From the IMG/VR virus record IMGVR_UViG_3300009160_000036, positions 1-64,000 of that record: 64,000 nucleotides of DNA; one strand, 5' to 3'. Positions 1-64,000 of this stretch are shown one piece after another. How positions within the stretch are numbered: the stretch's first letter is position 1; every line of letters starts with the position of its first letter. The DNA is from a virus. Made by a program: the position numbers and the translations under genes. A model generated the notes under the pieces. That model had not been told where the DNA came from, made no database searches, and was given only the letters and a program-made list of their open reading frames with translations.

Positions 1-38
1 ACAGGCGGTTGTCGGTTCAACTCCGTCCCGATGCTCCA
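1..38 (+). tRNA. 3' half of a tRNA (truncated by window edge; identity unknown)
   Basis: T-arm gtcggTTCAACTccgtc followed by acceptor strand ending ...gatgctCCA. Confidence 0.75.
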
Positions 39-43
39 TTTAA

Positions 44-116
44 GGGTGCGTAGTTCAAAGGTCAGAACACCCTGCTCATAACGGGAGAGACGCTGGTTCA
101 AATCCAGCCACACCCA
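44..116 (+). tRNA. tRNA-CAT (Met or Ile2)
   Basis: GGGTGCG/CACACCC acceptor (one mismatch), D-arm tagttcaaaggtcagaac, loop ctCATaa, T-arm gctggTTCAAATccagc; CCA not encoded. Confidence 0.9.
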
Positions 117-120
117 ATTC

Positions 121-195
121 GACCTGATAGTTCAATGGACAGAACCGGCGGCTTCTATCCGCCTAATACAGGTTCGAGTCCTGTTCGGGTCACCA
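121..195 (+). tRNA. tRNA-Arg(TCT)
   Basis: GACCTGA/TCGGGTC acceptor, ggcgg-ctTCTat-ccgcc anticodon arm, GGTTCGAGTCC T-arm, CCA end. Confidence 0.95.
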
Positions 196-200
196 ATTAC

Positions 201-258
201 GCGGAAGGTTGTGCGGCGTTCCCAAAATGCCTGCCAGAGCGCAAGCTCTCTTTCCGCA
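201..258 (+). ncRNA. small structured tRNA-like element within the tRNA array
   Basis: GCGGAAGG/CTTTCCGC closing stem, GGCGT-7nt loop-ATGCC arm, AGAGC-GCAA-GCTCT hairpin. Confidence 0.45.
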
Positions 259-264
259 CTCTTT

Positions 265-338
265 AGAACCGTGGTGTAATGGTAGCACAGGAGTTTTTGG
301 TTCTCCTTGTCGGGGTTCGAGTCCCTGCGGTTCTGCCA
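265..338 (+). tRNA. tRNA-Gln(TTG)
   Basis: AGAACCG/CGGTTCT acceptor, loop ttTTGgt, GGTTCGAGTCC T-arm, G discriminator plus CCA. Confidence 0.93.
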
Positions 339-339
339 C

Positions 340-906
340 TTAAAAGTTAATTTCAATCTTCTTTTTCAGCCGGGTTATGCTGGGGTCACCTACTGAAAAG
401 ATAAGCAGCTGGTGTCCTCCCGTTCTGCCTTTTGCAATAAGCTCATGTGGTTCTTTGGGAACATTTTTTAATTTTTCCAACTTTATTCCGGGCCAAGACT
501 TTTCTTGCGAGGTATGGCCAGAGAAGTGCTCCATCCTGTGACAGTTTGCACATAAAAGCATACACTTATCAAGTTCGCTCAACAGTCGTTCCTTGTTCCA
601 AGCCCGCCACTTGCCCCAATCGGCATCTTTCATAGCAGGGTCTTTATGGTGAAAGTCAAAGATAGCGGCATTGCTTCCTGCATGCTGGATTCCGCATTTC
701 TCGCATTTTCCACCTTTATATTTAATGGCATCCTTCTTTTTTGTAGCAAGCCTATTGTGTTGATAAGCCGAATAGCAGCTCCGACATCGGTGCATAATCC
801 GAATGGCTCTGCGAATTGTGCCACATTTTTTCTGGAATGCCTCCATCGGTTTGTGCAGGCCGCATACTGAACATTCCTTAAGGTCTTGTGATTCTTTTTC
901 TGACAT
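340..906 (-). CDS. HNH endonuclease
   Basis: CxxC pairs and FDFHHKDP...LLCANCHRMEH; start taken at MSEKESQ. Confidence 0.8.
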   Translation of the reverse strand: MSEKESQDLKECSVCGLHKPMEAFQKKCGTIRRAIRIMHRCRSCYSAYQHNRLATKKKDAIKYKGGKCEKCGIQHAGSNAAIFDFHHKDPAMKDADWGKWRAWNKERLLSELDKCMLLCANCHRMEHFSGHTSQEKSWPGIKLEKLKNVPKEPHELIAKGRTGGHQLLIFSVGDPSITRLKKKIEINF

Positions 907-911
907 AAGTG

Positions 912-940
912 TTGACGGGTGAACAGATGGATACCACACC
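912..940 (+). promoter_or_regulatory. sigma70-like promoter TTGACG-N17-CACACC
   Basis: -35 and 17-nt spacer, 9 nt before ATG 950. Confidence 0.5.
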
Positions 941-949
941 TAACAGCCA

Positions 950-1180
950 ATGGAACTTACACCAAGACAAAAGTTATGTCTGGCGCACATACGCAGGCTG
1001 ACCAACATCAAGGGCTACTCGCCCTCCATACGCGAGCTCTGCCGCGAGATGGGTAACATCGGCACCAATGCGGTCTTTGGACACCTGATGGCACTTGAAG
1101 AGAAGGGCTTCATTAAGCGTCCACCCGGAACCGCCCGCGCTATCATCCTCTGTGATAGGAAGGCTCTTGCACGTGCGTGA
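950..1180 (+). CDS. LexA-type winged-HTH DNA-binding domain only
   Basis: LTPRQ...GYSPSIRELC...AVFGHLMALEEKGFIKR...ARAI matches the LexA N-domain; no peptidase domain. Confidence 0.85.
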   Translation: MELTPRQKLCLAHIRRLTNIKGYSPSIRELCREMGNIGTNAVFGHLMALEEKGFIKRPPGTARAIILCDRKALARA

Positions 1181-1533
1181 GAAAAAAGTGGGCAAAGGAG
1201 TTCCGCTGGAGAAGCCGGCAAAGGTTGCCCGACGGCAGCCAAGTGGTATCCTTGAGGGAAGCCGAGGAGATGCTATCCAGAGCAGTAGCGGTGGGGGATT
1301 GCCTATCACTCGAAATGATGCGGCAAATGCTAATGGGGTTGAGCGACCCGCAGTTCTGCCGAGTCCAGAACGCGTGGAACCAGTTCCTGCAATCCCACAA
1401 GAGCCCAAGCGACTTGGGCCTCGACCCGGATTCATCACCGAGCGGACTTACGTCCACACCTCAAGCCCTTGGTGCGTCTTCAGACACCGCACAAGCCGAG
1501 CTGGAACACAGAAAACAAAGCACGCCCACATAA
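1177..1533 (+). CDS. hypothetical protein
   Basis: GTG start overlapping upstream TGA. Confidence 0.5.
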   Translation: MRKKWAKEFRWRSRQRLPDGSQVVSLREAEEMLSRAVAVGDCLSLEMMRQMLMGLSDPQFCRVQNAWNQFLQSHKSPSDLGLDPDSSPSGLTSTPQALGASSDTAQAELEHRKQSTPT

Positions 1534-1547
1534 CCCTACCATACTCA

Positions 1548-1739
1548 ATGGCGGCTAAGATTGTGGAGGAGCGCAAGAAGCTGGAAGTTTGGATAGACCG
1601 ATGCGTCAACTCCATTGAGGACTACCAAGCCCTGATGTCCAACCCGCAATGGATGACCGAAGACAGAGAGAAGCAGATTGAAAGAATCATGTCGACTTTG
1701 CAGAACCGCCTAACCAATCTAAAGAGACTGAACAAATGA
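1548..1739 (+). CDS. hypothetical protein
   Basis: ATG after A/C-rich leader; ATGA coupling to next gene. Confidence 0.6.
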   Translation: MAAKIVEERKKLEVWIDRCVNSIEDYQALMSNPQWMTEDREKQIERIMSTLQNRLTNLKRLNK

Positions 1740-2821
1740 GCAGATTTAAAAAGCCCCTTGGCATCAGCGTCTTGGATGCTGGTTACGAGCGCATCCATCA
1801 CATCTACGACACCCACGACACTCCGGTAGTGCTATTCTCTGGGGGTAAGGACTCGCAGGTCCTCCTACACATGACTTGGGAGGTGGCCCAACAGCGAGGC
1901 TTGGATTTCGTGAATTGTGTATTCCGACACGACGAGTTCACACTCGCACCGACGGTGGACATCGTTCGCCACTATGCAGCTTTCCCTTGGGTGCGTATGC
2001 ACCACCTGTGCATCCCAGAGCCGGGTTTGCGGTATGTCTTTGATAAGCCCATCCATTACCAGCAGTGGGACAAGAACAGAGAGAACCTAAGACCGATGCC
2101 GGACTATGCCATTCGCCCAGAGGCGAAGGATTGGGAACGCGATTGGTGGGACCACGAGGTCGAGGAATACCAATGCCAATACTTTGTCGGAAAGGTCGCG
2201 CAGCTTAATGGCATCCGCGCCAGCGAGAGTAGGTTCCGTTGGCGTGGCTCTGTGAATAAGCTTGTGGAGAACTACATCAACAAGTCGCTGGGCTGGAAGC
2301 CCGCCACTCTGTGTAAGCCCCTGTATGATTGGGAGGAGAAGGACATCCTGAAATACCTTTACGACGCCAAGATTCCCTACTGCAAGGTCTATGACTTCCA
2401 GCTTTTTGCCAAGATGGAGCTGCGGACGTCCAGCTTCCTTCATCCAGAGAAGATGCGGCACCTTAAGAAACTCCGGCAGATTGACCCTAACTTCTATGAG
2501 CAGTTGCTCAAGATTTTCCCCGACCAAGTTGTGCATGACCGCTATGGCGATGACCGCAACGACACGGCAATCATCGAAAAGTATGGCAAGTCTATCGAGA
2601 GCATCGAGCAATACATCAAGGACCACTATCAGGAGGGGAAGCCTAGAACCCTTGCGCTCAACCGCCTCTACCAGATTTACAAGTTGCAGAACAGCGAGCG
2701 GAACAAGGAGATGAACAACTACCCGCTGGACTATGTCCTCAAGTATTTCATCCGGGGACAGATTTGGAAGCTCCTGCTTCCCTTCCGCAAGGGGCAGAAG
2801 GCTTGGGCCAAGCTAGTGTAG
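1736..2821 (+). CDS. PAPS-reductase-family protein (IbrA/YbdN-like)
   Basis: PP-loop VVLFSGGKDS, GIRASESRFR, KPLYDW. Confidence 0.85.
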   Translation: MSRFKKPLGISVLDAGYERIHHIYDTHDTPVVLFSGGKDSQVLLHMTWEVAQQRGLDFVNCVFRHDEFTLAPTVDIVRHYAAFPWVRMHHLCIPEPGLRYVFDKPIHYQQWDKNRENLRPMPDYAIRPEAKDWERDWWDHEVEEYQCQYFVGKVAQLNGIRASESRFRWRGSVNKLVENYINKSLGWKPATLCKPLYDWEEKDILKYLYDAKIPYCKVYDFQLFAKMELRTSSFLHPEKMRHLKKLRQIDPNFYEQLLKIFPDQVVHDRYGDDRNDTAIIEKYGKSIESIEQYIKDHYQEGKPRTLALNRLYQIYKLQNSERNKEMNNYPLDYVLKYFIRGQIWKLLLPFRKGQKAWAKLV

Positions 2822-2845
2822 GGGTGGACACCGGACCAAGGCATC

Positions 2846-3478
2846 ATGGCACGAGGTTATTCAACAGCACGCTCCGAGAGCGCCCTCCGCAGTCTGGGCG
2901 GTGGCTCTGACGAAATCGCATCTTATCGGCAAGCCCGGAGACTCGACAAGGAATACCTTGGTGCTACCAAGGAGCTCCGCTCGCTGATTAAGGACAAACG
3001 CGTCTACATCGGCGATGAGCTCACAGCCTTCATTGACTCGAAGAACCTAGAACTGAGCAAGGTGAACGCACAAGACGGAAACTTCTACAAGGAGGTTGCC
3101 CGCATTACGAAGGAAATCGAAGCCAAGGTAGCCAAGACCCGCGCCGAGTTCGGCGTGCTGGGTGACCTGCCGGTGTCCTATCCGAGACAGGATGCACAAA
3201 CCCTGCGTCGTTATTATGACGACACGATGGTTCAGATGGCATACGTGAAGGGTCCGGAAGACACCAAGGCATCTGCCGGCAAGCAGGTCTTCATCATCGG
3301 CGACCAGCTCCGCAAGGGCGACACTTTTAGCTTCAAGGACAAGGACGGCAACAAGGTCAAGGTGGACATGGTGGGCGCGGGCAAGCCGCTGAAGGACATG
3401 CCTAACCTTGAAGCGGGCATCGACTTGGGAACACCCGTCTACATCCTGCCGGAAGAATACTTCAAGCGAGGCGAATAA
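2846..3478 (+). CDS. MARGY-leader protein 1
   Basis: starts MARGYSTARSE; TGGACA-N6-CA motif upstream at 2825. Confidence 0.85.
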   Translation: MARGYSTARSESALRSLGGGSDEIASYRQARRLDKEYLGATKELRSLIKDKRVYIGDELTAFIDSKNLELSKVNAQDGNFYKEVARITKEIEAKVAKTRAEFGVLGDLPVSYPRQDAQTLRRYYDDTMVQMAYVKGPEDTKASAGKQVFIIGDQLRKGDTFSFKDKDGNKVKVDMVGAGKPLKDMPNLEAGIDLGTPVYILPEEYFKRGE

Positions 3479-4035
3479 TGGCGCGAGGTTACTCACAGTC
3501 GCGTAGCGAGCTTACGGCTCAAGACCTCGCCGACAGGGAAGCGGCAGCTGAACGCGGCACCGGTCGCATCAGCGATAGAAACAAGATGCGTGCGGACATG
3601 AACAAGCGCTTCTACGAGAATGCGGAAATTATCAGGTCGGCATACGAAATCGCATCCGAGGTGCATGCCACCCAAACTCGCCGGGATGGAGCTCCTTACA
3701 TGCAGCACGTCCTAGAAGTGGCAGACGGCACCAGAGGCCCCAAGGCTCGGATGGTAGCCCTCTTGCATGACACAATGGAGGATGGCGGCATCACCAGAGA
3801 GCAGATGGTCGCCAAGGGCATCCCGGCAGATGTGATAACGGCGGTGGAAGCCTTGACGCGTCCCCCGAAGTCGGAGCAGAAGATGACTTACCAAGAATAC
3901 ATCGAGAGAGTGGTGAAGCCTAATGAGCTTGCCCGCCAAGTGAAGATTGCGGACTTGAAGTCCAACCTGAAGAACAACGACAATCCGGGTCAGGTGAAGC
4001 GGTATGAGCGAGCTCTGAAAGCGTTGCTTCCATAA
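3478..4035 (+). CDS. MARGY-leader protein 2 with HD domain (RelA/SpoT hydrolase, Mesh1/SAH-like)
   Basis: H-x-x-Q-x-R-x-x-G-x-PY-x-x-H, ALLHDTMED, VKIADLKSN. Confidence 0.85.
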   Translation: MARGYSQSRSELTAQDLADREAAAERGTGRISDRNKMRADMNKRFYENAEIIRSAYEIASEVHATQTRRDGAPYMQHVLEVADGTRGPKARMVALLHDTMEDGGITREQMVAKGIPADVITAVEALTRPPKSEQKMTYQEYIERVVKPNELARQVKIADLKSNLKNNDNPGQVKRYERALKALLP

Positions 4036-4101
4036 TAGTGAACTGACGGTCACTATTCTCTTGCGTCATACGCCGCCCCCTTTAAGCATAGGGCTTCCCT
4101 T

Positions 4102-4776
4102 ATGAGCGCCCCACAGAAAAAAGAGCCGGTGGAGGACATCCAATGGATAGACGTGGATACCCTTTCGGCTAATCACTACAACCCCAACCGAGTTATGAAC
4201 GCGGAGATGAACTTAATCGAGAAGTCCATTCTTCGCACCGGATGGATTCAACCCATCCTCGTCAATAGGAACAACCGCATCATTGACGGCTTCCACCGCT
4301 GGACGCTTTCCAGACTGTCCTCGCAGCTCCGGGAGCGGTATCATGGCAAGGTGCCTTGCGCCATCCTCGATGTCTCCGACGCGGAGGCGATGATTATCAC
4401 AGTCCGCATCAACCGTGCAAAGGGCACACACCTAGCGTTCCGGATGAGCGATTACGTCAAGGAGCTGGTGGAGAAGCACAACATCACCCTCGAATACCTT
4501 GCGGGCGAAATCGGTGCGACGATGGATGAGGTCCTGTTGCTGATGCGCTCGGATATGTTCGAGCACAAGGATGTGAAGAATTGGGCATACTCGGAAGCTT
4601 GGTTTCCGGCAGAGTCAGGCAGAACCCGCCTACCAACGCTGTGGGACTTCCAAGAAGGTGGCGAGGTCATTAAGAACAAGGAGCGCCAGACGATGATGGG
4701 CGAGAAGTTTGGCTTTGGTGCGACTGCCGTCGACCCGGATGACGAAGAGGACGAAGACGAGGAAATCATGCGATGA
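4102..4776 (+). CDS. ParB/Srx-like protein (IbrB/YbdM-like)
   Basis: ANHYNPN, GWIQPILV, IIDGFHRW, TVRINRAKG. Confidence 0.85.
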   Translation: MSAPQKKEPVEDIQWIDVDTLSANHYNPNRVMNAEMNLIEKSILRTGWIQPILVNRNNRIIDGFHRWTLSRLSSQLRERYHGKVPCAILDVSDAEAMIITVRINRAKGTHLAFRMSDYVKELVEKHNITLEYLAGEIGATMDEVLLLMRSDMFEHKDVKNWAYSEAWFPAESGRTRLPTLWDFQEGGEVIKNKERQTMMGEKFGFGATAVDPDDEEDEDEEIMR

Positions 4777-5348
4777 AAAAGGAAAAGAACATCCTAGGAA
4801 TCTGTGGGTATGCGCAAGCCGGCAAAGATACTTTTGGAAATGCGGTCTGGGAGCTGACCATCCAGAATAACGTGGTGAAATACAAGTTTGCAGAGTCTCT
4901 CCGGGACTCGCTGAACTTCGCCTTTGGCAATCTTGGTTTGAAGAAAGACCTGTGGACAGAAGACCTTGCGGAAAAGACCAAGCTGCGCCCCCTGCTCGTC
5001 GAGTATGGTCGCTATGCTAGGTCAGCCGACCAAGATGTCTTTGCCCGCGTGGTGACCGATAAGATTGAGCACGATTTCCGTCTGGGCGTAACCCTCGCCA
5101 TCATCACCGACCTTCGCTACCTCAATGAGGATGAACTACTCCGCACCTTGGCAGCTTCTAGGGGCTGGGGCTACCAGCGAGTCTGGATTATCAGAGATGG
5201 GTCTGAACCTTCTAACGCAGAGGAACGAGAAAGCATCCACGTTCTCAATTCGGCCTCGCCGCTTGACCGGAGTTACGTCGCTCTGGAAGGCAGAACCGAT
5301 ACCTTGGAAATGCGAGCCAAGGAATACGTGAGGGATTACATCCTATGA
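4773..5348 (+). CDS. deoxynucleoside monophosphate kinase
   Basis: P-loop GYAQAGKDT, FAESLR, IITDLRYLNE. Confidence 0.8.
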   Translation: MKKEKNILGICGYAQAGKDTFGNAVWELTIQNNVVKYKFAESLRDSLNFAFGNLGLKKDLWTEDLAEKTKLRPLLVEYGRYARSADQDVFARVVTDKIEHDFRLGVTLAIITDLRYLNEDELLRTLAASRGWGYQRVWIIRDGSEPSNAEERESIHVLNSASPLDRSYVALEGRTDTLEMRAKEYVRDYIL

Positions 5349-5566
5349 GGCGGATACCAAAAAACGAGCATCACCTCTGGCAGAACAATGGCATCTGGTG
5401 GATTCACTTTGTGCCGGCGGGAGAATTGAAAGAAGCACGCGTTCGGCGCTCGCTCAAAACCAATGACCTCACCCTCGCTCGTTATGAGCGGGATGAGATA
5501 CTTGGGAGTATCCTTCTCACCACAAGGGGCGAGAACAAGAAGCTTACCACCAGCAGGAATAAATAA
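5345..5566 (+). CDS. small Arm-DNA-binding-like protein
   Basis: HHLWQNNGIWW...RVRRSLKTNDL..AR..RD pattern. Confidence 0.55.
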   Translation: MRRIPKNEHHLWQNNGIWWIHFVPAGELKEARVRRSLKTNDLTLARYERDEILGSILLTTRGENKKLTTSRNK

Positions 5567-5969
5567 CCTGCTGACCGGCATCCATCGCTCGCTTCGCCTT
5601 CTCGATGAAGTCGAGGTCAAGCTGCTTGTCTTCGGGGAAGCTCTTGCCCCAGAAAAACCCGCCACCGATGGGCATCTCGTCAGAGAGCACCGTGGCTTCT
5701 AGGTCAGCGATGTCATCCGCATCGAGCAGGAGGTCTACGCAGTTGAACTCAATGGCATCCTTCACGACGCCCTTGCGGACGGCGAGTTGGGTCATCCACT
5801 CATTGAGGTTGGCGTGTTTGCGCCAAGTCTGGATGGTGTCCACTTCATCTTCGCCGCGGTTTTCCTCCCAGAACGCTTTGCGGTCCTGATTGGTCGGCAG
5901 TTGGAGCATCTGCTCCCGGAGTTTCTGTCCCCGTTTGGAAACGGTGGAGGCGTATTGGTCGAGTCCCAT
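5544..5969 (-). CDS. conserved phage hypothetical protein
   Basis: MGLDQY...WRKHANL...GFFWG...YSCWW, a recurrent phage family pattern. Confidence 0.75.
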   Translation of the reverse strand: MGLDQYASTVSKRGQKLREQMLQLPTNQDRKAFWEENRGEDEVDTIQTWRKHANLNEWMTQLAVRKGVVKDAIEFNCVDLLLDADDIADLEATVLSDEMPIGGGFFWGKSFPEDKQLDLDFIEKAKRAMDAGQQVIYSCWW

Positions 5970-6005
5970 AGTAGTCGTTGTTGGTATTAGGTTTGGGTGT
6001 GGAGA

Positions 6006-6278
6006 TTAGAGAGTTTCGAGGGTCAGGCCTTCTTCCTTCATCCGACGTTCCTCACGGGCGAGGTAGCGGCGCATGTCAGCCATCTCTCCGACTGCCTTGG
6101 CGAGTTGTTCAAGCTCGTCGGGGGACGAGTCACGATACATCTGGACGAGCGTGCCGTCGGTGTAGCGTCCCTTGAGGACCATATCGGGGATGAGTTTGTC
6201 GGCCTTGGCGAGGGCGTCCCGGTAGTATCCGAGATGTTCCGCGTATCGGTCGAGGGTGGCTTGTTGGTCTTCGGTCAT
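6006..6278 (-). CDS. hypothetical protein
   Basis: ORF with the same AATACCAACAACGACT leader as the 5969 gene. Confidence 0.65.
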   Translation of the reverse strand: MTEDQQATLDRYAEHLGYYRDALAKADKLIPDMVLKGRYTDGTLVQMYRDSSPDELEQLAKAVGEMADMRRYLAREERRMKEEGLTLETL

Positions 6279-6347
6279 AGTCGTTGTTGGTATTTACAGA
6301 GGTTGAGTGATACCCAATCGGTTGTCGAGACTTATTTTAAACTATTT

Positions 6348-6656
6348 TCAAAGAGCCTGCCGAGCCTCATCATCAGCCCTACGATTGATAGCCCGGATGG
6401 TGTGCTGAACAACGGGAAGCCCGCGCACCGCATTGTAAAGCTCATCTTCCAAGGAAGGAGCACCATCTGCTTCATAACCCCTCCCGCTGCACCAAACCGA
6501 CAAACCATTACCTTCCAGCAAAAGCCGGATGGTGATGGACTCCTCCTTGCCCTTGAGACGGGACTCAAGGTTGAAATCGTAAGACTGCTGCTCGCAGTCT
6601 GCCAAGTAGATGGAGAACTCCGATGAGACTGTAGCGATAAGCGAGGTGTTAGGCAT
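6348..6656 (-). CDS. hypothetical protein
   Basis: tightly packed leftward small-gene cluster; start MPNTSL. Confidence 0.55.
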   Translation of the reverse strand: MPNTSLIATVSSEFSIYLADCEQQSYDFNLESRLKGKEESITIRLLLEGNGLSVWCSGRGYEADGAPSLEDELYNAVRGLPVVQHTIRAINRRADDEARQAL

Positions 6657-6658
6657 AG

Positions 6659-6874
6659 TTAGATTTGCTTGAGAGCGAGTTTGACCTGCTGGCGCACCTC
6701 TGCCTCCCATCCTGCTGGAACTTCGTCCAGAGGGATGCGGGAGAGCTGACGTTCAAGGTCTTCAAGGAAGGTCTGGTCCTTCCCGTGTGCTAGGCACATT
6801 AGCCAAGAGCCGGTGTCGTCGAACAACTCAAGCGTGTGCGAGCCGTTGTCTTCGGGGCAAAGGATGGCTTTCAC
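6659..6874 (-). CDS. hypothetical protein
   Basis: leftward cluster, overlapping start/stop. Confidence 0.55.
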   Translation of the reverse strand: MKAILCPEDNGSHTLELFDDTGSWLMCLAHGKDQTFLEDLERQLSRIPLDEVPAGWEAEVRQQVKLALKQI

Positions 6875-7050
6875 TTGATGGAGGCGGTAGCACCCTCATG
6901 GGCGACTGCGAGCTCCTGCGAGGCAAGGAGAGCAAAGTTGCTTGCAGCAACAAGGTGGTCAATCCTTGTCCAGCCGGTTGCGGCGTTAGCCATGATGGTA
7001 GCCTCCGTCGCTTTGGCGAGGAAGAGGGTAGCTTTTTCGGTGTGCGTCAT
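6871..7050 (-). CDS. hypothetical protein
   Basis: start MTHTEK; translational coupling. Confidence 0.5.
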   Translation of the reverse strand: MTHTEKATLFLAKATEATIMANAATGWTRIDHLVAASNFALLASQELAVAHEGATASIK

Positions 7051-7054
7051 AGGA

Positions 7055-7237
7055 TTAGAGGGACTTGATGTATGCGGTGAGGAAGGTGTCGGAGATGGGA
7101 GCAACCTTCGGCATCTGCACGATGGTCTTCGGGAGAGACTTGTTCTCCTTGACCTTCGCGTTGTGGGCGTAGCGCTTGTTGAGCTCACGGTTAAGGGTGA
7201 GGCACTTTTTGAGGTCGGCGTTATTTAGTTTTGGCAT
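7055..7237 (-). CDS. small basic protein
   Basis: start MPKLNN, downstream of minus-strand TTGACA-N17-CATACC. Confidence 0.55.
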   Translation of the reverse strand: MPKLNNADLKKCLTLNRELNKRYAHNAKVKENKSLPKTIVQMPKVAPISDTFLTAYIKSL

Positions 7238-7271
7238 GGGATTGGTAGGTATGGGCAAGCGGATGGGTTTG

Positions 7272-7577
7272 TCAAGCGTGCTTCTGCATCTTCTTGGACG
7301 TGCCGTCCTTGAAGTGAACAACGACAGGGCTGGAGCTCCAATGGGAGTCCACGGCTTCCTCGGCAGAGCCAAAGCCGGTGTCGGAGTCGAACGCCTCGGA
7401 GAAGCGTGGGCCACAGCAATCGCAGAAGGAGCGAGAGAACACGCCAGCCTTCTTTGCACGCTTGTTGGCTTCCTTGGGAGAGGATGCTTCAAAGACGCAG
7501 CCACCTTCGTCGACGACTTCATCGACATGGAAGAAGCCACCGCTGTTGTTTTGGGAGAAATGGAAGAACTTGGTCAT
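7272..7577 (-). CDS. conserved phage protein (FSQNNSGG...CDCCGPRF family)
   Basis: recurrent phage motif; minus-strand TCGACA-N17-CACACT upstream. Confidence 0.7.
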   Translation of the reverse strand: MTKFFHFSQNNSGGFFHVDEVVDEGGCVFEASSPKEANKRAKKAGVFSRSFCDCCGPRFSEAFDSDTGFGSAEEAVDSHWSSSPVVVHFKDGTSKKMQKHA

Positions 7578-7673
7578 AGGAGGAAGTGTGAACGAGCGGT
7601 TGGGTTTTGTCGAGTTTTATTTTCTGCTATTTTGTGCTTGCCAGAAACCAATCGGTTGAGCATAACACTCCTT

Positions 7674-7991
7674 ATGAATACGCACACTATCAATATGCTC
7701 GCCTTCAATGAGGGCATGTCCTTCGGGGGCGACGGCACTCGCTCCGGTGACTTCTTCCACAATGAGGTCAAGCCCCTGCTCGATGCTAATCCTACGATGG
7801 AGCTGGTCATTGACATGACCGGCATCGACTCGATGACCGACTCCTTCTGCCACGCCTTCTTCGTCCCTGTATGGTTCGAGAAGTTCAAGGGACGTCCGGT
7901 GCGCTTCAAGGGCTGCACCCCCCTTGTTCAGGACTTCATCCTGTTCAGCCGAACCCTTGCCGAGGGCGACATGAAAAATAGTCAAAAATAA
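7674..7991 (+). CDS. STAS-like (DUF4325-like) protein
   Basis: LVIDMTGIDSMTDSFCHAFF; promoter TTGCCA-N17-CATAAC at 7638-7666. Confidence 0.65.
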   Translation: MNTHTINMLAFNEGMSFGGDGTRSGDFFHNEVKPLLDANPTMELVIDMTGIDSMTDSFCHAFFVPVWFEKFKGRPVRFKGCTPLVQDFILFSRTLAEGDMKNSQK

Positions 7992-8046
7992 GTTTGACAC
8001 GCAACCCCTTGTCTATCTAACTACCTCTACCAACCCAACGACACAT

Positions 8047-8514
8047 ATGCAAATCACGCTCAAAAACTTCAAGCACGCCGCCTTCGCCTCCGAGGAGACT
8101 TACTGCTTCCAAGCCACCGTCTATGTAGACGGCATCAAGGTCGGCGTCGCCGGAAACGACGGACACGGCGGTTGCACTTACATCCACTTCGACGAAGCCC
8201 ACCGTGGCAAGTTCACGCAGGAGCAGGAGTCCGCTATGGAAGATGCGGTGGATACCGAGTGTCATAAACTTGTCTGCGAAAAGCAGGACAAGGGCATCAT
8301 CACCTCTGTGAAGAAGAAACTCGCCAAGGACCTCATCTTCACCCGCAAGAGCAAGGCTGGCTCGTATGCCTTCTACAAGGACTGCATCGGTCAGCCCAAG
8401 GAAGCCGCCATCCGTGCCAAGTTGAAGTCCGACCCCGATGTCGAACTCATCCTCAACGACGTCCACATCGCCGTCGCTGCCAAGACCCTGTATGCCCACT
8501 ACAAGACCGCTTAA
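8047..8514 (+). CDS. conserved phage hypothetical protein
   Basis: LKNFKH...SEETYCFQATVYVDG...NDGHGG; strong codon bias. Confidence 0.75.
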   Translation: MQITLKNFKHAAFASEETYCFQATVYVDGIKVGVAGNDGHGGCTYIHFDEAHRGKFTQEQESAMEDAVDTECHKLVCEKQDKGIITSVKKKLAKDLIFTRKSKAGSYAFYKDCIGQPKEAAIRAKLKSDPDVELILNDVHIAVAAKTLYAHYKTA

Positions 8515-8515
8515 C

Positions 8516-11500
8516 ATGAAACCCGCCACCTCCCCCCTCGCCCAAGTCGTGAAGATTGTAGCGACCCAGCAGATGAAGCTGGAAGCCCTCGAAGGACGCA
8601 ACCGCGTGCTCCACAAACTCCTCGATGCTTTCGAGAAGGAGTGCGCCGGACGTGCCAGCGACCCGCTTGCAGCAATCATCAAGGATTACCGCCAACTCAA
8701 GACCAACATCAAGAACCGAGCAGCCAAGGAAGCCGCGAAAGCCGCCCTATGAGCCGATACGAATCTTTTATGAAGTGCCTGCCTCTCGATAACAAGTGTG
8801 AGCGCAAGCCCTGTTGCTGGTCCGAGCTTCGTGAGCGTGACCTCACCAAAGCAGAGACGGCTGTCCTCAAAGGACTCCCTGTGGTCGCCCTTGCTCCCGG
8901 ACACAAGCCGATGATAGATGACCTACCAGAGGGAACGCCCCAGCGCTTCGTCGCCACCGTCGGTGAGCAGTGCTTCTACGTGAACACGGAAGGTTATTCT
9001 TACGTCCGCTACGGATTTAAGTTGTCAAAGGTGCTTTGTGCCTACTACGTTAAGCCAATGAACGACCCCAAGACCACTTATGTCACGCGTGAAACTTTCA
9101 ATGAAGTCTACGCAGAACTCCAATCGCTTAAAAGCCTCCCGAAGTCGCTCGCCATTGTTTCCTTTGACGACATTCGCAAAGCAAACTACGACTCCATCCT
9201 CGCAGACATCCAGCAACTTCAATCCGAAGCAGCCGACCTCCGCACCGCCGGAGAGAACCTTCTTGCGGTCCTTGAGATTTCGCTTTCGGCCAAACAGTTT
9301 GCCGATGCCAAGGAGAAGTGGATTAAGGTTGCTCGCAATTAATTCCTATGACCCTCGAAGAACTCGAAATCCAGAACCGCTATCTCGCTTCCGAGATTGA
9401 GCGTCTGAATAACAACGTCGACTACATCGACCAGAAGTTAAATGAGGAACTCGATAAGAGCATCCAGCTTTCTAACTTAATCCGCCAGCTCCACGAAGAG
9501 TTAAGGGCAGTCATCAGTTGCGGGGACAAGATGTCTATCCGCACCGGACAGTTTGCATGTTCAATGCACTACAAGGCCGAGCTCAAAGATTGGGCTGACT
9601 TGACTGCGCCTATCAAAAACCGAGCATGAGCGACGTTGCACAACTCCAAGTTGAGGTAAAGAAACTCCGCAAGGAGAACACTCGCCTCCGAGGGCTGATG
9701 ATTAACTATGGTCCCGCCCAGAGCCGTCGCAAGACAGGCGAGCTACGCTCTCGCTGGGGCATTGTGAAGGATGGAGTGATTGCGAACACGCACCTACCAG
9801 CCCCAGAGATTGCCCGCATCACCGGATTTGACCGACACGCCATCTATGCGGCAGCTCGTCGCATTGGGGTTGTCCTGCCTTCCGCATACGCATCAAAGCG
9901 ATGAGCGAGCCGAAGCGATGGATGCTTGAGTGGGACGAGGACAAGGGTTGCTCCTGTGGTCAGAAGGAACACCCGCAAGGAGACTTTGTTTACTACTCCG
10001 CTTATGCCGAAGTCAAAGCTGGATGGCAGGCGGCTGCGTCCCGCGCCGTCTCTTACATCGGTCAGTTGGGGGACCAGTCTGCCGAAATCGCCCGGCTCAA
10101 TGCCGAGGTGACTGATTTAAAGTCTACGGCTGACGGATTTAAAGCCGAGGTCGAGCGGCTGACGGCCTTCACCACCCGCACCATCATCCCCAACGAAATC
10201 CTACAAGCTCAGGTTGAGCGATTGGAGTGCGCCATACTTACTGGCAACGCCATTACGCCTGACGCCAAGCCTGAATGAGCAGGCCAAGGTCAGGTAAGCC
10301 GTGGAAGAAGTTCTCTTCAACAAAGCGACCCGCTCACGGCGGTGGATACCTCGTAGCCGGCTTAAAAAACCAAACCCCCTTGGAGTTTGCAACAAGTCGG
10401 AAATACCTAACGGATGCCAAGGCACATTGGGAATACCTGTTCCACCCAGACCGGAATAAGTGGACGCTGATAGTGTGAGTTGACAAGCAAGCAACCCGCT
10501 TGCTATGACGACCCAAAAAAACTCCTCCCTTAAGGCGGCCGCGGTGCTGCTTGGCGTGAATGAAGATGCCCTTCATACGTTTGTGAACTGCTACAACCCT
10601 AGACCGGGGACTCGCGCCGAAAAGTCCGAAGATGTTCTTGATGTGGGAACAGAGATGGCAGTTGCGCTGGATGCCATGAATCCGATACTTGCCCAGAGAT
10701 GGCGTATGGCCAATAGCCTGACGCGTCTCTCTCAAAATGATACTGCCTCTCGAATGTCCTAAGTGCCAGAAGTCTCTGGATGGGAGCAAGGTTCTCCCGG
10801 AGTCCAGAGCTTTTAGCCTTTCGACATACTCGAAGTGGTCGACGGTGCAGATTGTGGTGGAAAACGATAAAGCTGTGGGCTTCCAATGCCCGCATTGTGC
10901 TGGAACTTGGGATATTCCTTGGATGGCAAAGCCTCCGCAGGATGCCCAAGACCTAGACAGTTGACACCAAGCCAAGTCCATTAACTAATGAGCTACCGGA
11001 GGGACCATCTTCCTTACTTCAAGGACCTCGGCCACGGGCAGATAATGATGGACATCGCACCGGATGATGGGTGCCTATCGTGTGGGCATTGGAAGTGGGG
11101 TTTCGCTATGGTGAACACGAACATCCGTCACGATTTGTTGACGGACAAGGAGATTAAGGATTACAGCGCGAAATCCGATTGCCTTGCCTGCGGCATGACG
11201 ACCATCTGGAATCCGGAACCCGACCAACCTTACCCCCTTTCCAACGATGACCCCTTCGCAAAGTAAAAGACTTGAGAACATCCTGAAGGTGGTGCAAGAC
11301 CTACGGCGCAGCTTGGACAAAGAGGCTGCATCGGGGATGACCGGAGTGGGTGCCAACTTCGGCACCGAAATCGACATTAATGACGCCATCTTTGGTATCG
11401 TCTACACAGAGAAGGCTTTATGCCGCATCTGGGAGCGCGAGGCATATGTGAGAACCCTAACACCAGCGACAAAGGCCCGCATCCGGATAAACAAGGACAA

Positions 11501-12107
11501 GCCGATAAGTCGGTGAAAAAGAGATGTCGCGCAAAATCCCCAAAATCGTCTATCGCCCTCTCGGAAATGAGTGGGCTTGGGGTCAAGCTCATCAAGACCC
11601 AAATAACCCCCTTATTGAAATCGACCCTAGACTGGGCGCTAAACGCCATCTCGAAGTCCTCTGTCATGAAGCCCTTCATATCGCTCTTCCAGAGCTCGTG
11701 GGGGACAAAGGGGAAGCGGAAATAGACCGCCTCGGCAAGAGGGTATCCGAAGTCCTGTGGAAGGATGGATACCGGAAAGTCCTGCTGCCCAAACATTCTA
11801 CACCTGTTAAGATTACTCAACGAAGACCCCAAGGAAGAAAAAAGAAACCTAAATGAGAGCAGAAGAAATTATCGTCAACAATCCCAGAGCTCAAGTGCTC
11901 GAACCGGCAAACCTCTACAATGAGGCTGTCATCGGCCTGTCCTCGGATGGCAGACTAATCTACTCGGAGAACAAGATACTCAACGCCCTGCAAGACCTAG
12001 AAGGTCTTTCTTACGAAGAAGCTCTTGACCACTATGCTACGAAGACACTATCTTCGTTGTCTAATGGAAATCGTTTCTCCCCGATTATTGCGACCGAAAC
12101 CGTTTGA
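8516..12107 (+). CDS. cluster of small hypothetical genes: 8516-8752, 8749-9342, 9348-9629, 9626-9904 (C-terminal HTH), 9901-10278, 10275-10478, 10505-10762, 10737-10964 (Zn ribbon), 10988-11266 (Zn finger), 11247-11516, 11524-11856 (HEALH, zincin-like), 11853-12107
   Basis: contiguous, ATGA-coupled ORFs; CxxC and HExxH motifs read from translations. Confidence 0.6.
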
Positions 12108-12393
12108 TAATCGGTTGGAGTGTGAGTTCTTCGACTGCTCTACGCGCTTCCTTGTGCGCTCGGAGAGCCGTAAGAATGAGGTCCACCTCGTCGACTTGGA
12201 TTCCGAAGACCGTGGTAGGTTCGAGTGCTCCTGCGAGGATTGGCATTTCCGCAATCCCGATTGGGTCATCGCCCCTGTGCCGTATCAGTGCAAGCACATC
12301 CACAGAGCCAAGCAGTTCATCTATGAGTTGGCAGAGGTCATCCGTAAGGAGGATGCCCGCAAAGAAAGATTTCGTAACGCACCGGACATTTAA
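12064..12393 (+). CDS. SWIM zinc-finger protein
   Basis: VRSES...HLVDL...CSCEDW...CKHI. Confidence 0.65.
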   Translation: MEIVSPRLLRPKPFDNRLECEFFDCSTRFLVRSESRKNEVHLVDLDSEDRGRFECSCEDWHFRNPDWVIAPVPYQCKHIHRAKQFIYELAEVIRKEDARKERFRNAPDI

Positions 12394-12434
12394 CTCTTGC
12401 GCACGCCCACATAACAGGCATCACAACCTCCGAC

Positions 12435-12632
12435 ATGACTACCAAGATTCATTACCTCAAAGCTGCGACTATCCGCAAACTCATCAAGAGCCACGGTAAG
12501 CGCACCAGCGCCGAGTTCCTCGCCTCGCTTGACCGCTGGGTCGAAGACAAGGTGACCATCGCCTGCAAGGAGCACAATGGTGGCAAGAAGACGCTCGATG
12601 CTTCTCTTGCCCTCTACATGCTGGGCAAGTAA
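12435..12632 (+). CDS. histone-fold-like small protein
   Basis: short helix-KRTS-long helix-GKKTL-short helix. Confidence 0.55.
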   Translation: MTTKIHYLKAATIRKLIKSHGKRTSAEFLASLDRWVEDKVTIACKEHNGGKKTLDASLALYMLGK

Positions 12633-12637
12633 AACCT

Positions 12638-12823
12638 ATGAACCCCGAAGCAACCAAACGCAACCCTCATGGCTTCATCAAGGATGTCGTCATGCAGGCA
12701 AAGGTGAATGATATGTCCGTCCCGCAGGCGGCACGTCACTTCTCCGTCAACCGCAACAGCATCTATTGGGCGGCACGCCGAATGGGTGTCCAGCTCAAAG
12801 TCCTCAAAGCCCGCAAAGCTTAA
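12638..12823 (+). CDS. HTH protein
   Basis: SVPQAARHFSVNRNSIYWAARR. Confidence 0.6.
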   Translation: MNPEATKRNPHGFIKDVVMQAKVNDMSVPQAARHFSVNRNSIYWAARRMGVQLKVLKARKA

Positions 12824-13167
12824 TGGAAAACGCGTCTCTGCTCATCGCTGCCGGCGGTGGCATCATCCTGTGCGGTCTGTATGTCTATCTCGCAAAGAAG
12901 GCATCCATCAATGAGGAGGTCGAACAGTTGAAGACCGAAGTGCGCAAGTCTTACGCAGCTTTGGAAGCCTGCCAGAACCTATGGGAAAAGGAAAAGCACG
13001 ACCTTGAAGAGCGCCTCAAGAAAAGCGTCGATGAATTGGAGGCATACCGGAAAGGCTATGTCACCGAGTTCAAGGCTCGCGCAGAAGCCGTAAGACAGCT
13101 CACCGAGAAGGCAAACAGGGTTCTCAACGAAGTCCCCACCAAGCCGAAGAAGAAGAAAAAGTCGTAA
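12823..13167 (+). CDS. membrane-anchored coiled-coil protein
   Basis: N-terminal hydrophobic helix, coiled coil, basic tail. Confidence 0.55.
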   Translation: MENASLLIAAGGGIILCGLYVYLAKKASINEEVEQLKTEVRKSYAALEACQNLWEKEKHDLEERLKKSVDELEAYRKGYVTEFKARAEAVRQLTEKANRVLNEVPTKPKKKKKS

Positions 13168-13198
13168 CGGTTGACAGGGGGCCACAACGACGCGACCA

Positions 13199-14851
13199 AT
13201 GAGATACCTATCAGTCTGTTCAGGGATGGAAGCCGCGACTTGTGCGTGGCATCACATGGGCTGGACGCCTGTTGGCTTCTCTGAAATCGAGCCTTTCCCA
13301 TCCGCAATCCTCAAACACAGATTCCCCAACGTTCCTAATTATGGCGACCTCACCAAGTTCAAAGAATGGCCAATCGAACCCGGAACAGTCGATGTTCTCG
13401 TTGGAGGGACCCCATGTCAAGCATTTTCAGTCGCAGGGCTCCGGAAAGGACTCGAAGACCCCAGAGGAAATCTTGCTCTCACCTTTCTGGCTCTGGCTGA
13501 CAGAATCAAACCCAAATGGATATTATGGGAAAACGTTCCGGGCGTCCTTACTTCCTCTGGGGGAAGGGATTTCCACAGCTTCCTCTCTGCCTTGGGGGAG
13601 CTCGGGTATGGGTGGTCGTATCGAGTGCTTGACGCTCAATTTGTCGGAGGGTCAGGAGCAGTGCCTCAACGGAGAAGGCGAGTGTTCGTTGTCGCAAGTG
13701 TTAGAGGCTGGGAAGCTGCCGCCGAGGTTCTATCTCTCCGCGCGGGCTTGCAGGGGTATTCTGCGTCGCGCATTGCGAAGGGGCAAAAGTCTGCCGCCCG
13801 CTCTGCAAAGAGCGTTAGAGGAAAAGGCGGCGTCGGAGCCGGAGAACTCTTCGGAAGCGGACGAGACGGAAACGGATTAAGCACGACTACCGGAACGCTG
13901 TGTGCGACGGGCAATGTCTTTGACGGACAAGATGCCCATCAGGACAGACTTATCCTAGGGGAGGGGAGCAGCTCGCCAGCCGCCATCCCTTTTCGCAAAT
14001 CGAAGAAGGCTCAGTCCGAAACGGACTATGAGACTTGGGTTCCCGGCGAAACCTCCAATTGCCTGAACTGCTTTGACGTGGGTGATACCCGCGCAACGGT
14101 AGCCATCGTAGAGCCGAATCAGGTGAGTCCTACGCTGACAGCCCGGATGCAGGGTTCTTCTGGTTGGGCTCCATACAATGAGACGGCGCACATACTGCCC
14201 GTTGCCTTTACCCAGAACCAGAGAGAAGAAGTCAGGGAGCTGGGGGATACGGCAGGAACGCTGTCCTCGCAACCGGGGACGCACCAGCAGACCTACATTG
14301 CCGAGCCTGTGGTGGTCTTGGACCGCGCCGCATACAACCAAGGGGCAAACGCCCTGTATGTTCCTCTGATTGAGGAGTCGCACACCACACCAACCTTGGT
14401 GGCACGTGGACCCCATGCAGTTTTAACTCCGGTAGCCTTCTCGATGAGAGAGGATGCCTCGAATGGCAGCTTTGATGTCAAGGAAGCCAAGACAGCACAT
14501 TGCCTACAAGCGATGAGGCCAGCGGTTACGAGCCACCACGCACAGAACATCATTGTTCAGCCAGAAGCATACATTCTGGACTCCTTTACCTCGAACTCGA
14601 TGCTTTCCTCCAACCCGAACTCAGGATGCCGCCAAGCGGACATCTCGAAGTGTCTGGACACCGCATGCTTGAACCCTACGGCAAACCAAGGTGGGGTGGC
14701 AATCGTGCAGAAGCTTTACGAGAACCATCCGAACGATAGTCGGGTGACCGGACCGCACGACATTGCGCCGACGGTGGTATCCCGCTATGGGACAGGCGGG
14801 GGCAACGTGCCCCTCATCAACACCGAGAAAGATGGAACCGATACCCATTGA
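13199..14851 (+). CDS. C5 cytosine DNA methyltransferase, N-terminal part (motifs I-VIII plus repeated variable modules)
   Basis: LSVCSGMEA, GGTPCQAFS, WENVPG, QRRRRVF; lacks motifs IX-X. Confidence 0.9.
   Translation: MRYLSVCSGMEAATCAWHHMGWTPVGFSEIEPFPSAILKHRFPNVPNYGDLTKFKEWPIEPGTVDVLVGGTPCQAFSVAGLRKGLEDPRGNLALTFLALADRIKPKWILWENVPGVLTSSGGRDFHSFLSALGELGYGWSYRVLDAQFVGGSGAVPQRRRRVFVVASVRGWEAAAEVLSLRAGLQGYSASRIAKGQKSAARSAKSVRGKGGVGAGELFGSGRDGNGLSTTTGTLCATGNVFDGQDAHQDRLILGEGSSSPAAIPFRKSKKAQSETDYETWVPGETSNCLNCFDVGDTRATVAIVEPNQVSPTLTARMQGSSGWAPYNETAHILPVAFTQNQREEVRELGDTAGTLSSQPGTHQQTYIAEPVVVLDRAAYNQGANALYVPLIEESHTTPTLVARGPHAVLTPVAFSMREDASNGSFDVKEAKTAHCLQAMRPAVTSHHAQNIIVQPEAYILDSFTSNSMLSSNPNSGCRQADISKCLDTACLNPTANQGGVAIVQKLYENHPNDSRVTGPHDIAPTVVSRYGTGGGNVPLINTEKDGTDTH
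13341..13880 (+). CDS. nested alternative-frame ORF resembling M.EcoHK31I beta polypeptide
   Basis: WGSSGM...ECSLSQVLE...FYLS...GILRRA.RRGK.LP in the +1 frame inside the MTase gene. Confidence 0.6.
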   Translation: MATSPSSKNGQSNPEQSMFSLEGPHVKHFQSQGSGKDSKTPEEILLSPFWLWLTESNPNGYYGKTFRASLLPLGEGISTASSLPWGSSGMGGRIECLTLNLSEGQEQCLNGEGECSLSQVLEAGKLPPRFYLSARACRGILRRALRRGKSLPPALQRALEEKAASEPENSSEADETETD

Positions 14852-15722
14852 TTCGATGAACCTACTTTCCCGTCTGGGGAAGGGGTCTGAAAATCATTCT
14901 ATCCAGAACTTTATTCCGGGCGAGCCGATGTTCACCTTGACCAAGGGTCATCACCACGCGGTAGCTCAACCCATCCCCATCCAAGATACCAGACCGATGG
15001 AAAAGAAGCAGAATGGGCTTGGTATTGGACTGACCGGTGATGTAGCCTACACTTTGGACACGACCGGCAGCCAAGGCGTCGCGCAACCCATCGCTATGAG
15101 GGAATCAGGTCCCGGCTTCTGGATGGAGGACACTAAAGCCGGAACTCTCCGCGCCGAAGGCGAGAATAGGCCTTCCCGTCCCTCCCATGTCATTGGGGTA
15201 GTATCCCCAACGGTTACAACCTGCAAGGGGTCAAAGGGCGGTAGCTCCTCGGAAGCCATCGACGAACTCATTGCCCTCCACCAAGCACAACTTATGAACG
15301 AAGAAGAACCTATCACCTTTCAGCCCGGTAACCTTCGCCGTAAGGCGGGTGCCGCACCCTCGACAGAAGTATTCCCGACCTTGAAGTGCGACACAGGCGA
15401 CCAATCGCCCCACATCTGTGCGCCTACCCTCACGGCATCCAATGACCCTTCCCGGAGTCCACAGAGCTCCGAAGTCACCCAACAAGTCCACTCGGTCCAT
15501 CAGGTGACGATGGCCGTAAGGCGCTTAACCCCTAGGGAGTGCGAACGGTTGCAGGGCTTCCCGGATGATTGGTCCCAAATCCCTTGGAAGGGTAAGCCCG
15601 CTGAAGATTGCCCAGATGGTCCGCGTTATAAAGCGTGCGGCAACTCGATGGCCGTTCCGTGTATGCGCTGGATTGGGGAGCAAATCGACAAGAAGCACAA
15701 AGAGCTGTTCGGCACACCTTGA
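14832..15722 (+). CDS. C5 cytosine DNA methyltransferase, C-terminal part (variable modules plus motifs IX-X)
   Basis: RRLTPRECERLQGFPDDW and RYKACGNSMAVP; +1 frame relative to 13199; start uncertain. Confidence 0.85.
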   Translation: MEPIPIDSMNLLSRLGKGSENHSIQNFIPGEPMFTLTKGHHHAVAQPIPIQDTRPMEKKQNGLGIGLTGDVAYTLDTTGSQGVAQPIAMRESGPGFWMEDTKAGTLRAEGENRPSRPSHVIGVVSPTVTTCKGSKGGSSSEAIDELIALHQAQLMNEEEPITFQPGNLRRKAGAAPSTEVFPTLKCDTGDQSPHICAPTLTASNDPSRSPQSSEVTQQVHSVHQVTMAVRRLTPRECERLQGFPDDWSQIPWKGKPAEDCPDGPRYKACGNSMAVPCMRWIGEQIDKKHKELFGTP

Positions 15723-15757
15723 CAACGTAGTAGGGGTGGACAGACTGCCATCCACAA

Positions 15758-16351
15758 ATGGCAAGAGGCTACTCACAGTCCAGAAGCGAAAGCGCCCCCG
15801 ATGGCAGAGCCAAATGGGAAGCGATGCAGGGCAAGAAGAGCATTGAAGCTCTTGCCCGCGTCAAGACCCGCCTTGGCAATGGCGACGTGGGCAATGGCGT
15901 CCTCGCAGATGGGAAACTGACCCTGCGCGACGATGACATCAAGTATCTCACGGAGAGCATGATTGGTCCCAAGAACGAAATCTCCGACATGTTCGACGAA
16001 GGCTATCCCGGTAAGACTAATTACAGGGCATACGACGCGGTGCAAACCCTCCACTTCTATCCCGAAAACACCGACAAGTTCGCTGGCGACATGGCTGGCT
16101 ACATCGAGTCTGCCGCCTTCAAGCTTGAACCTAGAGACTATACCAACGACGCCAACTCTGGTGAAGCATACAATCCGGGCAGGGAGTTTGTCGAAGTTGA
16201 CCCAGAGGTCCTTCAGGCAGACTACTTGTTCGCATTTGGCGTCGAGCTGGATGACAACTCGGCGAAGCGCCTAGCAGAGTCGTTCCGGGAAGCCCTTGGC
16301 GAGTCCATCGAGCAGTGGGCTGAAGACCGAGAAGAAAGACGGAGACGCTAA
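15758..16351 (+). CDS. MARGY-leader protein 3
   Basis: MARGYSQSRSE; TGGACA-N6-CA at 15737. Confidence 0.85.
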   Translation: MARGYSQSRSESAPDGRAKWEAMQGKKSIEALARVKTRLGNGDVGNGVLADGKLTLRDDDIKYLTESMIGPKNEISDMFDEGYPGKTNYRAYDAVQTLHFYPENTDKFAGDMAGYIESAAFKLEPRDYTNDANSGEAYNPGREFVEVDPEVLQADYLFAFGVELDDNSAKRLAESFREALGESIEQWAEDREERRRR

Positions 16352-16354
16352 TTT

Positions 16355-16912
16355 ATGGCACGAGGATACTCACAAGCAAGGTCTGAAAATCTTGATGCTG
16401 GATACAGGCTCAAGACTTTTGGCGAGAACGAGAAGCAAGGTCGGGTAGAAAAACTTGACCGGCTCGTCGAGGGGAAATACATCACCGCCAAGGCGGCCGA
16501 GGTTCTTAAGGAAGACGGGTCGCAACATGATGGTCGTTATTACAATGAGTCCTCCTTAAAAAGGACGTTTGGAAAAGACTTTTTCAAAAAGGGTTGGGTT
16601 CAAGAAAAGAGTGACTTCATCCCCAATGCCGTGATAGAGTGGAAGAATCTTGGTGGACAAATCTTTTACAAGGTTAAAGACATAGAGATGTTCGGTGGCG
16701 TGCCTTACCAGAAGGACGGCAAGTATGTCGGAATGACCTACCTTATGTCGCTTGACGAAAAGGTTCTTGCCGAGAACGGAGGCAGATACAAAACGATTAA
16801 AGAGGCGATTGATGTTCTGGAGACAAACAGCCAGATTTCCCAAAAGCAGTCGGGCGATGCAATGCAGTCTGCATACGAAGCTGCTGGAAGCCCTCGTGGT
16901 TGGTGGGAGTAA
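16355..16912 (+). CDS. MARGY-leader protein 4
   Basis: MARGYSQARSE. Confidence 0.85.
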   Translation: MARGYSQARSENLDAGYRLKTFGENEKQGRVEKLDRLVEGKYITAKAAEVLKEDGSQHDGRYYNESSLKRTFGKDFFKKGWVQEKSDFIPNAVIEWKNLGGQIFYKVKDIEMFGGVPYQKDGKYVGMTYLMSLDEKVLAENGGRYKTIKEAIDVLETNSQISQKQSGDAMQSAYEAAGSPRGWWE

Positions 16913-16943
16913 GCCTAGTCGTTGACAGCGACCCAAGAACACT

Positions 16944-17537
16944 ATGGCAGACAAAACCGGTATCTGTGAATGTGGCGACCCCTCTTGCACCTGCAAGCCG
17001 GGAACCTGCGACTGCATCCAGCCCTCCGAGAAGTTCCTCCCCAAGGAGGACAAGAAGCCCATTACCAACCAAACCATTAACGCCCCTGTGAATCCTACAT
17101 CTGACCCCGCCAAACAAAAGGGCGAATACAACGCCCTTGCCTCCGAAATCCCCCTCGACCTCATTCCTTACAAGGATAAGCAAGCTGCCGTCGCTGATGC
17201 TGGCAAAACCGACTTCCCCTTCTGGTCCAAGGCTATTACGCGCCTACAAGAGGCGGTGGCTCAAAACATTGAGCGCCAAGCTACCAGCCAGACCAAGTTC
17301 ACCTCAAAGCCCTGTTCTTGGAGAATCGGGAAGGATGGACTCCGGGAAGTAGCTTACAACTACATCGAAGAAGTCCGCACCGACATCAACATCTCTGGCT
17401 CTATGGCGTCCAGCCCCAAGACTATGGTGTCCTATGCCACCGTTGACAAGCGAGTGGTGCTCTCAAAGCACTTGGATGACAAGTCTGCTACCCTTGCCTC
17501 CCAGACTTACAACGAGTTCCTTGGTCTGACCAAGTAA
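16944..17537 (+). CDS. hypothetical protein with Cys-rich N-terminus
   Basis: CECGDPSCTCKPGTCDC; TTGACA-N6-CA at 16922. Confidence 0.75.
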   Translation: MADKTGICECGDPSCTCKPGTCDCIQPSEKFLPKEDKKPITNQTINAPVNPTSDPAKQKGEYNALASEIPLDLIPYKDKQAAVADAGKTDFPFWSKAITRLQEAVAQNIERQATSQTKFTSKPCSWRIGKDGLREVAYNYIEEVRTDINISGSMASSPKTMVSYATVDKRVVLSKHLDDKSATLASQTYNEFLGLTK

Positions 17538-17541
17538 GACC

Positions 17542-18102
17542 GTGGCACGCGGTTATTCACAATCCCGGTCGGAGTCCAGCAATGCTAAAGCGGAAGCTGT
17601 CCGGGCACAGCGTGCTTCTGATGAAGTCACGTTCTCCAAGCTGGCTTCTGGGACAGACTTTCAAATGTTTGACAGTGAGGACCTAGTGGTCGGCGAGAGC
17701 GTAAAGACTCTCAATGACCTTGAGACAAAGATAGCGGATTTATTTGGCAGCGAAGACCCAGAGGACATTTATTCGAGCTTCACCGCTGATTTCATTGATA
17801 ACAACCCGGAGTTTATCAAAGAGCTTGATAAGGCCAGAGAAGGTGCTTATGAAGGCGGTAAGGAAGAAACTCCTTCTATCTATCAATCCTCTACTGCAAC
17901 CGAGCAACGTTTTGATTACTCTTTTGGCGACGGGTCAAGTGGCACCTACACAACCATCTTAAAGTTCCCCGGCGCGCCGTCTATTGAGATGAAATGGTCT
18001 GTTGAAATGAGCGTATCATACGATTATGACTATAAAAGAGACGAAGAGAACGAAAGCATCTCCTACCGAACAAGGGTAAAAAACGTAAGAATACTAACAT
18101 AA
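17542..18102 (+). CDS. MARGY-leader protein 5 (GTG start)
   Basis: (M)ARGYSQSRSE. Confidence 0.85.
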   Translation: MARGYSQSRSESSNAKAEAVRAQRASDEVTFSKLASGTDFQMFDSEDLVVGESVKTLNDLETKIADLFGSEDPEDIYSSFTADFIDNNPEFIKELDKAREGAYEGGKEETPSIYQSSTATEQRFDYSFGDGSSGTYTTILKFPGAPSIEMKWSVEMSVSYDYDYKRDEENESISYRTRVKNVRILT

Positions 18103-18818
18103 TGGCACGCGGCAACTCCACACGGCGCAACCTTGCGCCCGAAGACATCTCCAAGCTCATCCGGGGAGACAAGACCGCATTGCAGGCTAATGCCGCCAAG
18201 GGTGGTAATGCTCCTGCCGCACAGCCCAATCCTACGGCTCCGGCAGCGACAACACCCACTCCGGTTCCGCAGAACCCGAATGTTCCCACCACTATACCCC
18301 TGACGCAGGCAGAGGTTGATGCAATCAAGGCAGAGTTTGCTGCCGACGAAGCCAAGGAAGTCGCCTTCAAGAAGTATTTCCAGAACCTACAAGACAAGGC
18401 AGAGTTTGACTCCGAGCAGGCAGCCGAAGCTGCACGCGAAGCCGCGTTTAAGGCTTACGTTGAAGGTCAGAGAAGTCTTGCCGAAGCTGCGGCTCTCGCC
18501 TCGCCAAAGAACGCTCAAAAGGCAGGACTCGCCAATGCCAACAAGGAAGAAAAGGGCAAAAAGAAGGAAAAGAGCGGCAAGGAAAAGGCAGGCGAAAAAC
18601 CGTGGTATCTCCGCTCTGGCAGAGGTCCGGGAAGCATTTTATTTGGTCGTGGCAAATCGGGCAACATCAATGAAATTAGCACAGTTGGTGGTGGTGCAGA
18701 AGAGTTTGCGGTGGAAGCCTTGAACAACCTACGGAAGAAGGCGGGCGTCTCCAAGAACTTTCTTCTGGGCAAGGCAGGCCCCTCTGCCCCATCAGCTCCA
18801 TCTGGTCCCTCGAAGTAA
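18102..18818 (+). CDS. MARGY-leader protein 6 (divergent leader)
   Basis: MARGNSTRRN; Ala/Pro/Lys-rich. Confidence 0.75.
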   Translation: MARGNSTRRNLAPEDISKLIRGDKTALQANAAKGGNAPAAQPNPTAPAATTPTPVPQNPNVPTTIPLTQAEVDAIKAEFAADEAKEVAFKKYFQNLQDKAEFDSEQAAEAAREAAFKAYVEGQRSLAEAAALASPKNAQKAGLANANKEEKGKKKEKSGKEKAGEKPWYLRSGRGPGSILFGRGKSGNINEISTVGGGAEEFAVEALNNLRKKAGVSKNFLLGKAGPSAPSAPSGPSK

Positions 18819-18842
18819 GGTGGACAGAAATCAAGTGCTACT

Positions 18843-19490
18843 ATGGCACGTGGTTATTCCCAATCGAGGTCGGAAGATTTGCGCGAACGTAATGAGTTAC
18901 GTGAAGCCGACAAGCCCCAGACGCCCCCCAAGGGAATTAGCGCCAAGCAGATTGATTCTATCTCTGACCCCCTAATCAAGGCGTTGGTCAGACAATCTCC
19001 CATTCTTCCTTCCAAGAGTCCAAGAAATCCCGGAGATAAGGATGTTCTGCCTCTGGATGCCATCTTTGAGTCGGTTTCGGAAGCCATCCCGTCGACCGAT
19101 TTCCTTGAAAAGGAATACAGCAATCGAGCTAAGGCAGCCTATGCTGCTATTGCAACGGATATGCTTGAGCTTAACCTGCTTCAAGCGGAACGCGCTGGTC
19201 GCGTCCGGGCGGCAGCCGAGTATGGTCCCAAGGACGAGGAAGAAGTGGCGGCTCGTATGGACAAGCAAATTGCCGAAATCAAGTCGTCCCTTAAGGACAA
19301 CATCCGTGACCTAGATGAGCAGACGGGCGGCGAACTTGGCATTAAGAGCATGGTTCAAGACTTGGCATACCAGATTACCCAAGGCGTGAGAAACGGCCTT
19401 GAAAAGGGCAATGGCAAGAAGTATGCCCCCACCGAAACGAGAGAGCGCAAGAAGCAGCTCGACTCACTCTACAACTTTATTAGCCAATAA
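18843..19490 (+). CDS. MARGY-leader protein 7
   Basis: MARGYSQSRSE; TGGACA-N5-CA at 18821. Confidence 0.85.
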   Translation: MARGYSQSRSEDLRERNELREADKPQTPPKGISAKQIDSISDPLIKALVRQSPILPSKSPRNPGDKDVLPLDAIFESVSEAIPSTDFLEKEYSNRAKAAYAAIATDMLELNLLQAERAGRVRAAAEYGPKDEEEVAARMDKQIAEIKSSLKDNIRDLDEQTGGELGIKSMVQDLAYQITQGVRNGLEKGNGKKYAPTETRERKKQLDSLYNFISQ

Positions 19491-19493
19491 CCT

Positions 19494-19898
19494 ATGCAAG
19501 CCTGCGAAGAAGCCACACAGCTCATCATGTCCTTGACCGCGCAAGTTGCGCAACTCAAGCAGATGACCAGCGTCGAACACATCTCCCGCCAGCAGATTGT
19601 CTCTACCGGAGAGGACATCCTCCAAGCTTGGATTAAGGGCGAGAAGCATTCGCCTGTCCTACACGCTCGGTGGAAGGAAGCGACTGACCCAAAGACCATC
19701 GACAAGAAGTTTAAGCAGATTGCCAAAGAGTATGAGGCAAAGCTCGCCGAGGTTGAAAAAGCCAAAGGCGTCCTGAAACAGCACGAAGCCGACCAAGCAG
19801 ACCCCAAGATGCCGACGATTAAAGAACCGGCAGGCCCGCAAGAAGTCCCGTCGGACATCCCTGCTATTGAGCAACCTAAAAAGGGGAAGGGCAAATAA
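19494..19898 (+). CDS. hypothetical protein
   Basis: ORF filling the gap between MARGY genes. Confidence 0.65.
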   Translation: MQACEEATQLIMSLTAQVAQLKQMTSVEHISRQQIVSTGEDILQAWIKGEKHSPVLHARWKEATDPKTIDKKFKQIAKEYEAKLAEVEKAKGVLKQHEADQADPKMPTIKEPAGPQEVPSDIPAIEQPKKGKGK

Positions 19899-19899
19899 G

Positions 19900-20559
19900 A
19901 TGGCCAGAGGATACGGAAAAGCCGGCAGCGAATCCCAAGCATATGGCGGCAGGGGTTCTGGCGGCGTTAATTGGATTATTAGCAAGGATGCCCACGACAA
20001 TCGCATCGAAGACAACATCAAGAGCAACGCGTATGGCCCTACGCTCAGGGGCAACCTTGGCAACGATGTGGCTGTTGCCAAACAAGCCGTCTTAAAGGAT
20101 GCTCAACGCAAAGAGCTGATTGACCAGAAGTTTGAAGCCAAGGAGAAGGCCACCGCCCTCCGAGGAAAATTAAAAGACTTTGACTTTGAAGATGGAGACG
20201 CTGTGGATGCCGCCCTACCTCGCTATCCGGGCGAACACGGTAAGGACATCTATCAGATGTTTGACGAGTCTCTGGATAGCCGAACGCGTGCCGCCATTGA
20301 CCGTGATGAGCGCCGGCAAGCCCAAGACGATGGCGTCGGGGGTGGCGATGGATACTCCCGCAGAGCGGAAGAGTTTGCCAAGTTCACCAAGGAGCTGCTT
20401 ACGGAAAGAACGGCCACCACGTCTTCCTCTTTTCAGTATCAGCGAGACGGCATCGGTGGCATCATCGCCCAATACAACCGAGACATCTTCAAGCGAGAGA
20501 AGGACATCTTCAACGATGCGGAGAATAAGGTGTATCGCTCGCAGAACCCCGAAGCTTAA
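19900..20559 (+). CDS. MARGY-leader protein 8
   Basis: MARGYGKAGSE; true start inside track ORF 19867. Confidence 0.85.
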   Translation: MARGYGKAGSESQAYGGRGSGGVNWIISKDAHDNRIEDNIKSNAYGPTLRGNLGNDVAVAKQAVLKDAQRKELIDQKFEAKEKATALRGKLKDFDFEDGDAVDAALPRYPGEHGKDIYQMFDESLDSRTRAAIDRDERRQAQDDGVGGGDGYSRRAEEFAKFTKELLTERTATTSSSFQYQRDGIGGIIAQYNRDIFKREKDIFNDAENKVYRSQNPEA

Positions 20560-20562
20560 TCT

Positions 20563-21054
20563 ATGGCACGTGGCTACTCCAGTGCTATGACCGAATCGGA
20601 ACGCGTCATTACGGGCAAGAAGACAAAGCCTAGTGACCCGGCATACGAGCCTGTCCAGATGGATGGCGACTTGGTGCGCCGCAAGAACGGCTTCAAAGCC
20701 CCGCAGCTCCAACCCGACTTTAAGCCAGATAAAGTGTATGCGGAGATTGGAATGAAGTATCTCCGCGCCGACCAGAAGCTTACCGACCAATCCCCCTCCG
20801 AGAACATTAAGGAGAATGACCCCTATTGGTTCATCGCGGCCGCAAAGGAAACTCCGCGCCAGCGTTGGCTGGAAATCGGAGATGAAGGCATCCGTGCCAA
20901 CCTGCGTTCGGCTGGATTCAAGGATTGGGCTAATGTCGATGGAGTTGGACCTGACCGGTTGATGGCATCTTGGATGCTCAACTCGAAGTTCTTTGACCTT
21001 TCTGGCAAGGTTCCGGTGCAGATAGCGCCTATCCCGAAGACGTTCACCAAGTAA
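20563..21054 (+). CDS. MARGY-leader protein 9
   Basis: MARGYSSAMTESE. Confidence 0.85.
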   Translation: MARGYSSAMTESERVITGKKTKPSDPAYEPVQMDGDLVRRKNGFKAPQLQPDFKPDKVYAEIGMKYLRADQKLTDQSPSENIKENDPYWFIAAAKETPRQRWLEIGDEGIRANLRSAGFKDWANVDGVGPDRLMASWMLNSKFFDLSGKVPVQIAPIPKTFTK

Positions 21055-21465
21055 CTAAATCGGCAGCTCGGTCTTGGCGATGTGGTGCAGCTCCGAAATG
21101 GGGATGACCAGCATTCTGGACGCCTTATCGTCCCCGCCGTTTACGATGCGTGCTTTATAATCCGAAGGGTTTTTTATAGCTTTCCGGAGGAACGCCTTCA
21201 GTTGGACGGTAGGCCATCCATACATCCCGACAACAGACCCATCCTTGGAGAGCAATTGCACCCAGAAGTCAGACTCGGTGGTAGAGATGCCAGAGGCTTT
21301 GCCTCGGCACCAATACTCGAAGACAATGTTGCCCGTCGTAAACCATTGGTCGCGCTCGGTCTTGACCTCAATCTTCATACCGCCCGAAGTGCCTAGCATC
21401 TTCAACCATTGTTCGCCGGCTTGACCAAACTTTAAGTCGAGGTCGAACTTTGGATTCCAGCTCAT
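21055..21465 (-). CDS. PD-(D/E)xK-like nuclease-fold phage protein
   Basis: KFDLDL.FGQAGE...IEVKTE...TGNIVFEY. Confidence 0.6.
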   Translation of the reverse strand: MSWNPKFDLDLKFGQAGEQWLKMLGTSGGMKIEVKTERDQWFTTGNIVFEYWCRGKASGISTTESDFWVQLLSKDGSVVGMYGWPTVQLKAFLRKAIKNPSDYKARIVNGGDDKASRMLVIPISELHHIAKTELPI

Positions 21466-21508
21466 TGTGTCTTGACGAGTGGTATGGTCGTTTGTTCACT
21501 ACTTGTCA

Positions 21509-21769
21509 ATGGAAGAAGAGCGCAAAACGCGATTGGAGAAAATGGACACCAAGTCGCTGAACAATTACAGGTTCATCCTACAATCCATAGCGGGGGACAT
21601 CAAGCTTACCGAGAAGAACATGAAGCTGCTTGTGAACCAGAACACCTTGGACCTGACCCCGACGCTTTTATCTGGGACTGACACCGGAGCGCAAGAACGC
21701 GTCCATGCGGCGTCCACCGTCATCGAGGCTCTCAATAGGATACGCCAGCTCATTGACACGCTGCCATAA
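21509..21769 (+). CDS. hypothetical protein
   Basis: start MEEERK. Confidence 0.55.
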   Translation: MEEERKTRLEKMDTKSLNNYRFILQSIAGDIKLTEKNMKLLVNQNTLDLTPTLLSGTDTGAQERVHAASTVIEALNRIRQLIDTLP

Positions 21770-21773
21770 TCAA

Positions 21774-22556
21774 ATGGCGCGGGGTTATTCACAAAGCAAA
21801 AGCGAGCTTAACACCGATTATGGTCGGGAAAATCAATTGCTGAAAGAAGACCTTCCCCGGAATCCTATTATGAAGACCACCGTCGAGCAGGAGCGCGACT
21901 ATTGGCCGATGATTAGAAAGTTTTACGCCGATGAAGCCAAGGCAATAGACAAAGAATACAAGCCAATGGTAGCCAAGGTGAAGAAGCTCCCAGCCGACGA
22001 GCGCATTAAAGTAATGGGGGCTATTGAAAGATTGCAAGACCTAGTTGGGCAACATGTTAATCGCTACATGAGCGACATCAATGAGGGGCAATCTGGCAAC
22101 CTTGTTGAAATCAATCGGGCAGACACCTTAAAACAGAGGATTGTCGAGCGCATCGAGCAACTCCCAGAATGGGTCAGAAGCACGATGTATGCCCCGGCAG
22201 ATAAGATTGGAGAGCTTTCGAGGGGGGCAGATAGACCTACGCTTACTTCGGTTGAGGGCGGAGGCAATATTGGCTCATTTACCGACAGCCCAACCCAAGC
22301 TGCCAATTTTGGCAAAGGGACAGGGACTTATGGCATCCAGCGTTTCTACACAGCCAAGGACATCGACTCTTTTGACAAGATTATTGACCTCCAGAGAGTA
22401 GCCAGATTTGCCTATGCTTTTAGCGCCAATGAAGAGAACGACTTTATCAAAGAAACCGTTCGTGATGAGCGCGAGTATTTGGTTACTGGCATCAAGTGGA
22501 AAGAATCCACTTTAAAAGAGCAGATTGGGACTGAGCGGTCTAAGGCTACCATATGA
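21774..22556 (+). CDS. MARGY-leader protein 10 with ADP-ribosyltransferase-like C-terminus
   Basis: MARGYSQSKSE; LSRG...SFTDSPTQAANF...EREYLV fits the R-S-ExE pattern; TTGACA-N6-CA at 21753. Confidence 0.7.
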   Translation: MARGYSQSKSELNTDYGRENQLLKEDLPRNPIMKTTVEQERDYWPMIRKFYADEAKAIDKEYKPMVAKVKKLPADERIKVMGAIERLQDLVGQHVNRYMSDINEGQSGNLVEINRADTLKQRIVERIEQLPEWVRSTMYAPADKIGELSRGADRPTLTSVEGGGNIGSFTDSPTQAANFGKGTGTYGIQRFYTAKDIDSFDKIIDLQRVARFAYAFSANEENDFIKETVRDEREYLVTGIKWKESTLKEQIGTERSKATI

Positions 22557-22918
22557 CCACCCTTGGAGACTTTGCGCTCGGAACACCATCGCCCCGGAGG
22601 GCAGATGCCCGCCTTATCACCAAAATCGTAGATGGGGTAGAGTTCACAGGAAGCGTCATTATGCGGTGGTCGACGGCAGATACCCTTTACCTAGAAAGCT
22701 TGCGGGCAATCACGCGTGGCGGGGGCAAGACGACCTTGGACGCCGTAATAGAGGTAGCGGACAGGAATCAGGTGAACCTCGCCTTGTTCGCCCAGCCATA
22801 CGACGCAAACCGCTGCACAGTCCGGATGACCAAGAAGAAGCTCATCGCATGGTATGAGCGCTTCGGCTTCGAGCATAGGACCAACGGCTTTATGGTCCGC
22901 AAGCCGTTGACAAAATAG
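22553..22918 (+). CDS. GNAT-like acetyltransferase
   Basis: LESL...RGGGK..L..V...AD...LIAWYERFGF. Confidence 0.65.
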   Translation: MTTLGDFALGTPSPRRADARLITKIVDGVEFTGSVIMRWSTADTLYLESLRAITRGGGKTTLDAVIEVADRNQVNLALFAQPYDANRCTVRMTKKKLIAWYERFGFEHRTNGFMVRKPLTK

Positions 22919-22928
22919 CAAGATTACT

Positions 22929-23663
22929 ATGGCAAGAGGTTATTCGCAGGCTAAATCCGAGGAAAGCAGAGAAATGCGCCGTCAAGGCCAAGCTCTTATT
23001 GATAAGGCACAGGCTATTGAAGCCAAGGAGATGGCCGATAAGGTTATCGCCAAGGAAGCAAAAGCCCAAAACCTTGAACCGGGCCGCGACCCGATGCGTG
23101 CGCTCAACCAGACGGCAGCCCTATTGACGGCAGGACCTTCGGAAGAGGATAAGAATATCCGTGGTGGCTATGATGCCGAGAGATTCAACCGCCGGAAGGC
23201 CGATGCCGAAGCCCGTCTTATGAAGGTGAAGGAAGTCCTAGAAGCGTCGAAGAACAATAAGGAGTTCTTTGAGAAGCTGGGCGAAGCCAAGGAAATGACC
23301 ATCGAGGGCAATTACTCCGTCGAGAAAGGTCTTCTTTACAACGGCAACCTTGGTGGCAAGAAGCGTGCAGAGCAGTTCCTAGAATCGGTCAAAGAAGGAC
23401 TCAAGGAAGGTTCTTTCGGCGACGCGTTTCGTCAGGCCAAGGTCACGTTCAAGGGCTCCCGCAAGGATGAGGTTCGGGTGGACTTCCCGGCTGGGACCGA
23501 GCTACCTCGCCGCTCCGACCTACGCTCCGCAATCAGAAGCTTGGGAACGGCGATGACATACACGCAGACGGAGCAGTATGGCGATGGCTTTGGCCATACC
23601 CCGATGCCCAAGGTGACCTTCCGGGTCGGTGGCGAAGAAGTCGATACCATCGACTACATGTAA
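22929..23663 (+). CDS. MARGY-leader protein 11
   Basis: MARGYSQAKSE; TTGACA-N6-CA at 22907. Confidence 0.85.
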   Translation: MARGYSQAKSEESREMRRQGQALIDKAQAIEAKEMADKVIAKEAKAQNLEPGRDPMRALNQTAALLTAGPSEEDKNIRGGYDAERFNRRKADAEARLMKVKEVLEASKNNKEFFEKLGEAKEMTIEGNYSVEKGLLYNGNLGGKKRAEQFLESVKEGLKEGSFGDAFRQAKVTFKGSRKDEVRVDFPAGTELPRRSDLRSAIRSLGTAMTYTQTEQYGDGFGHTPMPKVTFRVGGEEVDTIDYM

Positions 23664-23757
23664 TTGGGCGGTTGCCCCATGCGCTCTCCACGCGCCACCC
23701 ACCGGGAAACCACCGGTCACCCACGCGCCAACCCTGCGCTCCCCACCCATGCCCCAC

Positions 23758-25035
23758 TTAAAGGGAAGAGCGGATGCGGGCCTCGGCTATCCGTAGGTAT
23801 TCGGCCTCTTTTTCGATTCCAACGTAACTGAATCCTTCTTTAAGGGCAGCTTTGCCGGTCGAACCTGACCCATTAAAGGGGTCGAGGACTGTCCCTCCCG
23901 GAGGGGTAATAAGCCTGCACAGATACCTCATCAGCTCCGTAGGCTTCACCGTCGGGTGGGTGTTCTTGCGTTGGGTGGCCTGAAAGCCATCCGTCATTGA
24001 AGTATCCCCTGTCCCGTTGCCGGTTCTCATGTGCGCGGGCTTCTCTTTGGTTTCCAGCTCGTCGCAACCCTCATCCCTATCCTTCTTGGTGGCTTTGGGG
24101 CAGTAAAAGAACCGGGCGGCTGAACCTTTGTCGCCATAAAAGGTCGCGCCATCATCGCCCCTTTGGGCATAGTCATTGTAGATACCATTGGACTCCCCTG
24201 AATGACCGCTCTTTACCGGAGCTGCCGCTCCAGCGTTGGAGGGAAATAGGTCAAGGACTTGTTGCGAGCCATCGTGCATCAGGTTGGCTGGGAAGCGACC
24301 AAGGTTTGACGATGAAACATCCTTACCTTCGTATTTTCCGTAAACATTGGCTGCCATTTTGTCAGATTTCCAAGTTCCTTTTCCTCCGAGTCTTGGGTCG
24401 TCAAAGGCAGGGTCTGCCGCCACCCGGCATCCATCTATGTTCAGCCCTCCTGTGCCATACTTCAGGACGTTCTCGGCCACAGTTCCCTCAACAGGCTTCC
24501 TCGCCAGCACAATAGGCTCATGGGCGGGCTTGAGCGCCGTCCCCCATCCGTCCCATTGTTTTGCGGCTTCGGTAGCCGGTGCTTTGTATTCATAATCACC
24601 ACTTGTATTGTTTTCGTTCCAACCGTTCTGGTCATCAAACGGTTTTACATTTCTTGACCTCTTTCCAATAACTTCGGTTCTTTCTACGCCCGCGGCTTTA
24701 TCCAGCGCCTTGCTAATGTTGTGTGACTTCGGAAAGCCAGAGCCATACACCCACATAAGCTGGTCACGCACCTCAAAGCCAGCATCCTCGATGGCAACCG
24801 CCATCCGGTGATAAGTTCTCGACCCTCCGAACGATAGGATATGCCCGCCGGGTTTCAGGACGCGGAAAACCTCTGCCCACATCGTTTTGTCATAAGCGAT
24901 GCCCGACGCATCCCAAGACTTTCCCATAAAGCCCAGCTCATAAGGCGGGTCGGTGACCACCGCGTCTATCGAATCACTAGGCAGGGTCTTCAAAACCTCC
25001 CGGCAATCACCCTCCAGCAGCTTGAAATCAGCCAT
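23758..25035 (-). CDS. N6A/N4C DNA methyltransferase (beta class)
   Basis: VTDPPY, HPTVKP, VLDPFNGSGSTG; start MADFKL. Confidence 0.9.
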   Translation of the reverse strand: MADFKLLEGDCREVLKTLPSDSIDAVVTDPPYELGFMGKSWDASGIAYDKTMWAEVFRVLKPGGHILSFGGSRTYHRMAVAIEDAGFEVRDQLMWVYGSGFPKSHNISKALDKAAGVERTEVIGKRSRNVKPFDDQNGWNENNTSGDYEYKAPATEAAKQWDGWGTALKPAHEPIVLARKPVEGTVAENVLKYGTGGLNIDGCRVAADPAFDDPRLGGKGTWKSDKMAANVYGKYEGKDVSSSNLGRFPANLMHDGSQQVLDLFPSNAGAAAPVKSGHSGESNGIYNDYAQRGDDGATFYGDKGSAARFFYCPKATKKDRDEGCDELETKEKPAHMRTGNGTGDTSMTDGFQATQRKNTHPTVKPTELMRYLCRLITPPGGTVLDPFNGSGSTGKAALKEGFSYVGIEKEAEYLRIAEARIRSSL

Positions 25036-25528
25036 TGGGCTTCCGCAGCAGAGGATTATGCACGTTAAAATACCAATCGGCGAGCAATAGGGCATCTGCC
25101 GTCTGGTTGGTCAGGTCTTTCCGCTCTCCATAATGCTCTCTGGCATAGATGGTCAGCTGCTTTTTCCATTCAGCGTGCTTGATTTCTCCGCGTTTGATGC
25201 CCTTCTCGTCCCGGATGTGGCGTTGCCACTCAACGGGGGTTACCTCTAATGGTCTTAGGTTCTTTGCCGCCAGATAGCCCAAGGTAATGCCAAAGGCTTC
25301 AAAGAGGACTGCGATGCGGGACGAGGGAATCATAGTCCCCATGAAGCGGGGCGGCCGCTCTATGACGACCTCTTGGATGTCCGCTGTGATGGCGAAGTGC
25401 CGGTCAAGGACAGGCTTCAAGGTTTCCATCGTATCCCCTGTTAGCTTCTCAAGGGTGTATTGGTGGGTCTTTAAATCCCAGACGCAGATGCCACCGTTGG
25501 CTCCGCTGTCGATGCAGATGAGTTTCAT
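25028..25528 (-). CDS. RuvC-like Holliday junction resolvase
   Basis: ICIDSGANGG, VVIE, P..WQ, ADALLLA. Confidence 0.75.
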   Translation of the reverse strand: MKLICIDSGANGGICVWDLKTHQYTLEKLTGDTMETLKPVLDRHFAITADIQEVVIERPPRFMGTMIPSSRIAVLFEAFGITLGYLAAKNLRPLEVTPVEWQRHIRDEKGIKRGEIKHAEWKKQLTIYAREHYGERKDLTNQTADALLLADWYFNVHNPLLRKPNG

Positions 25529-25689
25529 TTCTTTACTGTTATTAGGAGGCAGATATTGGCCACACTATAACATCCCCACATGACCGCAAGGGCATAACGC
25601 CCTGTGTAAACATTGGCTACGGCCGCAGAGAAGTATGCGGCAGAGGCGATACCCGGCACGATGACCGTGGTGAAGTATTCAATGCTCAC
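25525..25689 (-). CDS. small two-TM membrane protein (possible holin)
   Basis: GTG start coupled to the lysin stop; two hydrophobic helices. Confidence 0.45.
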   Translation of the reverse strand: MSIEYFTTVIVPGIASAAYFSAAVANVYTGRYALAVMWGCYSVANICLLITVKK

Positions 25690-26153
25690 CGAGGGGGCAT
25701 CTCCTTCATCTGTGTAGCGATGACCTTGATGGCGCGGTGCGTGCGTGCCGGCAGATTGTGATAGGAGTATCCTCCGTCCGCAAACTCCGAAGGGCCGCGG
25801 GCATAAGCCGCATAGATTTCCCAATAGACAGGCTTTCGGTTGAGCTTGGCTTCAAGGACACTCGAACACCAGCGGAGGTAGTCGATGGCATACTGCCTAC
25901 TAACGTAAGCGTCGTGGGCATAAGACCAAGGATACTGTTTCATCCCCTCGGTCTTGCGCACCTTGTTGGCTTGGTCCCAAGCTATTTTCCACATTTGATA
26001 AGCTCCTCTTGCCTTGCCGGAATCGCCAACGGCGTGAGGGTTGTTGTTACTCTCTGCAACCGCTACCGCATCCGCAAGGTTATGAAAATCGACGCCCCAG
26101 CCGATGATAGGTGTCATCAGAAATAGTAAATTAGTCAGGAAGTTCTTCGTCAT
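25686..26153 (-). CDS. lysozyme-like transglycosylase / endolysin
   Basis: AVAESNNNPHAVGDSGKARGAYQM; hydrophobic N-terminus; start uncertain. Confidence 0.75.
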   Translation of the reverse strand: MTKNFLTNLLFLMTPIIGWGVDFHNLADAVAVAESNNNPHAVGDSGKARGAYQMWKIAWDQANKVRKTEGMKQYPWSYAHDAYVSRQYAIDYLRWCSSVLEAKLNRKPVYWEIYAAYARGPSEFADGGYSYHNLPARTHRAIKVIATQMKEMPPR

Positions 26154-26451
26154 CGTCGTCAACACCTTCGAGCGCATCGTTAATGAGCTTCATTGTGTCA
26201 TCAAAGTCAGTCTGGTCCTTATCGGGGACATCTTCAACCTCTATTTCCACAATGCCCTCAACCATACGTCCGAGCTTACCGGCTTCCACCCTGTCTCCCT
26301 TTGCTAGGGCTATGTGCATTGCGAACCACAAAAGGTTTGTCGCCGCAGCAACGCTTGTGCTAATGTTGTCGTTATCAACAGGCTCGCACAAAGGAAGCAC
26401 AGTCTTGCCACCGATTTCCTGTGCCTCAAAGACAGAGATTTGACGAACCAT
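26131..26451 (-). CDS. hypothetical protein
   Basis: ORF with acidic tail. Confidence 0.6.
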   Translation of the reverse strand: MVRQISVFEAQEIGGKTVLPLCEPVDNDNISTSVAAATNLLWFAMHIALAKGDRVEAGKLGRMVEGIVEIEVEDVPDKDQTDFDDTMKLINDALEGVDDDDEELPD

Positions 26452-26521
26452 AATACCTTTTGCTTTCAGTCAACCTCTGATGTGGACGAAGTGGAGTAGT
26501 TCACAACCTCGCCAATACCGC

Positions 26522-26550
26522 TTGACGAAACTATGACAGATGAGCATAAC
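26522..26550 (+). promoter_or_regulatory. promoter TTGACG-N17-CATAAC
   Basis: directly upstream of the recombination operon. Confidence 0.6.
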
Positions 26551-26569
26551 ACTTTTTCCACAACCCAAT

Positions 26570-27418
26570 ATGTCCAACGACAACAACGGCGAAATCATCG
26601 AGGTCACTAACGCCAACCTCTCCAACGCTGCTCCTCTCGGAAACAGCATCTACAACAAAATTGGTGACCCCATCCAAGCCATCAAGGAGATGGGCGAGAT
26701 GATTGCTGGCTCTGGTATGTTCGGATGCACCAAGGTTGAGCAGGGACACGTTCTCGCTATGCAGTGCCTCGCAGAAGGCAAAGCCCCTTTGGAGCTCGCC
26801 AAGACTTACCACCTCATTGAGGGCAAGTTGACGATGCGTGCCGATGCTATGCTGGGTCGCTATCTCACGACCGGCGGTAAGGTGAAATGGATTACCCGCT
26901 CCGATGTTGAAGTGAAGGCTATCTGGTCGAAGGATGGCAACGACATTGAAATCTCGTCCACCATCGAGGAATACACGAAGAACGGTATCGCCTGTGGTAA
27001 AGATGGTCGCACTCTCAAAACCAATTGGCAGAAGTTCCCTCGCCAGATGCTCACGGCGCGAAACGTGAGCGAGGCTATTCGACTTCTCGCCCCTCAAATC
27101 ATCAGCGGTATCTACACGCCCGAAGAAGTGTCTGACTTCTCGTCGAATGACCGCCCCCTGCCGACCAAGGTGTATGTGGAAGCCCGCCCCATCATCGACG
27201 CCCGCCCCGATGTTGAAAACCCCGCACAGGTCGTCGTAGGTCGCTTGGATGACCTTCTGGAAAAGTATGAACCCGATGCCTCGGCTTACCTCCTTGAAAA
27301 GAAATACATCAAGGCGGGTCAGACTTATCGTGACCTCGATGCAATGACCGCACAGCGAGTCCTCGGTAATCCTTCCAAGATGATTTCCATCCTTGAAGGT
27401 CTGCGGAACAACCTCTAA
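26570..27418 (+). CDS. RecT-like single-strand annealing protein
   Basis: WQKFPRQML.AR..SEAIR...GIYTPEEV. Confidence 0.75.
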   Translation: MSNDNNGEIIEVTNANLSNAAPLGNSIYNKIGDPIQAIKEMGEMIAGSGMFGCTKVEQGHVLAMQCLAEGKAPLELAKTYHLIEGKLTMRADAMLGRYLTTGGKVKWITRSDVEVKAIWSKDGNDIEISSTIEEYTKNGIACGKDGRTLKTNWQKFPRQMLTARNVSEAIRLLAPQIISGIYTPEEVSDFSSNDRPLPTKVYVEARPIIDARPDVENPAQVVVGRLDDLLEKYEPDASAYLLEKKYIKAGQTYRDLDAMTAQRVLGNPSKMISILEGLRNNL

Positions 27419-27439
27419 TCTTCTCGCTCACCCAACGAC

Positions 27440-28345
27440 ATGAGCCAATACCCGACTACTGATAATTCCAAGCAGGACGCTCCCGCAGTTGCGGCGGGGG
27501 TGTATGACAACATCCAAGCAGAGGACTACCACCGTATCCTCGGCCTAACAAAGACCGGACTGATGATGATGAGAAAATCACCCGCACACTTCTGGCATTG
27601 GATGACCAGCCCCTCTGACCCTTCCACGAAGGCGATGCACATTGGCACTGCGACTCACCTCGCCGTGTTCGAGCCTCACAAGTGGGCTGACGAAGTAATC
27701 GTTGTCCCGATGGATGCTCCCAAGAAGCCGACCAAGGCGCAGATGGATGCCAAGAAGCCAAGCGAAGATGCGGTCACCGCTATCGCTTATTGGAAGAAGT
27801 TCCAAGAGGATGCTGGCACGCGTATCGTCCTATCACAAGACGAGGATGCGGAAGTGCGAGCGATGGCCGCTATGGTCAGAGCAAACAAGGAAGTTGTTCC
27901 TTACCTCACTCACCCCTCTGCCAAGATTGAGACGTCCATCGTCTCCGTTGAGAAGGTCAAGGGTCTGGACATTGTTTGCAAGGGTCGCTGCGACATGATT
28001 ACAATGGATAACACGGTCATCGTGGACCTGAAGACATGCGAAGATGCGTCAGCGGAAGGCTTCTCCAAGAGCTTTATGACGTATGGCTATTGGATGCAGG
28101 CAGCCCATTACATGAGCATCTGCCGAGCATCGGGTATTCCCATCGAGCGTTTTCTGTTCATTGCGGTGGAAAAAAATCCCCCTTACTGCACAGCAGTCTA
28201 TGAGCTTGACGATGATTCTTTGCAGAAAGCATTTGCAATCCGCGCACGCCTGATGGAAAATCTTTCCGACTGTATCGCACGCAATGAGTTCCCCGCGTAT
28301 CAAAAGGGCGTTAACGCCTTGACTCTCCCGCCTTGGATTAAGTAA
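27440..28345 (+). CDS. RecE/ExoVIII-like PD-(D/E)xK exonuclease (DUF3799-like)
   Basis: IGTATH, KGRCD, IVDLKT, YWMQAAHY, FIAVEK. Confidence 0.85.
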   Translation: MSQYPTTDNSKQDAPAVAAGVYDNIQAEDYHRILGLTKTGLMMMRKSPAHFWHWMTSPSDPSTKAMHIGTATHLAVFEPHKWADEVIVVPMDAPKKPTKAQMDAKKPSEDAVTAIAYWKKFQEDAGTRIVLSQDEDAEVRAMAAMVRANKEVVPYLTHPSAKIETSIVSVEKVKGLDIVCKGRCDMITMDNTVIVDLKTCEDASAEGFSKSFMTYGYWMQAAHYMSICRASGIPIERFLFIAVEKNPPYCTAVYELDDDSLQKAFAIRARLMENLSDCIARNEFPAYQKGVNALTLPPWIK

Positions 28346-28403
28346 TTTTACTCTCCCGCAAGGGGCAACCAAAACCAAAAAAACCAAAAAACCAAAAAAA
28401 CAC

Positions 28404-28820
28404 ATGAGCAAGTTCAAAGTGGACCTCAACTCCGGCGACCGTCCGGAACGCTTCTCCGAAGAGGGCGATTACACGGTCACCATCGCAAACGTGGAGCGCA
28501 ATCTGACCTCGCAAGGGTTCGAGAAGGCACTCATCACGTTCGTCGATGACAAGAACCGCAGCTGTAAGGACGACCTGCTGAACAAGGACACCGTTTACTG
28601 GCGTCTGAATCAGCTCATCGTCGCTACGGGCATGAAGGTTCCGAACGGTGCGGAGTTCGACTTCGCCAAGAGCGGAGAGTTCTTCAACTTCGTCAAGACC
28701 TTCGTGGGCATGAAGCTCACGGTGACCTTGAAGAAGGATTCCTACGAGAAGAACGGCGAGACGAAGACCTTCTTGAAGGTCAATCGCTACTCGAAGTCCA
28801 AAGAAGACGCACCCTTCTAA
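28404..28820 (+). CDS. phage ssDNA-binding protein (DUF669-like)
   Basis: EGDYTVTI start, beta-rich body, EDAPF tail; follows RecT/RecE. Confidence 0.65.
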   Translation: MSKFKVDLNSGDRPERFSEEGDYTVTIANVERNLTSQGFEKALITFVDDKNRSCKDDLLNKDTVYWRLNQLIVATGMKVPNGAEFDFAKSGEFFNFVKTFVGMKLTVTLKKDSYEKNGETKTFLKVNRYSKSKEDAPF

Positions 28821-28866
28821 TCACTTTCCCCGCAAGGGGAGGGTAGTGAAGTCGTTGTCATTACCG

Positions 28867-28894
28867 GGTGGGGGGTAAAACCCCCGCCTTTTTT
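28867..28894 (+). terminator. rho-independent terminator
   Basis: GGTGGGGG/CCCCCGCC hairpin plus T6. Confidence 0.75.
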
Positions 28895-28954
28895 GTGCAA
28901 AAATAATAGTTGACAAAGGCTATCGGTTGTGAATTATCCAAGATACTAAATCAA

Positions 28955-29278
28955 ATGAGTCTATTCCACGACCGCCTCAACCGCCTCGACAAAACCCAGC
29001 CTAACGGAACCTGCCGCGCCGGCTTCCTCGACGACGTGACCCTCCCGGAGCTCGTTGCTCACTTTGGCGAACCCGAAGTTGAGTTCGAGGACTACGGCGA
29101 CGATTGCCTCGCCCGTGACGAGTATCATTGGACGCTCCACATGCCCTGTGGCGAGTGTTTCACCATCTACACCCGCAAGACCTCCAACTTCAAGATTGGC
29201 GGGCACTACGACTCCCACGCGAAGGTTCTGGCTCACGTTGCCAAGGAACTGCCCCTCTCCAAGGTCATCGAAGGCTAA
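28955..29278 (+). CDS. hypothetical protein
   Basis: start MSLFHD; TTGACA upstream. Confidence 0.65.
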   Translation: MSLFHDRLNRLDKTQPNGTCRAGFLDDVTLPELVAHFGEPEVEFEDYGDDCLARDEYHWTLHMPCGECFTIYTRKTSNFKIGGHYDSHAKVLAHVAKELPLSKVIEG

Positions 29279-29338
29279 AAATAAGTCTCGACAATAGCCA
29301 ACCAATTGCCCAATCTCCCCTTACACCAAACAACGACT

Positions 29339-29629
29339 ATGCCCAGCATTGCTCCTATCATCGCCCTCGAACAAATCGAGTCCCTCTACATCGGCAAAGG
29401 CCATTGTTGCCGATGCGGTTGCGGTGGCAATTACTTCCGCGTTGAGGAAGACCCTGCCCACGCCAAGAAAATCAAGCACTTCCTCAAGAAGCTCGCCTCT
29501 GGCAAGTATGAGGTCACCGAGCAGGATGGCTTTGCCGGCGAATACATCTACGAAATCAACCTGTCCAAGTCGGGACACGACCGCGTGGCTACCTTCTACG
29601 TCAAGCCTGTGGTGGACAACGCATCATAA
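29339..29629 (+). CDS. hypothetical protein (CCRCGCGG motif)
   Basis: promoter TCGACA-N17-CAATCT at 29288; CAACGACTATG leader. Confidence 0.65.
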   Translation: MPSIAPIIALEQIESLYIGKGHCCRCGCGGNYFRVEEDPAHAKKIKHFLKKLASGKYEVTEQDGFAGEYIYEINLSKSGHDRVATFYVKPVVDNAS

Positions 29630-29634
29630 GTATT

Positions 29635-30210
29635 ATGGCTCGCGGCTACTCACAATCTCGCTCTGAGGGTCCGGGCTACTCCGAAGGTAGTGACCGCAAG
29701 AGCCAACCTAGAAGTGAATACCCTCCGGGAACGGACGATTACGAATACAAGAACAAGGTGTCAGCCGAGCTGAACAGTCTTGTTCGAGCGGGCGATGCCG
29801 ACGGCAAGACCATCTTGGCGATGGATGACCCCACCAGAAACAAGCTCGTGGGAGCGATTGCCGATGGGACTACCGATGCTCGCTCTGGTCTGGACGACTT
29901 TGAATACCAAGTCGAGAGGGCGAACAAGGCGATTGATGCCGGCACTGTGGACTTTGAGTCTTACAGCGAGGCGGGTGCTATCCTGCCGTTGAACCTATCA
30001 GAGGTGATGGATGGCGCGGATGGCTTTGACATCATCAACGATGCCGTCGAAGACGAGCGACCGGATGACATCGCCGAGTTCGTCGAAGAGTTCGTCAAGA
30101 GCCGCATCCTCGATGCGGATGCCCTCCGAAAGGAGTTCGAGGAAGAAATCTCCCTTGCCAAGGAAAACGCGATGGAAACCTTCCTCACGGACTTCCGCAA
30201 CAAACCCTAA
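29635..30210 (+). CDS. MARGY-leader protein 12
   Basis: MARGYSQSRSE; TGGACA-N6-CA at 29613. Confidence 0.85.
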   Translation: MARGYSQSRSEGPGYSEGSDRKSQPRSEYPPGTDDYEYKNKVSAELNSLVRAGDADGKTILAMDDPTRNKLVGAIADGTTDARSGLDDFEYQVERANKAIDAGTVDFESYSEAGAILPLNLSEVMDGADGFDIINDAVEDERPDDIAEFVEEFVKSRILDADALRKEFEEEISLAKENAMETFLTDFRNKP

Positions 30211-30216
30211 CAACTT

Positions 30217-30897
30217 ATGAGCCGAGGATATTCCCAATCACAATCTGAAGGTTTTGCCAAGAAGGGCAGCCCTGCTGACCTGCGCAACCAAGCACTCGAC
30301 GCCCAAGCTGCCAAGGCTGGTCAGCGACAGGTGGACTCCGCTCGCGTAGCGGTGCAAGGCATCTTGGATAACCTTAAGACAAGCATTAAGGGCGAAGAAA
30401 TCGCCGAGTTAGTCAAATACACCGCACAGGCTTCCGAAAAGGCGGCCGACCATCTTGAAAACCACACAGAGTCAGTCCGGGTAGCCAAGTTGCTATTGGA
30501 CTCCAAGAAGAAGGGAACGTGGCCCTATGAGGACTTTGACGAATTAACCAGAGGTATGGGCATCAATCTCCTGACGCCTGATGAAATGAAAGAAGCTGAT
30601 GAAGATGAGGACGCCCCCGGCGACTATGCAGAGAAGATGAGCCAAATCCTTGATTACGAGTATGAGGATGAGGTTATGTCGGACTCCAGAGACAACTACC
30701 TTCGCACCAACTACGACGACTATGACAAGAACGAAGCCAATGAGTCCAAGAACAAGGCGGGCTTTGCCAAGTCATTCATCAAGGACCGCCTAGAAGCGGC
30801 CGAGAATACTGGTAAGGAATTGCAGGCAAACCTTGATAAGGTTCGCACCAATGCGGTCAACCGCTGGCTGAACCAGCGAGAAAAGGGCAACATCTAA
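30217..30897 (+). CDS. MARGY-leader protein 13
   Basis: MSRGYSQSQSE. Confidence 0.85.
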   Translation: MSRGYSQSQSEGFAKKGSPADLRNQALDAQAAKAGQRQVDSARVAVQGILDNLKTSIKGEEIAELVKYTAQASEKAADHLENHTESVRVAKLLLDSKKKGTWPYEDFDELTRGMGINLLTPDEMKEADEDEDAPGDYAEKMSQILDYEYEDEVMSDSRDNYLRTNYDDYDKNEANESKNKAGFAKSFIKDRLEAAENTGKELQANLDKVRTNAVNRWLNQREKGNI

Positions 30898-30922
30898 TCG
30901 TTGACACAAAACCAATAGCACT

Positions 30923-31552
30923 ATGGCACGCGGATACTACCAAGCTTCAGGAACCTCTCGTTCTAACCTTTCGCCTGCTGACCGAGTTAAGGCAATTGAG
31001 GAAGCTAAAACAGCGGTCGCCAACGCCGACCGTAACTTTGAATACAATGGCTCTGGCAAGAAGGGTCGTCAGGCTCTTATTGAAGCCGAGGATAAGCTAG
31101 AAAAGCTAATGGCTGAACGCTCACCCGGCGCTCTTCCTACCAAGATGGACAAGCGTTCGGCAGAGAGACTGCACGACAACGCCATTTCCGCTTTTGATGC
31201 GGCATTTCAGAAGTCCGATGAAGACGGCAAGGGCATCAAGTTCAAGGCAGCCCCCGGCATTGTCACCTTTGGCGAAGCGCACACTGGCGGTTCGGGCTTT
31301 AGCGATGAAATTGACACCGCCAAGATGGATGTCGTATTCCACAACAAGGGTTTCTACTACAACTTGCCTATTCAGGGCAAGGGCACTGCCGTCATGGTTC
31401 CGATTCAAATCGAAATCAAGGATGGCTTCAAGCGAGCCATCACGCGAGAGAAGGACCTCGTGGAAGCCGGCAAGCACCTCAACATTGATTGGAACGACCT
31501 AGATGACGTCGTTCGTCAGAACGCCAATCAGTGGTTCAACCGTAAGGGTTAA
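30923..31552 (+). CDS. MARGY-leader protein 14
   Basis: MARGYYQASGTSRS; TTGACA-N6-CA at 30901. Confidence 0.85.
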   Translation: MARGYYQASGTSRSNLSPADRVKAIEEAKTAVANADRNFEYNGSGKKGRQALIEAEDKLEKLMAERSPGALPTKMDKRSAERLHDNAISAFDAAFQKSDEDGKGIKFKAAPGIVTFGEAHTGGSGFSDEIDTAKMDVVFHNKGFYYNLPIQGKGTAVMVPIQIEIKDGFKRAITREKDLVEAGKHLNIDWNDLDDVVRQNANQWFNRKG

Positions 31553-31556
31553 TTTT

Positions 31557-32342
31557 ATGGCACGCGGCTACTCTCAATCCAAATCCGAAGTCGGCACTAA
31601 CACTCGTGTCACTAATTACCAAGGTCGCCTTCGTAAGGCAGAGCAAGAGCTCGAAAAGGCTGACCGCCCCGGTTACAATGCCACGGAGCAAATCGCTAAG
31701 GTTCAGGAAATCCTACGGGCGGGCTTTGGTCGTGACGAAAAATACAACATCAAGGTCGCTCAAGCCCTCGATAAGGGTGGCAAGCTGAACATGATAGATG
31801 GCACAATTGATGGCAAGGAGCTAGCGCCTAACCTTGGTGCGTTCAGCAGAACAAATGTTAAGAGCCGGGCATCTGCCGATGCCGATGCGGACTTCAATTA
31901 TGAAGCCAATCGAGCCAACGAGCAACAGGGCTTTATCTTTGCCAAGGACGAAAAAGGCGAAATCTTTGCCCTTCCTCACACTTGGAACGTCAATCGTGCC
32001 GCACAGACCGTTGGGGTCTTTCAGGGCGATACTCTTAATTTCCTTGGTAGCGCCGATGGCACGAAGAAAGCCAGAACCCTTGAGGTCATTGGCACGTTCG
32101 ACAATACGAAGCGTGGTCTGAACCTAGCGGCTGCAGCGTGTGGTGATGCAATTGGTAGAACCGGCGGCATCAAGCAAACGGCGACCATCTTGACGAGCAA
32201 CAAATACGAAGAGTTTACCAATCAGAACTTTAGCCGAAAGGTAAGCGTCATTCCTCCGAACGTCCGTGACCAGCTTAACATGGCTGGCGATGGTTCCAGC
32301 CCCAATCCGTCGGGTGATGGATTTGACATCAAACGGAAGTAA
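31557..32342 (+). CDS. MARGY-leader protein 15
   Basis: MARGYSQSKSE; true start inside track ORF 31503. Confidence 0.85.
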   Translation: MARGYSQSKSEVGTNTRVTNYQGRLRKAEQELEKADRPGYNATEQIAKVQEILRAGFGRDEKYNIKVAQALDKGGKLNMIDGTIDGKELAPNLGAFSRTNVKSRASADADADFNYEANRANEQQGFIFAKDEKGEIFALPHTWNVNRAAQTVGVFQGDTLNFLGSADGTKKARTLEVIGTFDNTKRGLNLAAAACGDAIGRTGGIKQTATILTSNKYEEFTNQNFSRKVSVIPPNVRDQLNMAGDGSSPNPSGDGFDIKRK

Positions 32343-32369
32343 GGGTTGACTGTCTGACAATGTGCAAGG

Positions 32370-32795
32370 ATGAAACCTTGCAAGTGTTGCGGCAAAGCTA
32401 TTGCTCCCCGGAAGGACAAAACGCGCCCTATTGTCTATTGCTCGGCGCAGTGCCAGAATGATTTCCAGAACGCCAAGACCATAAAGGATTGGAAGGCGGG
32501 AAGGTTTGATGGACTCCGGGGCATCCAGCTTCAGCTCTCACAGCCGATAAGGAACTACATCCTCGATAAGGCGGGCCACAAGTGCAATAGGTGTGGCTGG
32601 GCAGCTCGTCATCCCACGACCGGTCGAGTGCCGGTGCAAGTCCACCACATCGACGGGAACGCAGAGAACACCAAGGAGAAGAACCTTGAGGTGCTTTGTC
32701 CCAATTGCCATGCCCTAACCCCGAATTGGGGCGCGGGAAACCTTGGCAAGGGTCGGACCTTGACCCACCGGAAGCGGATGACAAAAGGCAAGTAG
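32370..32795 (+). CDS. HNH endonuclease
   Basis: CNRCG...VHHIDGN..N....NL..LCPNCH. Confidence 0.88.
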   Translation: MKPCKCCGKAIAPRKDKTRPIVYCSAQCQNDFQNAKTIKDWKAGRFDGLRGIQLQLSQPIRNYILDKAGHKCNRCGWAARHPTTGRVPVQVHHIDGNAENTKEKNLEVLCPNCHALTPNWGAGNLGKGRTLTHRKRMTKGK

Positions 32796-32799
32796 CACT

Positions 32800-33510
32800 A
32801 TGGCCAGAGGATATGCACAATCTCGTTCTGAACTCACGGGCAACCTCCCGGTGGGAAGATATGAAAACACCCAGAGCTTGAAGAACCTATTTCCAGCAAC
32901 AAGGATTCCCAAGGCAGAAAAGGATAAAGCCTCCGACGAAGCCGCATTGAGCATCGTTAAAAGGTCGAGTCCTTACATCGGCAGGGGCCGCGACCGGGCA
33001 GAGGCCGAAAGCCAGCAGAACGACTATGCCAAGCGTCTGGCAAAGGCGATGGTTAATGGAGATGATTCCAATGGCGTCGAGGAATACTTCCCCAAGTCGA
33101 TGAGCACTCAATTCATCAATGCTCTTGCCAAGAGCAACTATGCTCCGGGACCTTTCGACAGGGACACGCTTGATGCTGTCTCCAAGATTATTGATTTGCG
33201 AGTTGCGGACAACTTGGGAAAGCAAGACTTTTCAGGAGATTTCAGCATTCGCTCAGTCCAAGATGATGATGGATTTCGCTTGGAACTTTACACCAGCGAA
33301 TACCGTGGTCGTGGGGCAGATGGCGAAAAGCAGTATCGCTCTTCTGGCGCAAAAGAAATCGCCTTTATTCCGCATGATGAGGTTTCGGGACGCATCACCA
33401 AGACCAAGGTGGCCAACTATCCTACGGAGATGTTTGAGTCCAAGGCCTTCCTTAAGGCCAAAGCTCTTGATGGCTACCTTGACGCCCTTCTGATGACTTC
33501 TGGCTTCTAA
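32800..33510 (+). CDS. MARGY-leader protein 16
   Basis: MARGYAQSRSE. Confidence 0.85.
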   Translation: MARGYAQSRSELTGNLPVGRYENTQSLKNLFPATRIPKAEKDKASDEAALSIVKRSSPYIGRGRDRAEAESQQNDYAKRLAKAMVNGDDSNGVEEYFPKSMSTQFINALAKSNYAPGPFDRDTLDAVSKIIDLRVADNLGKQDFSGDFSIRSVQDDDGFRLELYTSEYRGRGADGEKQYRSSGAKEIAFIPHDEVSGRITKTKVANYPTEMFESKAFLKAKALDGYLDALLMTSGF

Positions 33511-34118
33511 TGGCACGCGGTTATTCCAGCGCGGGTTCAGAGTCCACGTCCATCCGGGCGCGGGCTTATCCTGTCATCTGGGAGAAGAAGACCAAAGCTG
33601 CCATTGAGAAGGTCATCGCTAGGCGTGGTGAGGAGTTTCCCAACGAGAAGGTAAATGCCCTGCTGGGCGTTGAAACCATCGCTAAAGGGCTTAAAAGGCA
33701 TTCCGAATATGTCTTTCAATGGATTGATGTAGTCCCGTCAGAGGATAAAGACTATCCGTTTGAGCTGGAAGCCTCTATGAGCATTCCGGGAACAAATAAG
33801 CGGGCTGTTATGAAGATTGGCTCGTTCTTTGCCACCAAGGAGGAAGCCGAACAGGTTTCATACACAATGGGCGAGGGAATGGACATCGAGGAGAGCGGCA
33901 GGCCGTTGAACCTACGGCGAGATACTACCGAGGACGAGGAATCCAAAGCCCTCGACCAACGCGAGAAGAACAAAGTTCAAACCGTTGAGCTCGCAGTTTT
34001 CGAGCGCCGGCAAACATCAAAGCGATATGATGAATGGGTAAAGCGTTCCACAGAACGCTATTACGCCGAACAGAAGAAGGAAAACGAAGCAGCCATCGAG
34101 CGGAACAAGAATAAATGA
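33510..34118 (+). CDS. MARGY-leader protein 17
   Basis: MARGYSSAGSE. Confidence 0.85.
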   Translation: MARGYSSAGSESTSIRARAYPVIWEKKTKAAIEKVIARRGEEFPNEKVNALLGVETIAKGLKRHSEYVFQWIDVVPSEDKDYPFELEASMSIPGTNKRAVMKIGSFFATKEEAEQVSYTMGEGMDIEESGRPLNLRRDTTEDEESKALDQREKNKVQTVELAVFERRQTSKRYDEWVKRSTERYYAEQKKENEAAIERNKNK

Positions 34119-34792
34119 GCAGGGGATACACCACAGGGGTGCGCGGAGGCTTTCAGGCCCGGAGCGAGGCTCCACGGCTCAAGGGCATTGACTTTATGGC
34201 TTCGGGGCGGATTACCAAGATGAAGGGCAACTTCCCTCTTGAGCGCGATGCTCGTCCGTCCAAGGTCCTAGTGGAGGCCAAGGACAAAGACCTTGTTGGC
34301 ACCGAAAAAGTGTTTGGCAATCAAGACATCGAGCACGCCGCTGTCTTCGTGAAAGGCAAGCAGGTGTTTCTTCGCACCGACGAGTCGTCCAATAGCGTCA
34401 CCTTTACCCTCAAGGAGCTCAAAGCAATGAAAGATGCAGTCTTTACCCACAATCATCCGGTAGTCGAAGGAGTTTCCTTCCCGTTCAGTAGGGCCGACAT
34501 CTTGATGATGAGAGACGTCCGCGCTCAAGGCTTCCGGGCCGTTGCTGGCGGCACAACCTTTGTGATGGAACCCCCCAAGGACTCAAAGTTCTGGAAGACC
34601 AACTTCTCGAAACTCGAAGGCATGATGCAACAGGTCCTCGAAGTCCAGCTCAAGTCTAGGGGCGTCCCCGGCAACTCGGTTGACGAAATGTTTGCTCGCG
34701 CAAAACCCAAGGATGCGGCGTTCGCCCTTGATGCTATGTTGACCTTAATGGACAAGCAGCTGAACATCGGCTACAAGAAGCTCAAAAGCTAA
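34115..34792 (+). CDS. MARGY-leader protein 18 with JAB/MPN-like metal motif
   Basis: MSRGYTTG...ARSE; E(HAAV)...THNHP...FSRAD. Confidence 0.7.
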   Translation: MSRGYTTGVRGGFQARSEAPRLKGIDFMASGRITKMKGNFPLERDARPSKVLVEAKDKDLVGTEKVFGNQDIEHAAVFVKGKQVFLRTDESSNSVTFTLKELKAMKDAVFTHNHPVVEGVSFPFSRADILMMRDVRAQGFRAVAGGTTFVMEPPKDSKFWKTNFSKLEGMMQQVLEVQLKSRGVPGNSVDEMFARAKPKDAAFALDAMLTLMDKQLNIGYKKLKS

Positions 34793-34800
34793 CCCTTTTT

Positions 34801-34980
34801 ATGACCACAGGAAAATACAATACCACGAAGCACGACGTCCCCGCCGAAAACTTCAAGAACCCTATCAAGGATGACGCTTACCCGGAGATGACGGATGAGC
34901 AGAAGAAGAAACTTGAAGAAGACATGGCGAAGCTTGAACAAGCCTTTACCAAGGCTGTTCGCAAGGCTTTTAAGGGTTGA
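34801..34980 (+). CDS. 59-aa hypothetical protein (not in ORF track)
   Basis: ATG ACC ACA...GGT TGA fills the gap between MARGY 18 and 19. Confidence 0.6.
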   Translation: MTTGKYNTTKHDVPAENFKNPIKDDAYPEMTDEQKKKLEEDMAKLEQAFTKAVRKAFKG

Positions 34981-34997
34981 CGCTCGTCCATCGGTAG

Positions 34998-35366
34998 ATG
35001 GCAAGAGGCTACACCAAGTCTAATTCCGAGGCAATCGCATCCGAGATGCGTGCGTCCGGAGTTTCCGTGTTCACACCAGCGCCCAACACATCGGTTGCTG
35101 CTTATTTCAAGGACAAGCCCACACGCTCCCTGAAGGGGCTTTACAAGGAAGGGATGAACATCGACATTCTTGATAACACGGGCAAGTTCACGGCCGCAAG
35201 GGTGATGAGCGTCAAGGACAAGAGCATCTCATTGTTTCCTATCTTCAAGCTTCCGGGTGTTGCGCCCTCTTTCTCTGGTGAATTGACTTTCAACCTTGAG
35301 CGCGGACCCGACAAGCAGGTGCTTGGACTCCGGAACAAGGAATACAAGTTCCGAGCGGGGCTTTAA
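34998..35366 (+). CDS. MARGY-leader protein 19
   Basis: MARGYTKSNSE; TTGACG-N6-CA at 34977. Confidence 0.85.
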   Translation: MARGYTKSNSEAIASEMRASGVSVFTPAPNTSVAAYFKDKPTRSLKGLYKEGMNIDILDNTGKFTAARVMSVKDKSISLFPIFKLPGVAPSFSGELTFNLERGPDKQVLGLRNKEYKFRAGL

Positions 35367-36971
35367 AAGCCCAAGGGACGGTGCATGTCTTTCGTCTGCT
35401 TGGACACAGGCAGGTCAGGGTCTATGAGCCATCTAACGGTCTTGTCGCAAGTCTTACAGGTGGACGACGCTCGCCAGAGGCGGGTCGGAGCACTGTGCAT
35501 AGAAGTTTCGTTTGCCCAAAGCTTGCCGGCGCAATGAGGACAAGCAAAGGTCGGCTTAATGTGCTGTATGGATACTAGGTCGTCCTCTGTGTATCCAAGC
35601 TCGCGTTGCTTTTTGTCCATGCACGGAAGGAAAGTCGCATTCCATTCCGCATCAAGTCGGGAGAAGAAAGACTTGTTCAGTCTTTCACCTGCGTCCATCG
35701 GTCAAGCGAGTGTTGCAGCAAGTCCCGTGTGACCGTTCCCTTATCATCCTTTGGGAGGATGTTCATAAAGGCTTGGATGTTTCCCGCAAGGGCGTCGCCG
35801 GCTTGGATGAGTGCTAGGTTCTTGGCAGAAGCCTTTTCGGATTGCTCAAGGGTGTCAGCGATTCGTGCAACGCTCGTATTGAGCTTGTGCAGGAGGGCTT
35901 GGGTTGGGTCAGAGTAGTGCATCAGGAGTCATAGCCCTTGCGGGTGGTGTCCACATACTTGACGCGGAACTTCTTCGACCAGCGGACCTTGGGATAGCCC
36001 AATTCGGTCAAGCGGTCTTTATCGAGGTGCTGCCACTCTCCCGGAAGCGGGAGTTTGCCTGCCCTCATCATTTGCAGGGCGAGGTCATCTGGCAGGTTCG
36101 GATTGCCCTTTGGGGTGTCAAAGGAGATGATAAGGGTATCGGCTTTGCCGTAAGAATACGGGGCGCGATACTTGAACTTGAATGTAAGGTCGTTGCTCAT
36201 GTCATACGAACGATGGGGAATGCGGTGTCGGGCATCAAGCACAAACTTACTTTTTCTTTGTTCGCAAGCGTAAGGTGCATCCGCTCGTCGGGAGCATCAA
36301 TCATCTTTACGGCTTCGCCGATGAGCCGGAGGTCGTCGGGCGTGAGCTCGATGTCGCACACAATCGAGTGTGCGGTGAGGTTGTGCAGTCGGATGTGCTT
36401 CATGGTAGGTCGCGCAAATCGTAAGAGCCATCAGCCTTTTGCTTGCCCTCACGGACCAACAGGTCCGGGTTAAGAACCGCAAAGGTGCGGAGCTTGTGGC
36501 GCAGTATCGCTTCAACCTCTTTGGGGGATTTGCCCTTCCCTTCGGTTTCCACGAACAACGTGATGCCGACGTGATAGGTCGGACGCGGGTCAATGCCCGT
36601 TGGCTTGGCTTTGGAGCTCATTAGAGAGGGGACATGCCCAGAGGATAGACCTTGCCGTTAAAGTGGTCGGAGACGCGTCCTGCGGAGCCGAGGTCATCTT
36701 CCAGACCCTTACCATACAGGGTGAGGGTGTCCATCGCCTTGATGTAATCCCGGCGGGCTTCTTCGAGACGCTCTTTCGAGCGAGCGGACTCTTTGTCGGC
36801 GTCCAGACCTTCTTCCTTGGCGAAAGAAATGTCGTCGGCGAGCATACCCTCATAGAGGTCAATGTCCTTGCGGGCATCGAGCGCTTCAAGGGCTGCGGTG
36901 TGTGCCTTATCGAGGGAGTGCTTGGACTCGCTCAAGAGGCTGATGATTTTGTTGAGGTCGTTGAGACTCAT
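35363..36971 (-). CDS. leftward cluster of small hypothetical genes: 35363-35698 (Zn ribbon), 35677-35922, 35922-36200, 36197-36403, 36400-36621, 36621-36971
   Basis: coupled ORFs behind minus-strand TTGACG-N17-CATAAC (about 37015-36987). Confidence 0.6.
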
Positions 36972-37020
36972 AGTGGCGTAGTTAATGTTATGCCCGACGG
37001 CTTGGGTTGCGTCAAGCGGA

Positions 37021-37055
37021 AAAAGAAAAGGGGCAGGAGATTTCTCCCCCGCCCC
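37021..37055 (-). terminator. rho-independent terminator (minus strand)
   Basis: GGGGCGGGGGAG...CTCCTGCCCC plus T-rich tail on the minus strand. Confidence 0.65.
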
Positions 37056-37071
37056 CAGCGGTGCTTTCGGA

Positions 37072-37929
37072 TTAGTTGAGCTTGATGAGGAGGGCTTCAA
37101 CGTTGCCGGTATTCGCGGCTCGGATGAAGTTGTTCATCACAGCAGTCCCGACGCGTTCAGCGAGCTCGAAGCGAGGCTTCTCGGCGCGACCAGCGACATC
37201 GTGCGTGAGGTGTTGCGTGACGCTGTTGTAGAGGTTCCACAGGTTGCGTTCACGGTCTTCGTGGTAGGACGGAGACTCCCAGATGCCGACGACCTTCTCG
37301 GCCATACGCTCCGACAGCACCTTGCGGTCAGCGAGGTTCAGCAGGACACGCGAGCCTTCCTTCTGACCGACCTTGATTTCAGCCATACGGCGAAAGGCAG
37401 GCAGGGCATTGTGGAAGGAGTGAATAGCGGCATCCAGCGACTCGCCCACAAACTCGGTTTCAAGCGAGGAGGTGTGCTTGCGGGTGAGGTTGAGAGCGTT
37501 CACAGGGACAGCGGCTCCGTTAGAGCAGATGAGGCGGAACAGGCCGACGGCGAATGACGCCCGGAGACTGCCGTCAAACGAGTTTTGGGCGGTGAGACGG
37601 AAGTGAACGTCATCCTTGCCAATCTTACCACCCACGGCGGGGAAGTCATAGATGGCGCGGGCACGAGCTCCACCGTGAGTCACGATGGTTCGACGTTTGA
37701 AGTCCATACCCTTCTGACCGAACAACTTTTCAGCGGTGCTGAACAGCGTTTCGTTCTGGAGGATTTCGTAGCGGTCCGTCACGGTAGCGAACACTTCTCC
37801 AGTGTCCTTGCGTCGCGTGCCGAAGAAGCGAGTCTGCTCGCCGGTGGGGGTGAGGAGCGGGACCTGCTCGACTTCATAGTCGAACTTGGAGGTGACCCGC
37901 TCGTTGGTTTCTGTGATGTTGGTGTGCAT
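37072..37929 (-). CDS. DUF932/DUF945-family protein
   Basis: RKDTGEVF..VTDRYEILQN, NSFDGS, FRLICSNG, RKHT, LWNLYN. Confidence 0.8.
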   Translation of the reverse strand: MHTNITETNERVTSKFDYEVEQVPLLTPTGEQTRFFGTRRKDTGEVFATVTDRYEILQNETLFSTAEKLFGQKGMDFKRRTIVTHGGARARAIYDFPAVGGKIGKDDVHFRLTAQNSFDGSLRASFAVGLFRLICSNGAAVPVNALNLTRKHTSSLETEFVGESLDAAIHSFHNALPAFRRMAEIKVGQKEGSRVLLNLADRKVLSERMAEKVVGIWESPSYHEDRERNLWNLYNSVTQHLTHDVAGRAEKPRFELAERVGTAVMNNFIRAANTGNVEALLIKLN

Positions 37930-37981
37930 GTGGGTTGAAGAATTAAGGTTTTGAGTTATGCGGAAGCGATTGTCAAATAAA

Positions 37982-39355
37982 TTATTGAGCAAATCGTTTT
38001 GCCTTCTCGTTGGCAAGGTCGGCAAGGCGGGAGTAGATGAGGGTCATCGTATCCTTGTCGTAGCGGGCTTGGTCGTTGCGACCCTGCCCCCAAGAGCCTT
38101 CTGCCCAAGCGAGGGCGTCGATGGCGAGCTGGTCAATTTGGTCGTTGGTCATAGTGGTAGGATTAAGCGAGATGGATTTCGTCGTCTTCCGTTCCGGTGG
38201 TATCGTCGGCATAGTCCTCTTCATCTTCGTCCTCATCGGACTCGATGCGGAAGTCCACATACTTCATACAGAGACGAAGCATGCCGTCATAGTCGGTGCC
38301 GTCGGTCATAGCGACCTTGGTTTCCTCCTTGAACGCCTTGAGGTATGCGGGGGTGGCCGCAAGCGCCCTGTTACAGGCACCAAGGATGTAGAAGATGTTG
38401 CCGTCCGGATTGCGGACGATGGGTTTGGTGTTGGACATAAGGTGGTAGGAATTAAGAACCGAAGTCGTCGTAGTAAGATTTGTTAAGCTCAACCTCGAAG
38501 ACTCGACCACCCCAAGAGTCAAAGGAGGACTCGAAGTTAGTGTCGGGGTCGGGGCGACCTTCTTTCCCCTCCGCGTAAGCGAGGCGAAGAGCGCCCATAG
38601 CGTTGGCTTCCGAATCAGAGGCGACAGAGATGCCGTATCCGAAGATTCCGGGGATGACCCCAATCCAGATGGTCTTGGCTTTCATTAGAGGCAGAGGAAG
38701 GCGACAGAGGTAATCCAAGCCAGAGCGACGATGCCGATGGCGATGATGGCTTCTTTGATGATTTGCATGTTGGTAGAAAGAGAAGGGGGCGGGGGGATTG
38801 CTCCCCCCACCCGCTTGATTAAGCAACCTCTCCGTCGAAGGAGATGAGGTTGGACTCCTTGATGCTGATGACCTCGGTGGCGACCTTGTTTTCGGAGCGA
38901 GCCGAAGGGACGAGGAAGGACTCGAACTCATCCTTGCCCACGGTCACACCGTTGACCTTGAAGACCACGAAGGCCTTCTTGCCAGCAGAGGTGAGACGGA
39001 GGAAGCGTTCGCCCTTATGCTTGATGACGAAGGGGAAGTTTTCCCATTCACCCCAAGCGAGGGGCTGGACTTCACCGCGTTCGTTAGAGGCGATGCCCTC
39101 CTTGACAGAGGCGAGGTTGGCGAAGTTTACGCCGGCTCGAAAGACGTTGGAGACAATCTTTTCGAGGATGACGCCCTTGAAGGCGGCAGCGGGCTTCGGG
39201 TTGGACTTGAAGGTCACCGAGGCGAACTGACCTTTGCAGGCGAGGAAGGCGTCGATGGCGTTGTTGGTGGCGGTGTTGGGCATGTTGGCGGTGTTGGACA
39301 TAAGGGCGGGGGTGGAGGTGAGGGAGGTTTCGTTTGAGGGAGTGCTGTTTTGCAT
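37982..39355 (-). CDS. leftward early cluster: 37982-38152, 38163-38438 (DGNIFYILG family), 38452-38685, 38819-39355
   Basis: packed ORFs with biased codon use; terminator-like hairpin near 38778-38815. Confidence 0.6.
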
Positions 39356-39422
39356 AAAAGAAGTTGATACTATTCCCTTCCGCTTGCCAAGCACAAAAAA
39401 CAGAAAAAGATTAAAACATCTG

Positions 39423-39435
39423 TAAGTCGTTGATA
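39423..39435 (-). promoter_or_regulatory. IHF-consensus site TATCAACGACTTA
   Basis: exact match to WATCAANNNNTTR in an AT-rich divergent promoter region; identical copy at 46773. Confidence 0.55.
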
Positions 39436-39531
39436 ATCAATGTAATCAAAATGTGCTATTTTCCTGTTTCGGGAAAGATTTTTGCAGAAAAATGTCGCAT
39501 CAGAGGACAAATCACCCTGTTGTAGATACAG

Positions 39532-39891
39532 ATGAAGCGCACACCCTTACGTCGAAAATCCCCAATGAAATCAGGGTCATCGTTCACTTCTCGCAAGCCT
39601 AGCACTCCGGGCAACACTCTTAAGACCCATCGGCCGATGCGTCGCGTAAGCAAGAAGCGAGCAAAGGAGAACAAGCTCTATATGGACGTCCGCAAGGTGT
39701 ATCTTACAGAACACCCCCGCTGTCAGGTGTGCATAGACTCACCCGCATGCGACATACATCATAGAAGGGGGCGATGGAAGTCTCGCCTCTATGATACAGA
39801 GTTCTTCCTTGCCGTCTGCCGACCCTGCCACGACCGGATACATCACAACCCCGAATGGGCATACGCAACAGGTCTGCTCCTACCACGATGA
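39532..39891 (+). CDS. HNH-family protein
   Basis: CQVC...DIHHRRGR...VCRPCHDRIH. Confidence 0.75.
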   Translation: MKRTPLRRKSPMKSGSSFTSRKPSTPGNTLKTHRPMRRVSKKRAKENKLYMDVRKVYLTEHPRCQVCIDSPACDIHHRRGRWKSRLYDTEFFLAVCRPCHDRIHHNPEWAYATGLLLPR

Positions 39892-40445
39892 GCTCGTGGG
39901 AAGAACGCCTCGAATGGAATATGGTCGAGATAAGGAAGCTCGCCGTCATCAATGAGCAGCGGGCGATTGCCCGTCGCGCAAAGGAGGCAAAAGAAAAACA
40001 ACTCCTGTTAGATTCGGGAGTTGACCCAGAGAAAGTTCTGGGCAAAACAAGTATTCCTCAAACCGTATCACAATCAACCGCACGAAAAATGGAACGACAT
40101 GAATTAGACCTTGGCGACATCTGCCAAGTCACAGCCGGCAAGTTTGCCGATAAGAAGGTGCTCGTCATTAAGGCAGGCATCACCACGAAGTTTGGACTCA
40201 AGAGCATCACCGTCGAATACTTTGGTCCTAACAAGACCGGAGAGAAAGTCTGGGTATCGCCTGAGCAACTCGCCTTCGAGGGAGAGAACGACCTTGAGAC
40301 GGCTAACGCCATCAAAGAGGCCGACTACCAAGAATGGAAGGCTCGCAAGCAAGCAGGTGTCCCGCCAGCTGCTGCCTTCAAGCAGACAAAGAGCTGGAAG
40401 AAGCCCAAGCAGGAGTCCGACCCTTCGGACGATTCGTTTCTCTGA
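39888..40445 (+). CDS. hypothetical protein with KOW/SH3-like segment
   Basis: LGDICQVTAGKFADKKVLVI. Confidence 0.5.
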   Translation: MSSWEERLEWNMVEIRKLAVINEQRAIARRAKEAKEKQLLLDSGVDPEKVLGKTSIPQTVSQSTARKMERHELDLGDICQVTAGKFADKKVLVIKAGITTKFGLKSITVEYFGPNKTGEKVWVSPEQLAFEGENDLETANAIKEADYQEWKARKQAGVPPAAAFKQTKSWKKPKQESDPSDDSFL

Positions 40446-40569
40446 CGCGGTAGTCCCCGCGCCGGAAGGCTGGGAGATAGTTCCCCCACGCATTCTCCCT
40501 CACACGGAGTTATGCGCCTTTGTCTGCACATCAGGAACAGGCAAGAAGGAGTCCACCTATCACTTCAAT

Positions 40570-40959
40570 ATGCAAATCATGCGAGATGCCGAGCTGCTGA
40601 AGCTTGTCGTCGAGTGTGAGGAGATGGACTACCAGAGTAAGCGGACGTATGATACCGACGCTCGCCCGGATTGGGATGGATGGGTCAGGGAGGCAGAGGA
40701 GGCTTGGGTCGATGAAGTAATCATGTATGGGCATGAACAGGCGATAGCGCCGATGCTGGTGTGCTTCAGGAGATTCCTAGTCCCGTTCAGGAAGATGGCC
40801 GCAATCAGGAAAGAAGATTTCCCGGAGCAAGAAGTATTCGGAGAGCCAGAGGAGATGGACACCCCGGACGTGGTGATTCAAAATCTCCCGCCCGCGCCAA
40901 AAACAAAGCCGAAGAAAGTTCTGAAGAAAAAAGATGACAAAGGTCCTGACCTGTTTTAA
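40570..40959 (+). CDS. hypothetical protein (start uncertain)
   Basis: 3' part of track ORF 40111. Confidence 0.45.
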   Translation: MQIMRDAELLKLVVECEEMDYQSKRTYDTDARPDWDGWVREAEEAWVDEVIMYGHEQAIAPMLVCFRRFLVPFRKMAAIRKEDFPEQEVFGEPEEMDTPDVVIQNLPPAPKTKPKKVLKKKDDKGPDLF

Positions 40960-41010
40960 AAGGTAGTTGGTTGACAGGTGTTATTCACAAGGCATTTCTC
41001 GTCGTGACAC

Positions 41011-43080
41011 ATGACGACGATTTCCCCATACGACAGAGCTGCAAGATACATTGCGGCATCCGCACCAGCAATTTCAGGGGCTGGCGGACACAACACAACA
41101 TTCTCAATGGCGATTGCACTCTATCACGGGTTCAATCTGTCCGAGGCAGAGACATACAGCCTATTGATGGCTTATGCGATGAAGTGCCAACCGCCGTGGT
41201 CCGAGCGCGAAGTGAAACACAAGCTCAAGGAAGCGATGAAGACCGAGCCAACGCAACCTCGCGGCTGGTTGCTGAATGACCAGCACGGTGAGCTAGCACC
41301 GCGTAAGCGGGGTGCCGAACCTGCCAACGTCACACAGTCCGGTAAGTTCAAGGTCAACTTGGGCAACCTAGCGACGGTCCCAGAAGTCGAGCAGTTCACG
41401 ACGGCTCAGCTTCTCCAGAATTGTTTTAAGGATGACGAAATCATCTGCATCACCAATGAGGCGGGGCAGGATGAGGATGGAAGATGGTTCCCGGCGTCCA
41501 AGGGGACGTTCCAGACCGTCCGCTGGTGGTTGGATAAGTATTTTGGTCCTAGTCCCGAAGACAGAGAGCTTTTTATGCACAAGCAGCAGGGTGCATACAT
41601 CCGCATCAACCCGATGAAGCCAGAGGATTACTCTGGCCGAGATGATTCGGTGGGCGTCTTCCGGCACGTGCTCGTCGAGTTCGACACGCGTCCCAAGGAA
41701 GAACAGTATGCCATCTTCAAGCAGTCGCAGCTTCCTATTGCTGCCATCATCGACTCAGGCGGCAAGAGCTTGCACGCATGGGTGAGAGTGGACGCCACAG
41801 ACTTCGAGGACTGGAAGGTCCGTCGCAAGATGGTCTTTGACTACCTGTCCGACTATGAGCCGGACGAGATGACCAAGAACCCCTCACGCTGGTCTAGGCT
41901 CGGCGGTGTGTTTCGTGGCGCAAACGAGCAACGCGTCGTGGGACTCAACGTGGGGCTGTCCGGCTGGGACGAATGGCTCTCATACCTCGAATCCTCCGAA
42001 GTGCCTGATGAGATTACCGTCGACCAGCTCATCGAATACAACACGGACAATGACCCGACCACAGTCCTCGGCAATAGGTGGCTCTGCCAAGGCGGTTCGT
42101 TATGCGTCATCGGTCAGTCCGGTATCGGCAAGTCCAGCTTCCTGATGCAAATGGCAATCATGTTAGCCATCGGCCGACCCTTCTTCAACATCGAGGTCAA
42201 GCGTCCATACAAGTGCATCATTATGCAGGCCGAGAATGACACGGGCGACCTATCGGAGGCGTTCAAAGGCATCGTCTCCTCGATGTCCTTGTCCGAGACA
42301 GAACAGAAGCTGCTCCGCACCAACATCAAGTTCTACCGAGAAACCGTCAAGGTTGGCTTCGAGTTCGTCAAGCAAGCCCGCAAGCTCATCGTTCACAACA
42401 AGGCCGATTTTTTCTTCGCAGACCCGTTGCTCAGCTTTGCCGGCGGCGACATCTCCAAGCAAGACTACGCATCGCAGTTCCTCCGCAATTGGATTACCCC
42501 CGTCCTCATGGAGACGAACGTCGTATGGGTGTTCCTGCACCATACCGGCAAACCCAAAAACGCCGATGTCGCATCATCCCAGACCGTATCCGACCTCGCA
42601 TATTCGGGACTAGGAAGCAGTGAGCTCGTAAATTGGGCGCGTGAAGTCGCCGTATTAAGACGCACAGACAAGGTGAAGCCCTTCTTCGAGTTAGTGATGA
42701 CCAAGAGAGGGAAGCGAGCTGGACTCCTTGATAAGGACGGTAAGCCCACCGCATTTCTTAATCTCCGACACGCGGAAGGTCGAATCCTCTGGGAGGTGAA
42801 CGACGAGAACATCCTGTCCAACTTCGGGCTGAAGGACCTGAACAAGATGATAGACATGCCCCCCACGGAACACCACAACGACCCGGAGCAGTCTCCGCTC
42901 GTCCGCTACATTGCACACAAATTGGGAGTAGGAAACGCCACAGGAGGCGACGTGGCAGCTCACCTTATCCGACTATCGACCACCAACCCAATCATTGTCT
43001 GGAACGCCCGCCGGGGCATCTGGACGGGTGTCCAATGGAGCGACGAAACCATCAAGACTCTGGAAGCCGACCCATTCTGA
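41011..43080 (+). CDS. primase-helicase (primase-associated N-domains plus RepA/AAA_25 helicase)
   Basis: AISGAGGHN, LVEFD, DSGGKSLHAW, Walker A GQSGIGKS, FFADP, LHHTGK. Confidence 0.88.
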   Translation: MTTISPYDRAARYIAASAPAISGAGGHNTTFSMAIALYHGFNLSEAETYSLLMAYAMKCQPPWSEREVKHKLKEAMKTEPTQPRGWLLNDQHGELAPRKRGAEPANVTQSGKFKVNLGNLATVPEVEQFTTAQLLQNCFKDDEIICITNEAGQDEDGRWFPASKGTFQTVRWWLDKYFGPSPEDRELFMHKQQGAYIRINPMKPEDYSGRDDSVGVFRHVLVEFDTRPKEEQYAIFKQSQLPIAAIIDSGGKSLHAWVRVDATDFEDWKVRRKMVFDYLSDYEPDEMTKNPSRWSRLGGVFRGANEQRVVGLNVGLSGWDEWLSYLESSEVPDEITVDQLIEYNTDNDPTTVLGNRWLCQGGSLCVIGQSGIGKSSFLMQMAIMLAIGRPFFNIEVKRPYKCIIMQAENDTGDLSEAFKGIVSSMSLSETEQKLLRTNIKFYRETVKVGFEFVKQARKLIVHNKADFFFADPLLSFAGGDISKQDYASQFLRNWITPVLMETNVVWVFLHHTGKPKNADVASSQTVSDLAYSGLGSSELVNWAREVAVLRRTDKVKPFFELVMTKRGKRAGLLDKDGKPTAFLNLRHAEGRILWEVNDENILSNFGLKDLNKMIDMPPTEHHNDPEQSPLVRYIAHKLGVGNATGGDVAAHLIRLSTTNPIIVWNARRGIWTGVQWSDETIKTLEADPF

Positions 43081-43319
43081 CCGTATGGGCACAACGGACC
43101 ATCATCCCAAGGCAATTCAGATGAGCAATTCTAACAGCATAGCGAAACGCGTAAGCGTGAGCGTTACCAGTAGCATTGCTACGTGCTACCGTGTCTATAT
43201 GGGACTAGGAAGTCCTTTGTCAAGCAGAAAAGTGCGATTATTTGCAGATAGTCTGAAATACCCCCTTTTGGCCCCCCTTTCCCACCCTCAACCGTTGACA
43301 AATCCCAACCCCTTGACTA

Positions 43320-44060
43320 ATGCCTGACCCCAATTACAGGGAGGTATCCATACCTTCCCATAAGCACGGCATAGAGGCTTATGCCATATGGTTCTCCCAA
43401 CAGCCCATAGAGGCACAGCAGATGCTCATGGCACAGGGCCTTGGCCCAGAGGCCAGAGAGGGCGATGGTAACTACACCTTCGAGGTCAAGGCTGACCACC
43501 AAGCGTACGCATACGAGGACGACCTCACCACAGCAGACGAGCCGGTGGAAGCCCCCCGCACATACACCGAAGACGAAGTGCAAGAGGTCATCAGACGCGT
43601 AGTCATGGCTATGCAACTGTCCGAGTCACCCGACTGCCTCTTCCAAGCACGCTGTATCCTCATAGCCTTCGGCATCGGTGACCCACCATCAGAGACAGAG
43701 CTCGCCAAGCAACGCGAGTGCTCCCGGCAGTTCGTATCCAAGAAGGTCAAACGCATCCAACAACTGTTCAACCTCGCACCCTCCCAATACATGCGTAGCG
43801 AGGCCGCTTGCAAGGCTTACGCCGAGGCTTGGCAACGCAACAGGGATAAGAAGCACACCAAGCAGTCCAAGCGCCCACGCAAGCCCACAGATACCACACA
43901 GGAACTACCACTCCACTCCATCCAAATGGGACTAGGAAGCCAATCAACCCATCAGACCCTCTCTAAACCAATTAAACGCTCCAAGGGCATTAAATGCCCC
44001 CAGACCCCACCCCCCGTTAAGGAATCTATTACTTTCAATAAGGGGGTAGCGGGGTCGTAA
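43320..44060 (+). CDS. HTH protein (sigma region 4-like), possible late regulator
   Basis: SETELAKQRECSRQFVSKKVKRI. Confidence 0.55.
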   Translation: MPDPNYREVSIPSHKHGIEAYAIWFSQQPIEAQQMLMAQGLGPEAREGDGNYTFEVKADHQAYAYEDDLTTADEPVEAPRTYTEDEVQEVIRRVVMAMQLSESPDCLFQARCILIAFGIGDPPSETELAKQRECSRQFVSKKVKRIQQLFNLAPSQYMRSEAACKAYAEAWQRNRDKKHTKQSKRPRKPTDTTQELPLHSIQMGLGSQSTHQTLSKPIKRSKGIKCPQTPPPVKESITFNKGVAGS

Positions 44061-44129
44061 GAACCCACGTTTTTCCCCAATTTGTTTAGACTCTTTTGAA
44101 AACACTCATAAACCAATCATAAGTATTTA

Positions 44130-44909
44130 ATGGCAACACAGAATGAAATTGCTGCGGCATTGGGGCTAACAAAGGGGCGAGTGTCGCAACTTGTGAAGGA
44201 GGGAATGCCCTCGGATGATATTGAGGAGGCGCGAGCTTGGAGGGATGCCCGGAAAGTTGAGATGCAGAGGGCTGGGCATATTAGCCAGCCAGTTCAGCCG
44301 TTGAGGTTGGGGGACCTAGACTCCATATTGAAATCGGTGACTGGGGAGACGGGTAATACGGAAATGGACACCCGTGTTTCGGAGCAGACCGAATTGTGCC
44401 GGCTGACGCGTGAAGTGTTTATGCAGGCCCTGACCAGCGGTGACCCCGCACAGGGAAAGCTTTATGCCAACTATGACCGAGCGGTGGCTACCCTACTACG
44501 TTTGGAGAAGGAGCGGTTTCTGCGTATTCAGGAGGAGGGTAAATTAATTGATGCGGATGTGGCGGCGGCGCGTTTTGGAAAAGTGATGGGGCAGTTAAGG
44601 TCTTTGATAGACCGAGCGGAGCTGACGGTTGCGCCGAAGGCGAATCCGGACAACCCTCCCAAAGCCCTGAAAGCCTTCCGAGAGTTCAAGGAGGACCTGT
44701 TCCGCAAGATTTCTGAATACTCGCCTAGCGTCCGGGTAGCAGACGGGGTGGAGGATGACTCCCCCATCGGGTTAAAGCCCGCCCTGCCCCCCAATGCAGC
44801 GTTCTTTGATGCCATTGGAGAGGACGATGTGGACGCCCCCAAGCTGGGAGGGTCTTTGGAAGACTTTACCGATGATGCCTTGGGCGAGATGGAGGACGAG
44901 AACGAATGA
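44130..44909 (+). CDS. terS: terminase small subunit (Nu1-like)
   Basis: N-terminal HTH TQNEIAAALGLTKGRVSQLVKEGMP; coupled to TerL. Confidence 0.75.
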   Translation: MATQNEIAAALGLTKGRVSQLVKEGMPSDDIEEARAWRDARKVEMQRAGHISQPVQPLRLGDLDSILKSVTGETGNTEMDTRVSEQTELCRLTREVFMQALTSGDPAQGKLYANYDRAVATLLRLEKERFLRIQEEGKLIDADVAAARFGKVMGQLRSLIDRAELTVAPKANPDNPPKALKAFREFKEDLFRKISEYSPSVRVADGVEDDSPIGLKPALPPNAAFFDAIGEDDVDAPKLGGSLEDFTDDALGEMEDENE

Positions 44910-46753
44910 CCCCCGCCCAGAAGGAACAGATTGCCGATAGGTTGGAGGCCAAGATAAGAAAGGTGTTCCGCCCGGATGACGGAGGGGACATTGTGACTTG
45001 GCTTCAGGAGAACATCAGGCAGATTCCATTTTCCCCGATGCCTTCGGGATTCCGCGTTCAGGAAACCCCTTGGCTGGCAGAACCCCTGCGGGCGTGTGCC
45101 GACCCGGAGGTGCGCCTAGTGGTGACCATAGCTCCCATTCAGTCGGGGAAGTCTTTGATGGCCGAGATGCTATCCTGTTTTATTGTGGCACGCCAGCCAG
45201 CGCCCACCCTCTACCTGAACGACACGGATGATAATGCGGCGGACTGGATGCAGAGCCGACTCCGCATCCTTTGGGAGAACGTGCCTCCGGTCCTAGCAAA
45301 GCTGAACAAGGATGAGACAGGCAAGAAGTCTGGAACAGTCCAAACCGAGGACATGACCTTCTGGTGTCTGGGGGCGTTCAATGAGAAGAACCTCCAGCGA
45401 CGCTCTATCCGCTGGCTCGTCGGGGACGAGACTTGGCTTTGGCCGCAGGGCCACATGGGGGAAGCTTCTGCCCGTGTGACCTCCTTTGGTTGGCTAGGCA
45501 AACGTATCTTTATGAGTCAGGGGTCGTTTGTCGGAGACGACACCGAAGCTATCTGGCACACCACCGATAAGAGGGTCTGGTCCTTTGCCTGTCCGAAATG
45601 CCAGCACCGGCAACCGTGGAGCTGGGAGTCTATCCGTATCCCGGATTGTAACCTAGCAGACGGGGAGATAGATTTTAACTCGCTGAAAAAAGGAACGATG
45701 TATGAGTGCGAAGGGTGCAAGCATCAGTTTGCCGATACCCGCGCCAATCGAGATGACTTTAATGCGGCTAGCTTCTATGCAAAGACCAACCCCCATGCTG
45801 ACCCCTCGCAGGTCGGGTTCCAGTGGAACGGACTCTGTGCTAGGTCTTGGGGCGGTATGGCCGAGATGTTCATCCGGGCAAAGCTTGCGCTTGATTTGAA
45901 TGGCGATGCAAAGGCAATGCAGATTTTCAAACAAAAGCAGCTCGCTCAATTCTGGTCTGATGTTCCAGACGACTTCCAGACCTTGCAGACGATGGGAGAA
46001 TACAAGCAAGGCGATGAGTGGGAGCTCGAAGCCCGCATCGACCCAGCGACCAAGAAGCTGCACACCGACCACAAGCGAGAGAAGCAGATACGTGCTAGGT
46101 TCATGACCGTTGACGTCCAGCGTCAGGGGTTCTTTGTCCTTATCCGTAGTTGGGCCGAGGGAGGAGTGTCCCGGATGCACCGCTGGAAGTATGTGACCAC
46201 TTGGGATGACGTCGTAGGCATGGCGAAAACCAATGAAGTCCATCCCGCCCTTGTGTATGTTGACTGCGGTGACCAGTTTGACGATGTTATCCGCACCTGT
46301 GGCGTCAACAAGTGGACCGCACTACGCGGTGACCAACGAAATGATTTTGCTTGGATGGTGGATACGAAGCAAGGCCGCAAGGCCATCGCCAAAGTTTATG
46401 CTCCTGCTAGGTTAGTCAATGTGGGCACAGGCGTTGTGCGAGTGCATCACTATTCTAACTTGGCGCTGAAAGACCAGCTCGCGCGATTGCGTAAGACAGG
46501 AAAGCATTCCGCTGCGATTGATTGCTCGCAAGATTACATCGACCAAATGGAATCAGAAGTGAGAACGAAATCCGTCGCTACCGGAAAACCAGAATGGAAA
46601 AGAATTGGTAAGCGAGCAAATCACTTGTGGGACTGTGAAGTGATGCAGTTTGTGCCTGCGCTTGCATTTGGTTTTCTTGCCCCGCCCGTTGTTGTGCCTG
46701 AAAAGAAGGAAGATGGGGTGCCTGTGGCTGAAAATCCTGCGACTCCCGAATAA
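44906..46753 (+). CDS. terL: terminase large subunit, lambda gpA family
   Basis: APIQSGKS, LVGDE, CPKC/CEGC Zn motif, TVDVQ, NHLWDCE. Confidence 0.93.
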   Translation: MTPAQKEQIADRLEAKIRKVFRPDDGGDIVTWLQENIRQIPFSPMPSGFRVQETPWLAEPLRACADPEVRLVVTIAPIQSGKSLMAEMLSCFIVARQPAPTLYLNDTDDNAADWMQSRLRILWENVPPVLAKLNKDETGKKSGTVQTEDMTFWCLGAFNEKNLQRRSIRWLVGDETWLWPQGHMGEASARVTSFGWLGKRIFMSQGSFVGDDTEAIWHTTDKRVWSFACPKCQHRQPWSWESIRIPDCNLADGEIDFNSLKKGTMYECEGCKHQFADTRANRDDFNAASFYAKTNPHADPSQVGFQWNGLCARSWGGMAEMFIRAKLALDLNGDAKAMQIFKQKQLAQFWSDVPDDFQTLQTMGEYKQGDEWELEARIDPATKKLHTDHKREKQIRARFMTVDVQRQGFFVLIRSWAEGGVSRMHRWKYVTTWDDVVGMAKTNEVHPALVYVDCGDQFDDVIRTCGVNKWTALRGDQRNDFAWMVDTKQGRKAIAKVYAPARLVNVGTGVVRVHHYSNLALKDQLARLRKTGKHSAAIDCSQDYIDQMESEVRTKSVATGKPEWKRIGKRANHLWDCEVMQFVPALAFGFLAPPVVVPEKKEDGVPVAENPATPE

Positions 46754-46772
46754 GAAAATACAGGGTCTTACG

Positions 46773-46889
46773 TAAGTCGTTGATAGGTAGTGAGATAAAA
46801 TCTTCTCAAAATGAAAGATTAATCTCGACAATACCCAAGCGGTCTGATTGAATGTTTGAGTCAGGGTAATAACTGACTGTTCTTTCAAA
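46773..46889 (+). promoter_or_regulatory. leader of ncRNA operon 1: IHF-like site, TCGACA -35 (46825), hairpin, boxA-like TGTTCTTTCAAA
   Basis: AGTCAG/CTGACT hairpin at 46859-46878 followed by boxA-like sequence at 46878-46889. Confidence 0.45.
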
Positions 46890-47122
46890 CCAGTGCGAAA
46901 AAAAGCTACCGTAAGTCGGCCGCAACAAGCGGACGCAGTGAACCACCCGGCGGGAAGTCGGGTGAGCGAAAAGCCCAATCGCAGGTCGAAGAAGAACATC
47001 TTTGAAAGTCTTGGTCATCTGATAAAAAACTTTGGGGGTGCCGCAGGGCCAAACCGATTCGACCCTTTAACGAGGGAGGACTGTGAGTCCAAAACCGAAT
47101 CGACCCCAATTCACTTTCAAAA

Positions 47123-47289
47123 CGGATAGTCCGAGGTAGTGTGATGAGTATCTTGTTTGAGGCCGAGTTCCCAGAGAACGGTCAGCAAGAGCAGCGGTTG
47201 GCAAATCCGCTGTGCGCCCACCAGAAAGCCAGCACACCTACCAATCGGACGCGAGGAGAACCCAAAGATGTCTTGTCCTCAATCCGCCA
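47123..47289 (+). ncRNA. stem-closed RNA ending in CCA
   Basis: CGGAT/ATCCG-CCA; internal GTCCGA-GGTAG / CTACC-TCGGAC helix. Confidence 0.55.
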
Positions 47290-47295
47290 CTTTAT

Positions 47296-47369
47296 GTCGA
47301 CGCTCGAATGACCGAGCTGTGAAATCCCTCTGCGGAGGGAGTGCCGTAAAAACGGCAACGTCGACTCCA
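47296..47369 (+). ncRNA. non-canonical cloverleaf RNA ending TCCA
   Basis: GTCGACG/CGTCGAC 7-bp stem, three hairpins, T plus CCA. Confidence 0.65.
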
Positions 47370-47558
47370 CTTTATGCCGCCGGCTGTTCGGGTGTAGTGC
47401 ATCGGTTCCACTGACCTCCAAAAAAAGTCTTACTGCTCTTGCAAGGTGCGTAAGGCGACTGAAGGAGACTGTATCTCGCAAGGGATTTAACCGTGAATCA
47501 AAAGATGCGACTATGACGAAGACACTGATACCGAAAGGTATCCTGCGGCACCCTTTAT

Positions 47559-47733
47559 AGTCACGCTACTCGATTGGTCGAGTTTGCCTCCGCTGAATGT
47601 CGAAACAAACCGTGAAAGGTTGCAACCTAACACGCAGAGTTAGACACCTGTATCCTGTTAAACGGGATTTAACTGTGAGGCACTTCAGGGGATACCCTGT
47701 CGCAAGTTGCAGGTTCAAGTCCTGCCGAGACTG
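47559..47733 (+). ncRNA. expanded tRNA-like RNA A
   Basis: AGTCACG/CGAGACT, D-like arm, TGCCTC/GAGGCA enclosing about 85 nt, T-arm GCAGG-TTCAAGT-CCTGC. Confidence 0.65.
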
Positions 47734-47741
47734 CCCTTTAT

Positions 47742-47871
47742 GGACAAGATACTCAATGGTCGAGTTATCTGACCTAGTAACGCTATCGTGGCGCGAACGG
47801 AAAGGCAAGAGAAGCCCCCACGAAGGGCAACTCCGTGAAAGCTGCGGGTTCAACTCCCGCCTTGTCCACCA
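47742..47871 (+). ncRNA. expanded tRNA-like RNA B
   Basis: GGACAAG/CTTGTCC-ACCA, D-arm ACTC-AATGGTC-GAGT, T-arm GCGGG-TTCAACT-CCCGC; no canonical anticodon arm. Confidence 0.75.
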
Positions 47872-48360
47872 ATTTCAACGTCAGCGCAATACCGCGTGTA
47901 GTCGCCTCCTGCTATCAACAGGGTCAAGGCAAGGGAGCCCTACCAAGCTCCGGTCCCGGAAACGGACCGCATCACACGGCAGAGCCACCCGCTAAGGGGT
48001 GGAGTGTTCTTGCACCGAAGATTGCCCACCTCTTTCGTGGGACGGTCGGAATGACGGGCAACAGGCGTGGGGTGCCGAAAGGTCCACAACTCTGACACGG
48101 AGCTCCCGGATAGAAACCGCAATAAGCCGCGGGGGAGACAAGGGAGTGCTGTCGGTTGCCGAATACTTTATCTTGGGCCACGAGGACGCTCATGGCGGTC
48201 ATACGATGGTGGCGTCTGGGTCATCGACCTAGAACAGGCCCGCCTCAACGAAGGACTTTCGTTTCGACCCTTCCGTTCGTATGGCTGGGGTGGGGATGCA
48301 AATCGGAATGGCCGTCGAAAGCCTCCCCGTGCTGCTCCCCCTGCCCCTCACTTTCTTTAT

Positions 48361-48504
48361 GACAGGTGTAGCATCCAAGTGGAGATGACCACTTGGGGTC
48401 GAAGCAATTCGATTAACCCAGAAATGCGGAACGCTGGCGAAGCGACAGGAAGGCGGTTAAACGCCTCTCTGGAGATGTGGGTGCAAATCCCACCACCTAT
48501 CTCA
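48361..48504 (+). ncRNA. expanded tRNA-like RNA C
   Basis: GACAGGTG/CACCTATC stem, T-arm GTGGG-TGCAAAT-CCCAC. Confidence 0.6.
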
Positions 48505-48508
48505 TTTA

Positions 48509-48620
48509 CGCTGGAGCAGGTGCTGTCCTTGGAAGCCGCCTCGATTGGCGGTGGGGTAAGCTTAACAGCTTGCTTCTCCTGAAAAGACTCGTGGACGCCG
48601 GTTCGAGTCCGACCCAGCGA
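48509..48620 (+). ncRNA. expanded tRNA-like RNA D
   Basis: CGCTGG/CCAGCG-A stem, T-arm GCCGG-TTCGAGT-CCGAC. Confidence 0.6.
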
Positions 48621-48634
48621 CTTAAAAATAAATG

Positions 48635-48681
48635 TTGACATATCAGAACCAAGACCCCATAACACTTTCATTGTTCTTTCA
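48635..48681 (+). promoter_or_regulatory. promoter TTGACA-N17-CATAAC plus boxA-like TGTTCTTTCA
   Basis: perfect -35, 17-nt spacer, AT-rich upstream region. Confidence 0.7.
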
Positions 48682-48684
48682 CTT

Positions 48685-49148
48685 TTGGCTTCCGCAAGGA
48701 GGTCAGGCACCGCAACTCGAAAAGACACACCGGCGACCAGCGCTCGCTTCCTGTCCAAAGGGAGGAATGAGGTTACTTAGTCAGCCGCGTCGAGCCTGAA
48801 ATAATGGCTACCCACTCGAATTGGGATGATACTAGATAATCGAGCCAAGATGTTCAAGCAGACAAAAGGGGTGGGAGGCAGACCGAAAGGTCCCCATTTC
48901 TAAAAGCTTGGAACGTGCCTAAGACTTGGTTTGCCACGGGAGGAGCGGGATGAGCAATCACCCGCCCACATCATCAAGGTAGCCCCACGGGGCAGCTCTG
49001 GGACATGGGGAAACACCGTACGGCAAACCTTCCATTTCGGTAAAAGCGTCGGAAGCGCGAAATCGCTCCGGGGAGTTCAGGCATTTACTCCTGTTAGTCG
49101 CTGACTGCCGATTCCAATTTGAGACACCTACCACGGGTGGGATGTCTT
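48685..49148 (+). ncRNA. structured non-coding RNAs (operon 2)
   Basis: AGGCAC/GTGCCT domain, GGTTTGCC/GGCAAACC-TTCCA (48928-49034), TCGGTA/TGCCGA-TTCCA (49037-49116). Confidence 0.7.
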
Positions 49149-49177
49149 GAGCCAACTCTGCGGGGTTGGCTCTTTTT
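49149..49177 (+). terminator. rho-independent terminator
   Basis: GAGCCAACTC-TGCG-GGGTTGGCTC-T5. Confidence 0.85.
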
Positions 49178-49209
49178 GTTGGTGGAGGCGTTGACAGCCG
49201 CCAATCTAC

Positions 49210-49458
49210 ATGCCCGCAAACGGATTATTTGTCGGTCTTCCCAAAGCTACGATTGAAGCCATTCGAGATAAGGCGGTTACGTTTATCCTAGAAGGCAAGA
49301 CTATCATGAGCTACGGGGATGGTTCCACGAATGCCTCGAAACAATTTGCAATGCCCCCGCAGCAGATGTTGCAGGAGGCAAATTACGCGTTGCTTCGGAT
49401 GGAAGGTGGCCGCACAAGAGGTCTTTACACGAACTACAATCGTCTCGTTGACCGTTAA
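49210..49458 (+). CDS. head-tail adaptor (lambda gpW-like position and size)
   Basis: 82 aa between terL and portal; TTGACA-N5-CA at 49191. Confidence 0.6.
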   Translation: MPANGLFVGLPKATIEAIRDKAVTFILEGKTIMSYGDGSTNASKQFAMPPQQMLQEANYALLRMEGGRTRGLYTNYNRLVDR

Positions 49459-51197
49459 TGCCCCTCGAACCCCAGCCTAATCAAAAGCCGCCCGGACTCG
49501 TCGACCGACTCCGAGTTAGCTTGTCTAATCTTCTTAAGCCCAAGGCTTATCAGGGTGCGTTTGAGTCGACGCGTTACAGCGTCCACCGGACTCGTATCGA
49601 CGCTCCGCAGCCAACCGACTTCCGTCAGGAAATGTCGGGTTCGACTCGCCGAGAAATGGTGCGCCTATCGCGCTGGCTGGAAAAGAATAACGGCCTCTAC
49701 AAGCAGATGATTAAGGACACCGCCATTTACACGGTGGGCGAGGGTATCGGGCTTCAGTGCTTGGGTGGAGACTACGATTGGCAGAACGTTGTGGAAGCTG
49801 AATGGGAACAGGAGTGCCTGAACCCGGAAGTCGCTGGACGCTTCTCGATGCTGGAGTGCCTATTCATTATTTGCGAGGCGCTTGACCGAGATGGCGAAAT
49901 CTTTGCGATTAAGTGCAAGACGAAGAACGGCGGTCCGAAGTTTCAGATTATCGAAACGCACAGAATCGAGACTCCCCCAGACGCATCGTCGATGGTGGAC
50001 ATCTTTGATGGCATCAAGTTCGACAAGCTTGGCAGGCCGATAGCCTATTACGTCAAGCAGATGGATGGTAAGTTCCAGACCATTCCGGCGGCGTCTATGA
50101 TGCACATCTTTGACGCGGAATATGCGTCGCAGAGCCGAGCTTTCCCACCCCACCAGCACGCAATCAACAATTTGCGCGACGAGATGGACCTATTGGCGAT
50201 GGAGAAGGTCGCCGTTAAGGACAATTCCCGCACCTCCCGCATTCTCAAGGTCGAAGACCCGAAGATGGACATCGGCGATGTTGGTCTTGGTCAGCCGATG
50301 GGCGAAGGCAGCTCAACGACCGTGAACACCGACCCGGATGCGATGAACCGTATCCTTGGTGGTGTGACCGCAGTGCTCCAGAACAACGAAAGCTTGGTGT
50401 CCTATGCGTCAGCCAGACCCTCGTCGGCTTTTGCCGGATTTATTGACCACCTTCGTCGAGATTCGGTCATGGGCGGGCTTCCGTATGAGTTTGTCGCCGA
50501 CCCTGCGCGGGCAGGCGGAGCTGCTGTTCGATTGATAGTGGCAAAGGCTGGTCGATTCTTCACCCACCGTCAGACAGTCATCATCAACAGATTCCTACAA
50601 CAATACTTCCAATTCTGGTTGGGAATCAAAATCGAGCGCAAGGACGTCCCGAACGCAAAGAATTGGTGGAAGACCGAGTGGGTATGCTGTAAGTCGGTGA
50701 CTGTGGACGCCGGCAGAGAGGGGCAGAACGAAAGAGCTGACCTAGACATGGGCAGAACTCCGATTAGCGATGACTTCCAATCTCGTGGCTACAACTTTGA
50801 AAAGACAATGCGCAAGATTGCACGCGACAACGCGTTCATCCAGCGAGTGTCCAAGGAAACAGGTATCGCAGAGGACAAACTGTGGCGTAAGTCTCCTTCG
50901 GGAGGCGCAGGTGGTCAACCGGGCGGTCCGGGAGCGCCTAAGACAATCCCAGAGGGTGCATTGGGCATCGTTATGCCGGGGCCAGATGGTAATCCGCAGA
51001 TTGTTCCGATTGACCAGATTGCTGGCGCACAAGAAGGCGAACCGCCTGACCCGCTGACTAACACAGACCCAGAACTCAAAGCTCCTCCGCATCAAACAGG
51101 TTGGGTTCCAGCAGAAATGACGGATACTTCTGTTGACACATTGCCAAAACAGAATCCCGGTCTTTCCCGAAACCGAGAACAACCTTACCAACGATGA
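49458..51197 (+). CDS. portal protein, lambda family
   Basis: RWLEKNNG, RDGEIF, DGIKFDKLGRPIAY, GLPYEFV; synteny. Confidence 0.9.
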   Translation: MPLEPQPNQKPPGLVDRLRVSLSNLLKPKAYQGAFESTRYSVHRTRIDAPQPTDFRQEMSGSTRREMVRLSRWLEKNNGLYKQMIKDTAIYTVGEGIGLQCLGGDYDWQNVVEAEWEQECLNPEVAGRFSMLECLFIICEALDRDGEIFAIKCKTKNGGPKFQIIETHRIETPPDASSMVDIFDGIKFDKLGRPIAYYVKQMDGKFQTIPAASMMHIFDAEYASQSRAFPPHQHAINNLRDEMDLLAMEKVAVKDNSRTSRILKVEDPKMDIGDVGLGQPMGEGSSTTVNTDPDAMNRILGGVTAVLQNNESLVSYASARPSSAFAGFIDHLRRDSVMGGLPYEFVADPARAGGAAVRLIVAKAGRFFTHRQTVIINRFLQQYFQFWLGIKIERKDVPNAKNWWKTEWVCCKSVTVDAGREGQNERADLDMGRTPISDDFQSRGYNFEKTMRKIARDNAFIQRVSKETGIAEDKLWRKSPSGGAGGQPGGPGAPKTIPEGALGIVMPGPDGNPQIVPIDQIAGAQEGEPPDPLTNTDPELKAPPHQTGWVPAEMTDTSVDTLPKQNPGLSRNREQPYQR

Positions 51198-52201
51198 TTA
51201 GAAGCGACCTAACTTACGCCCTTTCGACGGGAAAACCCCTTCTCATCGACCCAATTAAGGCGAAGTCGTTTCTGGCTAATGCAAATGCAATTCTCTCTAA
51301 CCCAGAGCTTGCATATCTTTTGTCCCAGCACGTTTCTGGTAAATCCTATCAACCGAAGAAGGACGTTGGTCCCAAGGGTAAGCGTTTTGCGGCATCTGAA
51401 GACGACGATATGGACACGATGGCTGGCGCAACCGGCATTTCCGTCCCCACCCGCCCTTACATCCGTGATGGTATCGGGATTATTCCCGTCCGTGGGGTAA
51501 TCGGAAAGTGCCTTAGCCCTCTTGAGGCGATGCTTGGATGCGCGGACATCGACACGATTGCCAAGACCCTAGATGAGTGGAAGGACAACGATAACATCTT
51601 TGAGGTCATCCTTAACATTGATTCTGGCGGTGGTTCTACCACCGGATTAGAAGAACTTGCCAAGAAAATCCGCAATTACGAAAAGCCGACCATCGGTTTT
51701 TCGGATTCCGATATGGGTTCAGCCGCTTTCTGGATTGGCTCGCAGTGCAAACGCCTAGTGGTGACGTCCAGCTCCTCGATTGGAGCTTGTGGCGTCTACA
51801 TTACGATGAATGACGACCGAAAGAAGTATGAAAAAGAAGGCCGCGAGGTCGTAGTCATAAAATCCGGCAAGTATAAAGCGGCAGGCGTGGAAGGCACCAG
51901 CCTTACCCCTGACCAAATCAATGCCCTACAAGACGAAGTGGACGAGCTGCACCAACGGTTCATCCGTGACGTAGTGGCAGTCCGGCAGTTTGCGCACCTT
52001 GAAGACCTTCAGGGTCAGTCCTTCTATGGCGATAAAGCCGTGGCACGCGGACTATGCACGGGATTGGTGGACTCCTTCGAGGACCTCGTTGAAAGCATCA
52101 AGGCAACCCGCCGAGTGGCACAGAGAACTACACTCCCTTCCCTTTACTCCCAACCCACGTATCCTACCTCTTATGAGGGCATCCAACCGTACGGAGGTTG
52201 A
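51194..52201 (+). CDS. S49 (SppA/gpC-like) prohead protease
   Basis: NIDSGGG, MGSAAFWIGS, IGACGV, SGKYK. Confidence 0.9.
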   Translation: MIRSDLTYALSTGKPLLIDPIKAKSFLANANAILSNPELAYLLSQHVSGKSYQPKKDVGPKGKRFAASEDDDMDTMAGATGISVPTRPYIRDGIGIIPVRGVIGKCLSPLEAMLGCADIDTIAKTLDEWKDNDNIFEVILNIDSGGGSTTGLEELAKKIRNYEKPTIGFSDSDMGSAAFWIGSQCKRLVVTSSSSIGACGVYITMNDDRKKYEKEGREVVVIKSGKYKAAGVEGTSLTPDQINALQDEVDELHQRFIRDVVAVRQFAHLEDLQGQSFYGDKAVARGLCTGLVDSFEDLVESIKATRRVAQRTTLPSLYSQPTYPTSYEGIQPYGG

Positions 52202-52230
52202 CAATTTCAAATCTTTAACAATCCCAAACT

Positions 52231-53898
52231 ATGAGCAATAAGTCCGTCGAAACCCAACTCAAGGAAGCCATCGAGGCCTCCAAGCAGACCCTCGCCCTCT
52301 CCGAACAGGTGACTTCGCTCGCCCAAGAGAAGGATGCGCTCTCGAAGCGCCTCGCTGAAATCGAAACTTCCCTCTCCTCCCCAAAGGCTTCCGAGCCGGT
52401 CGCAACCGACCCCCTCATCATCGCCAAGCTGGGAGAACTGCTCGCTGAACGCGAAGCCTCTGCCAAGCTGATTAAGGCTCTGTCCGAAAAGACCGACGCC
52501 GCCCTCGCCTATGCCACCAAGGTTGAGAAGGAAGCCGCCAAGAAGGCCGACCTCAACGAATACGTGAAGCAGAAGATTGAAGACGGCGAAGAAGGCAACA
52601 CCCCCGCAGAGAAGATTAACAACTCTGGCAAGGGTAAGTCCAAGGCCGAAATGCCCCAGTTCATCAAGGACAAGATTGAAGAAAAGGAAGAAGAGTCCGA
52701 AGAAGAAGCTTGTGGTCCTATGAAGTCCAAGAAGGGCAAGGCCAAAGCTGCCAAGGCCTCTTTCGATGACGAAGACGGCGATTTTGGTGACCTCGACGAC
52801 GAAGAAGTGATGCTCATCAAGCAGTATCGCAACTCGTCCAAGACGACCGCCAAGCCGAGCGCTGATTCGACCCTCAAGTCTCCCCTCAAGGAAGAGAAGA
52901 AGGATTTCGGCGACATTATCCCGCAACCCGGTCTCGACCCTAACAAGAACAACGTCAACAAGGACAACACTACCTCTACTGGTATTAAGCTCGCGTCCAA
53001 GGCCTCCAAGAAGGGCGAAACCGACGTTGAAGAAATCATGGAGTCTCCTGATGTCCAAAAGGACGAAGGCGAAGAACATACCCACGAGCAGACCCTATCC
53101 ACACCTGAAAAGGGTGCTAAGAAGGGCAAGAAGGCCGAAGAAGCTTCTCTCGAACCCCAAGCCGCTACTGCCGCCAAGGGCGAAGCCCTCCCGCAGGCCG
53201 TTATGGATTACATCAAGCAGCTCGTCGAAAAGGAAAAGCAGGCTAATTCCCTCCCCGGAATTGGCAAGCACGACGTTGTTGGTCAGCCCGACCAAGACGG
53301 CGAAGAGTCTGTCCTAAACAAGAAGGATGGCAAGAAAGCCGAGTCCATCGAAAAGTGCGTCAAGGACAACTGTGCTGACGATACCACCAAGGTTCACGAA
53401 GACGGCTGTGCCCCGACCAAGGGTAACACTACCCCTGTCGGCGACCTCCAGCCCCTCGCTGCCGAAGCCCCTAAGTCCTTTGATAACGTTGTCGAAGCCG
53501 CCGTTGAGCGTTTCGCCACGGTTGCCAAGGCAAAGAAGGAAGCCGAAGAACAGCTTTCCAAGATGGGCGAGACTCTTGCCCTCGAAAAGAACGCCAAGAC
53601 GGAAGCCTATGCGGCCGTTGCCCAGCTCCAAGCCAAGTTTGAAGCCCTGATGGGTAAGGTTGCCCAGATTGAAGCCTCTGACAAGTCCATCGAAATGAAG
53701 GCCGCCAAGATTGTCTCTGCCTCTGCCTCCGAAGCAGTGGCTGTGGGTATGGACTCTGCCGGTATCAAGACCGACCAAGAAGTGATGAATCAGTTCGAGG
53801 CTATCTCCGATGCCCGTGAGAAGAACAAGTTCTTCATGGCTAACCGCAAGGTTATCGAAGGCGTTGCGATGAGCAACCTCAAGCGTCGCTCCCGCTAA
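52231..53898 (+). CDS. scaffolding/core protein (charged, coiled-coil)
   Basis: position between protease and capsid; K/E/A-rich. Confidence 0.65.
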   Translation: MSNKSVETQLKEAIEASKQTLALSEQVTSLAQEKDALSKRLAEIETSLSSPKASEPVATDPLIIAKLGELLAEREASAKLIKALSEKTDAALAYATKVEKEAAKKADLNEYVKQKIEDGEEGNTPAEKINNSGKGKSKAEMPQFIKDKIEEKEEESEEEACGPMKSKKGKAKAAKASFDDEDGDFGDLDDEEVMLIKQYRNSSKTTAKPSADSTLKSPLKEEKKDFGDIIPQPGLDPNKNNVNKDNTTSTGIKLASKASKKGETDVEEIMESPDVQKDEGEEHTHEQTLSTPEKGAKKGKKAEEASLEPQAATAAKGEALPQAVMDYIKQLVEKEKQANSLPGIGKHDVVGQPDQDGEESVLNKKDGKKAESIEKCVKDNCADDTTKVHEDGCAPTKGNTTPVGDLQPLAAEAPKSFDNVVEAAVERFATVAKAKKEAEEQLSKMGETLALEKNAKTEAYAAVAQLQAKFEALMGKVAQIEASDKSIEMKAAKIVSASASEAVAVGMDSAGIKTDQEVMNQFEAISDAREKNKFFMANRKVIEGVAMSNLKRRSR

Positions 53899-53925
53899 TT
53901 CTTAACACCTAATACACACAATACT

Positions 53926-54654
53926 ATGGCAAGAGGATTTGGCGGCGGTTATGCTCGTGGCACTAATGTCGCTACCGGTGAACTTATCGGTGGCGGTGCT
54001 GCGGGCGGCGGTGCTGGTGGCGTCCGTCGTGATGCCGAAGTGACTGCATCCCAGCGCTCGGTTTCTTCTGGTGGCGACGTCAAAGAGGCTATTGCCCGCG
54101 TCCAGAACGCTGGTGGTGGCGAGATTAAGCTGAACAAGGACCAAGTGGCTGATGCCCTATCGTTGCGCCGTGGCGTGGCTGTGGGACCGAATGGCGCTCT
54201 GATGCTTGATATGGGTAAGATTTCCAACTCTGACCTCCTCAAGGGGCAGATTAAGATGTTTGATGCCAATGGTAAGGAAATGAAGATGGAGCGCACCGTG
54301 ACCGTCCAGATTGTCGAAAACGGCATCTCTGGATTCCGCGTTGGCACTGCCGGTGGCACTTTCCAGCCTGCTCGTGCTAAGGCCGAAATCACCGAAGAGC
54401 AGCGTCAAGCTATTCTGGGTGCAAACCTACCGCTCCAACTCCGCGGCGCTCGCTTCAATCAGTCTGGCCAAATCAATGGCTTCAAGATTAACCCTGAGCA
54501 GTTTGATAAGCCGACGCGTGCGGTTCTCTACAAAAACTCTGGTCCCGATGGCACGATGCGTTTCTCGCCTAATTCTCCGGTTGGCAAAGCCCTTCAGGGT
54601 CAGCTCGGCGATAGCGGCATCAGCATCCAGAAGCTTAACAACCTCCTCGGCTAA
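53926..54654 (+). CDS. MARGY-leader protein 20 (MARGFGGGYARG) inside the head operon
   Basis: leader variant; located between scaffold and MCP. Confidence 0.75.
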   Translation: MARGFGGGYARGTNVATGELIGGGAAGGGAGGVRRDAEVTASQRSVSSGGDVKEAIARVQNAGGGEIKLNKDQVADALSLRRGVAVGPNGALMLDMGKISNSDLLKGQIKMFDANGKEMKMERTVTVQIVENGISGFRVGTAGGTFQPARAKAEITEEQRQAILGANLPLQLRGARFNQSGQINGFKINPEQFDKPTRAVLYKNSGPDGTMRFSPNSPVGKALQGQLGDSGISIQKLNNLLG

Positions 54655-54716
54655 TTGTCCACAGAGGTTGACAATAATCAAACCTCGAACTTTCAACCCC
54701 CCAATAAAATAATCCT

Positions 54717-55631
54717 ATGAGTAACACTCTCGGTGGTATTAACCTCCAAGTCATTGCGCAGGACAGTCTCACGACCCTCCTTGCTCAGTTCCCCTTGGTC
54801 AACAAGTTCACAACTGACTTCGGTGGAGACATTCTCCAGCGCGGTGAGTCCGTGACTACTCGCATCGCCTCTGGCGTTGCTGCAACTGACATTGCTGCCG
54901 GCGGCTACTCCCGCTCCAATGTCTCCTCCACGGCCAAGACCGTGACCCTGAACAAGCATAAGGGCTTCGTGATGGGCTTCGCTGATGGCGAAGTCGCTCG
55001 TGGCGGTTATGACGTTCTTCGTCGCACATTCATCCGCCCGGCTGCTCACGCTGTCGTCAAGGCGGTCATGGATGACGTCTTCCTCCTCTGCACAGCTGGC
55101 AATTTCTCCTCGACTGGCTACAATGGCACCGTTGCTGCTTTTGATGCTGACGCTGTTGCTGACATCTCGCAGGCCCTCACCGATGCCAACGTGCCTATGG
55201 CTGGTCGTACGCTTATCGTGCGTCCTTCCCTCTACACGTCCCTCGCTAAGGATAACTCGATTCAGGCGCAGTATGCTTCCGGCACCAATGCTCCTCTGAC
55301 CGAGAACCTTCTGCCTCGTATCCACGGCTTTGAAATCAATCAATACACGGCTCTGCCTAACGGTGGCGTCTCTGGTTTCGGTGCTCTCGATGCAAATCTG
55401 AAGGGTATCGCTGTTTCGCCTGAGGCCATCCTCATCGCGGCTCGTCTGCCTGCTACCCCGACCAACTGGTATGGTAACGTCGCTACTGCGACGGATGCTG
55501 AATCCGGTCTGTCGATTCAGGTTCGTGAGTGGTATGATGGTGACGCCGGCGAGCAGAAGCTCTCGATGTCCATCCTCTACGGTATGAGCGTCGGTAACGC
55601 CGCCTGCCTCTCGAAGATTATCGCTTCGTAA
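54717..55631 (+). CDS. major capsid protein
   Basis: 304 aa, GESVT, VTLNKHK, L..ANVP..GR.LIV, GFEI; strong codon bias; followed by terminator. Confidence 0.85.
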   Translation: MSNTLGGINLQVIAQDSLTTLLAQFPLVNKFTTDFGGDILQRGESVTTRIASGVAATDIAAGGYSRSNVSSTAKTVTLNKHKGFVMGFADGEVARGGYDVLRRTFIRPAAHAVVKAVMDDVFLLCTAGNFSSTGYNGTVAAFDADAVADISQALTDANVPMAGRTLIVRPSLYTSLAKDNSIQAQYASGTNAPLTENLLPRIHGFEINQYTALPNGGVSGFGALDANLKGIAVSPEAILIAARLPATPTNWYGNVATATDAESGLSIQVREWYDGDAGEQKLSMSILYGMSVGNAACLSKIIAS

Positions 55632-55653
55632 GCGATACCCAAGATATTCAAAC

Positions 55654-55678
55654 AGCCCCCTTAATCGGGGGCTTTTTT
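55654..55678 (+). terminator. rho-independent terminator
   Basis: AGCCCCC-TTAATC-GGGGGCT-T5. Confidence 0.85.
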
Positions 55679-55706
55679 GTGCCTTGTTGACAAGCCAGCA
55701 TAGCGT

Positions 55707-55907
55707 ATGGTCCGAGCACCTAAATACGCTGCCGTGATTATAGATGACGGCGACAATCTGACTATCACGCAGTATGCCAATGCTACTCAAGCCAAGGAGG
55801 ACTATCGAGAAGCTCTGGCTGAAGGATACACGGCATACTTTTATGCCCGCCCGATGAAGCGTAAGACTACTTTGGACGACCCAGCCCCCATCGAGATTAC
55901 CGACTAA
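55707..55907 (+). CDS. small putative virion protein (shared post-capsid domain)
   Basis: TTGACA-N6-CA at 55687; similar to the N-terminus of the next gene. Confidence 0.65.
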   Translation: MVRAPKYAAVIIDDGDNLTITQYANATQAKEDYREALAEGYTAYFYARPMKRKTTLDDPAPIEITD

Positions 55908-58627
55908 TGCCTACGAAGCCCAAGCACTATGCGGTGTTTATTCTCAATGAGAATGGTAGTGGAGTCGTGAAGCAGTTCGACACTTGGCAGGAAGCCAAGG
56001 CAGCTTACGCGGCAGAGAGCGCTACGGGCAAGGCGGTGTATCTTTACCCCCAGCCGATGAAGTCTATCGGAGCTGGCTCGTCGCCTATTGAGGCCCCAGC
56101 GAAGGTCCCTGTGACCTTTACACCACAGCAGAACACAGGAGAGTTCAATTGGCCGCCCCACCCACCGCTTCCAAGACCGACAGAACGTGAACCCGGTGTC
56201 GTCGGACCGTTCCTCCCAGAAAGTAATTATGACAAATGGATGATGTATTGCACGGCTCATCCTACGCACAGGGAATGCACTATTCCCGGAAAGGAAAAGT
56301 TTGGAAATGTCATGTCGACCGTATGCTCCTTGGTGGAGGGGGCAACTGTCACCGATGATACTGGCCAACCTTTCCCCGCAAGCATACCAAATCAATTTAA
56401 GGCCGACGGCCTTGGGGGAACATTCGAGGCTGGCCCCCCAGAAGGCGCTCAATACTTTGATGGTCCATGTCAGTTGCCGAACGGTTTTCAGAAGTATGGA
56501 GACACAATTTTCATAGCTCCTGAAATCGTCATATTCACGCTTAAAAGCACCGCAACAGCAGGTCCGGCTTTCCTTGGAAACGCCGTAGTGGAGCGCCAGC
56601 GCGAACTGAAAATGTGGAATGGCGCTGGTGGTTCTGAAGTCGTTCGGACGGAGCATGGATTTCCTGTCCCCGGAGAGCAATATGGAGAGCTTGTCCCAGC
56701 GGAGGATGGAGACTCTATCACCAAGCTCGACGGAAGCATCATCGGGACGATAAATGTCGTCTATCCCTTGATGCCATCATCCGACAGTCACATCGAAGAA
56801 GTTGGAACAGAGATGGAAGACGTGATGGTCAGTATCGTAGAGCGCGGAACAACCGTGAAGTCTGGAACTCGTTCTGCTGACAAGTTTGAAAACAAGTGGC
56901 CTACTATGGACCCAGATAGCGTCGTGTCTAACATTGGATATGACGACCCACCCGGAACAGGAACGGGGGCTTGGTCTATTACCCATGGCCCAAATAGCGA
57001 TGGCGGTGTGAACTTTGAATGGCTACCGGGAACACCTCCCGATGGCAGACCGCCCGCAGGATGGGCTGGTTATGTAAAGCGAGGCGCAGATGGCAGCTTC
57101 GACAGAGTGGACCCCCCCATCCCCACTCCTGAAGGTCAGACTTGGCTGGGTGAATGGGTATACGCCTACTACCCAGATGGGACTATTTTGGATGAGGACT
57201 CGGAAAACTACTACAAGTCAGATGGATTGGGAAGCTACTACGCAGAGTCCAAGAACACGACCCCATGCGACCCAGCAGATACGCTAGTCAATGACATGGG
57301 CAATGACCCGATATTCGCAAATGTCGGCTGTGGAGACTGGGAAGTCGGCAGGCTTTATTACAGCGTTTACGCTGATGGTAATTGCTCGTTCTACTCGGTC
57401 ACCACAAGCGACTCTTACACGCCTTCTGGTCAGCTCTTGGGCAAGTGTGGTGACAACTGCTACTTTACCAGCGGAACAGGCACGCCTACGTCAGAACCTT
57501 CCTCGCAAGCAGGACAACAAATTGGCGATGCAACGACCTCTCCGCTTGAATATGAGGTGGGGTGCGGGACTTGGACTATTGGAACAAGGTCTGTGGTAAC
57601 CCTCTCCAATGGAGATTGCACGACGCGGGAAGAAACGACGGATACCTACAATGAGGGCGACATCGGGACCTGCAATGGCTACATTTATTCCGTGGATAGC
57701 GTTGGCGCGGTCACTTCACGCCCAGACAACCCGCCTCCTTGCCCTGATGCTGGAACGGAAGCAGGCCGAAGCGGCAACAATGATTTGATGTATGATGCGG
57801 GCTGTGGCTCAATTCAGATTGGCTACTACGTCGAAGTCACAATGAACGACGGAAGTTGCGGCACCTACACTTACAACGAGAACACATCCACTCCGGGGGA
57901 CTTTACGACCTGTAACGGCAACATTTACACCGTTGATAGCGGCGGCAACGTGACCTCGCGCCCAGAGTGCGACTCGTCCGGCACTGACCTTGGCATAGAC
58001 CCTAGCGACTCTTGCAACAACTTGTATGCTGACGGAACTTGCGGCACATACTCTAATTCTAACGGCTCTTGCGATGATGATGACTGCGAAGACTCGGCGT
58101 TGCACACGGAAGGCTCCGAAGGCTGGAGCTACGATGGTTGCTATTGGACTCAAGACCCGAATTGGAATTGCGACGCCTCCGGCACTGACTATGGAGTTTG
58201 GGCTGGTGACTCCTGTTACAACGTCTATGCAGACGGCACATGCGGAACATACACTTCTTCCAATGGAAGTTGCGATGGCCCAAACTGCGACTCGTCAGGA
58301 ACCGACATGGGCGTAGACCCTTACGACTCTTGCTATAACATCTATGCTGATGGTAGCTGTGGCACTTACACATCTGACAACGGAAGCTGCTCGTCCTGCG
58401 ACTCGTCTGGCAACTTTGTAAACAGCAGCATGGACAGCATATACTACAATGCGGGTTGCGGTGATTGGTATGTTGGTTCTGTTAATTGGCAGGAATACAC
58501 CGACGGCGACTGCGGGACGTATAAGAACTACGACCCGCCGTCCTACAACGGTTCGGGCAGCTACCTTGGTGAGTGCAATGGCTGGACTTACTACACAGAT
58601 GGCAATGGTGGAGCATACACTGACTAA
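55907..58627 (+). CDS. 906-aa Cys/Gly/Asp-rich repeat protein (putative capsid fibre/adhesin)
   Basis: repeated YADGxCGTY and GCGxWxxG modules in the C-terminal half. Confidence 0.75.
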   Translation: MPTKPKHYAVFILNENGSGVVKQFDTWQEAKAAYAAESATGKAVYLYPQPMKSIGAGSSPIEAPAKVPVTFTPQQNTGEFNWPPHPPLPRPTEREPGVVGPFLPESNYDKWMMYCTAHPTHRECTIPGKEKFGNVMSTVCSLVEGATVTDDTGQPFPASIPNQFKADGLGGTFEAGPPEGAQYFDGPCQLPNGFQKYGDTIFIAPEIVIFTLKSTATAGPAFLGNAVVERQRELKMWNGAGGSEVVRTEHGFPVPGEQYGELVPAEDGDSITKLDGSIIGTINVVYPLMPSSDSHIEEVGTEMEDVMVSIVERGTTVKSGTRSADKFENKWPTMDPDSVVSNIGYDDPPGTGTGAWSITHGPNSDGGVNFEWLPGTPPDGRPPAGWAGYVKRGADGSFDRVDPPIPTPEGQTWLGEWVYAYYPDGTILDEDSENYYKSDGLGSYYAESKNTTPCDPADTLVNDMGNDPIFANVGCGDWEVGRLYYSVYADGNCSFYSVTTSDSYTPSGQLLGKCGDNCYFTSGTGTPTSEPSSQAGQQIGDATTSPLEYEVGCGTWTIGTRSVVTLSNGDCTTREETTDTYNEGDIGTCNGYIYSVDSVGAVTSRPDNPPPCPDAGTEAGRSGNNDLMYDAGCGSIQIGYYVEVTMNDGSCGTYTYNENTSTPGDFTTCNGNIYTVDSGGNVTSRPECDSSGTDLGIDPSDSCNNLYADGTCGTYSNSNGSCDDDDCEDSALHTEGSEGWSYDGCYWTQDPNWNCDASGTDYGVWAGDSCYNVYADGTCGTYTSSNGSCDGPNCDSSGTDMGVDPYDSCYNIYADGSCGTYTSDNGSCSSCDSSGNFVNSSMDSIYYNAGCGDWYVGSVNWQEYTDGDCGTYKNYDPPSYNGSGSYLGECNGWTYYTDGNGGAYTD

Positions 58628-59021
58628 CGCGCTGGCAGCTCTCGGTTGCCCTTCAAATGAGCCTAGTCTGGCTCGCCGTAACCTTGTAGTTGTCGGAGAT
58701 GGGGCATTGGCAGCTCGCCCACACCATATGAAGGAAGGGAAGTATGTGGATTTCCCCAAAGGGGGAGAGGCAATCTTCTTGGAAAGCCTACAAGCGCTGA
58801 AGCCGGGCGGCGGAGCACAAGCTCTTAAGGCGCTTTGCGAAATTGCGGACAAAATTAAAGTCCCGATTATTCTTATCCCAACGGGATACGCAACAGCCCT
58901 TCGCCCATCCCCTCTATCTGTCGAGGAACTCACCGCTTACTACACTAGGTTCGGATTCCAGCCCCTCCGCTCGGTTCGCCCCGGTAAATGGCTCACTTCG
59001 ATTATGGTGCGTGCAAGTTGA
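58599..59021 (+). CDS. GNAT-like acetyltransferase (start uncertain)
   Basis: FLESL...GGG..AL..L...AD...LTAYYTRFGF. Confidence 0.6.
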   Translation: MAMVEHTLTNALAALGCPSNEPSLARRNLVVVGDGALAARPHHMKEGKYVDFPKGGEAIFLESLQALKPGGGAQALKALCEIADKIKVPIILIPTGYATALRPSPLSVEELTAYYTRFGFQPLRSVRPGKWLTSIMVRAS

Positions 59022-59039
59022 CAGTTGTCCACAAACGAT

Positions 59040-59408
59040 ATGCCAGCCCCATATAACTCTACCAAAGGCCCGTTCTCTGTGGCCATTTTTGCAACTCAAG
59101 ATGGCATGAAGCGCACCTCCGTCTACTACGGCGCGGACGAACGCGCCCTCTATGAAGCCGACTTTCAGGATGCACGTGAGTTTGGATACCACTTTCAGGG
59201 CCTGTGGCAGCCTGTCTGGGATAAGGACTATGGCAAGCAAGCCAACATCGGCGGCACCTTCCAAGTGAGCGATGGCCAAGGTGGCTACAACACCGTCACC
59301 AAGGGCTACACGGACGCCGCCGGCGTTACGCACACCCCTGCTCCTACTTACTTTGAAGACGCGTATGGCGTCTGGCGTCAAGTGGGCAACCCCGACATCA
59401 TCGACTAA
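59040..59408 (+). CDS. putative virion protein
   Basis: TTGACA-N6-CA at 59018 places the start at MPAPYN. Confidence 0.65.
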   Translation: MPAPYNSTKGPFSVAIFATQDGMKRTSVYYGADERALYEADFQDAREFGYHFQGLWQPVWDKDYGKQANIGGTFQVSDGQGGYNTVTKGYTDAAGVTHTPAPTYFEDAYGVWRQVGNPDIID

Positions 59409-59536
59409 TGAGCGACGATACAGAGCCGACCCCGGTTTCCACGCCTCCGCCTGCGCCGGTTGTGCCCCCAAGGCCTACTACGCCTGTCAAGATTGGCAAT
59501 GTTGAGGTCAAGCCCAACAAGCCCTTCTGGAAGTAA
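59408..59536 (+). CDS. 42-aa Pro-rich peptide (not in ORF track)
   Basis: MSDDTEPTP...KPFWK; TAATG coupling. Confidence 0.5.
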   Translation: MSDDTEPTPVSTPPPAPVVPPRPTTPVKIGNVEVKPNKPFWK

Positions 59537-59559
59537 GTTGACATACGCCCACTATCACT

Positions 59560-59814
59560 ATGAGCGCATCTGGCCCCTCTTCTCTCTCCATCGTTGTCCA
59601 AAACTGCGGCAGCCCTTCTGAAACCGTTGACATCTTCCATTCGGCCGAAGAAGCCCAAGCTCTTTTCTCGACCTTGGTAATCAACCCGTCTGCCGCTCAC
59701 TACCTTTTTCTTGAAGCTATGCCTACGAAGGCACTGAAGCCTTCCAAGGTGTCTGGCACTTACGTTGATGCCTTTGGTGTTACTCGCGTTTTCGGCACAG
59801 GCGAAATCGACTAA
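59560..59814 (+). CDS. putative virion protein
   Basis: TTGACA-N6-CA at 59538. Confidence 0.65.
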   Translation: MSASGPSSLSIVVQNCGSPSETVDIFHSAEEAQALFSTLVINPSAAHYLFLEAMPTKALKPSKVSGTYVDAFGVTRVFGTGEID

Positions 59815-59858
59815 TTACCTGTTGACTCGGTAGTTGGTTGGGCATCATCAGAGGTCTT

Positions 59859-60221
59859 ATGTCCCAGAAGTTTTCTATCGTCATCGAAGTTCAGACCGAT
59901 GGCCGCCCAAAGGCGACTGCGTATCTGAAGTCCGAAGCCCAGCAAGCCGCAGCACATTTCCTTACACTCCGCAACGCGGAGAAAGAAGCGTATCTGTTCC
60001 AACATCCTCTCGCAGACCGTCGCTCCAAGAGCGCAGCTCAAGTCGTCGCAACGCTTGGCTTGCGTGATGAAAATGGCAAAGTTCCCGACAGCGTTATTCA
60101 TGAACAGGAAGTGGCTAAAACAGAGCTCAACGAAGAGGCTCAAAAGAAATCTACCGAGAAAATCAAGAAGGCTTCCAGCAAGAATAAAATCGAAGGCATC
60201 AATGAAGCCGTCGACATGTAA
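59859..60221 (+). CDS. hypothetical protein (shared post-capsid domain)
   Basis: start MSQKFSIVI. Confidence 0.6.
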   Translation: MSQKFSIVIEVQTDGRPKATAYLKSEAQQAAAHFLTLRNAEKEAYLFQHPLADRRSKSAAQVVATLGLRDENGKVPDSVIHEQEVAKTELNEEAQKKSTEKIKKASSKNKIEGINEAVDM

Positions 60222-60239
60222 TTTTCACCCAACAAAAAA

Positions 60240-60389
60240 ATGATTACACACCTCATCGCACTCGTTGTCGGCTTTATCGCCGGCGCCCTCGTGTTCCGCA
60301 ACAACGCCAAGAAAGCCGAAGCCATCGTGCAGAAGGGCTCCGAAGTCGTTGACAAGGCTGGCATCGCCGTCAAGTCCTTCAAGAAGTAA
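60240..60389 (+). CDS. 49-aa single-TM membrane protein (not in ORF track)
   Basis: MITHLIALVVGFIAGALVFRNN... Confidence 0.6.
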   Translation: MITHLIALVVGFIAGALVFRNNAKKAEAIVQKGSEVVDKAGIAVKSFKK

Positions 60390-60392
60390 GTC

Positions 60393-60608
60393 ATGGACAA
60401 GAAAGCATTCCAACCCATCCTCGGTGACGACGCTGGCAACCTGACCAAGGCAGGCTATGAGCCTACCCAAATCAAGGTCGCCCAGAAGCACTACGACGAG
60501 ATGCTGAAAGAGCATCCAGAGGACATGGCTAACGTGACCTTCTCCGAATACCTCTTCAACAATGCCGTCCTCGCGTATTACGTGAAGTTCGGTATGGAGA
60601 AGAAGTAA
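60393..60608 (+). CDS. hypothetical protein
   Basis: ORF with biased codons. Confidence 0.65.
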   Translation: MDKKAFQPILGDDAGNLTKAGYEPTQIKVAQKHYDEMLKEHPEDMANVTFSEYLFNNAVLAYYVKFGMEKK

Positions 60609-60631
60609 GGAGAGCTGGACACCGGCAACAG

Positions 60632-60653
60632 GGCATCTTCGGATGCCTTTTTT
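60632..60653 (+). terminator. rho-independent terminator
   Basis: GGCATC-TTCG-GATGCC-T6. Confidence 0.8.
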
Positions 60654-60721
60654 GTGCCCAAGTAAGATTTGTCCACAATCTTCTTGACATTTCTCATAGG
60701 TGGACACATAACAATTATCAA

Positions 60722-61237
60722 ATGGCACGAGGATACTCAAATGCACAAAGCGAGCGGCTTTCCCGCACCGTCAACGTCATCGCAATGATGGCCAAAGACA
60801 GGGGCATCGACCCCAGCTCAATGACCTTGGGTGCTGCCGAGAAGTTCGTCCTAGCACGTTACAATGCTCCGGGTGAGAGAGGTCGCTTCGAGGCAGACAA
60901 GACCACCCTCCGGGATGAACACGGCGAACAGTCCTTCGAGATGCGTGCCAATGGAATGCGTGCCCCTTCTTACTCCAAGTGGGTAAAGGACAAGGTGGCT
61001 ATGATGCTCTTCTCCGATAAGACCGCCAAGGACCGCGCCGACTTTGAAGCAACCCCTGAAGGTGCTGCCCTCCGAGCCACCAAGGAAGCCACCTACAAGG
61101 CTATGATGGCAAGGTTTGAGAAGGGTGCAGTCCAAATCCCTTACGAGGAACAGAGGAAGCTGGATGCCGCTAATGATGTGGCTGACAAAGCCCTTCGAGC
61201 CGCCCAGAGGAATTGGGAACGCCTTAACAACCGCTAA
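60722..61237 (+). CDS. MARGY-leader protein 21
   Basis: MARGYSNAQSE; TGGACA-N5-CA at 60701. Confidence 0.85.
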   Translation: MARGYSNAQSERLSRTVNVIAMMAKDRGIDPSSMTLGAAEKFVLARYNAPGERGRFEADKTTLRDEHGEQSFEMRANGMRAPSYSKWVKDKVAMMLFSDKTAKDRADFEATPEGAALRATKEATYKAMMARFEKGAVQIPYEEQRKLDAANDVADKALRAAQRNWERLNNR

Positions 61238-61256
61238 TTGACAAGCCTACAAGAAT

Positions 61257-61871
61257 ATGGCCAGAGGATACTCCCAATCTCGTTCAGAAAATCCGACCCA
61301 GCGGCTTGATTCGCTCTCTCAACAACCCATTCCCAATGCTAATGCCGCATTGATTGGCAATGGTCTTGGGAGCGTTGAAAAGCTTGCCCTCGAACTTAAG
61401 GGCAGTCGCGCCTATGATGGCAACTATGAGACAATGAGCGACAAGGACATCGAAGAAACCGCCCAGCACGTCAAGGAAGTCAATGACAAGGCAAAGTCTG
61501 ATATCGACAAGCTTCTTGCCGGCGGTTGGGACGAAGACAAAATCCAGAAAGCTTATGAGATAAAATCTACTCTTTCAAAACTCTGGCAACAAAACGCCAC
61601 TCCTAATCCAAATGACCACTTTGCCCACGAAGCGGTAAACATTGACCGCATCGACATCACCGCCCGTGAAGTGAACGAATACAAGGAAATGCAGTATGAA
61701 ATCAACGAGCTTCTTATGGAGGACGGCCCTCAAGGAGGCGGGTTTGACGAAGGACGTCGAGTATCCAGCGACCGTGAAGACGAACTATCCAACGACATGG
61801 GTGACATTGAGCGTAAGTTTGTCACTCAACTCAAGGACCTTCGCACCCGAATCGAGAGGATTACCGGTTAA
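61257..61871 (+). CDS. MARGY-leader protein 22
   Basis: MARGYSQSRSE; TTGACA-N6-CA at 61238. Confidence 0.85.
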   Translation: MARGYSQSRSENPTQRLDSLSQQPIPNANAALIGNGLGSVEKLALELKGSRAYDGNYETMSDKDIEETAQHVKEVNDKAKSDIDKLLAGGWDEDKIQKAYEIKSTLSKLWQQNATPNPNDHFAHEAVNIDRIDITAREVNEYKEMQYEINELLMEDGPQGGGFDEGRRVSSDREDELSNDMGDIERKFVTQLKDLRTRIERITG

Positions 61872-61874
61872 TTT

Positions 61875-62891
61875 ATGGCAAGAGGATATTCCACCGCCCG
61901 CTCTGAACAGAGCGACGCTATGCGCAAAGAAGCCACTCGGCTTATTGATGCCGCCCAAAAGATTGAAGCCAAGGAGCGTGAGGATGCGGCCGCGAAAGCC
62001 ATCGCCGATGCGAAAGCCAAAGCCGAAGCCCTTGTTGCTTCCGGCAAGATTCCGACGGTAGACGAAGTGACTGCTGCTCAAAGGGCAGCCAATGCGTTTT
62101 GGGAAGAAAACAAGCCAGCGATTAAAACAGGCTTATACAACGCTAATGCTTGGGCGTCGGAAAAGGCATTGGCAAAGAAGTATCAAGCAATGGTCGAAAG
62201 AGTCCGAGAAATGGAAGAAGAACGAAAGGCCCCTGAAAAGCTCAAGGAGCTTGCCGATGCCGCCCTGCGCGACAAGGCCGAAAAGCAAGCCATAAATATT
62301 ACCAAAAAGGGCAACGACTCTGGCGACAAAGCCACAAACGAAGGCCCCAAGGCACAGAAACTTGCCCTCAAGGTCGAGAAGATTGCGACCAAGGCGTCCA
62401 TCGCCGCCGATAAATACTTTGGAGCGAAGGACAAGAAGGGCGTGAACGCCCAGAAGAACAAGGAGAAGATGAAGGAGCTCGTCGCAAAGCAGGTTAATGC
62501 TATCCCCTTGGAAGTCCGCATCGCCATTCAGCAGCTTTCGAGACACAACCTTGGACAAGACTTAATGGACGCCGGCGTTAACGCCCTCAAATACAACAAA
62601 TCGAGCGGAAAAATCGTTGGTGGCGAGGACCACGAGAACGGCCGAAATGGAGACGGTGCTTTTGAATACAGCAGTTGGGGTGCTTTACGCAACGAAGCCC
62701 GCCGTGAGGGTGTGGACCAGCGCGTTGGCAACGTCACCCACAAGGGTGTCACTTACAAGTGGAAGACGGAGGATTCATCCTACAAGATTGGCTGGGACCC
62801 GAAGCAGTTTGCTACCCACGGCAGAATTACAATCAGCGCCGGTGGTAAAACAATTTTCGAGGGCGAAGAATTGGGCATTGAAGGCGGCTGA
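61875..62891 (+). CDS. MARGY-leader protein 23
   Basis: MARGYSTARSE. Confidence 0.85.
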   Translation: MARGYSTARSEQSDAMRKEATRLIDAAQKIEAKEREDAAAKAIADAKAKAEALVASGKIPTVDEVTAAQRAANAFWEENKPAIKTGLYNANAWASEKALAKKYQAMVERVREMEEERKAPEKLKELADAALRDKAEKQAINITKKGNDSGDKATNEGPKAQKLALKVEKIATKASIAADKYFGAKDKKGVNAQKNKEKMKELVAKQVNAIPLEVRIAIQQLSRHNLGQDLMDAGVNALKYNKSSGKIVGGEDHENGRNGDGAFEYSSWGALRNEARREGVDQRVGNVTHKGVTYKWKTEDSSYKIGWDPKQFATHGRITISAGGKTIFEGEELGIEGG

Positions 62892-62911
62892 TTGACACCC
62901 GCCCATAGCGA

Positions 62912-63238
62912 ATGGGCAACATCTGGGATGAGCTGACTAATGACGGTCCGGAGTTCCTAACGGAGTTCGGCAGGACGGTCGTTTTCCGCAACCAGACCTT
63001 CAAGGCATTGGTATCCAGAGCTCCGGTAGAGCAGATGCTTGCCGAGGGTGGCTTTGCATACAACTCAAGCTACAATGTCCGCATCTATGCCCCCGCTGGC
63101 AACCCGCTTGAAACATCGCCGCCTACGCAGGGGGAGCACATTACGGTTTTTGGAAGACGCTACACCATAACCAACGTGACCAATCGCCCGCCCGACCCTT
63201 GGGTCGATGTCGGGGTCAGCATCAGCTCGAACGCATAA
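62912..63238 (+). CDS. head-tail joining protein (FII-like)
   Basis: 108-aa beta-rich protein, FG..V.F...GE.I.V.GR.Y.I; TTGACA-N6-CA at 62892. Confidence 0.6.
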   Translation: MGNIWDELTNDGPEFLTEFGRTVVFRNQTFKALVSRAPVEQMLAEGGFAYNSSYNVRIYAPAGNPLETSPPTQGEHITVFGRRYTITNVTNRPPDPWVDVGVSISSNA

Positions 63239-64000
63239 TGTCTATCCCACAGGTAAAGGCATCGGTCAGCAACAAAGTCCCTGAGCGAATGAAGCGCTTG
63301 GACAAGGGTATGAAATACTCCCTAGGGAAACAGCTTATGGAAAGCTGTAAGCAACTTCTTCGGACTATCATTGCCCATACGCCTCCTTTTGAAGGGAAGC
63401 AGGGGACGGGTGGAACTGAGCAGGCAGACAAATCAGGCATGAAGCGAGAAGAACGCTTTATCCGGTCAGCGTTTATGCCTTTGAGCTCGGAGAAGTTTGG
63501 TAACCTAATCATGGCAAGGAACGACAAGGCTCTCTGGAACTATGAAAACATTGTTTGGCGCGAAGCCAACTGCGAGGACGCTTGGAACGAGCGCAATATG
63601 GACAAGCTTTACGCTATTTTCCAAGCTGCGGGCTGGCCCGCGCAGGAGAACAACACCCCATACTTTAGTGATGTGACGGAGGCTCAATTGGGAGCAATCC
63701 TATCTACTCAGGGGGCGGCTAAAGATGCGTCTGCCCACAATCCTTCTGTCCGGGCATACGTCAAAAATCGCGCGGTCATTGAGAAGATGGTCGCCTTTAA
63801 GCAAAAAACCGTGGGAGTGGTCAATGCTGGCTGGAAGGCGTGCCTAAGCCAACTGGGGGGAGTGGTAGCCGGCAAGCAGGCAGCCTCAACTGGCTCCGTC
63901 GAAAAGAAGGGCGTGGAAACCGAAGTCGTCCAGCACGTTGTCATCAAGAACAACGCTATGAAAAGTCCAGCCATCGTTGCGTCTTACGAGTCCTCGATGA
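63238..64000 (+). CDS. putative neck/tail-completion protein (runs off the window)
   Basis: open frame from ATG 63238 to window end; synteny. Confidence 0.5.
   Translation, partial: MSIPQVKASVSNKVPERMKRLDKGMKYSLGKQLMESCKQLLRTIIAHTPPFEGKQGTGGTEQADKSGMKREERFIRSAFMPLSSEKFGNLIMARNDKALWNYENIVWREANCEDAWNERNMDKLYAIFQAAGWPAQENNTPYFSDVTEAQLGAILSTQGAAKDASAHNPSVRAYVKNRAVIEKMVAFKQKTVGVVNAGWKACLSQLGGVVAGKQAASTGSVEKKGVETEVVQHVVIKNNAMKSPAIVASYESSM

Follow-up and report, generated by a model that had tools for sequence, protein, structure and literature searches.

A lineage-specific N-terminal tag on 23 mostly unrelated phage proteins: a possible capsid-loading address

The DNA analyzed here comes from a lake-water phage with a record of 78,596 bp, of which a stretch of 64,000 nt (the window) was studied. 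Its 23 ORFs with a common N-terminal tag, as proposed by a sequence-only reading, were all found on the + strand, encode 122-338 aa and begin M(A/S)RG(Y/F/N), 19 of them reaching S/T-E at residues 10-11. The tagged set makes up roughly one fifth of the phage genome, or about 20% of coding capacity. The tagged genes and the head genes considered with them are as follows.

2846..3478 (+), 210 aa, MARGYSTARSE; no recognised function; G004 ortholog MARGTSRAQSE; T(T/G)GACA 15 nt before ATG
3478..4035 (+), 185 aa, tagged; predicted Aph1-like HD hydrolase; G004 ortholog MARGASRSLSE
15758..16351 (+), 197 aa, tagged; no recognised function; orthologs P0003 MARGYSQSKSE, P0004 MARGNSRAQSE
16355..16912 (+), 185 aa, tagged; no recognised function
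17542..18102 (+), 186 aa, tagged, GTG start codon; no recognised function
18102..18818 (+), 238 aa, degenerate tag MARGNSTRRN..; G005 ortholog MARGRGAGRNALSE
18843..19490 (+), 215 aa, tagged; no recognised function
19900..20559 (+), 219 aa, MARGYGKAGSE
20563..21054 (+), 163 aa, MARGYSSAMTE
21774..22556 (+), 260 aa, tagged; predicted ART-like cargo
22929..23663 (+), 244 aa, tagged; no recognised function; G005 ortholog 64% identical, MARGQNASTGRTARSS
29635..30210 (+), 191 aa, tagged; acidic cargo
30217..30897 (+), 226 aa, MSRGYSQSQSE
30923..31552 (+), 209 aa, degenerate tag MARGYYQASGT
31557..32342 (+), 261 aa, tagged; sole Cys of the 23-protein set
32800..33510 (+), 236 aa, tagged
33510..34118 (+), 202 aa, tagged
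34115..34792 (+), 225 aa, long tag MSRGYTTGVRGGFQARSE; RadC-like JAB cargo
34998..35366 (+), 122 aa, tagged
49458..51197 (+), lambda-family portal protein
51194..52201 (+), S49 prohead protease, lambda gpC-like (PHROG head maturation protease E 4e-51; Pfam Peptidase_S49 66.6 bits)
52231..53898 (+), charged 555-aa protein with predicted long helices, in scaffold position by synteny
53926..54654 (+), 242 aa, partial tag MARGF, then 31 aa Gly-rich and disordered
54717..55631 (+), major capsid protein
60722..61237 (+), 171 aa, tagged; within structural module
61257..61871 (+), 204 aa, tagged; within structural module
61875..62891 (+), 338 aa, tagged; within structural module

The tag has three parts: M-A-(R/T)-(G/R), 3-10 polar residues, and (R/K/L)-x-S-(E/D). 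Residue 11 is E in 19 of the 23 ORFs, and in these full tags P2 is S in 18 and T in one, P3 is mostly R/K and P4 is S/A; the residue that follows the terminal S-E or S-D is variable. ORF 34115 has a longer tag ending in ARSE at residue 18, and ORFs 18102, 30923 and 53926 keep only MARG(N/Y/F). The tag is strictly N-terminal: its 4-mer occurs 23 times at ORF starts, and the three other occurrences in long frames do not continue as a tag. The last 14.6 kb of the record hold no additional copies. The tagged proteins are hydrophilic (GRAVY -0.2 to -1.0), and no hydrophobic stretch fitting a membrane span or signal peptide was found in the 23, except for a 14-residue Gly/Ala run in 53926. AF2 predicts disorder at residues 1-38 of 21774 and 1-31 of 53926. 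The earlier statement that no described family has such a tag holds within the libraries and collections searched.

Once the first 12 residues are trimmed, BLASTP among the tagged ORFs gives weak local matches only, the best being 2846 with 34115 (E 0.005) and 22929 with 61875 (22 aa), which bears out the proposal that the tag sits on non-homologous cargos, between which it is portable. Three cargos are effector-like. ORF 3478 scores 27.4 bits against Pfam HD_4 (cut-off 27.2), matches the (p)ppApp hydrolase PDB 7SMG (E 4e-15) and is predicted to be an Aph1-like small alarmone (p)ppApp/(p)ppGpp hydrolase. ORF 21774 is predicted to be ART-like on the basis of an invariant R-G / S-F / E-x-E triad in the alignment and an AF2 model (pLDDT 73.7) whose top fold matches are R-S-E ARTs, these matches being weak (Foldseek E about 1, VIA Z 4.9). 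ORF 34115 has a RadC-like JAB domain (E..HNHP..S..D), for which 57 long homologs include 21 with Phage_Mu_F, 8 with Phage_min_cap2, 1 with a portal domain and 2 with a prohead protease domain. At 62 of 80 IMG/VR loci this domain belongs to an ORF of at least 350 aa, lying at the C-terminal end in 61 of the 62, and ten such ORFs tested gave three min_cap2 and two MuF. In other phages the domain is carried at the C-terminal end of the head-internal proteins Phage_Mu_F and Phage_min_cap2; neither a MuF nor a min_cap2 domain was found in the genome of this phage. As no function can be recognised for the other 20 of the 23, the term "effector library" used in the sequence-only reading is an extrapolation.

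The tag differs among relatives, being MARGSNSREGRSARSE (15 genes) or MATRSTxQxLxSD (24 genes), with tagged gene counts of 15 in G005 and 24 in G001; MARGxSRAxSE, MARGNNQSQSSVRSE and MARGxLKSD occur as well. Orthologous cargos bear the tag of the phage lineage in which they reside, not a cargo-specific one. The JAB cargo, with bodies 33-43% identical, carries MSRGYTTGVRGGFQARSE in this phage, MSRGSNGRGTRGGREARSE in G005 and MATRSVSQTALQSD in G001, and orthologs of 15758, 21774, 2846 and 3478 begin MARGYSQSKSE, MARGNSRA(Q/S)SE, MARGSSKASSE, MARGTSRAQSE or MARGASRSLSE according to lineage. The tag thus evolves in concert within each phage lineage, which points to a lineage-specific reader, probably encoded by the phage. 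The more distant relatives G002 and G003, which have the same head module, show no MARG tags, a point against capsid loading.

The capsid targeting sequence (CTS) of phage T4, found on IPI, IPII, IPIII and Alt, directs proteins into the prohead core, where the prohead protease removes it, and its cargos, once injected, target host defence or transcription (PMC3012670, PMC9024508, PMC5512222). We give about an even chance to the tag being a comparable capsid-loading address, which would bring host-attacking cargos into a head of lambda type that has an S49 protease. Like the CTS, it is a short N-terminal peptide with an acidic last residue on otherwise unrelated proteins. It has no sequence similarity to the CTS, however, and the head is lambda-like with an S49 protease, whereas that of T4 is of the gp21 type. 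Each genome here has 15-24 cargos (about 20% of coding capacity) as compared with a handful in T4, the tag changes in concert and differs between close relatives, and packaging and cleavage are putative. In phage P1, fewer than 30 N-terminal residues of DarB suffice to load a reporter, or DarB itself, a large anti-restriction protein, into the head (PMC9024508). This N-terminal capsid-localisation signal is described for one protein, needs an ordered Dar set and is not a common tag of many cargos. MuF / minor capsid protein 2 polymorphic toxins and polyvalent proteins place variable effectors, including ART, RadC-like JAB and alarmone enzyme domains, on a constant head-bound module (PMC5576092, PMC5512222, PMC10083569). 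Their C-terminal domains include homologs of the JAB cargo of 34115, but the constant module there folds as a domain of 100-350 aa within one polypeptide per phage, and here a peptide of 11-16 residues sits on many separate small proteins. Encapsulin cargo-loading peptides are short, terminal and borne on flexible linkers, and dock diverse cargos inside an HK97-fold shell, as we propose for the tag; they are usually C-terminal, hydrophobic and uncleaved and have no part in DNA packaging or ejection, whereas the tag is N-terminal and polar. Giant phages phiKZ and SPN3US have many head-internal ejection (E) proteins, which the prohead protease cuts after Glu and which are ejected into the host cell (PMC7411985, PMC10052503), but these have long propeptides and no single common tag, and both protease family and capsid size differ.

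Tagged proteins of three genomes contain 2 Cys in 13,810 aa versus 1.46% in other ORFs, with 1 in 4,929 aa in this phage, 0 in 3,218 in G005 and 1 in 5,663 in G001 (binomial P about 2e-30). This near-absence resembles that in the ejection proteins of T7 (gp6.7, 7.3, 13, 14, 15 and 16, 0.19% vs. 1.19% in other T7 proteins) and P22 (gp7, gp20 and gp16, 0 in 1,309 aa vs. 0.85%).

Three tagged genes lie within the structural module, as in relatives, and most of the others form two clusters among non-structural genes, at 15.7-23.7 kb and 29.6-35.4 kb, a placement that would also fit early accessory genes. All tagged genes belong to short operons led by T(T/G)GACA-N13-16-ATG, exactly or with one mismatch, and this motif, at the same spacing, also precedes virion-module genes 49210, 55707, 59025, 59560, 62912, 74062, 76061 and 77724, in agreement with the upstream motif previously said to be common to tagged and virion genes; primase and methylase genes have the motif at other spacings. 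ORF 53926, described earlier as a tagged member inside the head operon, is indeed located there, flanked by the scaffold-like and capsid genes, and starts MARGF but lacks the full tag. Its position is that of lambda decoration gene D. It is conserved in tag-bearing relatives, with an N-terminus of MARG, MATR or MP.. by lineage, and may be an external decoration protein that nevertheless starts MARG, which counts against capsid loading. The 555-aa protein is, by synteny, a candidate tag receptor, and the S49 protease is a candidate for trimming the tag. The prohead proteases of T4 and P1 cleave after Glu (PMC9024508, PMC3012670). Since (R/K)-S-(E/D) sites are absent from the portal, the scaffold-like protein, 53926 and the capsid protein, being found only at the N-terminus of the S49 protease itself and in three small or tail-module ORFs, the protease link is unsupported by any shared cleavage motif.

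Shine-Dalgarno sequences are absent from all genes of this phage, many tagged genes restart 0-7 nt past an upstream stop, and tag codons favour A-ending synonyms relative to the bodies (GCA 15/23, GGA 10/23, AGA 8/23, TCA 8/23), so that the conserved start might reflect an initiation context or nascent-peptide effect of strongly expressed genes. We consider this very unlikely. Across codons 2-11 of the tag, positions 1+2 show a nucleotide identity of 0.77 as against 0.36 for position 3, identical codons are used in 35% of same-residue pairs, near the codon-usage expectation, Arg and Ser switch between codon families, and the upstream DNA is 28% identical. Synonymous sites being otherwise scrambled, no RNA sequence is conserved and selection acts on the peptide, as the earlier reading had it. 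Moreover, conservation runs over eleven residues, out to the distal S-E, the tag is missing from capsid, portal and other genes in strong demand, and relatives have quite different peptides (MATRS..L.SD). The notion of a single fast-evolving paralogous family, recognisable at the N-terminus only and with no addressing role, could draw on the distantly related pairs 22929 and 61875, 2846 and 34115, and 29635 and 30217, and on three ART-like paralogs in G001. It is, if anything, still harder to credit, because the HD, JAB and ART-like cargos differ in fold and have homologs elsewhere that lack the tag, and orthologs swap tags between lineages, for which descent alone is insufficient.

It is less improbable, though still unlikely, that the tag docks to a shared machine other than the capsid, such as phage- or host-encoded export to the envelope or medium, or an enzyme modifying the first residues of many clients. 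Concerted evolution requires a common reader, not a capsid, most tagged genes are outside the structural module, and proteins exported in an unfolded state typically avoid Cys too; this avoidance fits export via another channel and counts against the capsid reading. However, the genome shows no recognisable gene for secretion, a radical-SAM enzyme or peptide modification, the PAPS-reductase-like gene adjoining two tagged genes is also present in the tag-less G002 and G003, neither hydrophobic nor twin-arginine signal features are seen in the tag, and both the JAB link to MuF/min_cap2 and the motif common with virion genes point to the particle. A pro-peptide or degron, removed or recognised in the cytoplasm by the S49 or a host protease, would keep cargos inactive or short-lived until then and time their activity without packaging. 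The conserved S-(E/D) boundary with a variable residue after it, the disordered linker and the potential toxicity of several cargos (ART-like, JAB) would suit this, but unrelated folds are unlikely to be inhibited by a polar peptide of 11-16 residues at the end of a long flexible linker, host degrons need no concerted change between close relatives, and Cys depletion and the MuF/min_cap2 link are left unexplained. We regard it as rather improbable.

The capsid-address interpretation is strengthened by concerted tag evolution, Cys depletion and the MuF/min_cap2 cargo domain taken together. To our knowledge, 23 cargos (about 110 kDa per single set) far exceed the shared-tag load of any described head, which counts against capsid loading. 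We infer prohead docking, cleavage after Glu/Asp, packaging, injection and late timing as follows. Tagged proteins would be produced alongside virion proteins, and the tag on its flexible linker would dock each cargo to a component of the assembling lambda-type prohead, with scaffold, portal, capsid interior and S49 protease as candidates. The cargos would be enclosed in the head, where the S49 prohead protease probably removes the tag after the conserved Glu/Asp. As relatives use their own versions, the tag is most likely an address, and its cargos may exit via the tail together with the DNA, to act on the host right at the onset of infection.

The N-terminal tag common to 23 otherwise unrelated proteins of this phage is a real, portable element that is conserved as a peptide. 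At each of the 23 start coordinates listed in the sequence-only reading, by which the tagged ORFs are named here, there is an open + strand ORF of 122-338 aa beginning M(A/S)RG(Y/F/N). Glu occupies residue 11 in 19 of the 23, preceded by S or A, then mostly R or K, then S (18 of the 19), and followed by a variable residue. ORF 34115 has a longer version of the tag, with the ARSE end at residue 18, and ORFs 18102, 30923 and 53926 have the first five tag residues only. The tag 4-mer is found 23 times directly after a start codon and three times elsewhere in long frames, none of the three continuing as the tag. Beyond the tag the bodies diverge as had been described: with the first 12 residues removed, BLASTP matches among the 23 are weak and local only, and three or more of the cargos have recognisable folds that differ from one another. 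What is found here, one short peptide at the N-terminus of proteins that are otherwise unrelated, is the pattern by which a signal of the T4 capsid targeting sequence (CTS) type would be recognised. That the tagged proteins are plain paralogs is the least probable of the readings considered.

Nucleotide identity over tag codons 2-11 is 0.77 at the first two positions and 0.36 at the third, Arg and Ser alternate between their two codon families, and same-residue pairs share the codon in 35% of cases, near the codon-usage expectation. With synonymous sites scrambled and codon families switching, selection therefore acts on the peptide, as had been proposed, and the nucleotide-level translation signal that the same proposal had set against itself very probably does not account for the conservation. 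The tag codons do show a mild preference for A-ending forms (GCA, GGA, AGA, TCA), as expected near a start codon; this preference does not explain tag conservation, and we regard a translation effect as very improbable.

A capsid-protein query retrieved 22 IMG/VR loci (66-93% identity), and five relatives (G001-G005) were fetched as whole records.

Tag variants in relatives (G, whole records; L, IMG/VR loci)
G005: 15 tagged genes, MARG(S/N/Q)..GR(S/A)ARSE
G001: 24 tagged genes, MATRS(T/N)xQxLxSD
G004: 2-3 tagged genes, MARGxSRxxSE
L010: 4 tagged genes, MARGNNQSQSSVRSE
L011: 2 tagged genes, MPTR...LQSE / LKTD
L046-L048: 4-6 tagged genes each, MARGxSRASSE, MARGxxASxGRAARSE and the 9-residue MARGxLKSD

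Orthologous cargo bodies carry the tag of the local genome. The JAB cargo (34115) has three different tags in the present phage, G005 and G001, the ART-like cargo (21774) begins MARGYSQSKSE here, MARGNSRASSE or MARGSSKASSE in other lineages and MATRS... in G001, and the same pattern holds for orthologs of 15758, 2846, 3478, 22929 and 31557. The concerted change of the tag within a genome points to one common, lineage-specific partner that would read all tags of one phage, and shows the tag to be transferable between unrelated proteins. The exact pattern of the present tag had no match in IMG/VR or JGI metagenome contigs, and a control pattern for the G005 tag matched only G005's own record; each exact variant seems to be confined to one lineage, as far as these collections go, in which near-identical records may be missing. 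No MARG tags were found in the more distant relatives G002 and G003, although these share the head module and their capsid proteins are 66-70% identical.

Other repeated N-termini occur among relatives that have no MARG tags. Three adjacent ORFs of the tag-less G003 (L038-L041), at about 42383-44046, start M..K(Y/H)AESGTGGIPRRAFNDPRAL, and two ORFs of about 480 aa in L019 (2324, 4004) and in L021 (227, 1889) start MPTEEGDKR.G.. up to S(D/E)V. They are possibly additional tags, or simply paralogs. The G005 record (43,380 bp) is rated 100% complete by CheckV, yet has no match to the tail genes 68876-77969 common to the present phage, G001 and G004. It probably represents a fragment, and for this phage group estimates of completeness seem unreliable.

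The tagged proteins are almost free of cysteine, with one Cys in 4,929 aa in this phage, none in 3,218 aa in G005 and one in 5,663 aa in G001, compared to 1.46% in the other ORFs of the phage (binomial P about 2e-30). A similar depletion was observed in annotated records of model phages: T7 gp6.7, 7.3, 13, 14, 15 and 16 together have 5 Cys in 2,586 aa (none in the 2,065 aa of gp15 and gp16) vs. 1.19% in thirteen other T7 proteins, and P22 gp7, gp20 and gp16 have none in 1,309 aa vs. 0.85%. The capsid, portal and terminase proteins show no Cys depletion in T7, P22 or the present phage. The untagged genes 16944-17537 (+, 7 Cys in 197 aa) and 32370-32795 (+, HNH-like, 9 Cys in 141 aa), both within the tag clusters, are rich in Cys, and the depletion therefore follows the tag and not the neighbourhood. 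Near-total absence of Cys, common to the ejection proteins of T7 and P22, might serve more generally to predict which proteins are ejected.

Two further large ORFs deserve mention for their composition. A 985-aa ORF of the tail module, at 65900-68857 and hence beyond the window, has no Cys and is possibly a tape measure or other ejected protein. The 906-aa ORF directly 3' of the capsid gene (55907-58627, +) contains 34 Cys (3.8%) and so contrasts with the tagged proteins; it had no Pfam or PHROG match and may be a large decoration or head-fibre protein.

The source record (78,596 bp, 53.6% G+C, the window covering its first 64 kb) was found in freshwater and lake-water libraries of both DNA and RNA and belongs to a tailed phage with a lambda-type head module, in which the 82-aa gene, portal, S49 protease, 555-aa protein, ORF 53926 and major capsid protein (MCP) follow one another in this order.

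Head module of the phage
44906-46753, large terminase
49210-49458, +, 82-aa gene directly before the portal
49458-51197, +, portal, lambda family
51194-52201, +, Peptidase_S49 prohead protease (Pfam PF01343), between portal and scaffold-like gene
52231-53898, +, 555-aa charged protein in scaffold position, from gene order
53926-54654, +, 242-aa ORF 53926, between scaffold-like gene and MCP
54717-55631, +, MCP

The protease scores 66.6 bits against PF01343 (Peptidase S49, lambda gpC type; cut-off 24.9). A Shine-Dalgarno sequence was found at no gene of the phage, and no prophage relative turned up when one genome per prokaryote species was scanned with the capsid protein.

ORF 53926, which had been presented as a tagged member inside the head operon, does lie between the scaffold-like gene and the MCP, in the position of lambda decoration gene D; its tag is limited to MARGF, with a Gly-rich disordered stretch besides. 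The AF2 model of this protein is poor (pLDDT 61.5) and gave no fold match; 53926 may be a decoration protein or an internal one. Members of its family begin with MARG in MARG-tag phages and with MATR in G001 and the loci L011 and L012. Those of L002-L004 and L016 begin with MP.. beside MARG-tagged cargos, and the co-variation of the 53926 N-terminus with the cargo tag is therefore only partial. The family of 53926 and that of the 84-aa ORF 59560 are the only ones present in all four tag-bearing and neither of the two tag-less genomes, six related genomes being too few to name a receptor.

The last two residues of the tag are S-E or S-D and the one after them varies, and residues 1-38 of 21774 and 1-31 of 53926 are disordered in AF2 models. 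We know of no defined specificity for the S49 prohead protease family. No (R/K)-S-(E/D) site was found in the portal, scaffold-like, 53926 or capsid proteins, so nothing there ties the tag end to the S49 protease. The prohead proteases of T4 and P1 cut after Glu (PMC9024508, PMC3012670).

Three tagged genes (60722-62891) are located between the head genes and the connector/tail genes, a place occupied by tagged genes in relatives as well, and most tagged genes are located among non-structural genes. The hexamer T(T/G)GACA lies 13-16 nt before the ATG of nine tagged genes and, in a one-mismatch version, of three more; the remaining eleven are downstream within such short operons. The claim that tagged and virion genes have an upstream motif in common was borne out, the same motif and spacing being found before 49210, 55707, 59025, 59560, 62912, 74062, 76061 and 77724. 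Before the primase, the methylase and some small genes the hexamer also occurs, at a different spacing from the start. In the window it occurs 88 times on the + strand and 37 times on the - strand; 18 copies precede the ATG of a tagged or virion gene at a spacing of 13-16 nt and are followed by a loose CCA..TA.cAct (example sites, all +: 2825, 15737, 18821, 21753, 22907, 29613, 30901, 49191, 55687, 59018, 59538, 60701, 61238 and 62892). A sigma-70 -35/-10 pair would need more room than this spacing gives, and the motif may therefore be a phage-specific promoter or start signal.

Lake metatranscriptome contigs overlie many tagged genes; these contigs give neither timing nor level, DNA carry-over is possible, and we let them weigh on neither side. 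The deepest contig in all four libraries spans about 28403-28830 and covers a 138-aa ORF (28404-28820, +) with an A-rich run upstream (accaaaaaaacc...), which may be a very abundant discrete transcript; matches to the ORF at 73-85% identity occur in G001, G002, G003 and G005, and none in G004, the remaining fetched relative. Directly upstream of the first two tagged genes lies a PAPS-reductase-like gene (1736-2821, +; phrog_2302, E 2e-80), and this gene order is kept in G004. Since the tag-less G002 and G003 have the gene too, a connection with the tag is improbable.

The sequence-only reading spoke of an effector library, a phrase that rests on three cases, 3478, 34115 and 21774, which look effector-like; Pfam and PHROGs gave nothing for the other 20 of the 23 tagged proteins, and the ESM Atlas no usable match for 22929 or 31557. 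By sequence comparison, 3478 is an HD-domain protein resembling RelA/SpoT-type hydrolases and Aph1-like: among solved structures the (p)ppApp hydrolase Aph1 comes closest (PDB 7SMG, E 4e-15), with Rel/SpoT hydrolase domains next, and Pfam HD_4 scores 27.4 bits (cut-off 27.2). Aph1 was found adjoining a MuF-fused (p)ppApp synthetase toxin (PMC10083569). Across 11 sequences of the 21774 family, with identities as low as 26%, R150-G151, S168-F169 and E232-x-E234 do not vary, and 21774 has the Arg, Ser-x-Ser/Thr and Glu-x-Glu motifs in the order that marks R-S-E clade ARTs. Its top Foldseek matches are the R-S-E ADP-ribosyltransferases (ARTs) ExoS, ART2.2 and Vis, weak at E about 1, and its top VIA match is Vis, weak at Z 4.9. 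It had no Pfam match, its family profile matched none of the PDB sequences, and longer fused forms were not found. We describe 21774 as a predicted, not a proven, ART-like protein.

A full phmmer search with 34115 gave 136 representatives. The conserved core of its domain, E...HNHP...S..D, is the RadC-like JAB signature, and the metal-binding motif E ... H-N-H-P ... S-x-x-D is invariant in two alignments of domain homologs (A4, 57 sequences, and A6). Pfam RadC or Prok-JAB is matched by four homologs, and by 34115 itself neither. Among the 57 homologs of at least 300 aa, Phage_Mu_F was found in 21, Phage_min_cap2 in 8, a prohead-protease domain in 2 and a portal domain in 1, and several of them also carry ART domains. 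In IMG/VR the domain falls within an ORF of at least 350 aa at 62 of 80 loci, at the C-terminal end in 61 of the 62; ten such ORFs were tested, with min_cap2 in three and MuF in two. MuF/gp7-type proteins are head-internal and portal-associated and are proposed carriers of injected effectors (PMC5512222, PMC5576092, PMC10083569). No match to MuF (PF04233) or min_cap2 (PF06152) was obtained in the 78.6-kb record, estimated to be 79% complete, so the tag may do the carrier's job in this phage.

The reading of the tag as a capsid-loading signal, with trimming and injection, has in our judgement about an even chance of being correct. Indications that the virion is the partner are the Cys depletion, the 34115 domain that also occurs in MuF and min_cap2 proteins, the place of three tagged genes and the upstream motif, and the form of the tag itself. 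Its main rival, in which the tag is read by another shared machine and not by the capsid, would agree with the location of most tagged genes, and the avoidance of Cys also fits export by another route; we consider it unlikely. A pro-peptide or degron is improbable. An N-degron exposed by a cut before Tyr5 was rejected, as relatives carry S, N or Q there, and so were read-through polyproteins joined through the tag, since neighbouring tagged ORFs share a frame only in some cases. Returning to capsid loading, it is a possibility somewhat short of even that freshwater phages with lambda-type heads have a short cleavable N-terminal code, co-evolving with a head component and movable onto any soluble Cys-free protein, that loads 15-24 injected effectors per virion.

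N-terminal capsid-targeting signals are established for the T4 internal proteins and P1 DarB (PMC9024508, PMC3012670). The T4 CTS is the closest system in function, followed by the DarB signal. The present system is nevertheless not a member of the T4 system: its protease is a Peptidase_S49 and that of T4 is of the gp21 type, its portal is of the lambda family, and its tag is unlike the T4 CTS. To the MuF/min_cap2 effector fusions (polymorphic toxins, polyvalent proteins) the likeness is in the proposed function and the effector domain of 34115, whereas their carrier domain is without counterpart in this phage. New are the scale, with 15-24 cargos that take up about 19-23% of the genome, the small size of the tag, which needs just 9-16 residues, the way in which it evolves in concert and by lineage, and its occurrence in a lambda-type S49 head.

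The proteins that enter the cell with phage DNA are known for only a few model phages, usually through virion proteomics. Should capsid loading prove true, the sequence would directly show which proteins of a phage are injected, and injected effectors could be listed from metagenomes; these may include anti-defence or host-takeover enzymes, e.g. the Aph1-like hydrolase, the JAB domain and the ART-like protein. The tag would then be a minimal portable handle for packaging foreign proteins into lambda-like phage heads, and would represent a third delivery route for variable effectors, beside MuF-type fusions and giant polyvalent proteins.
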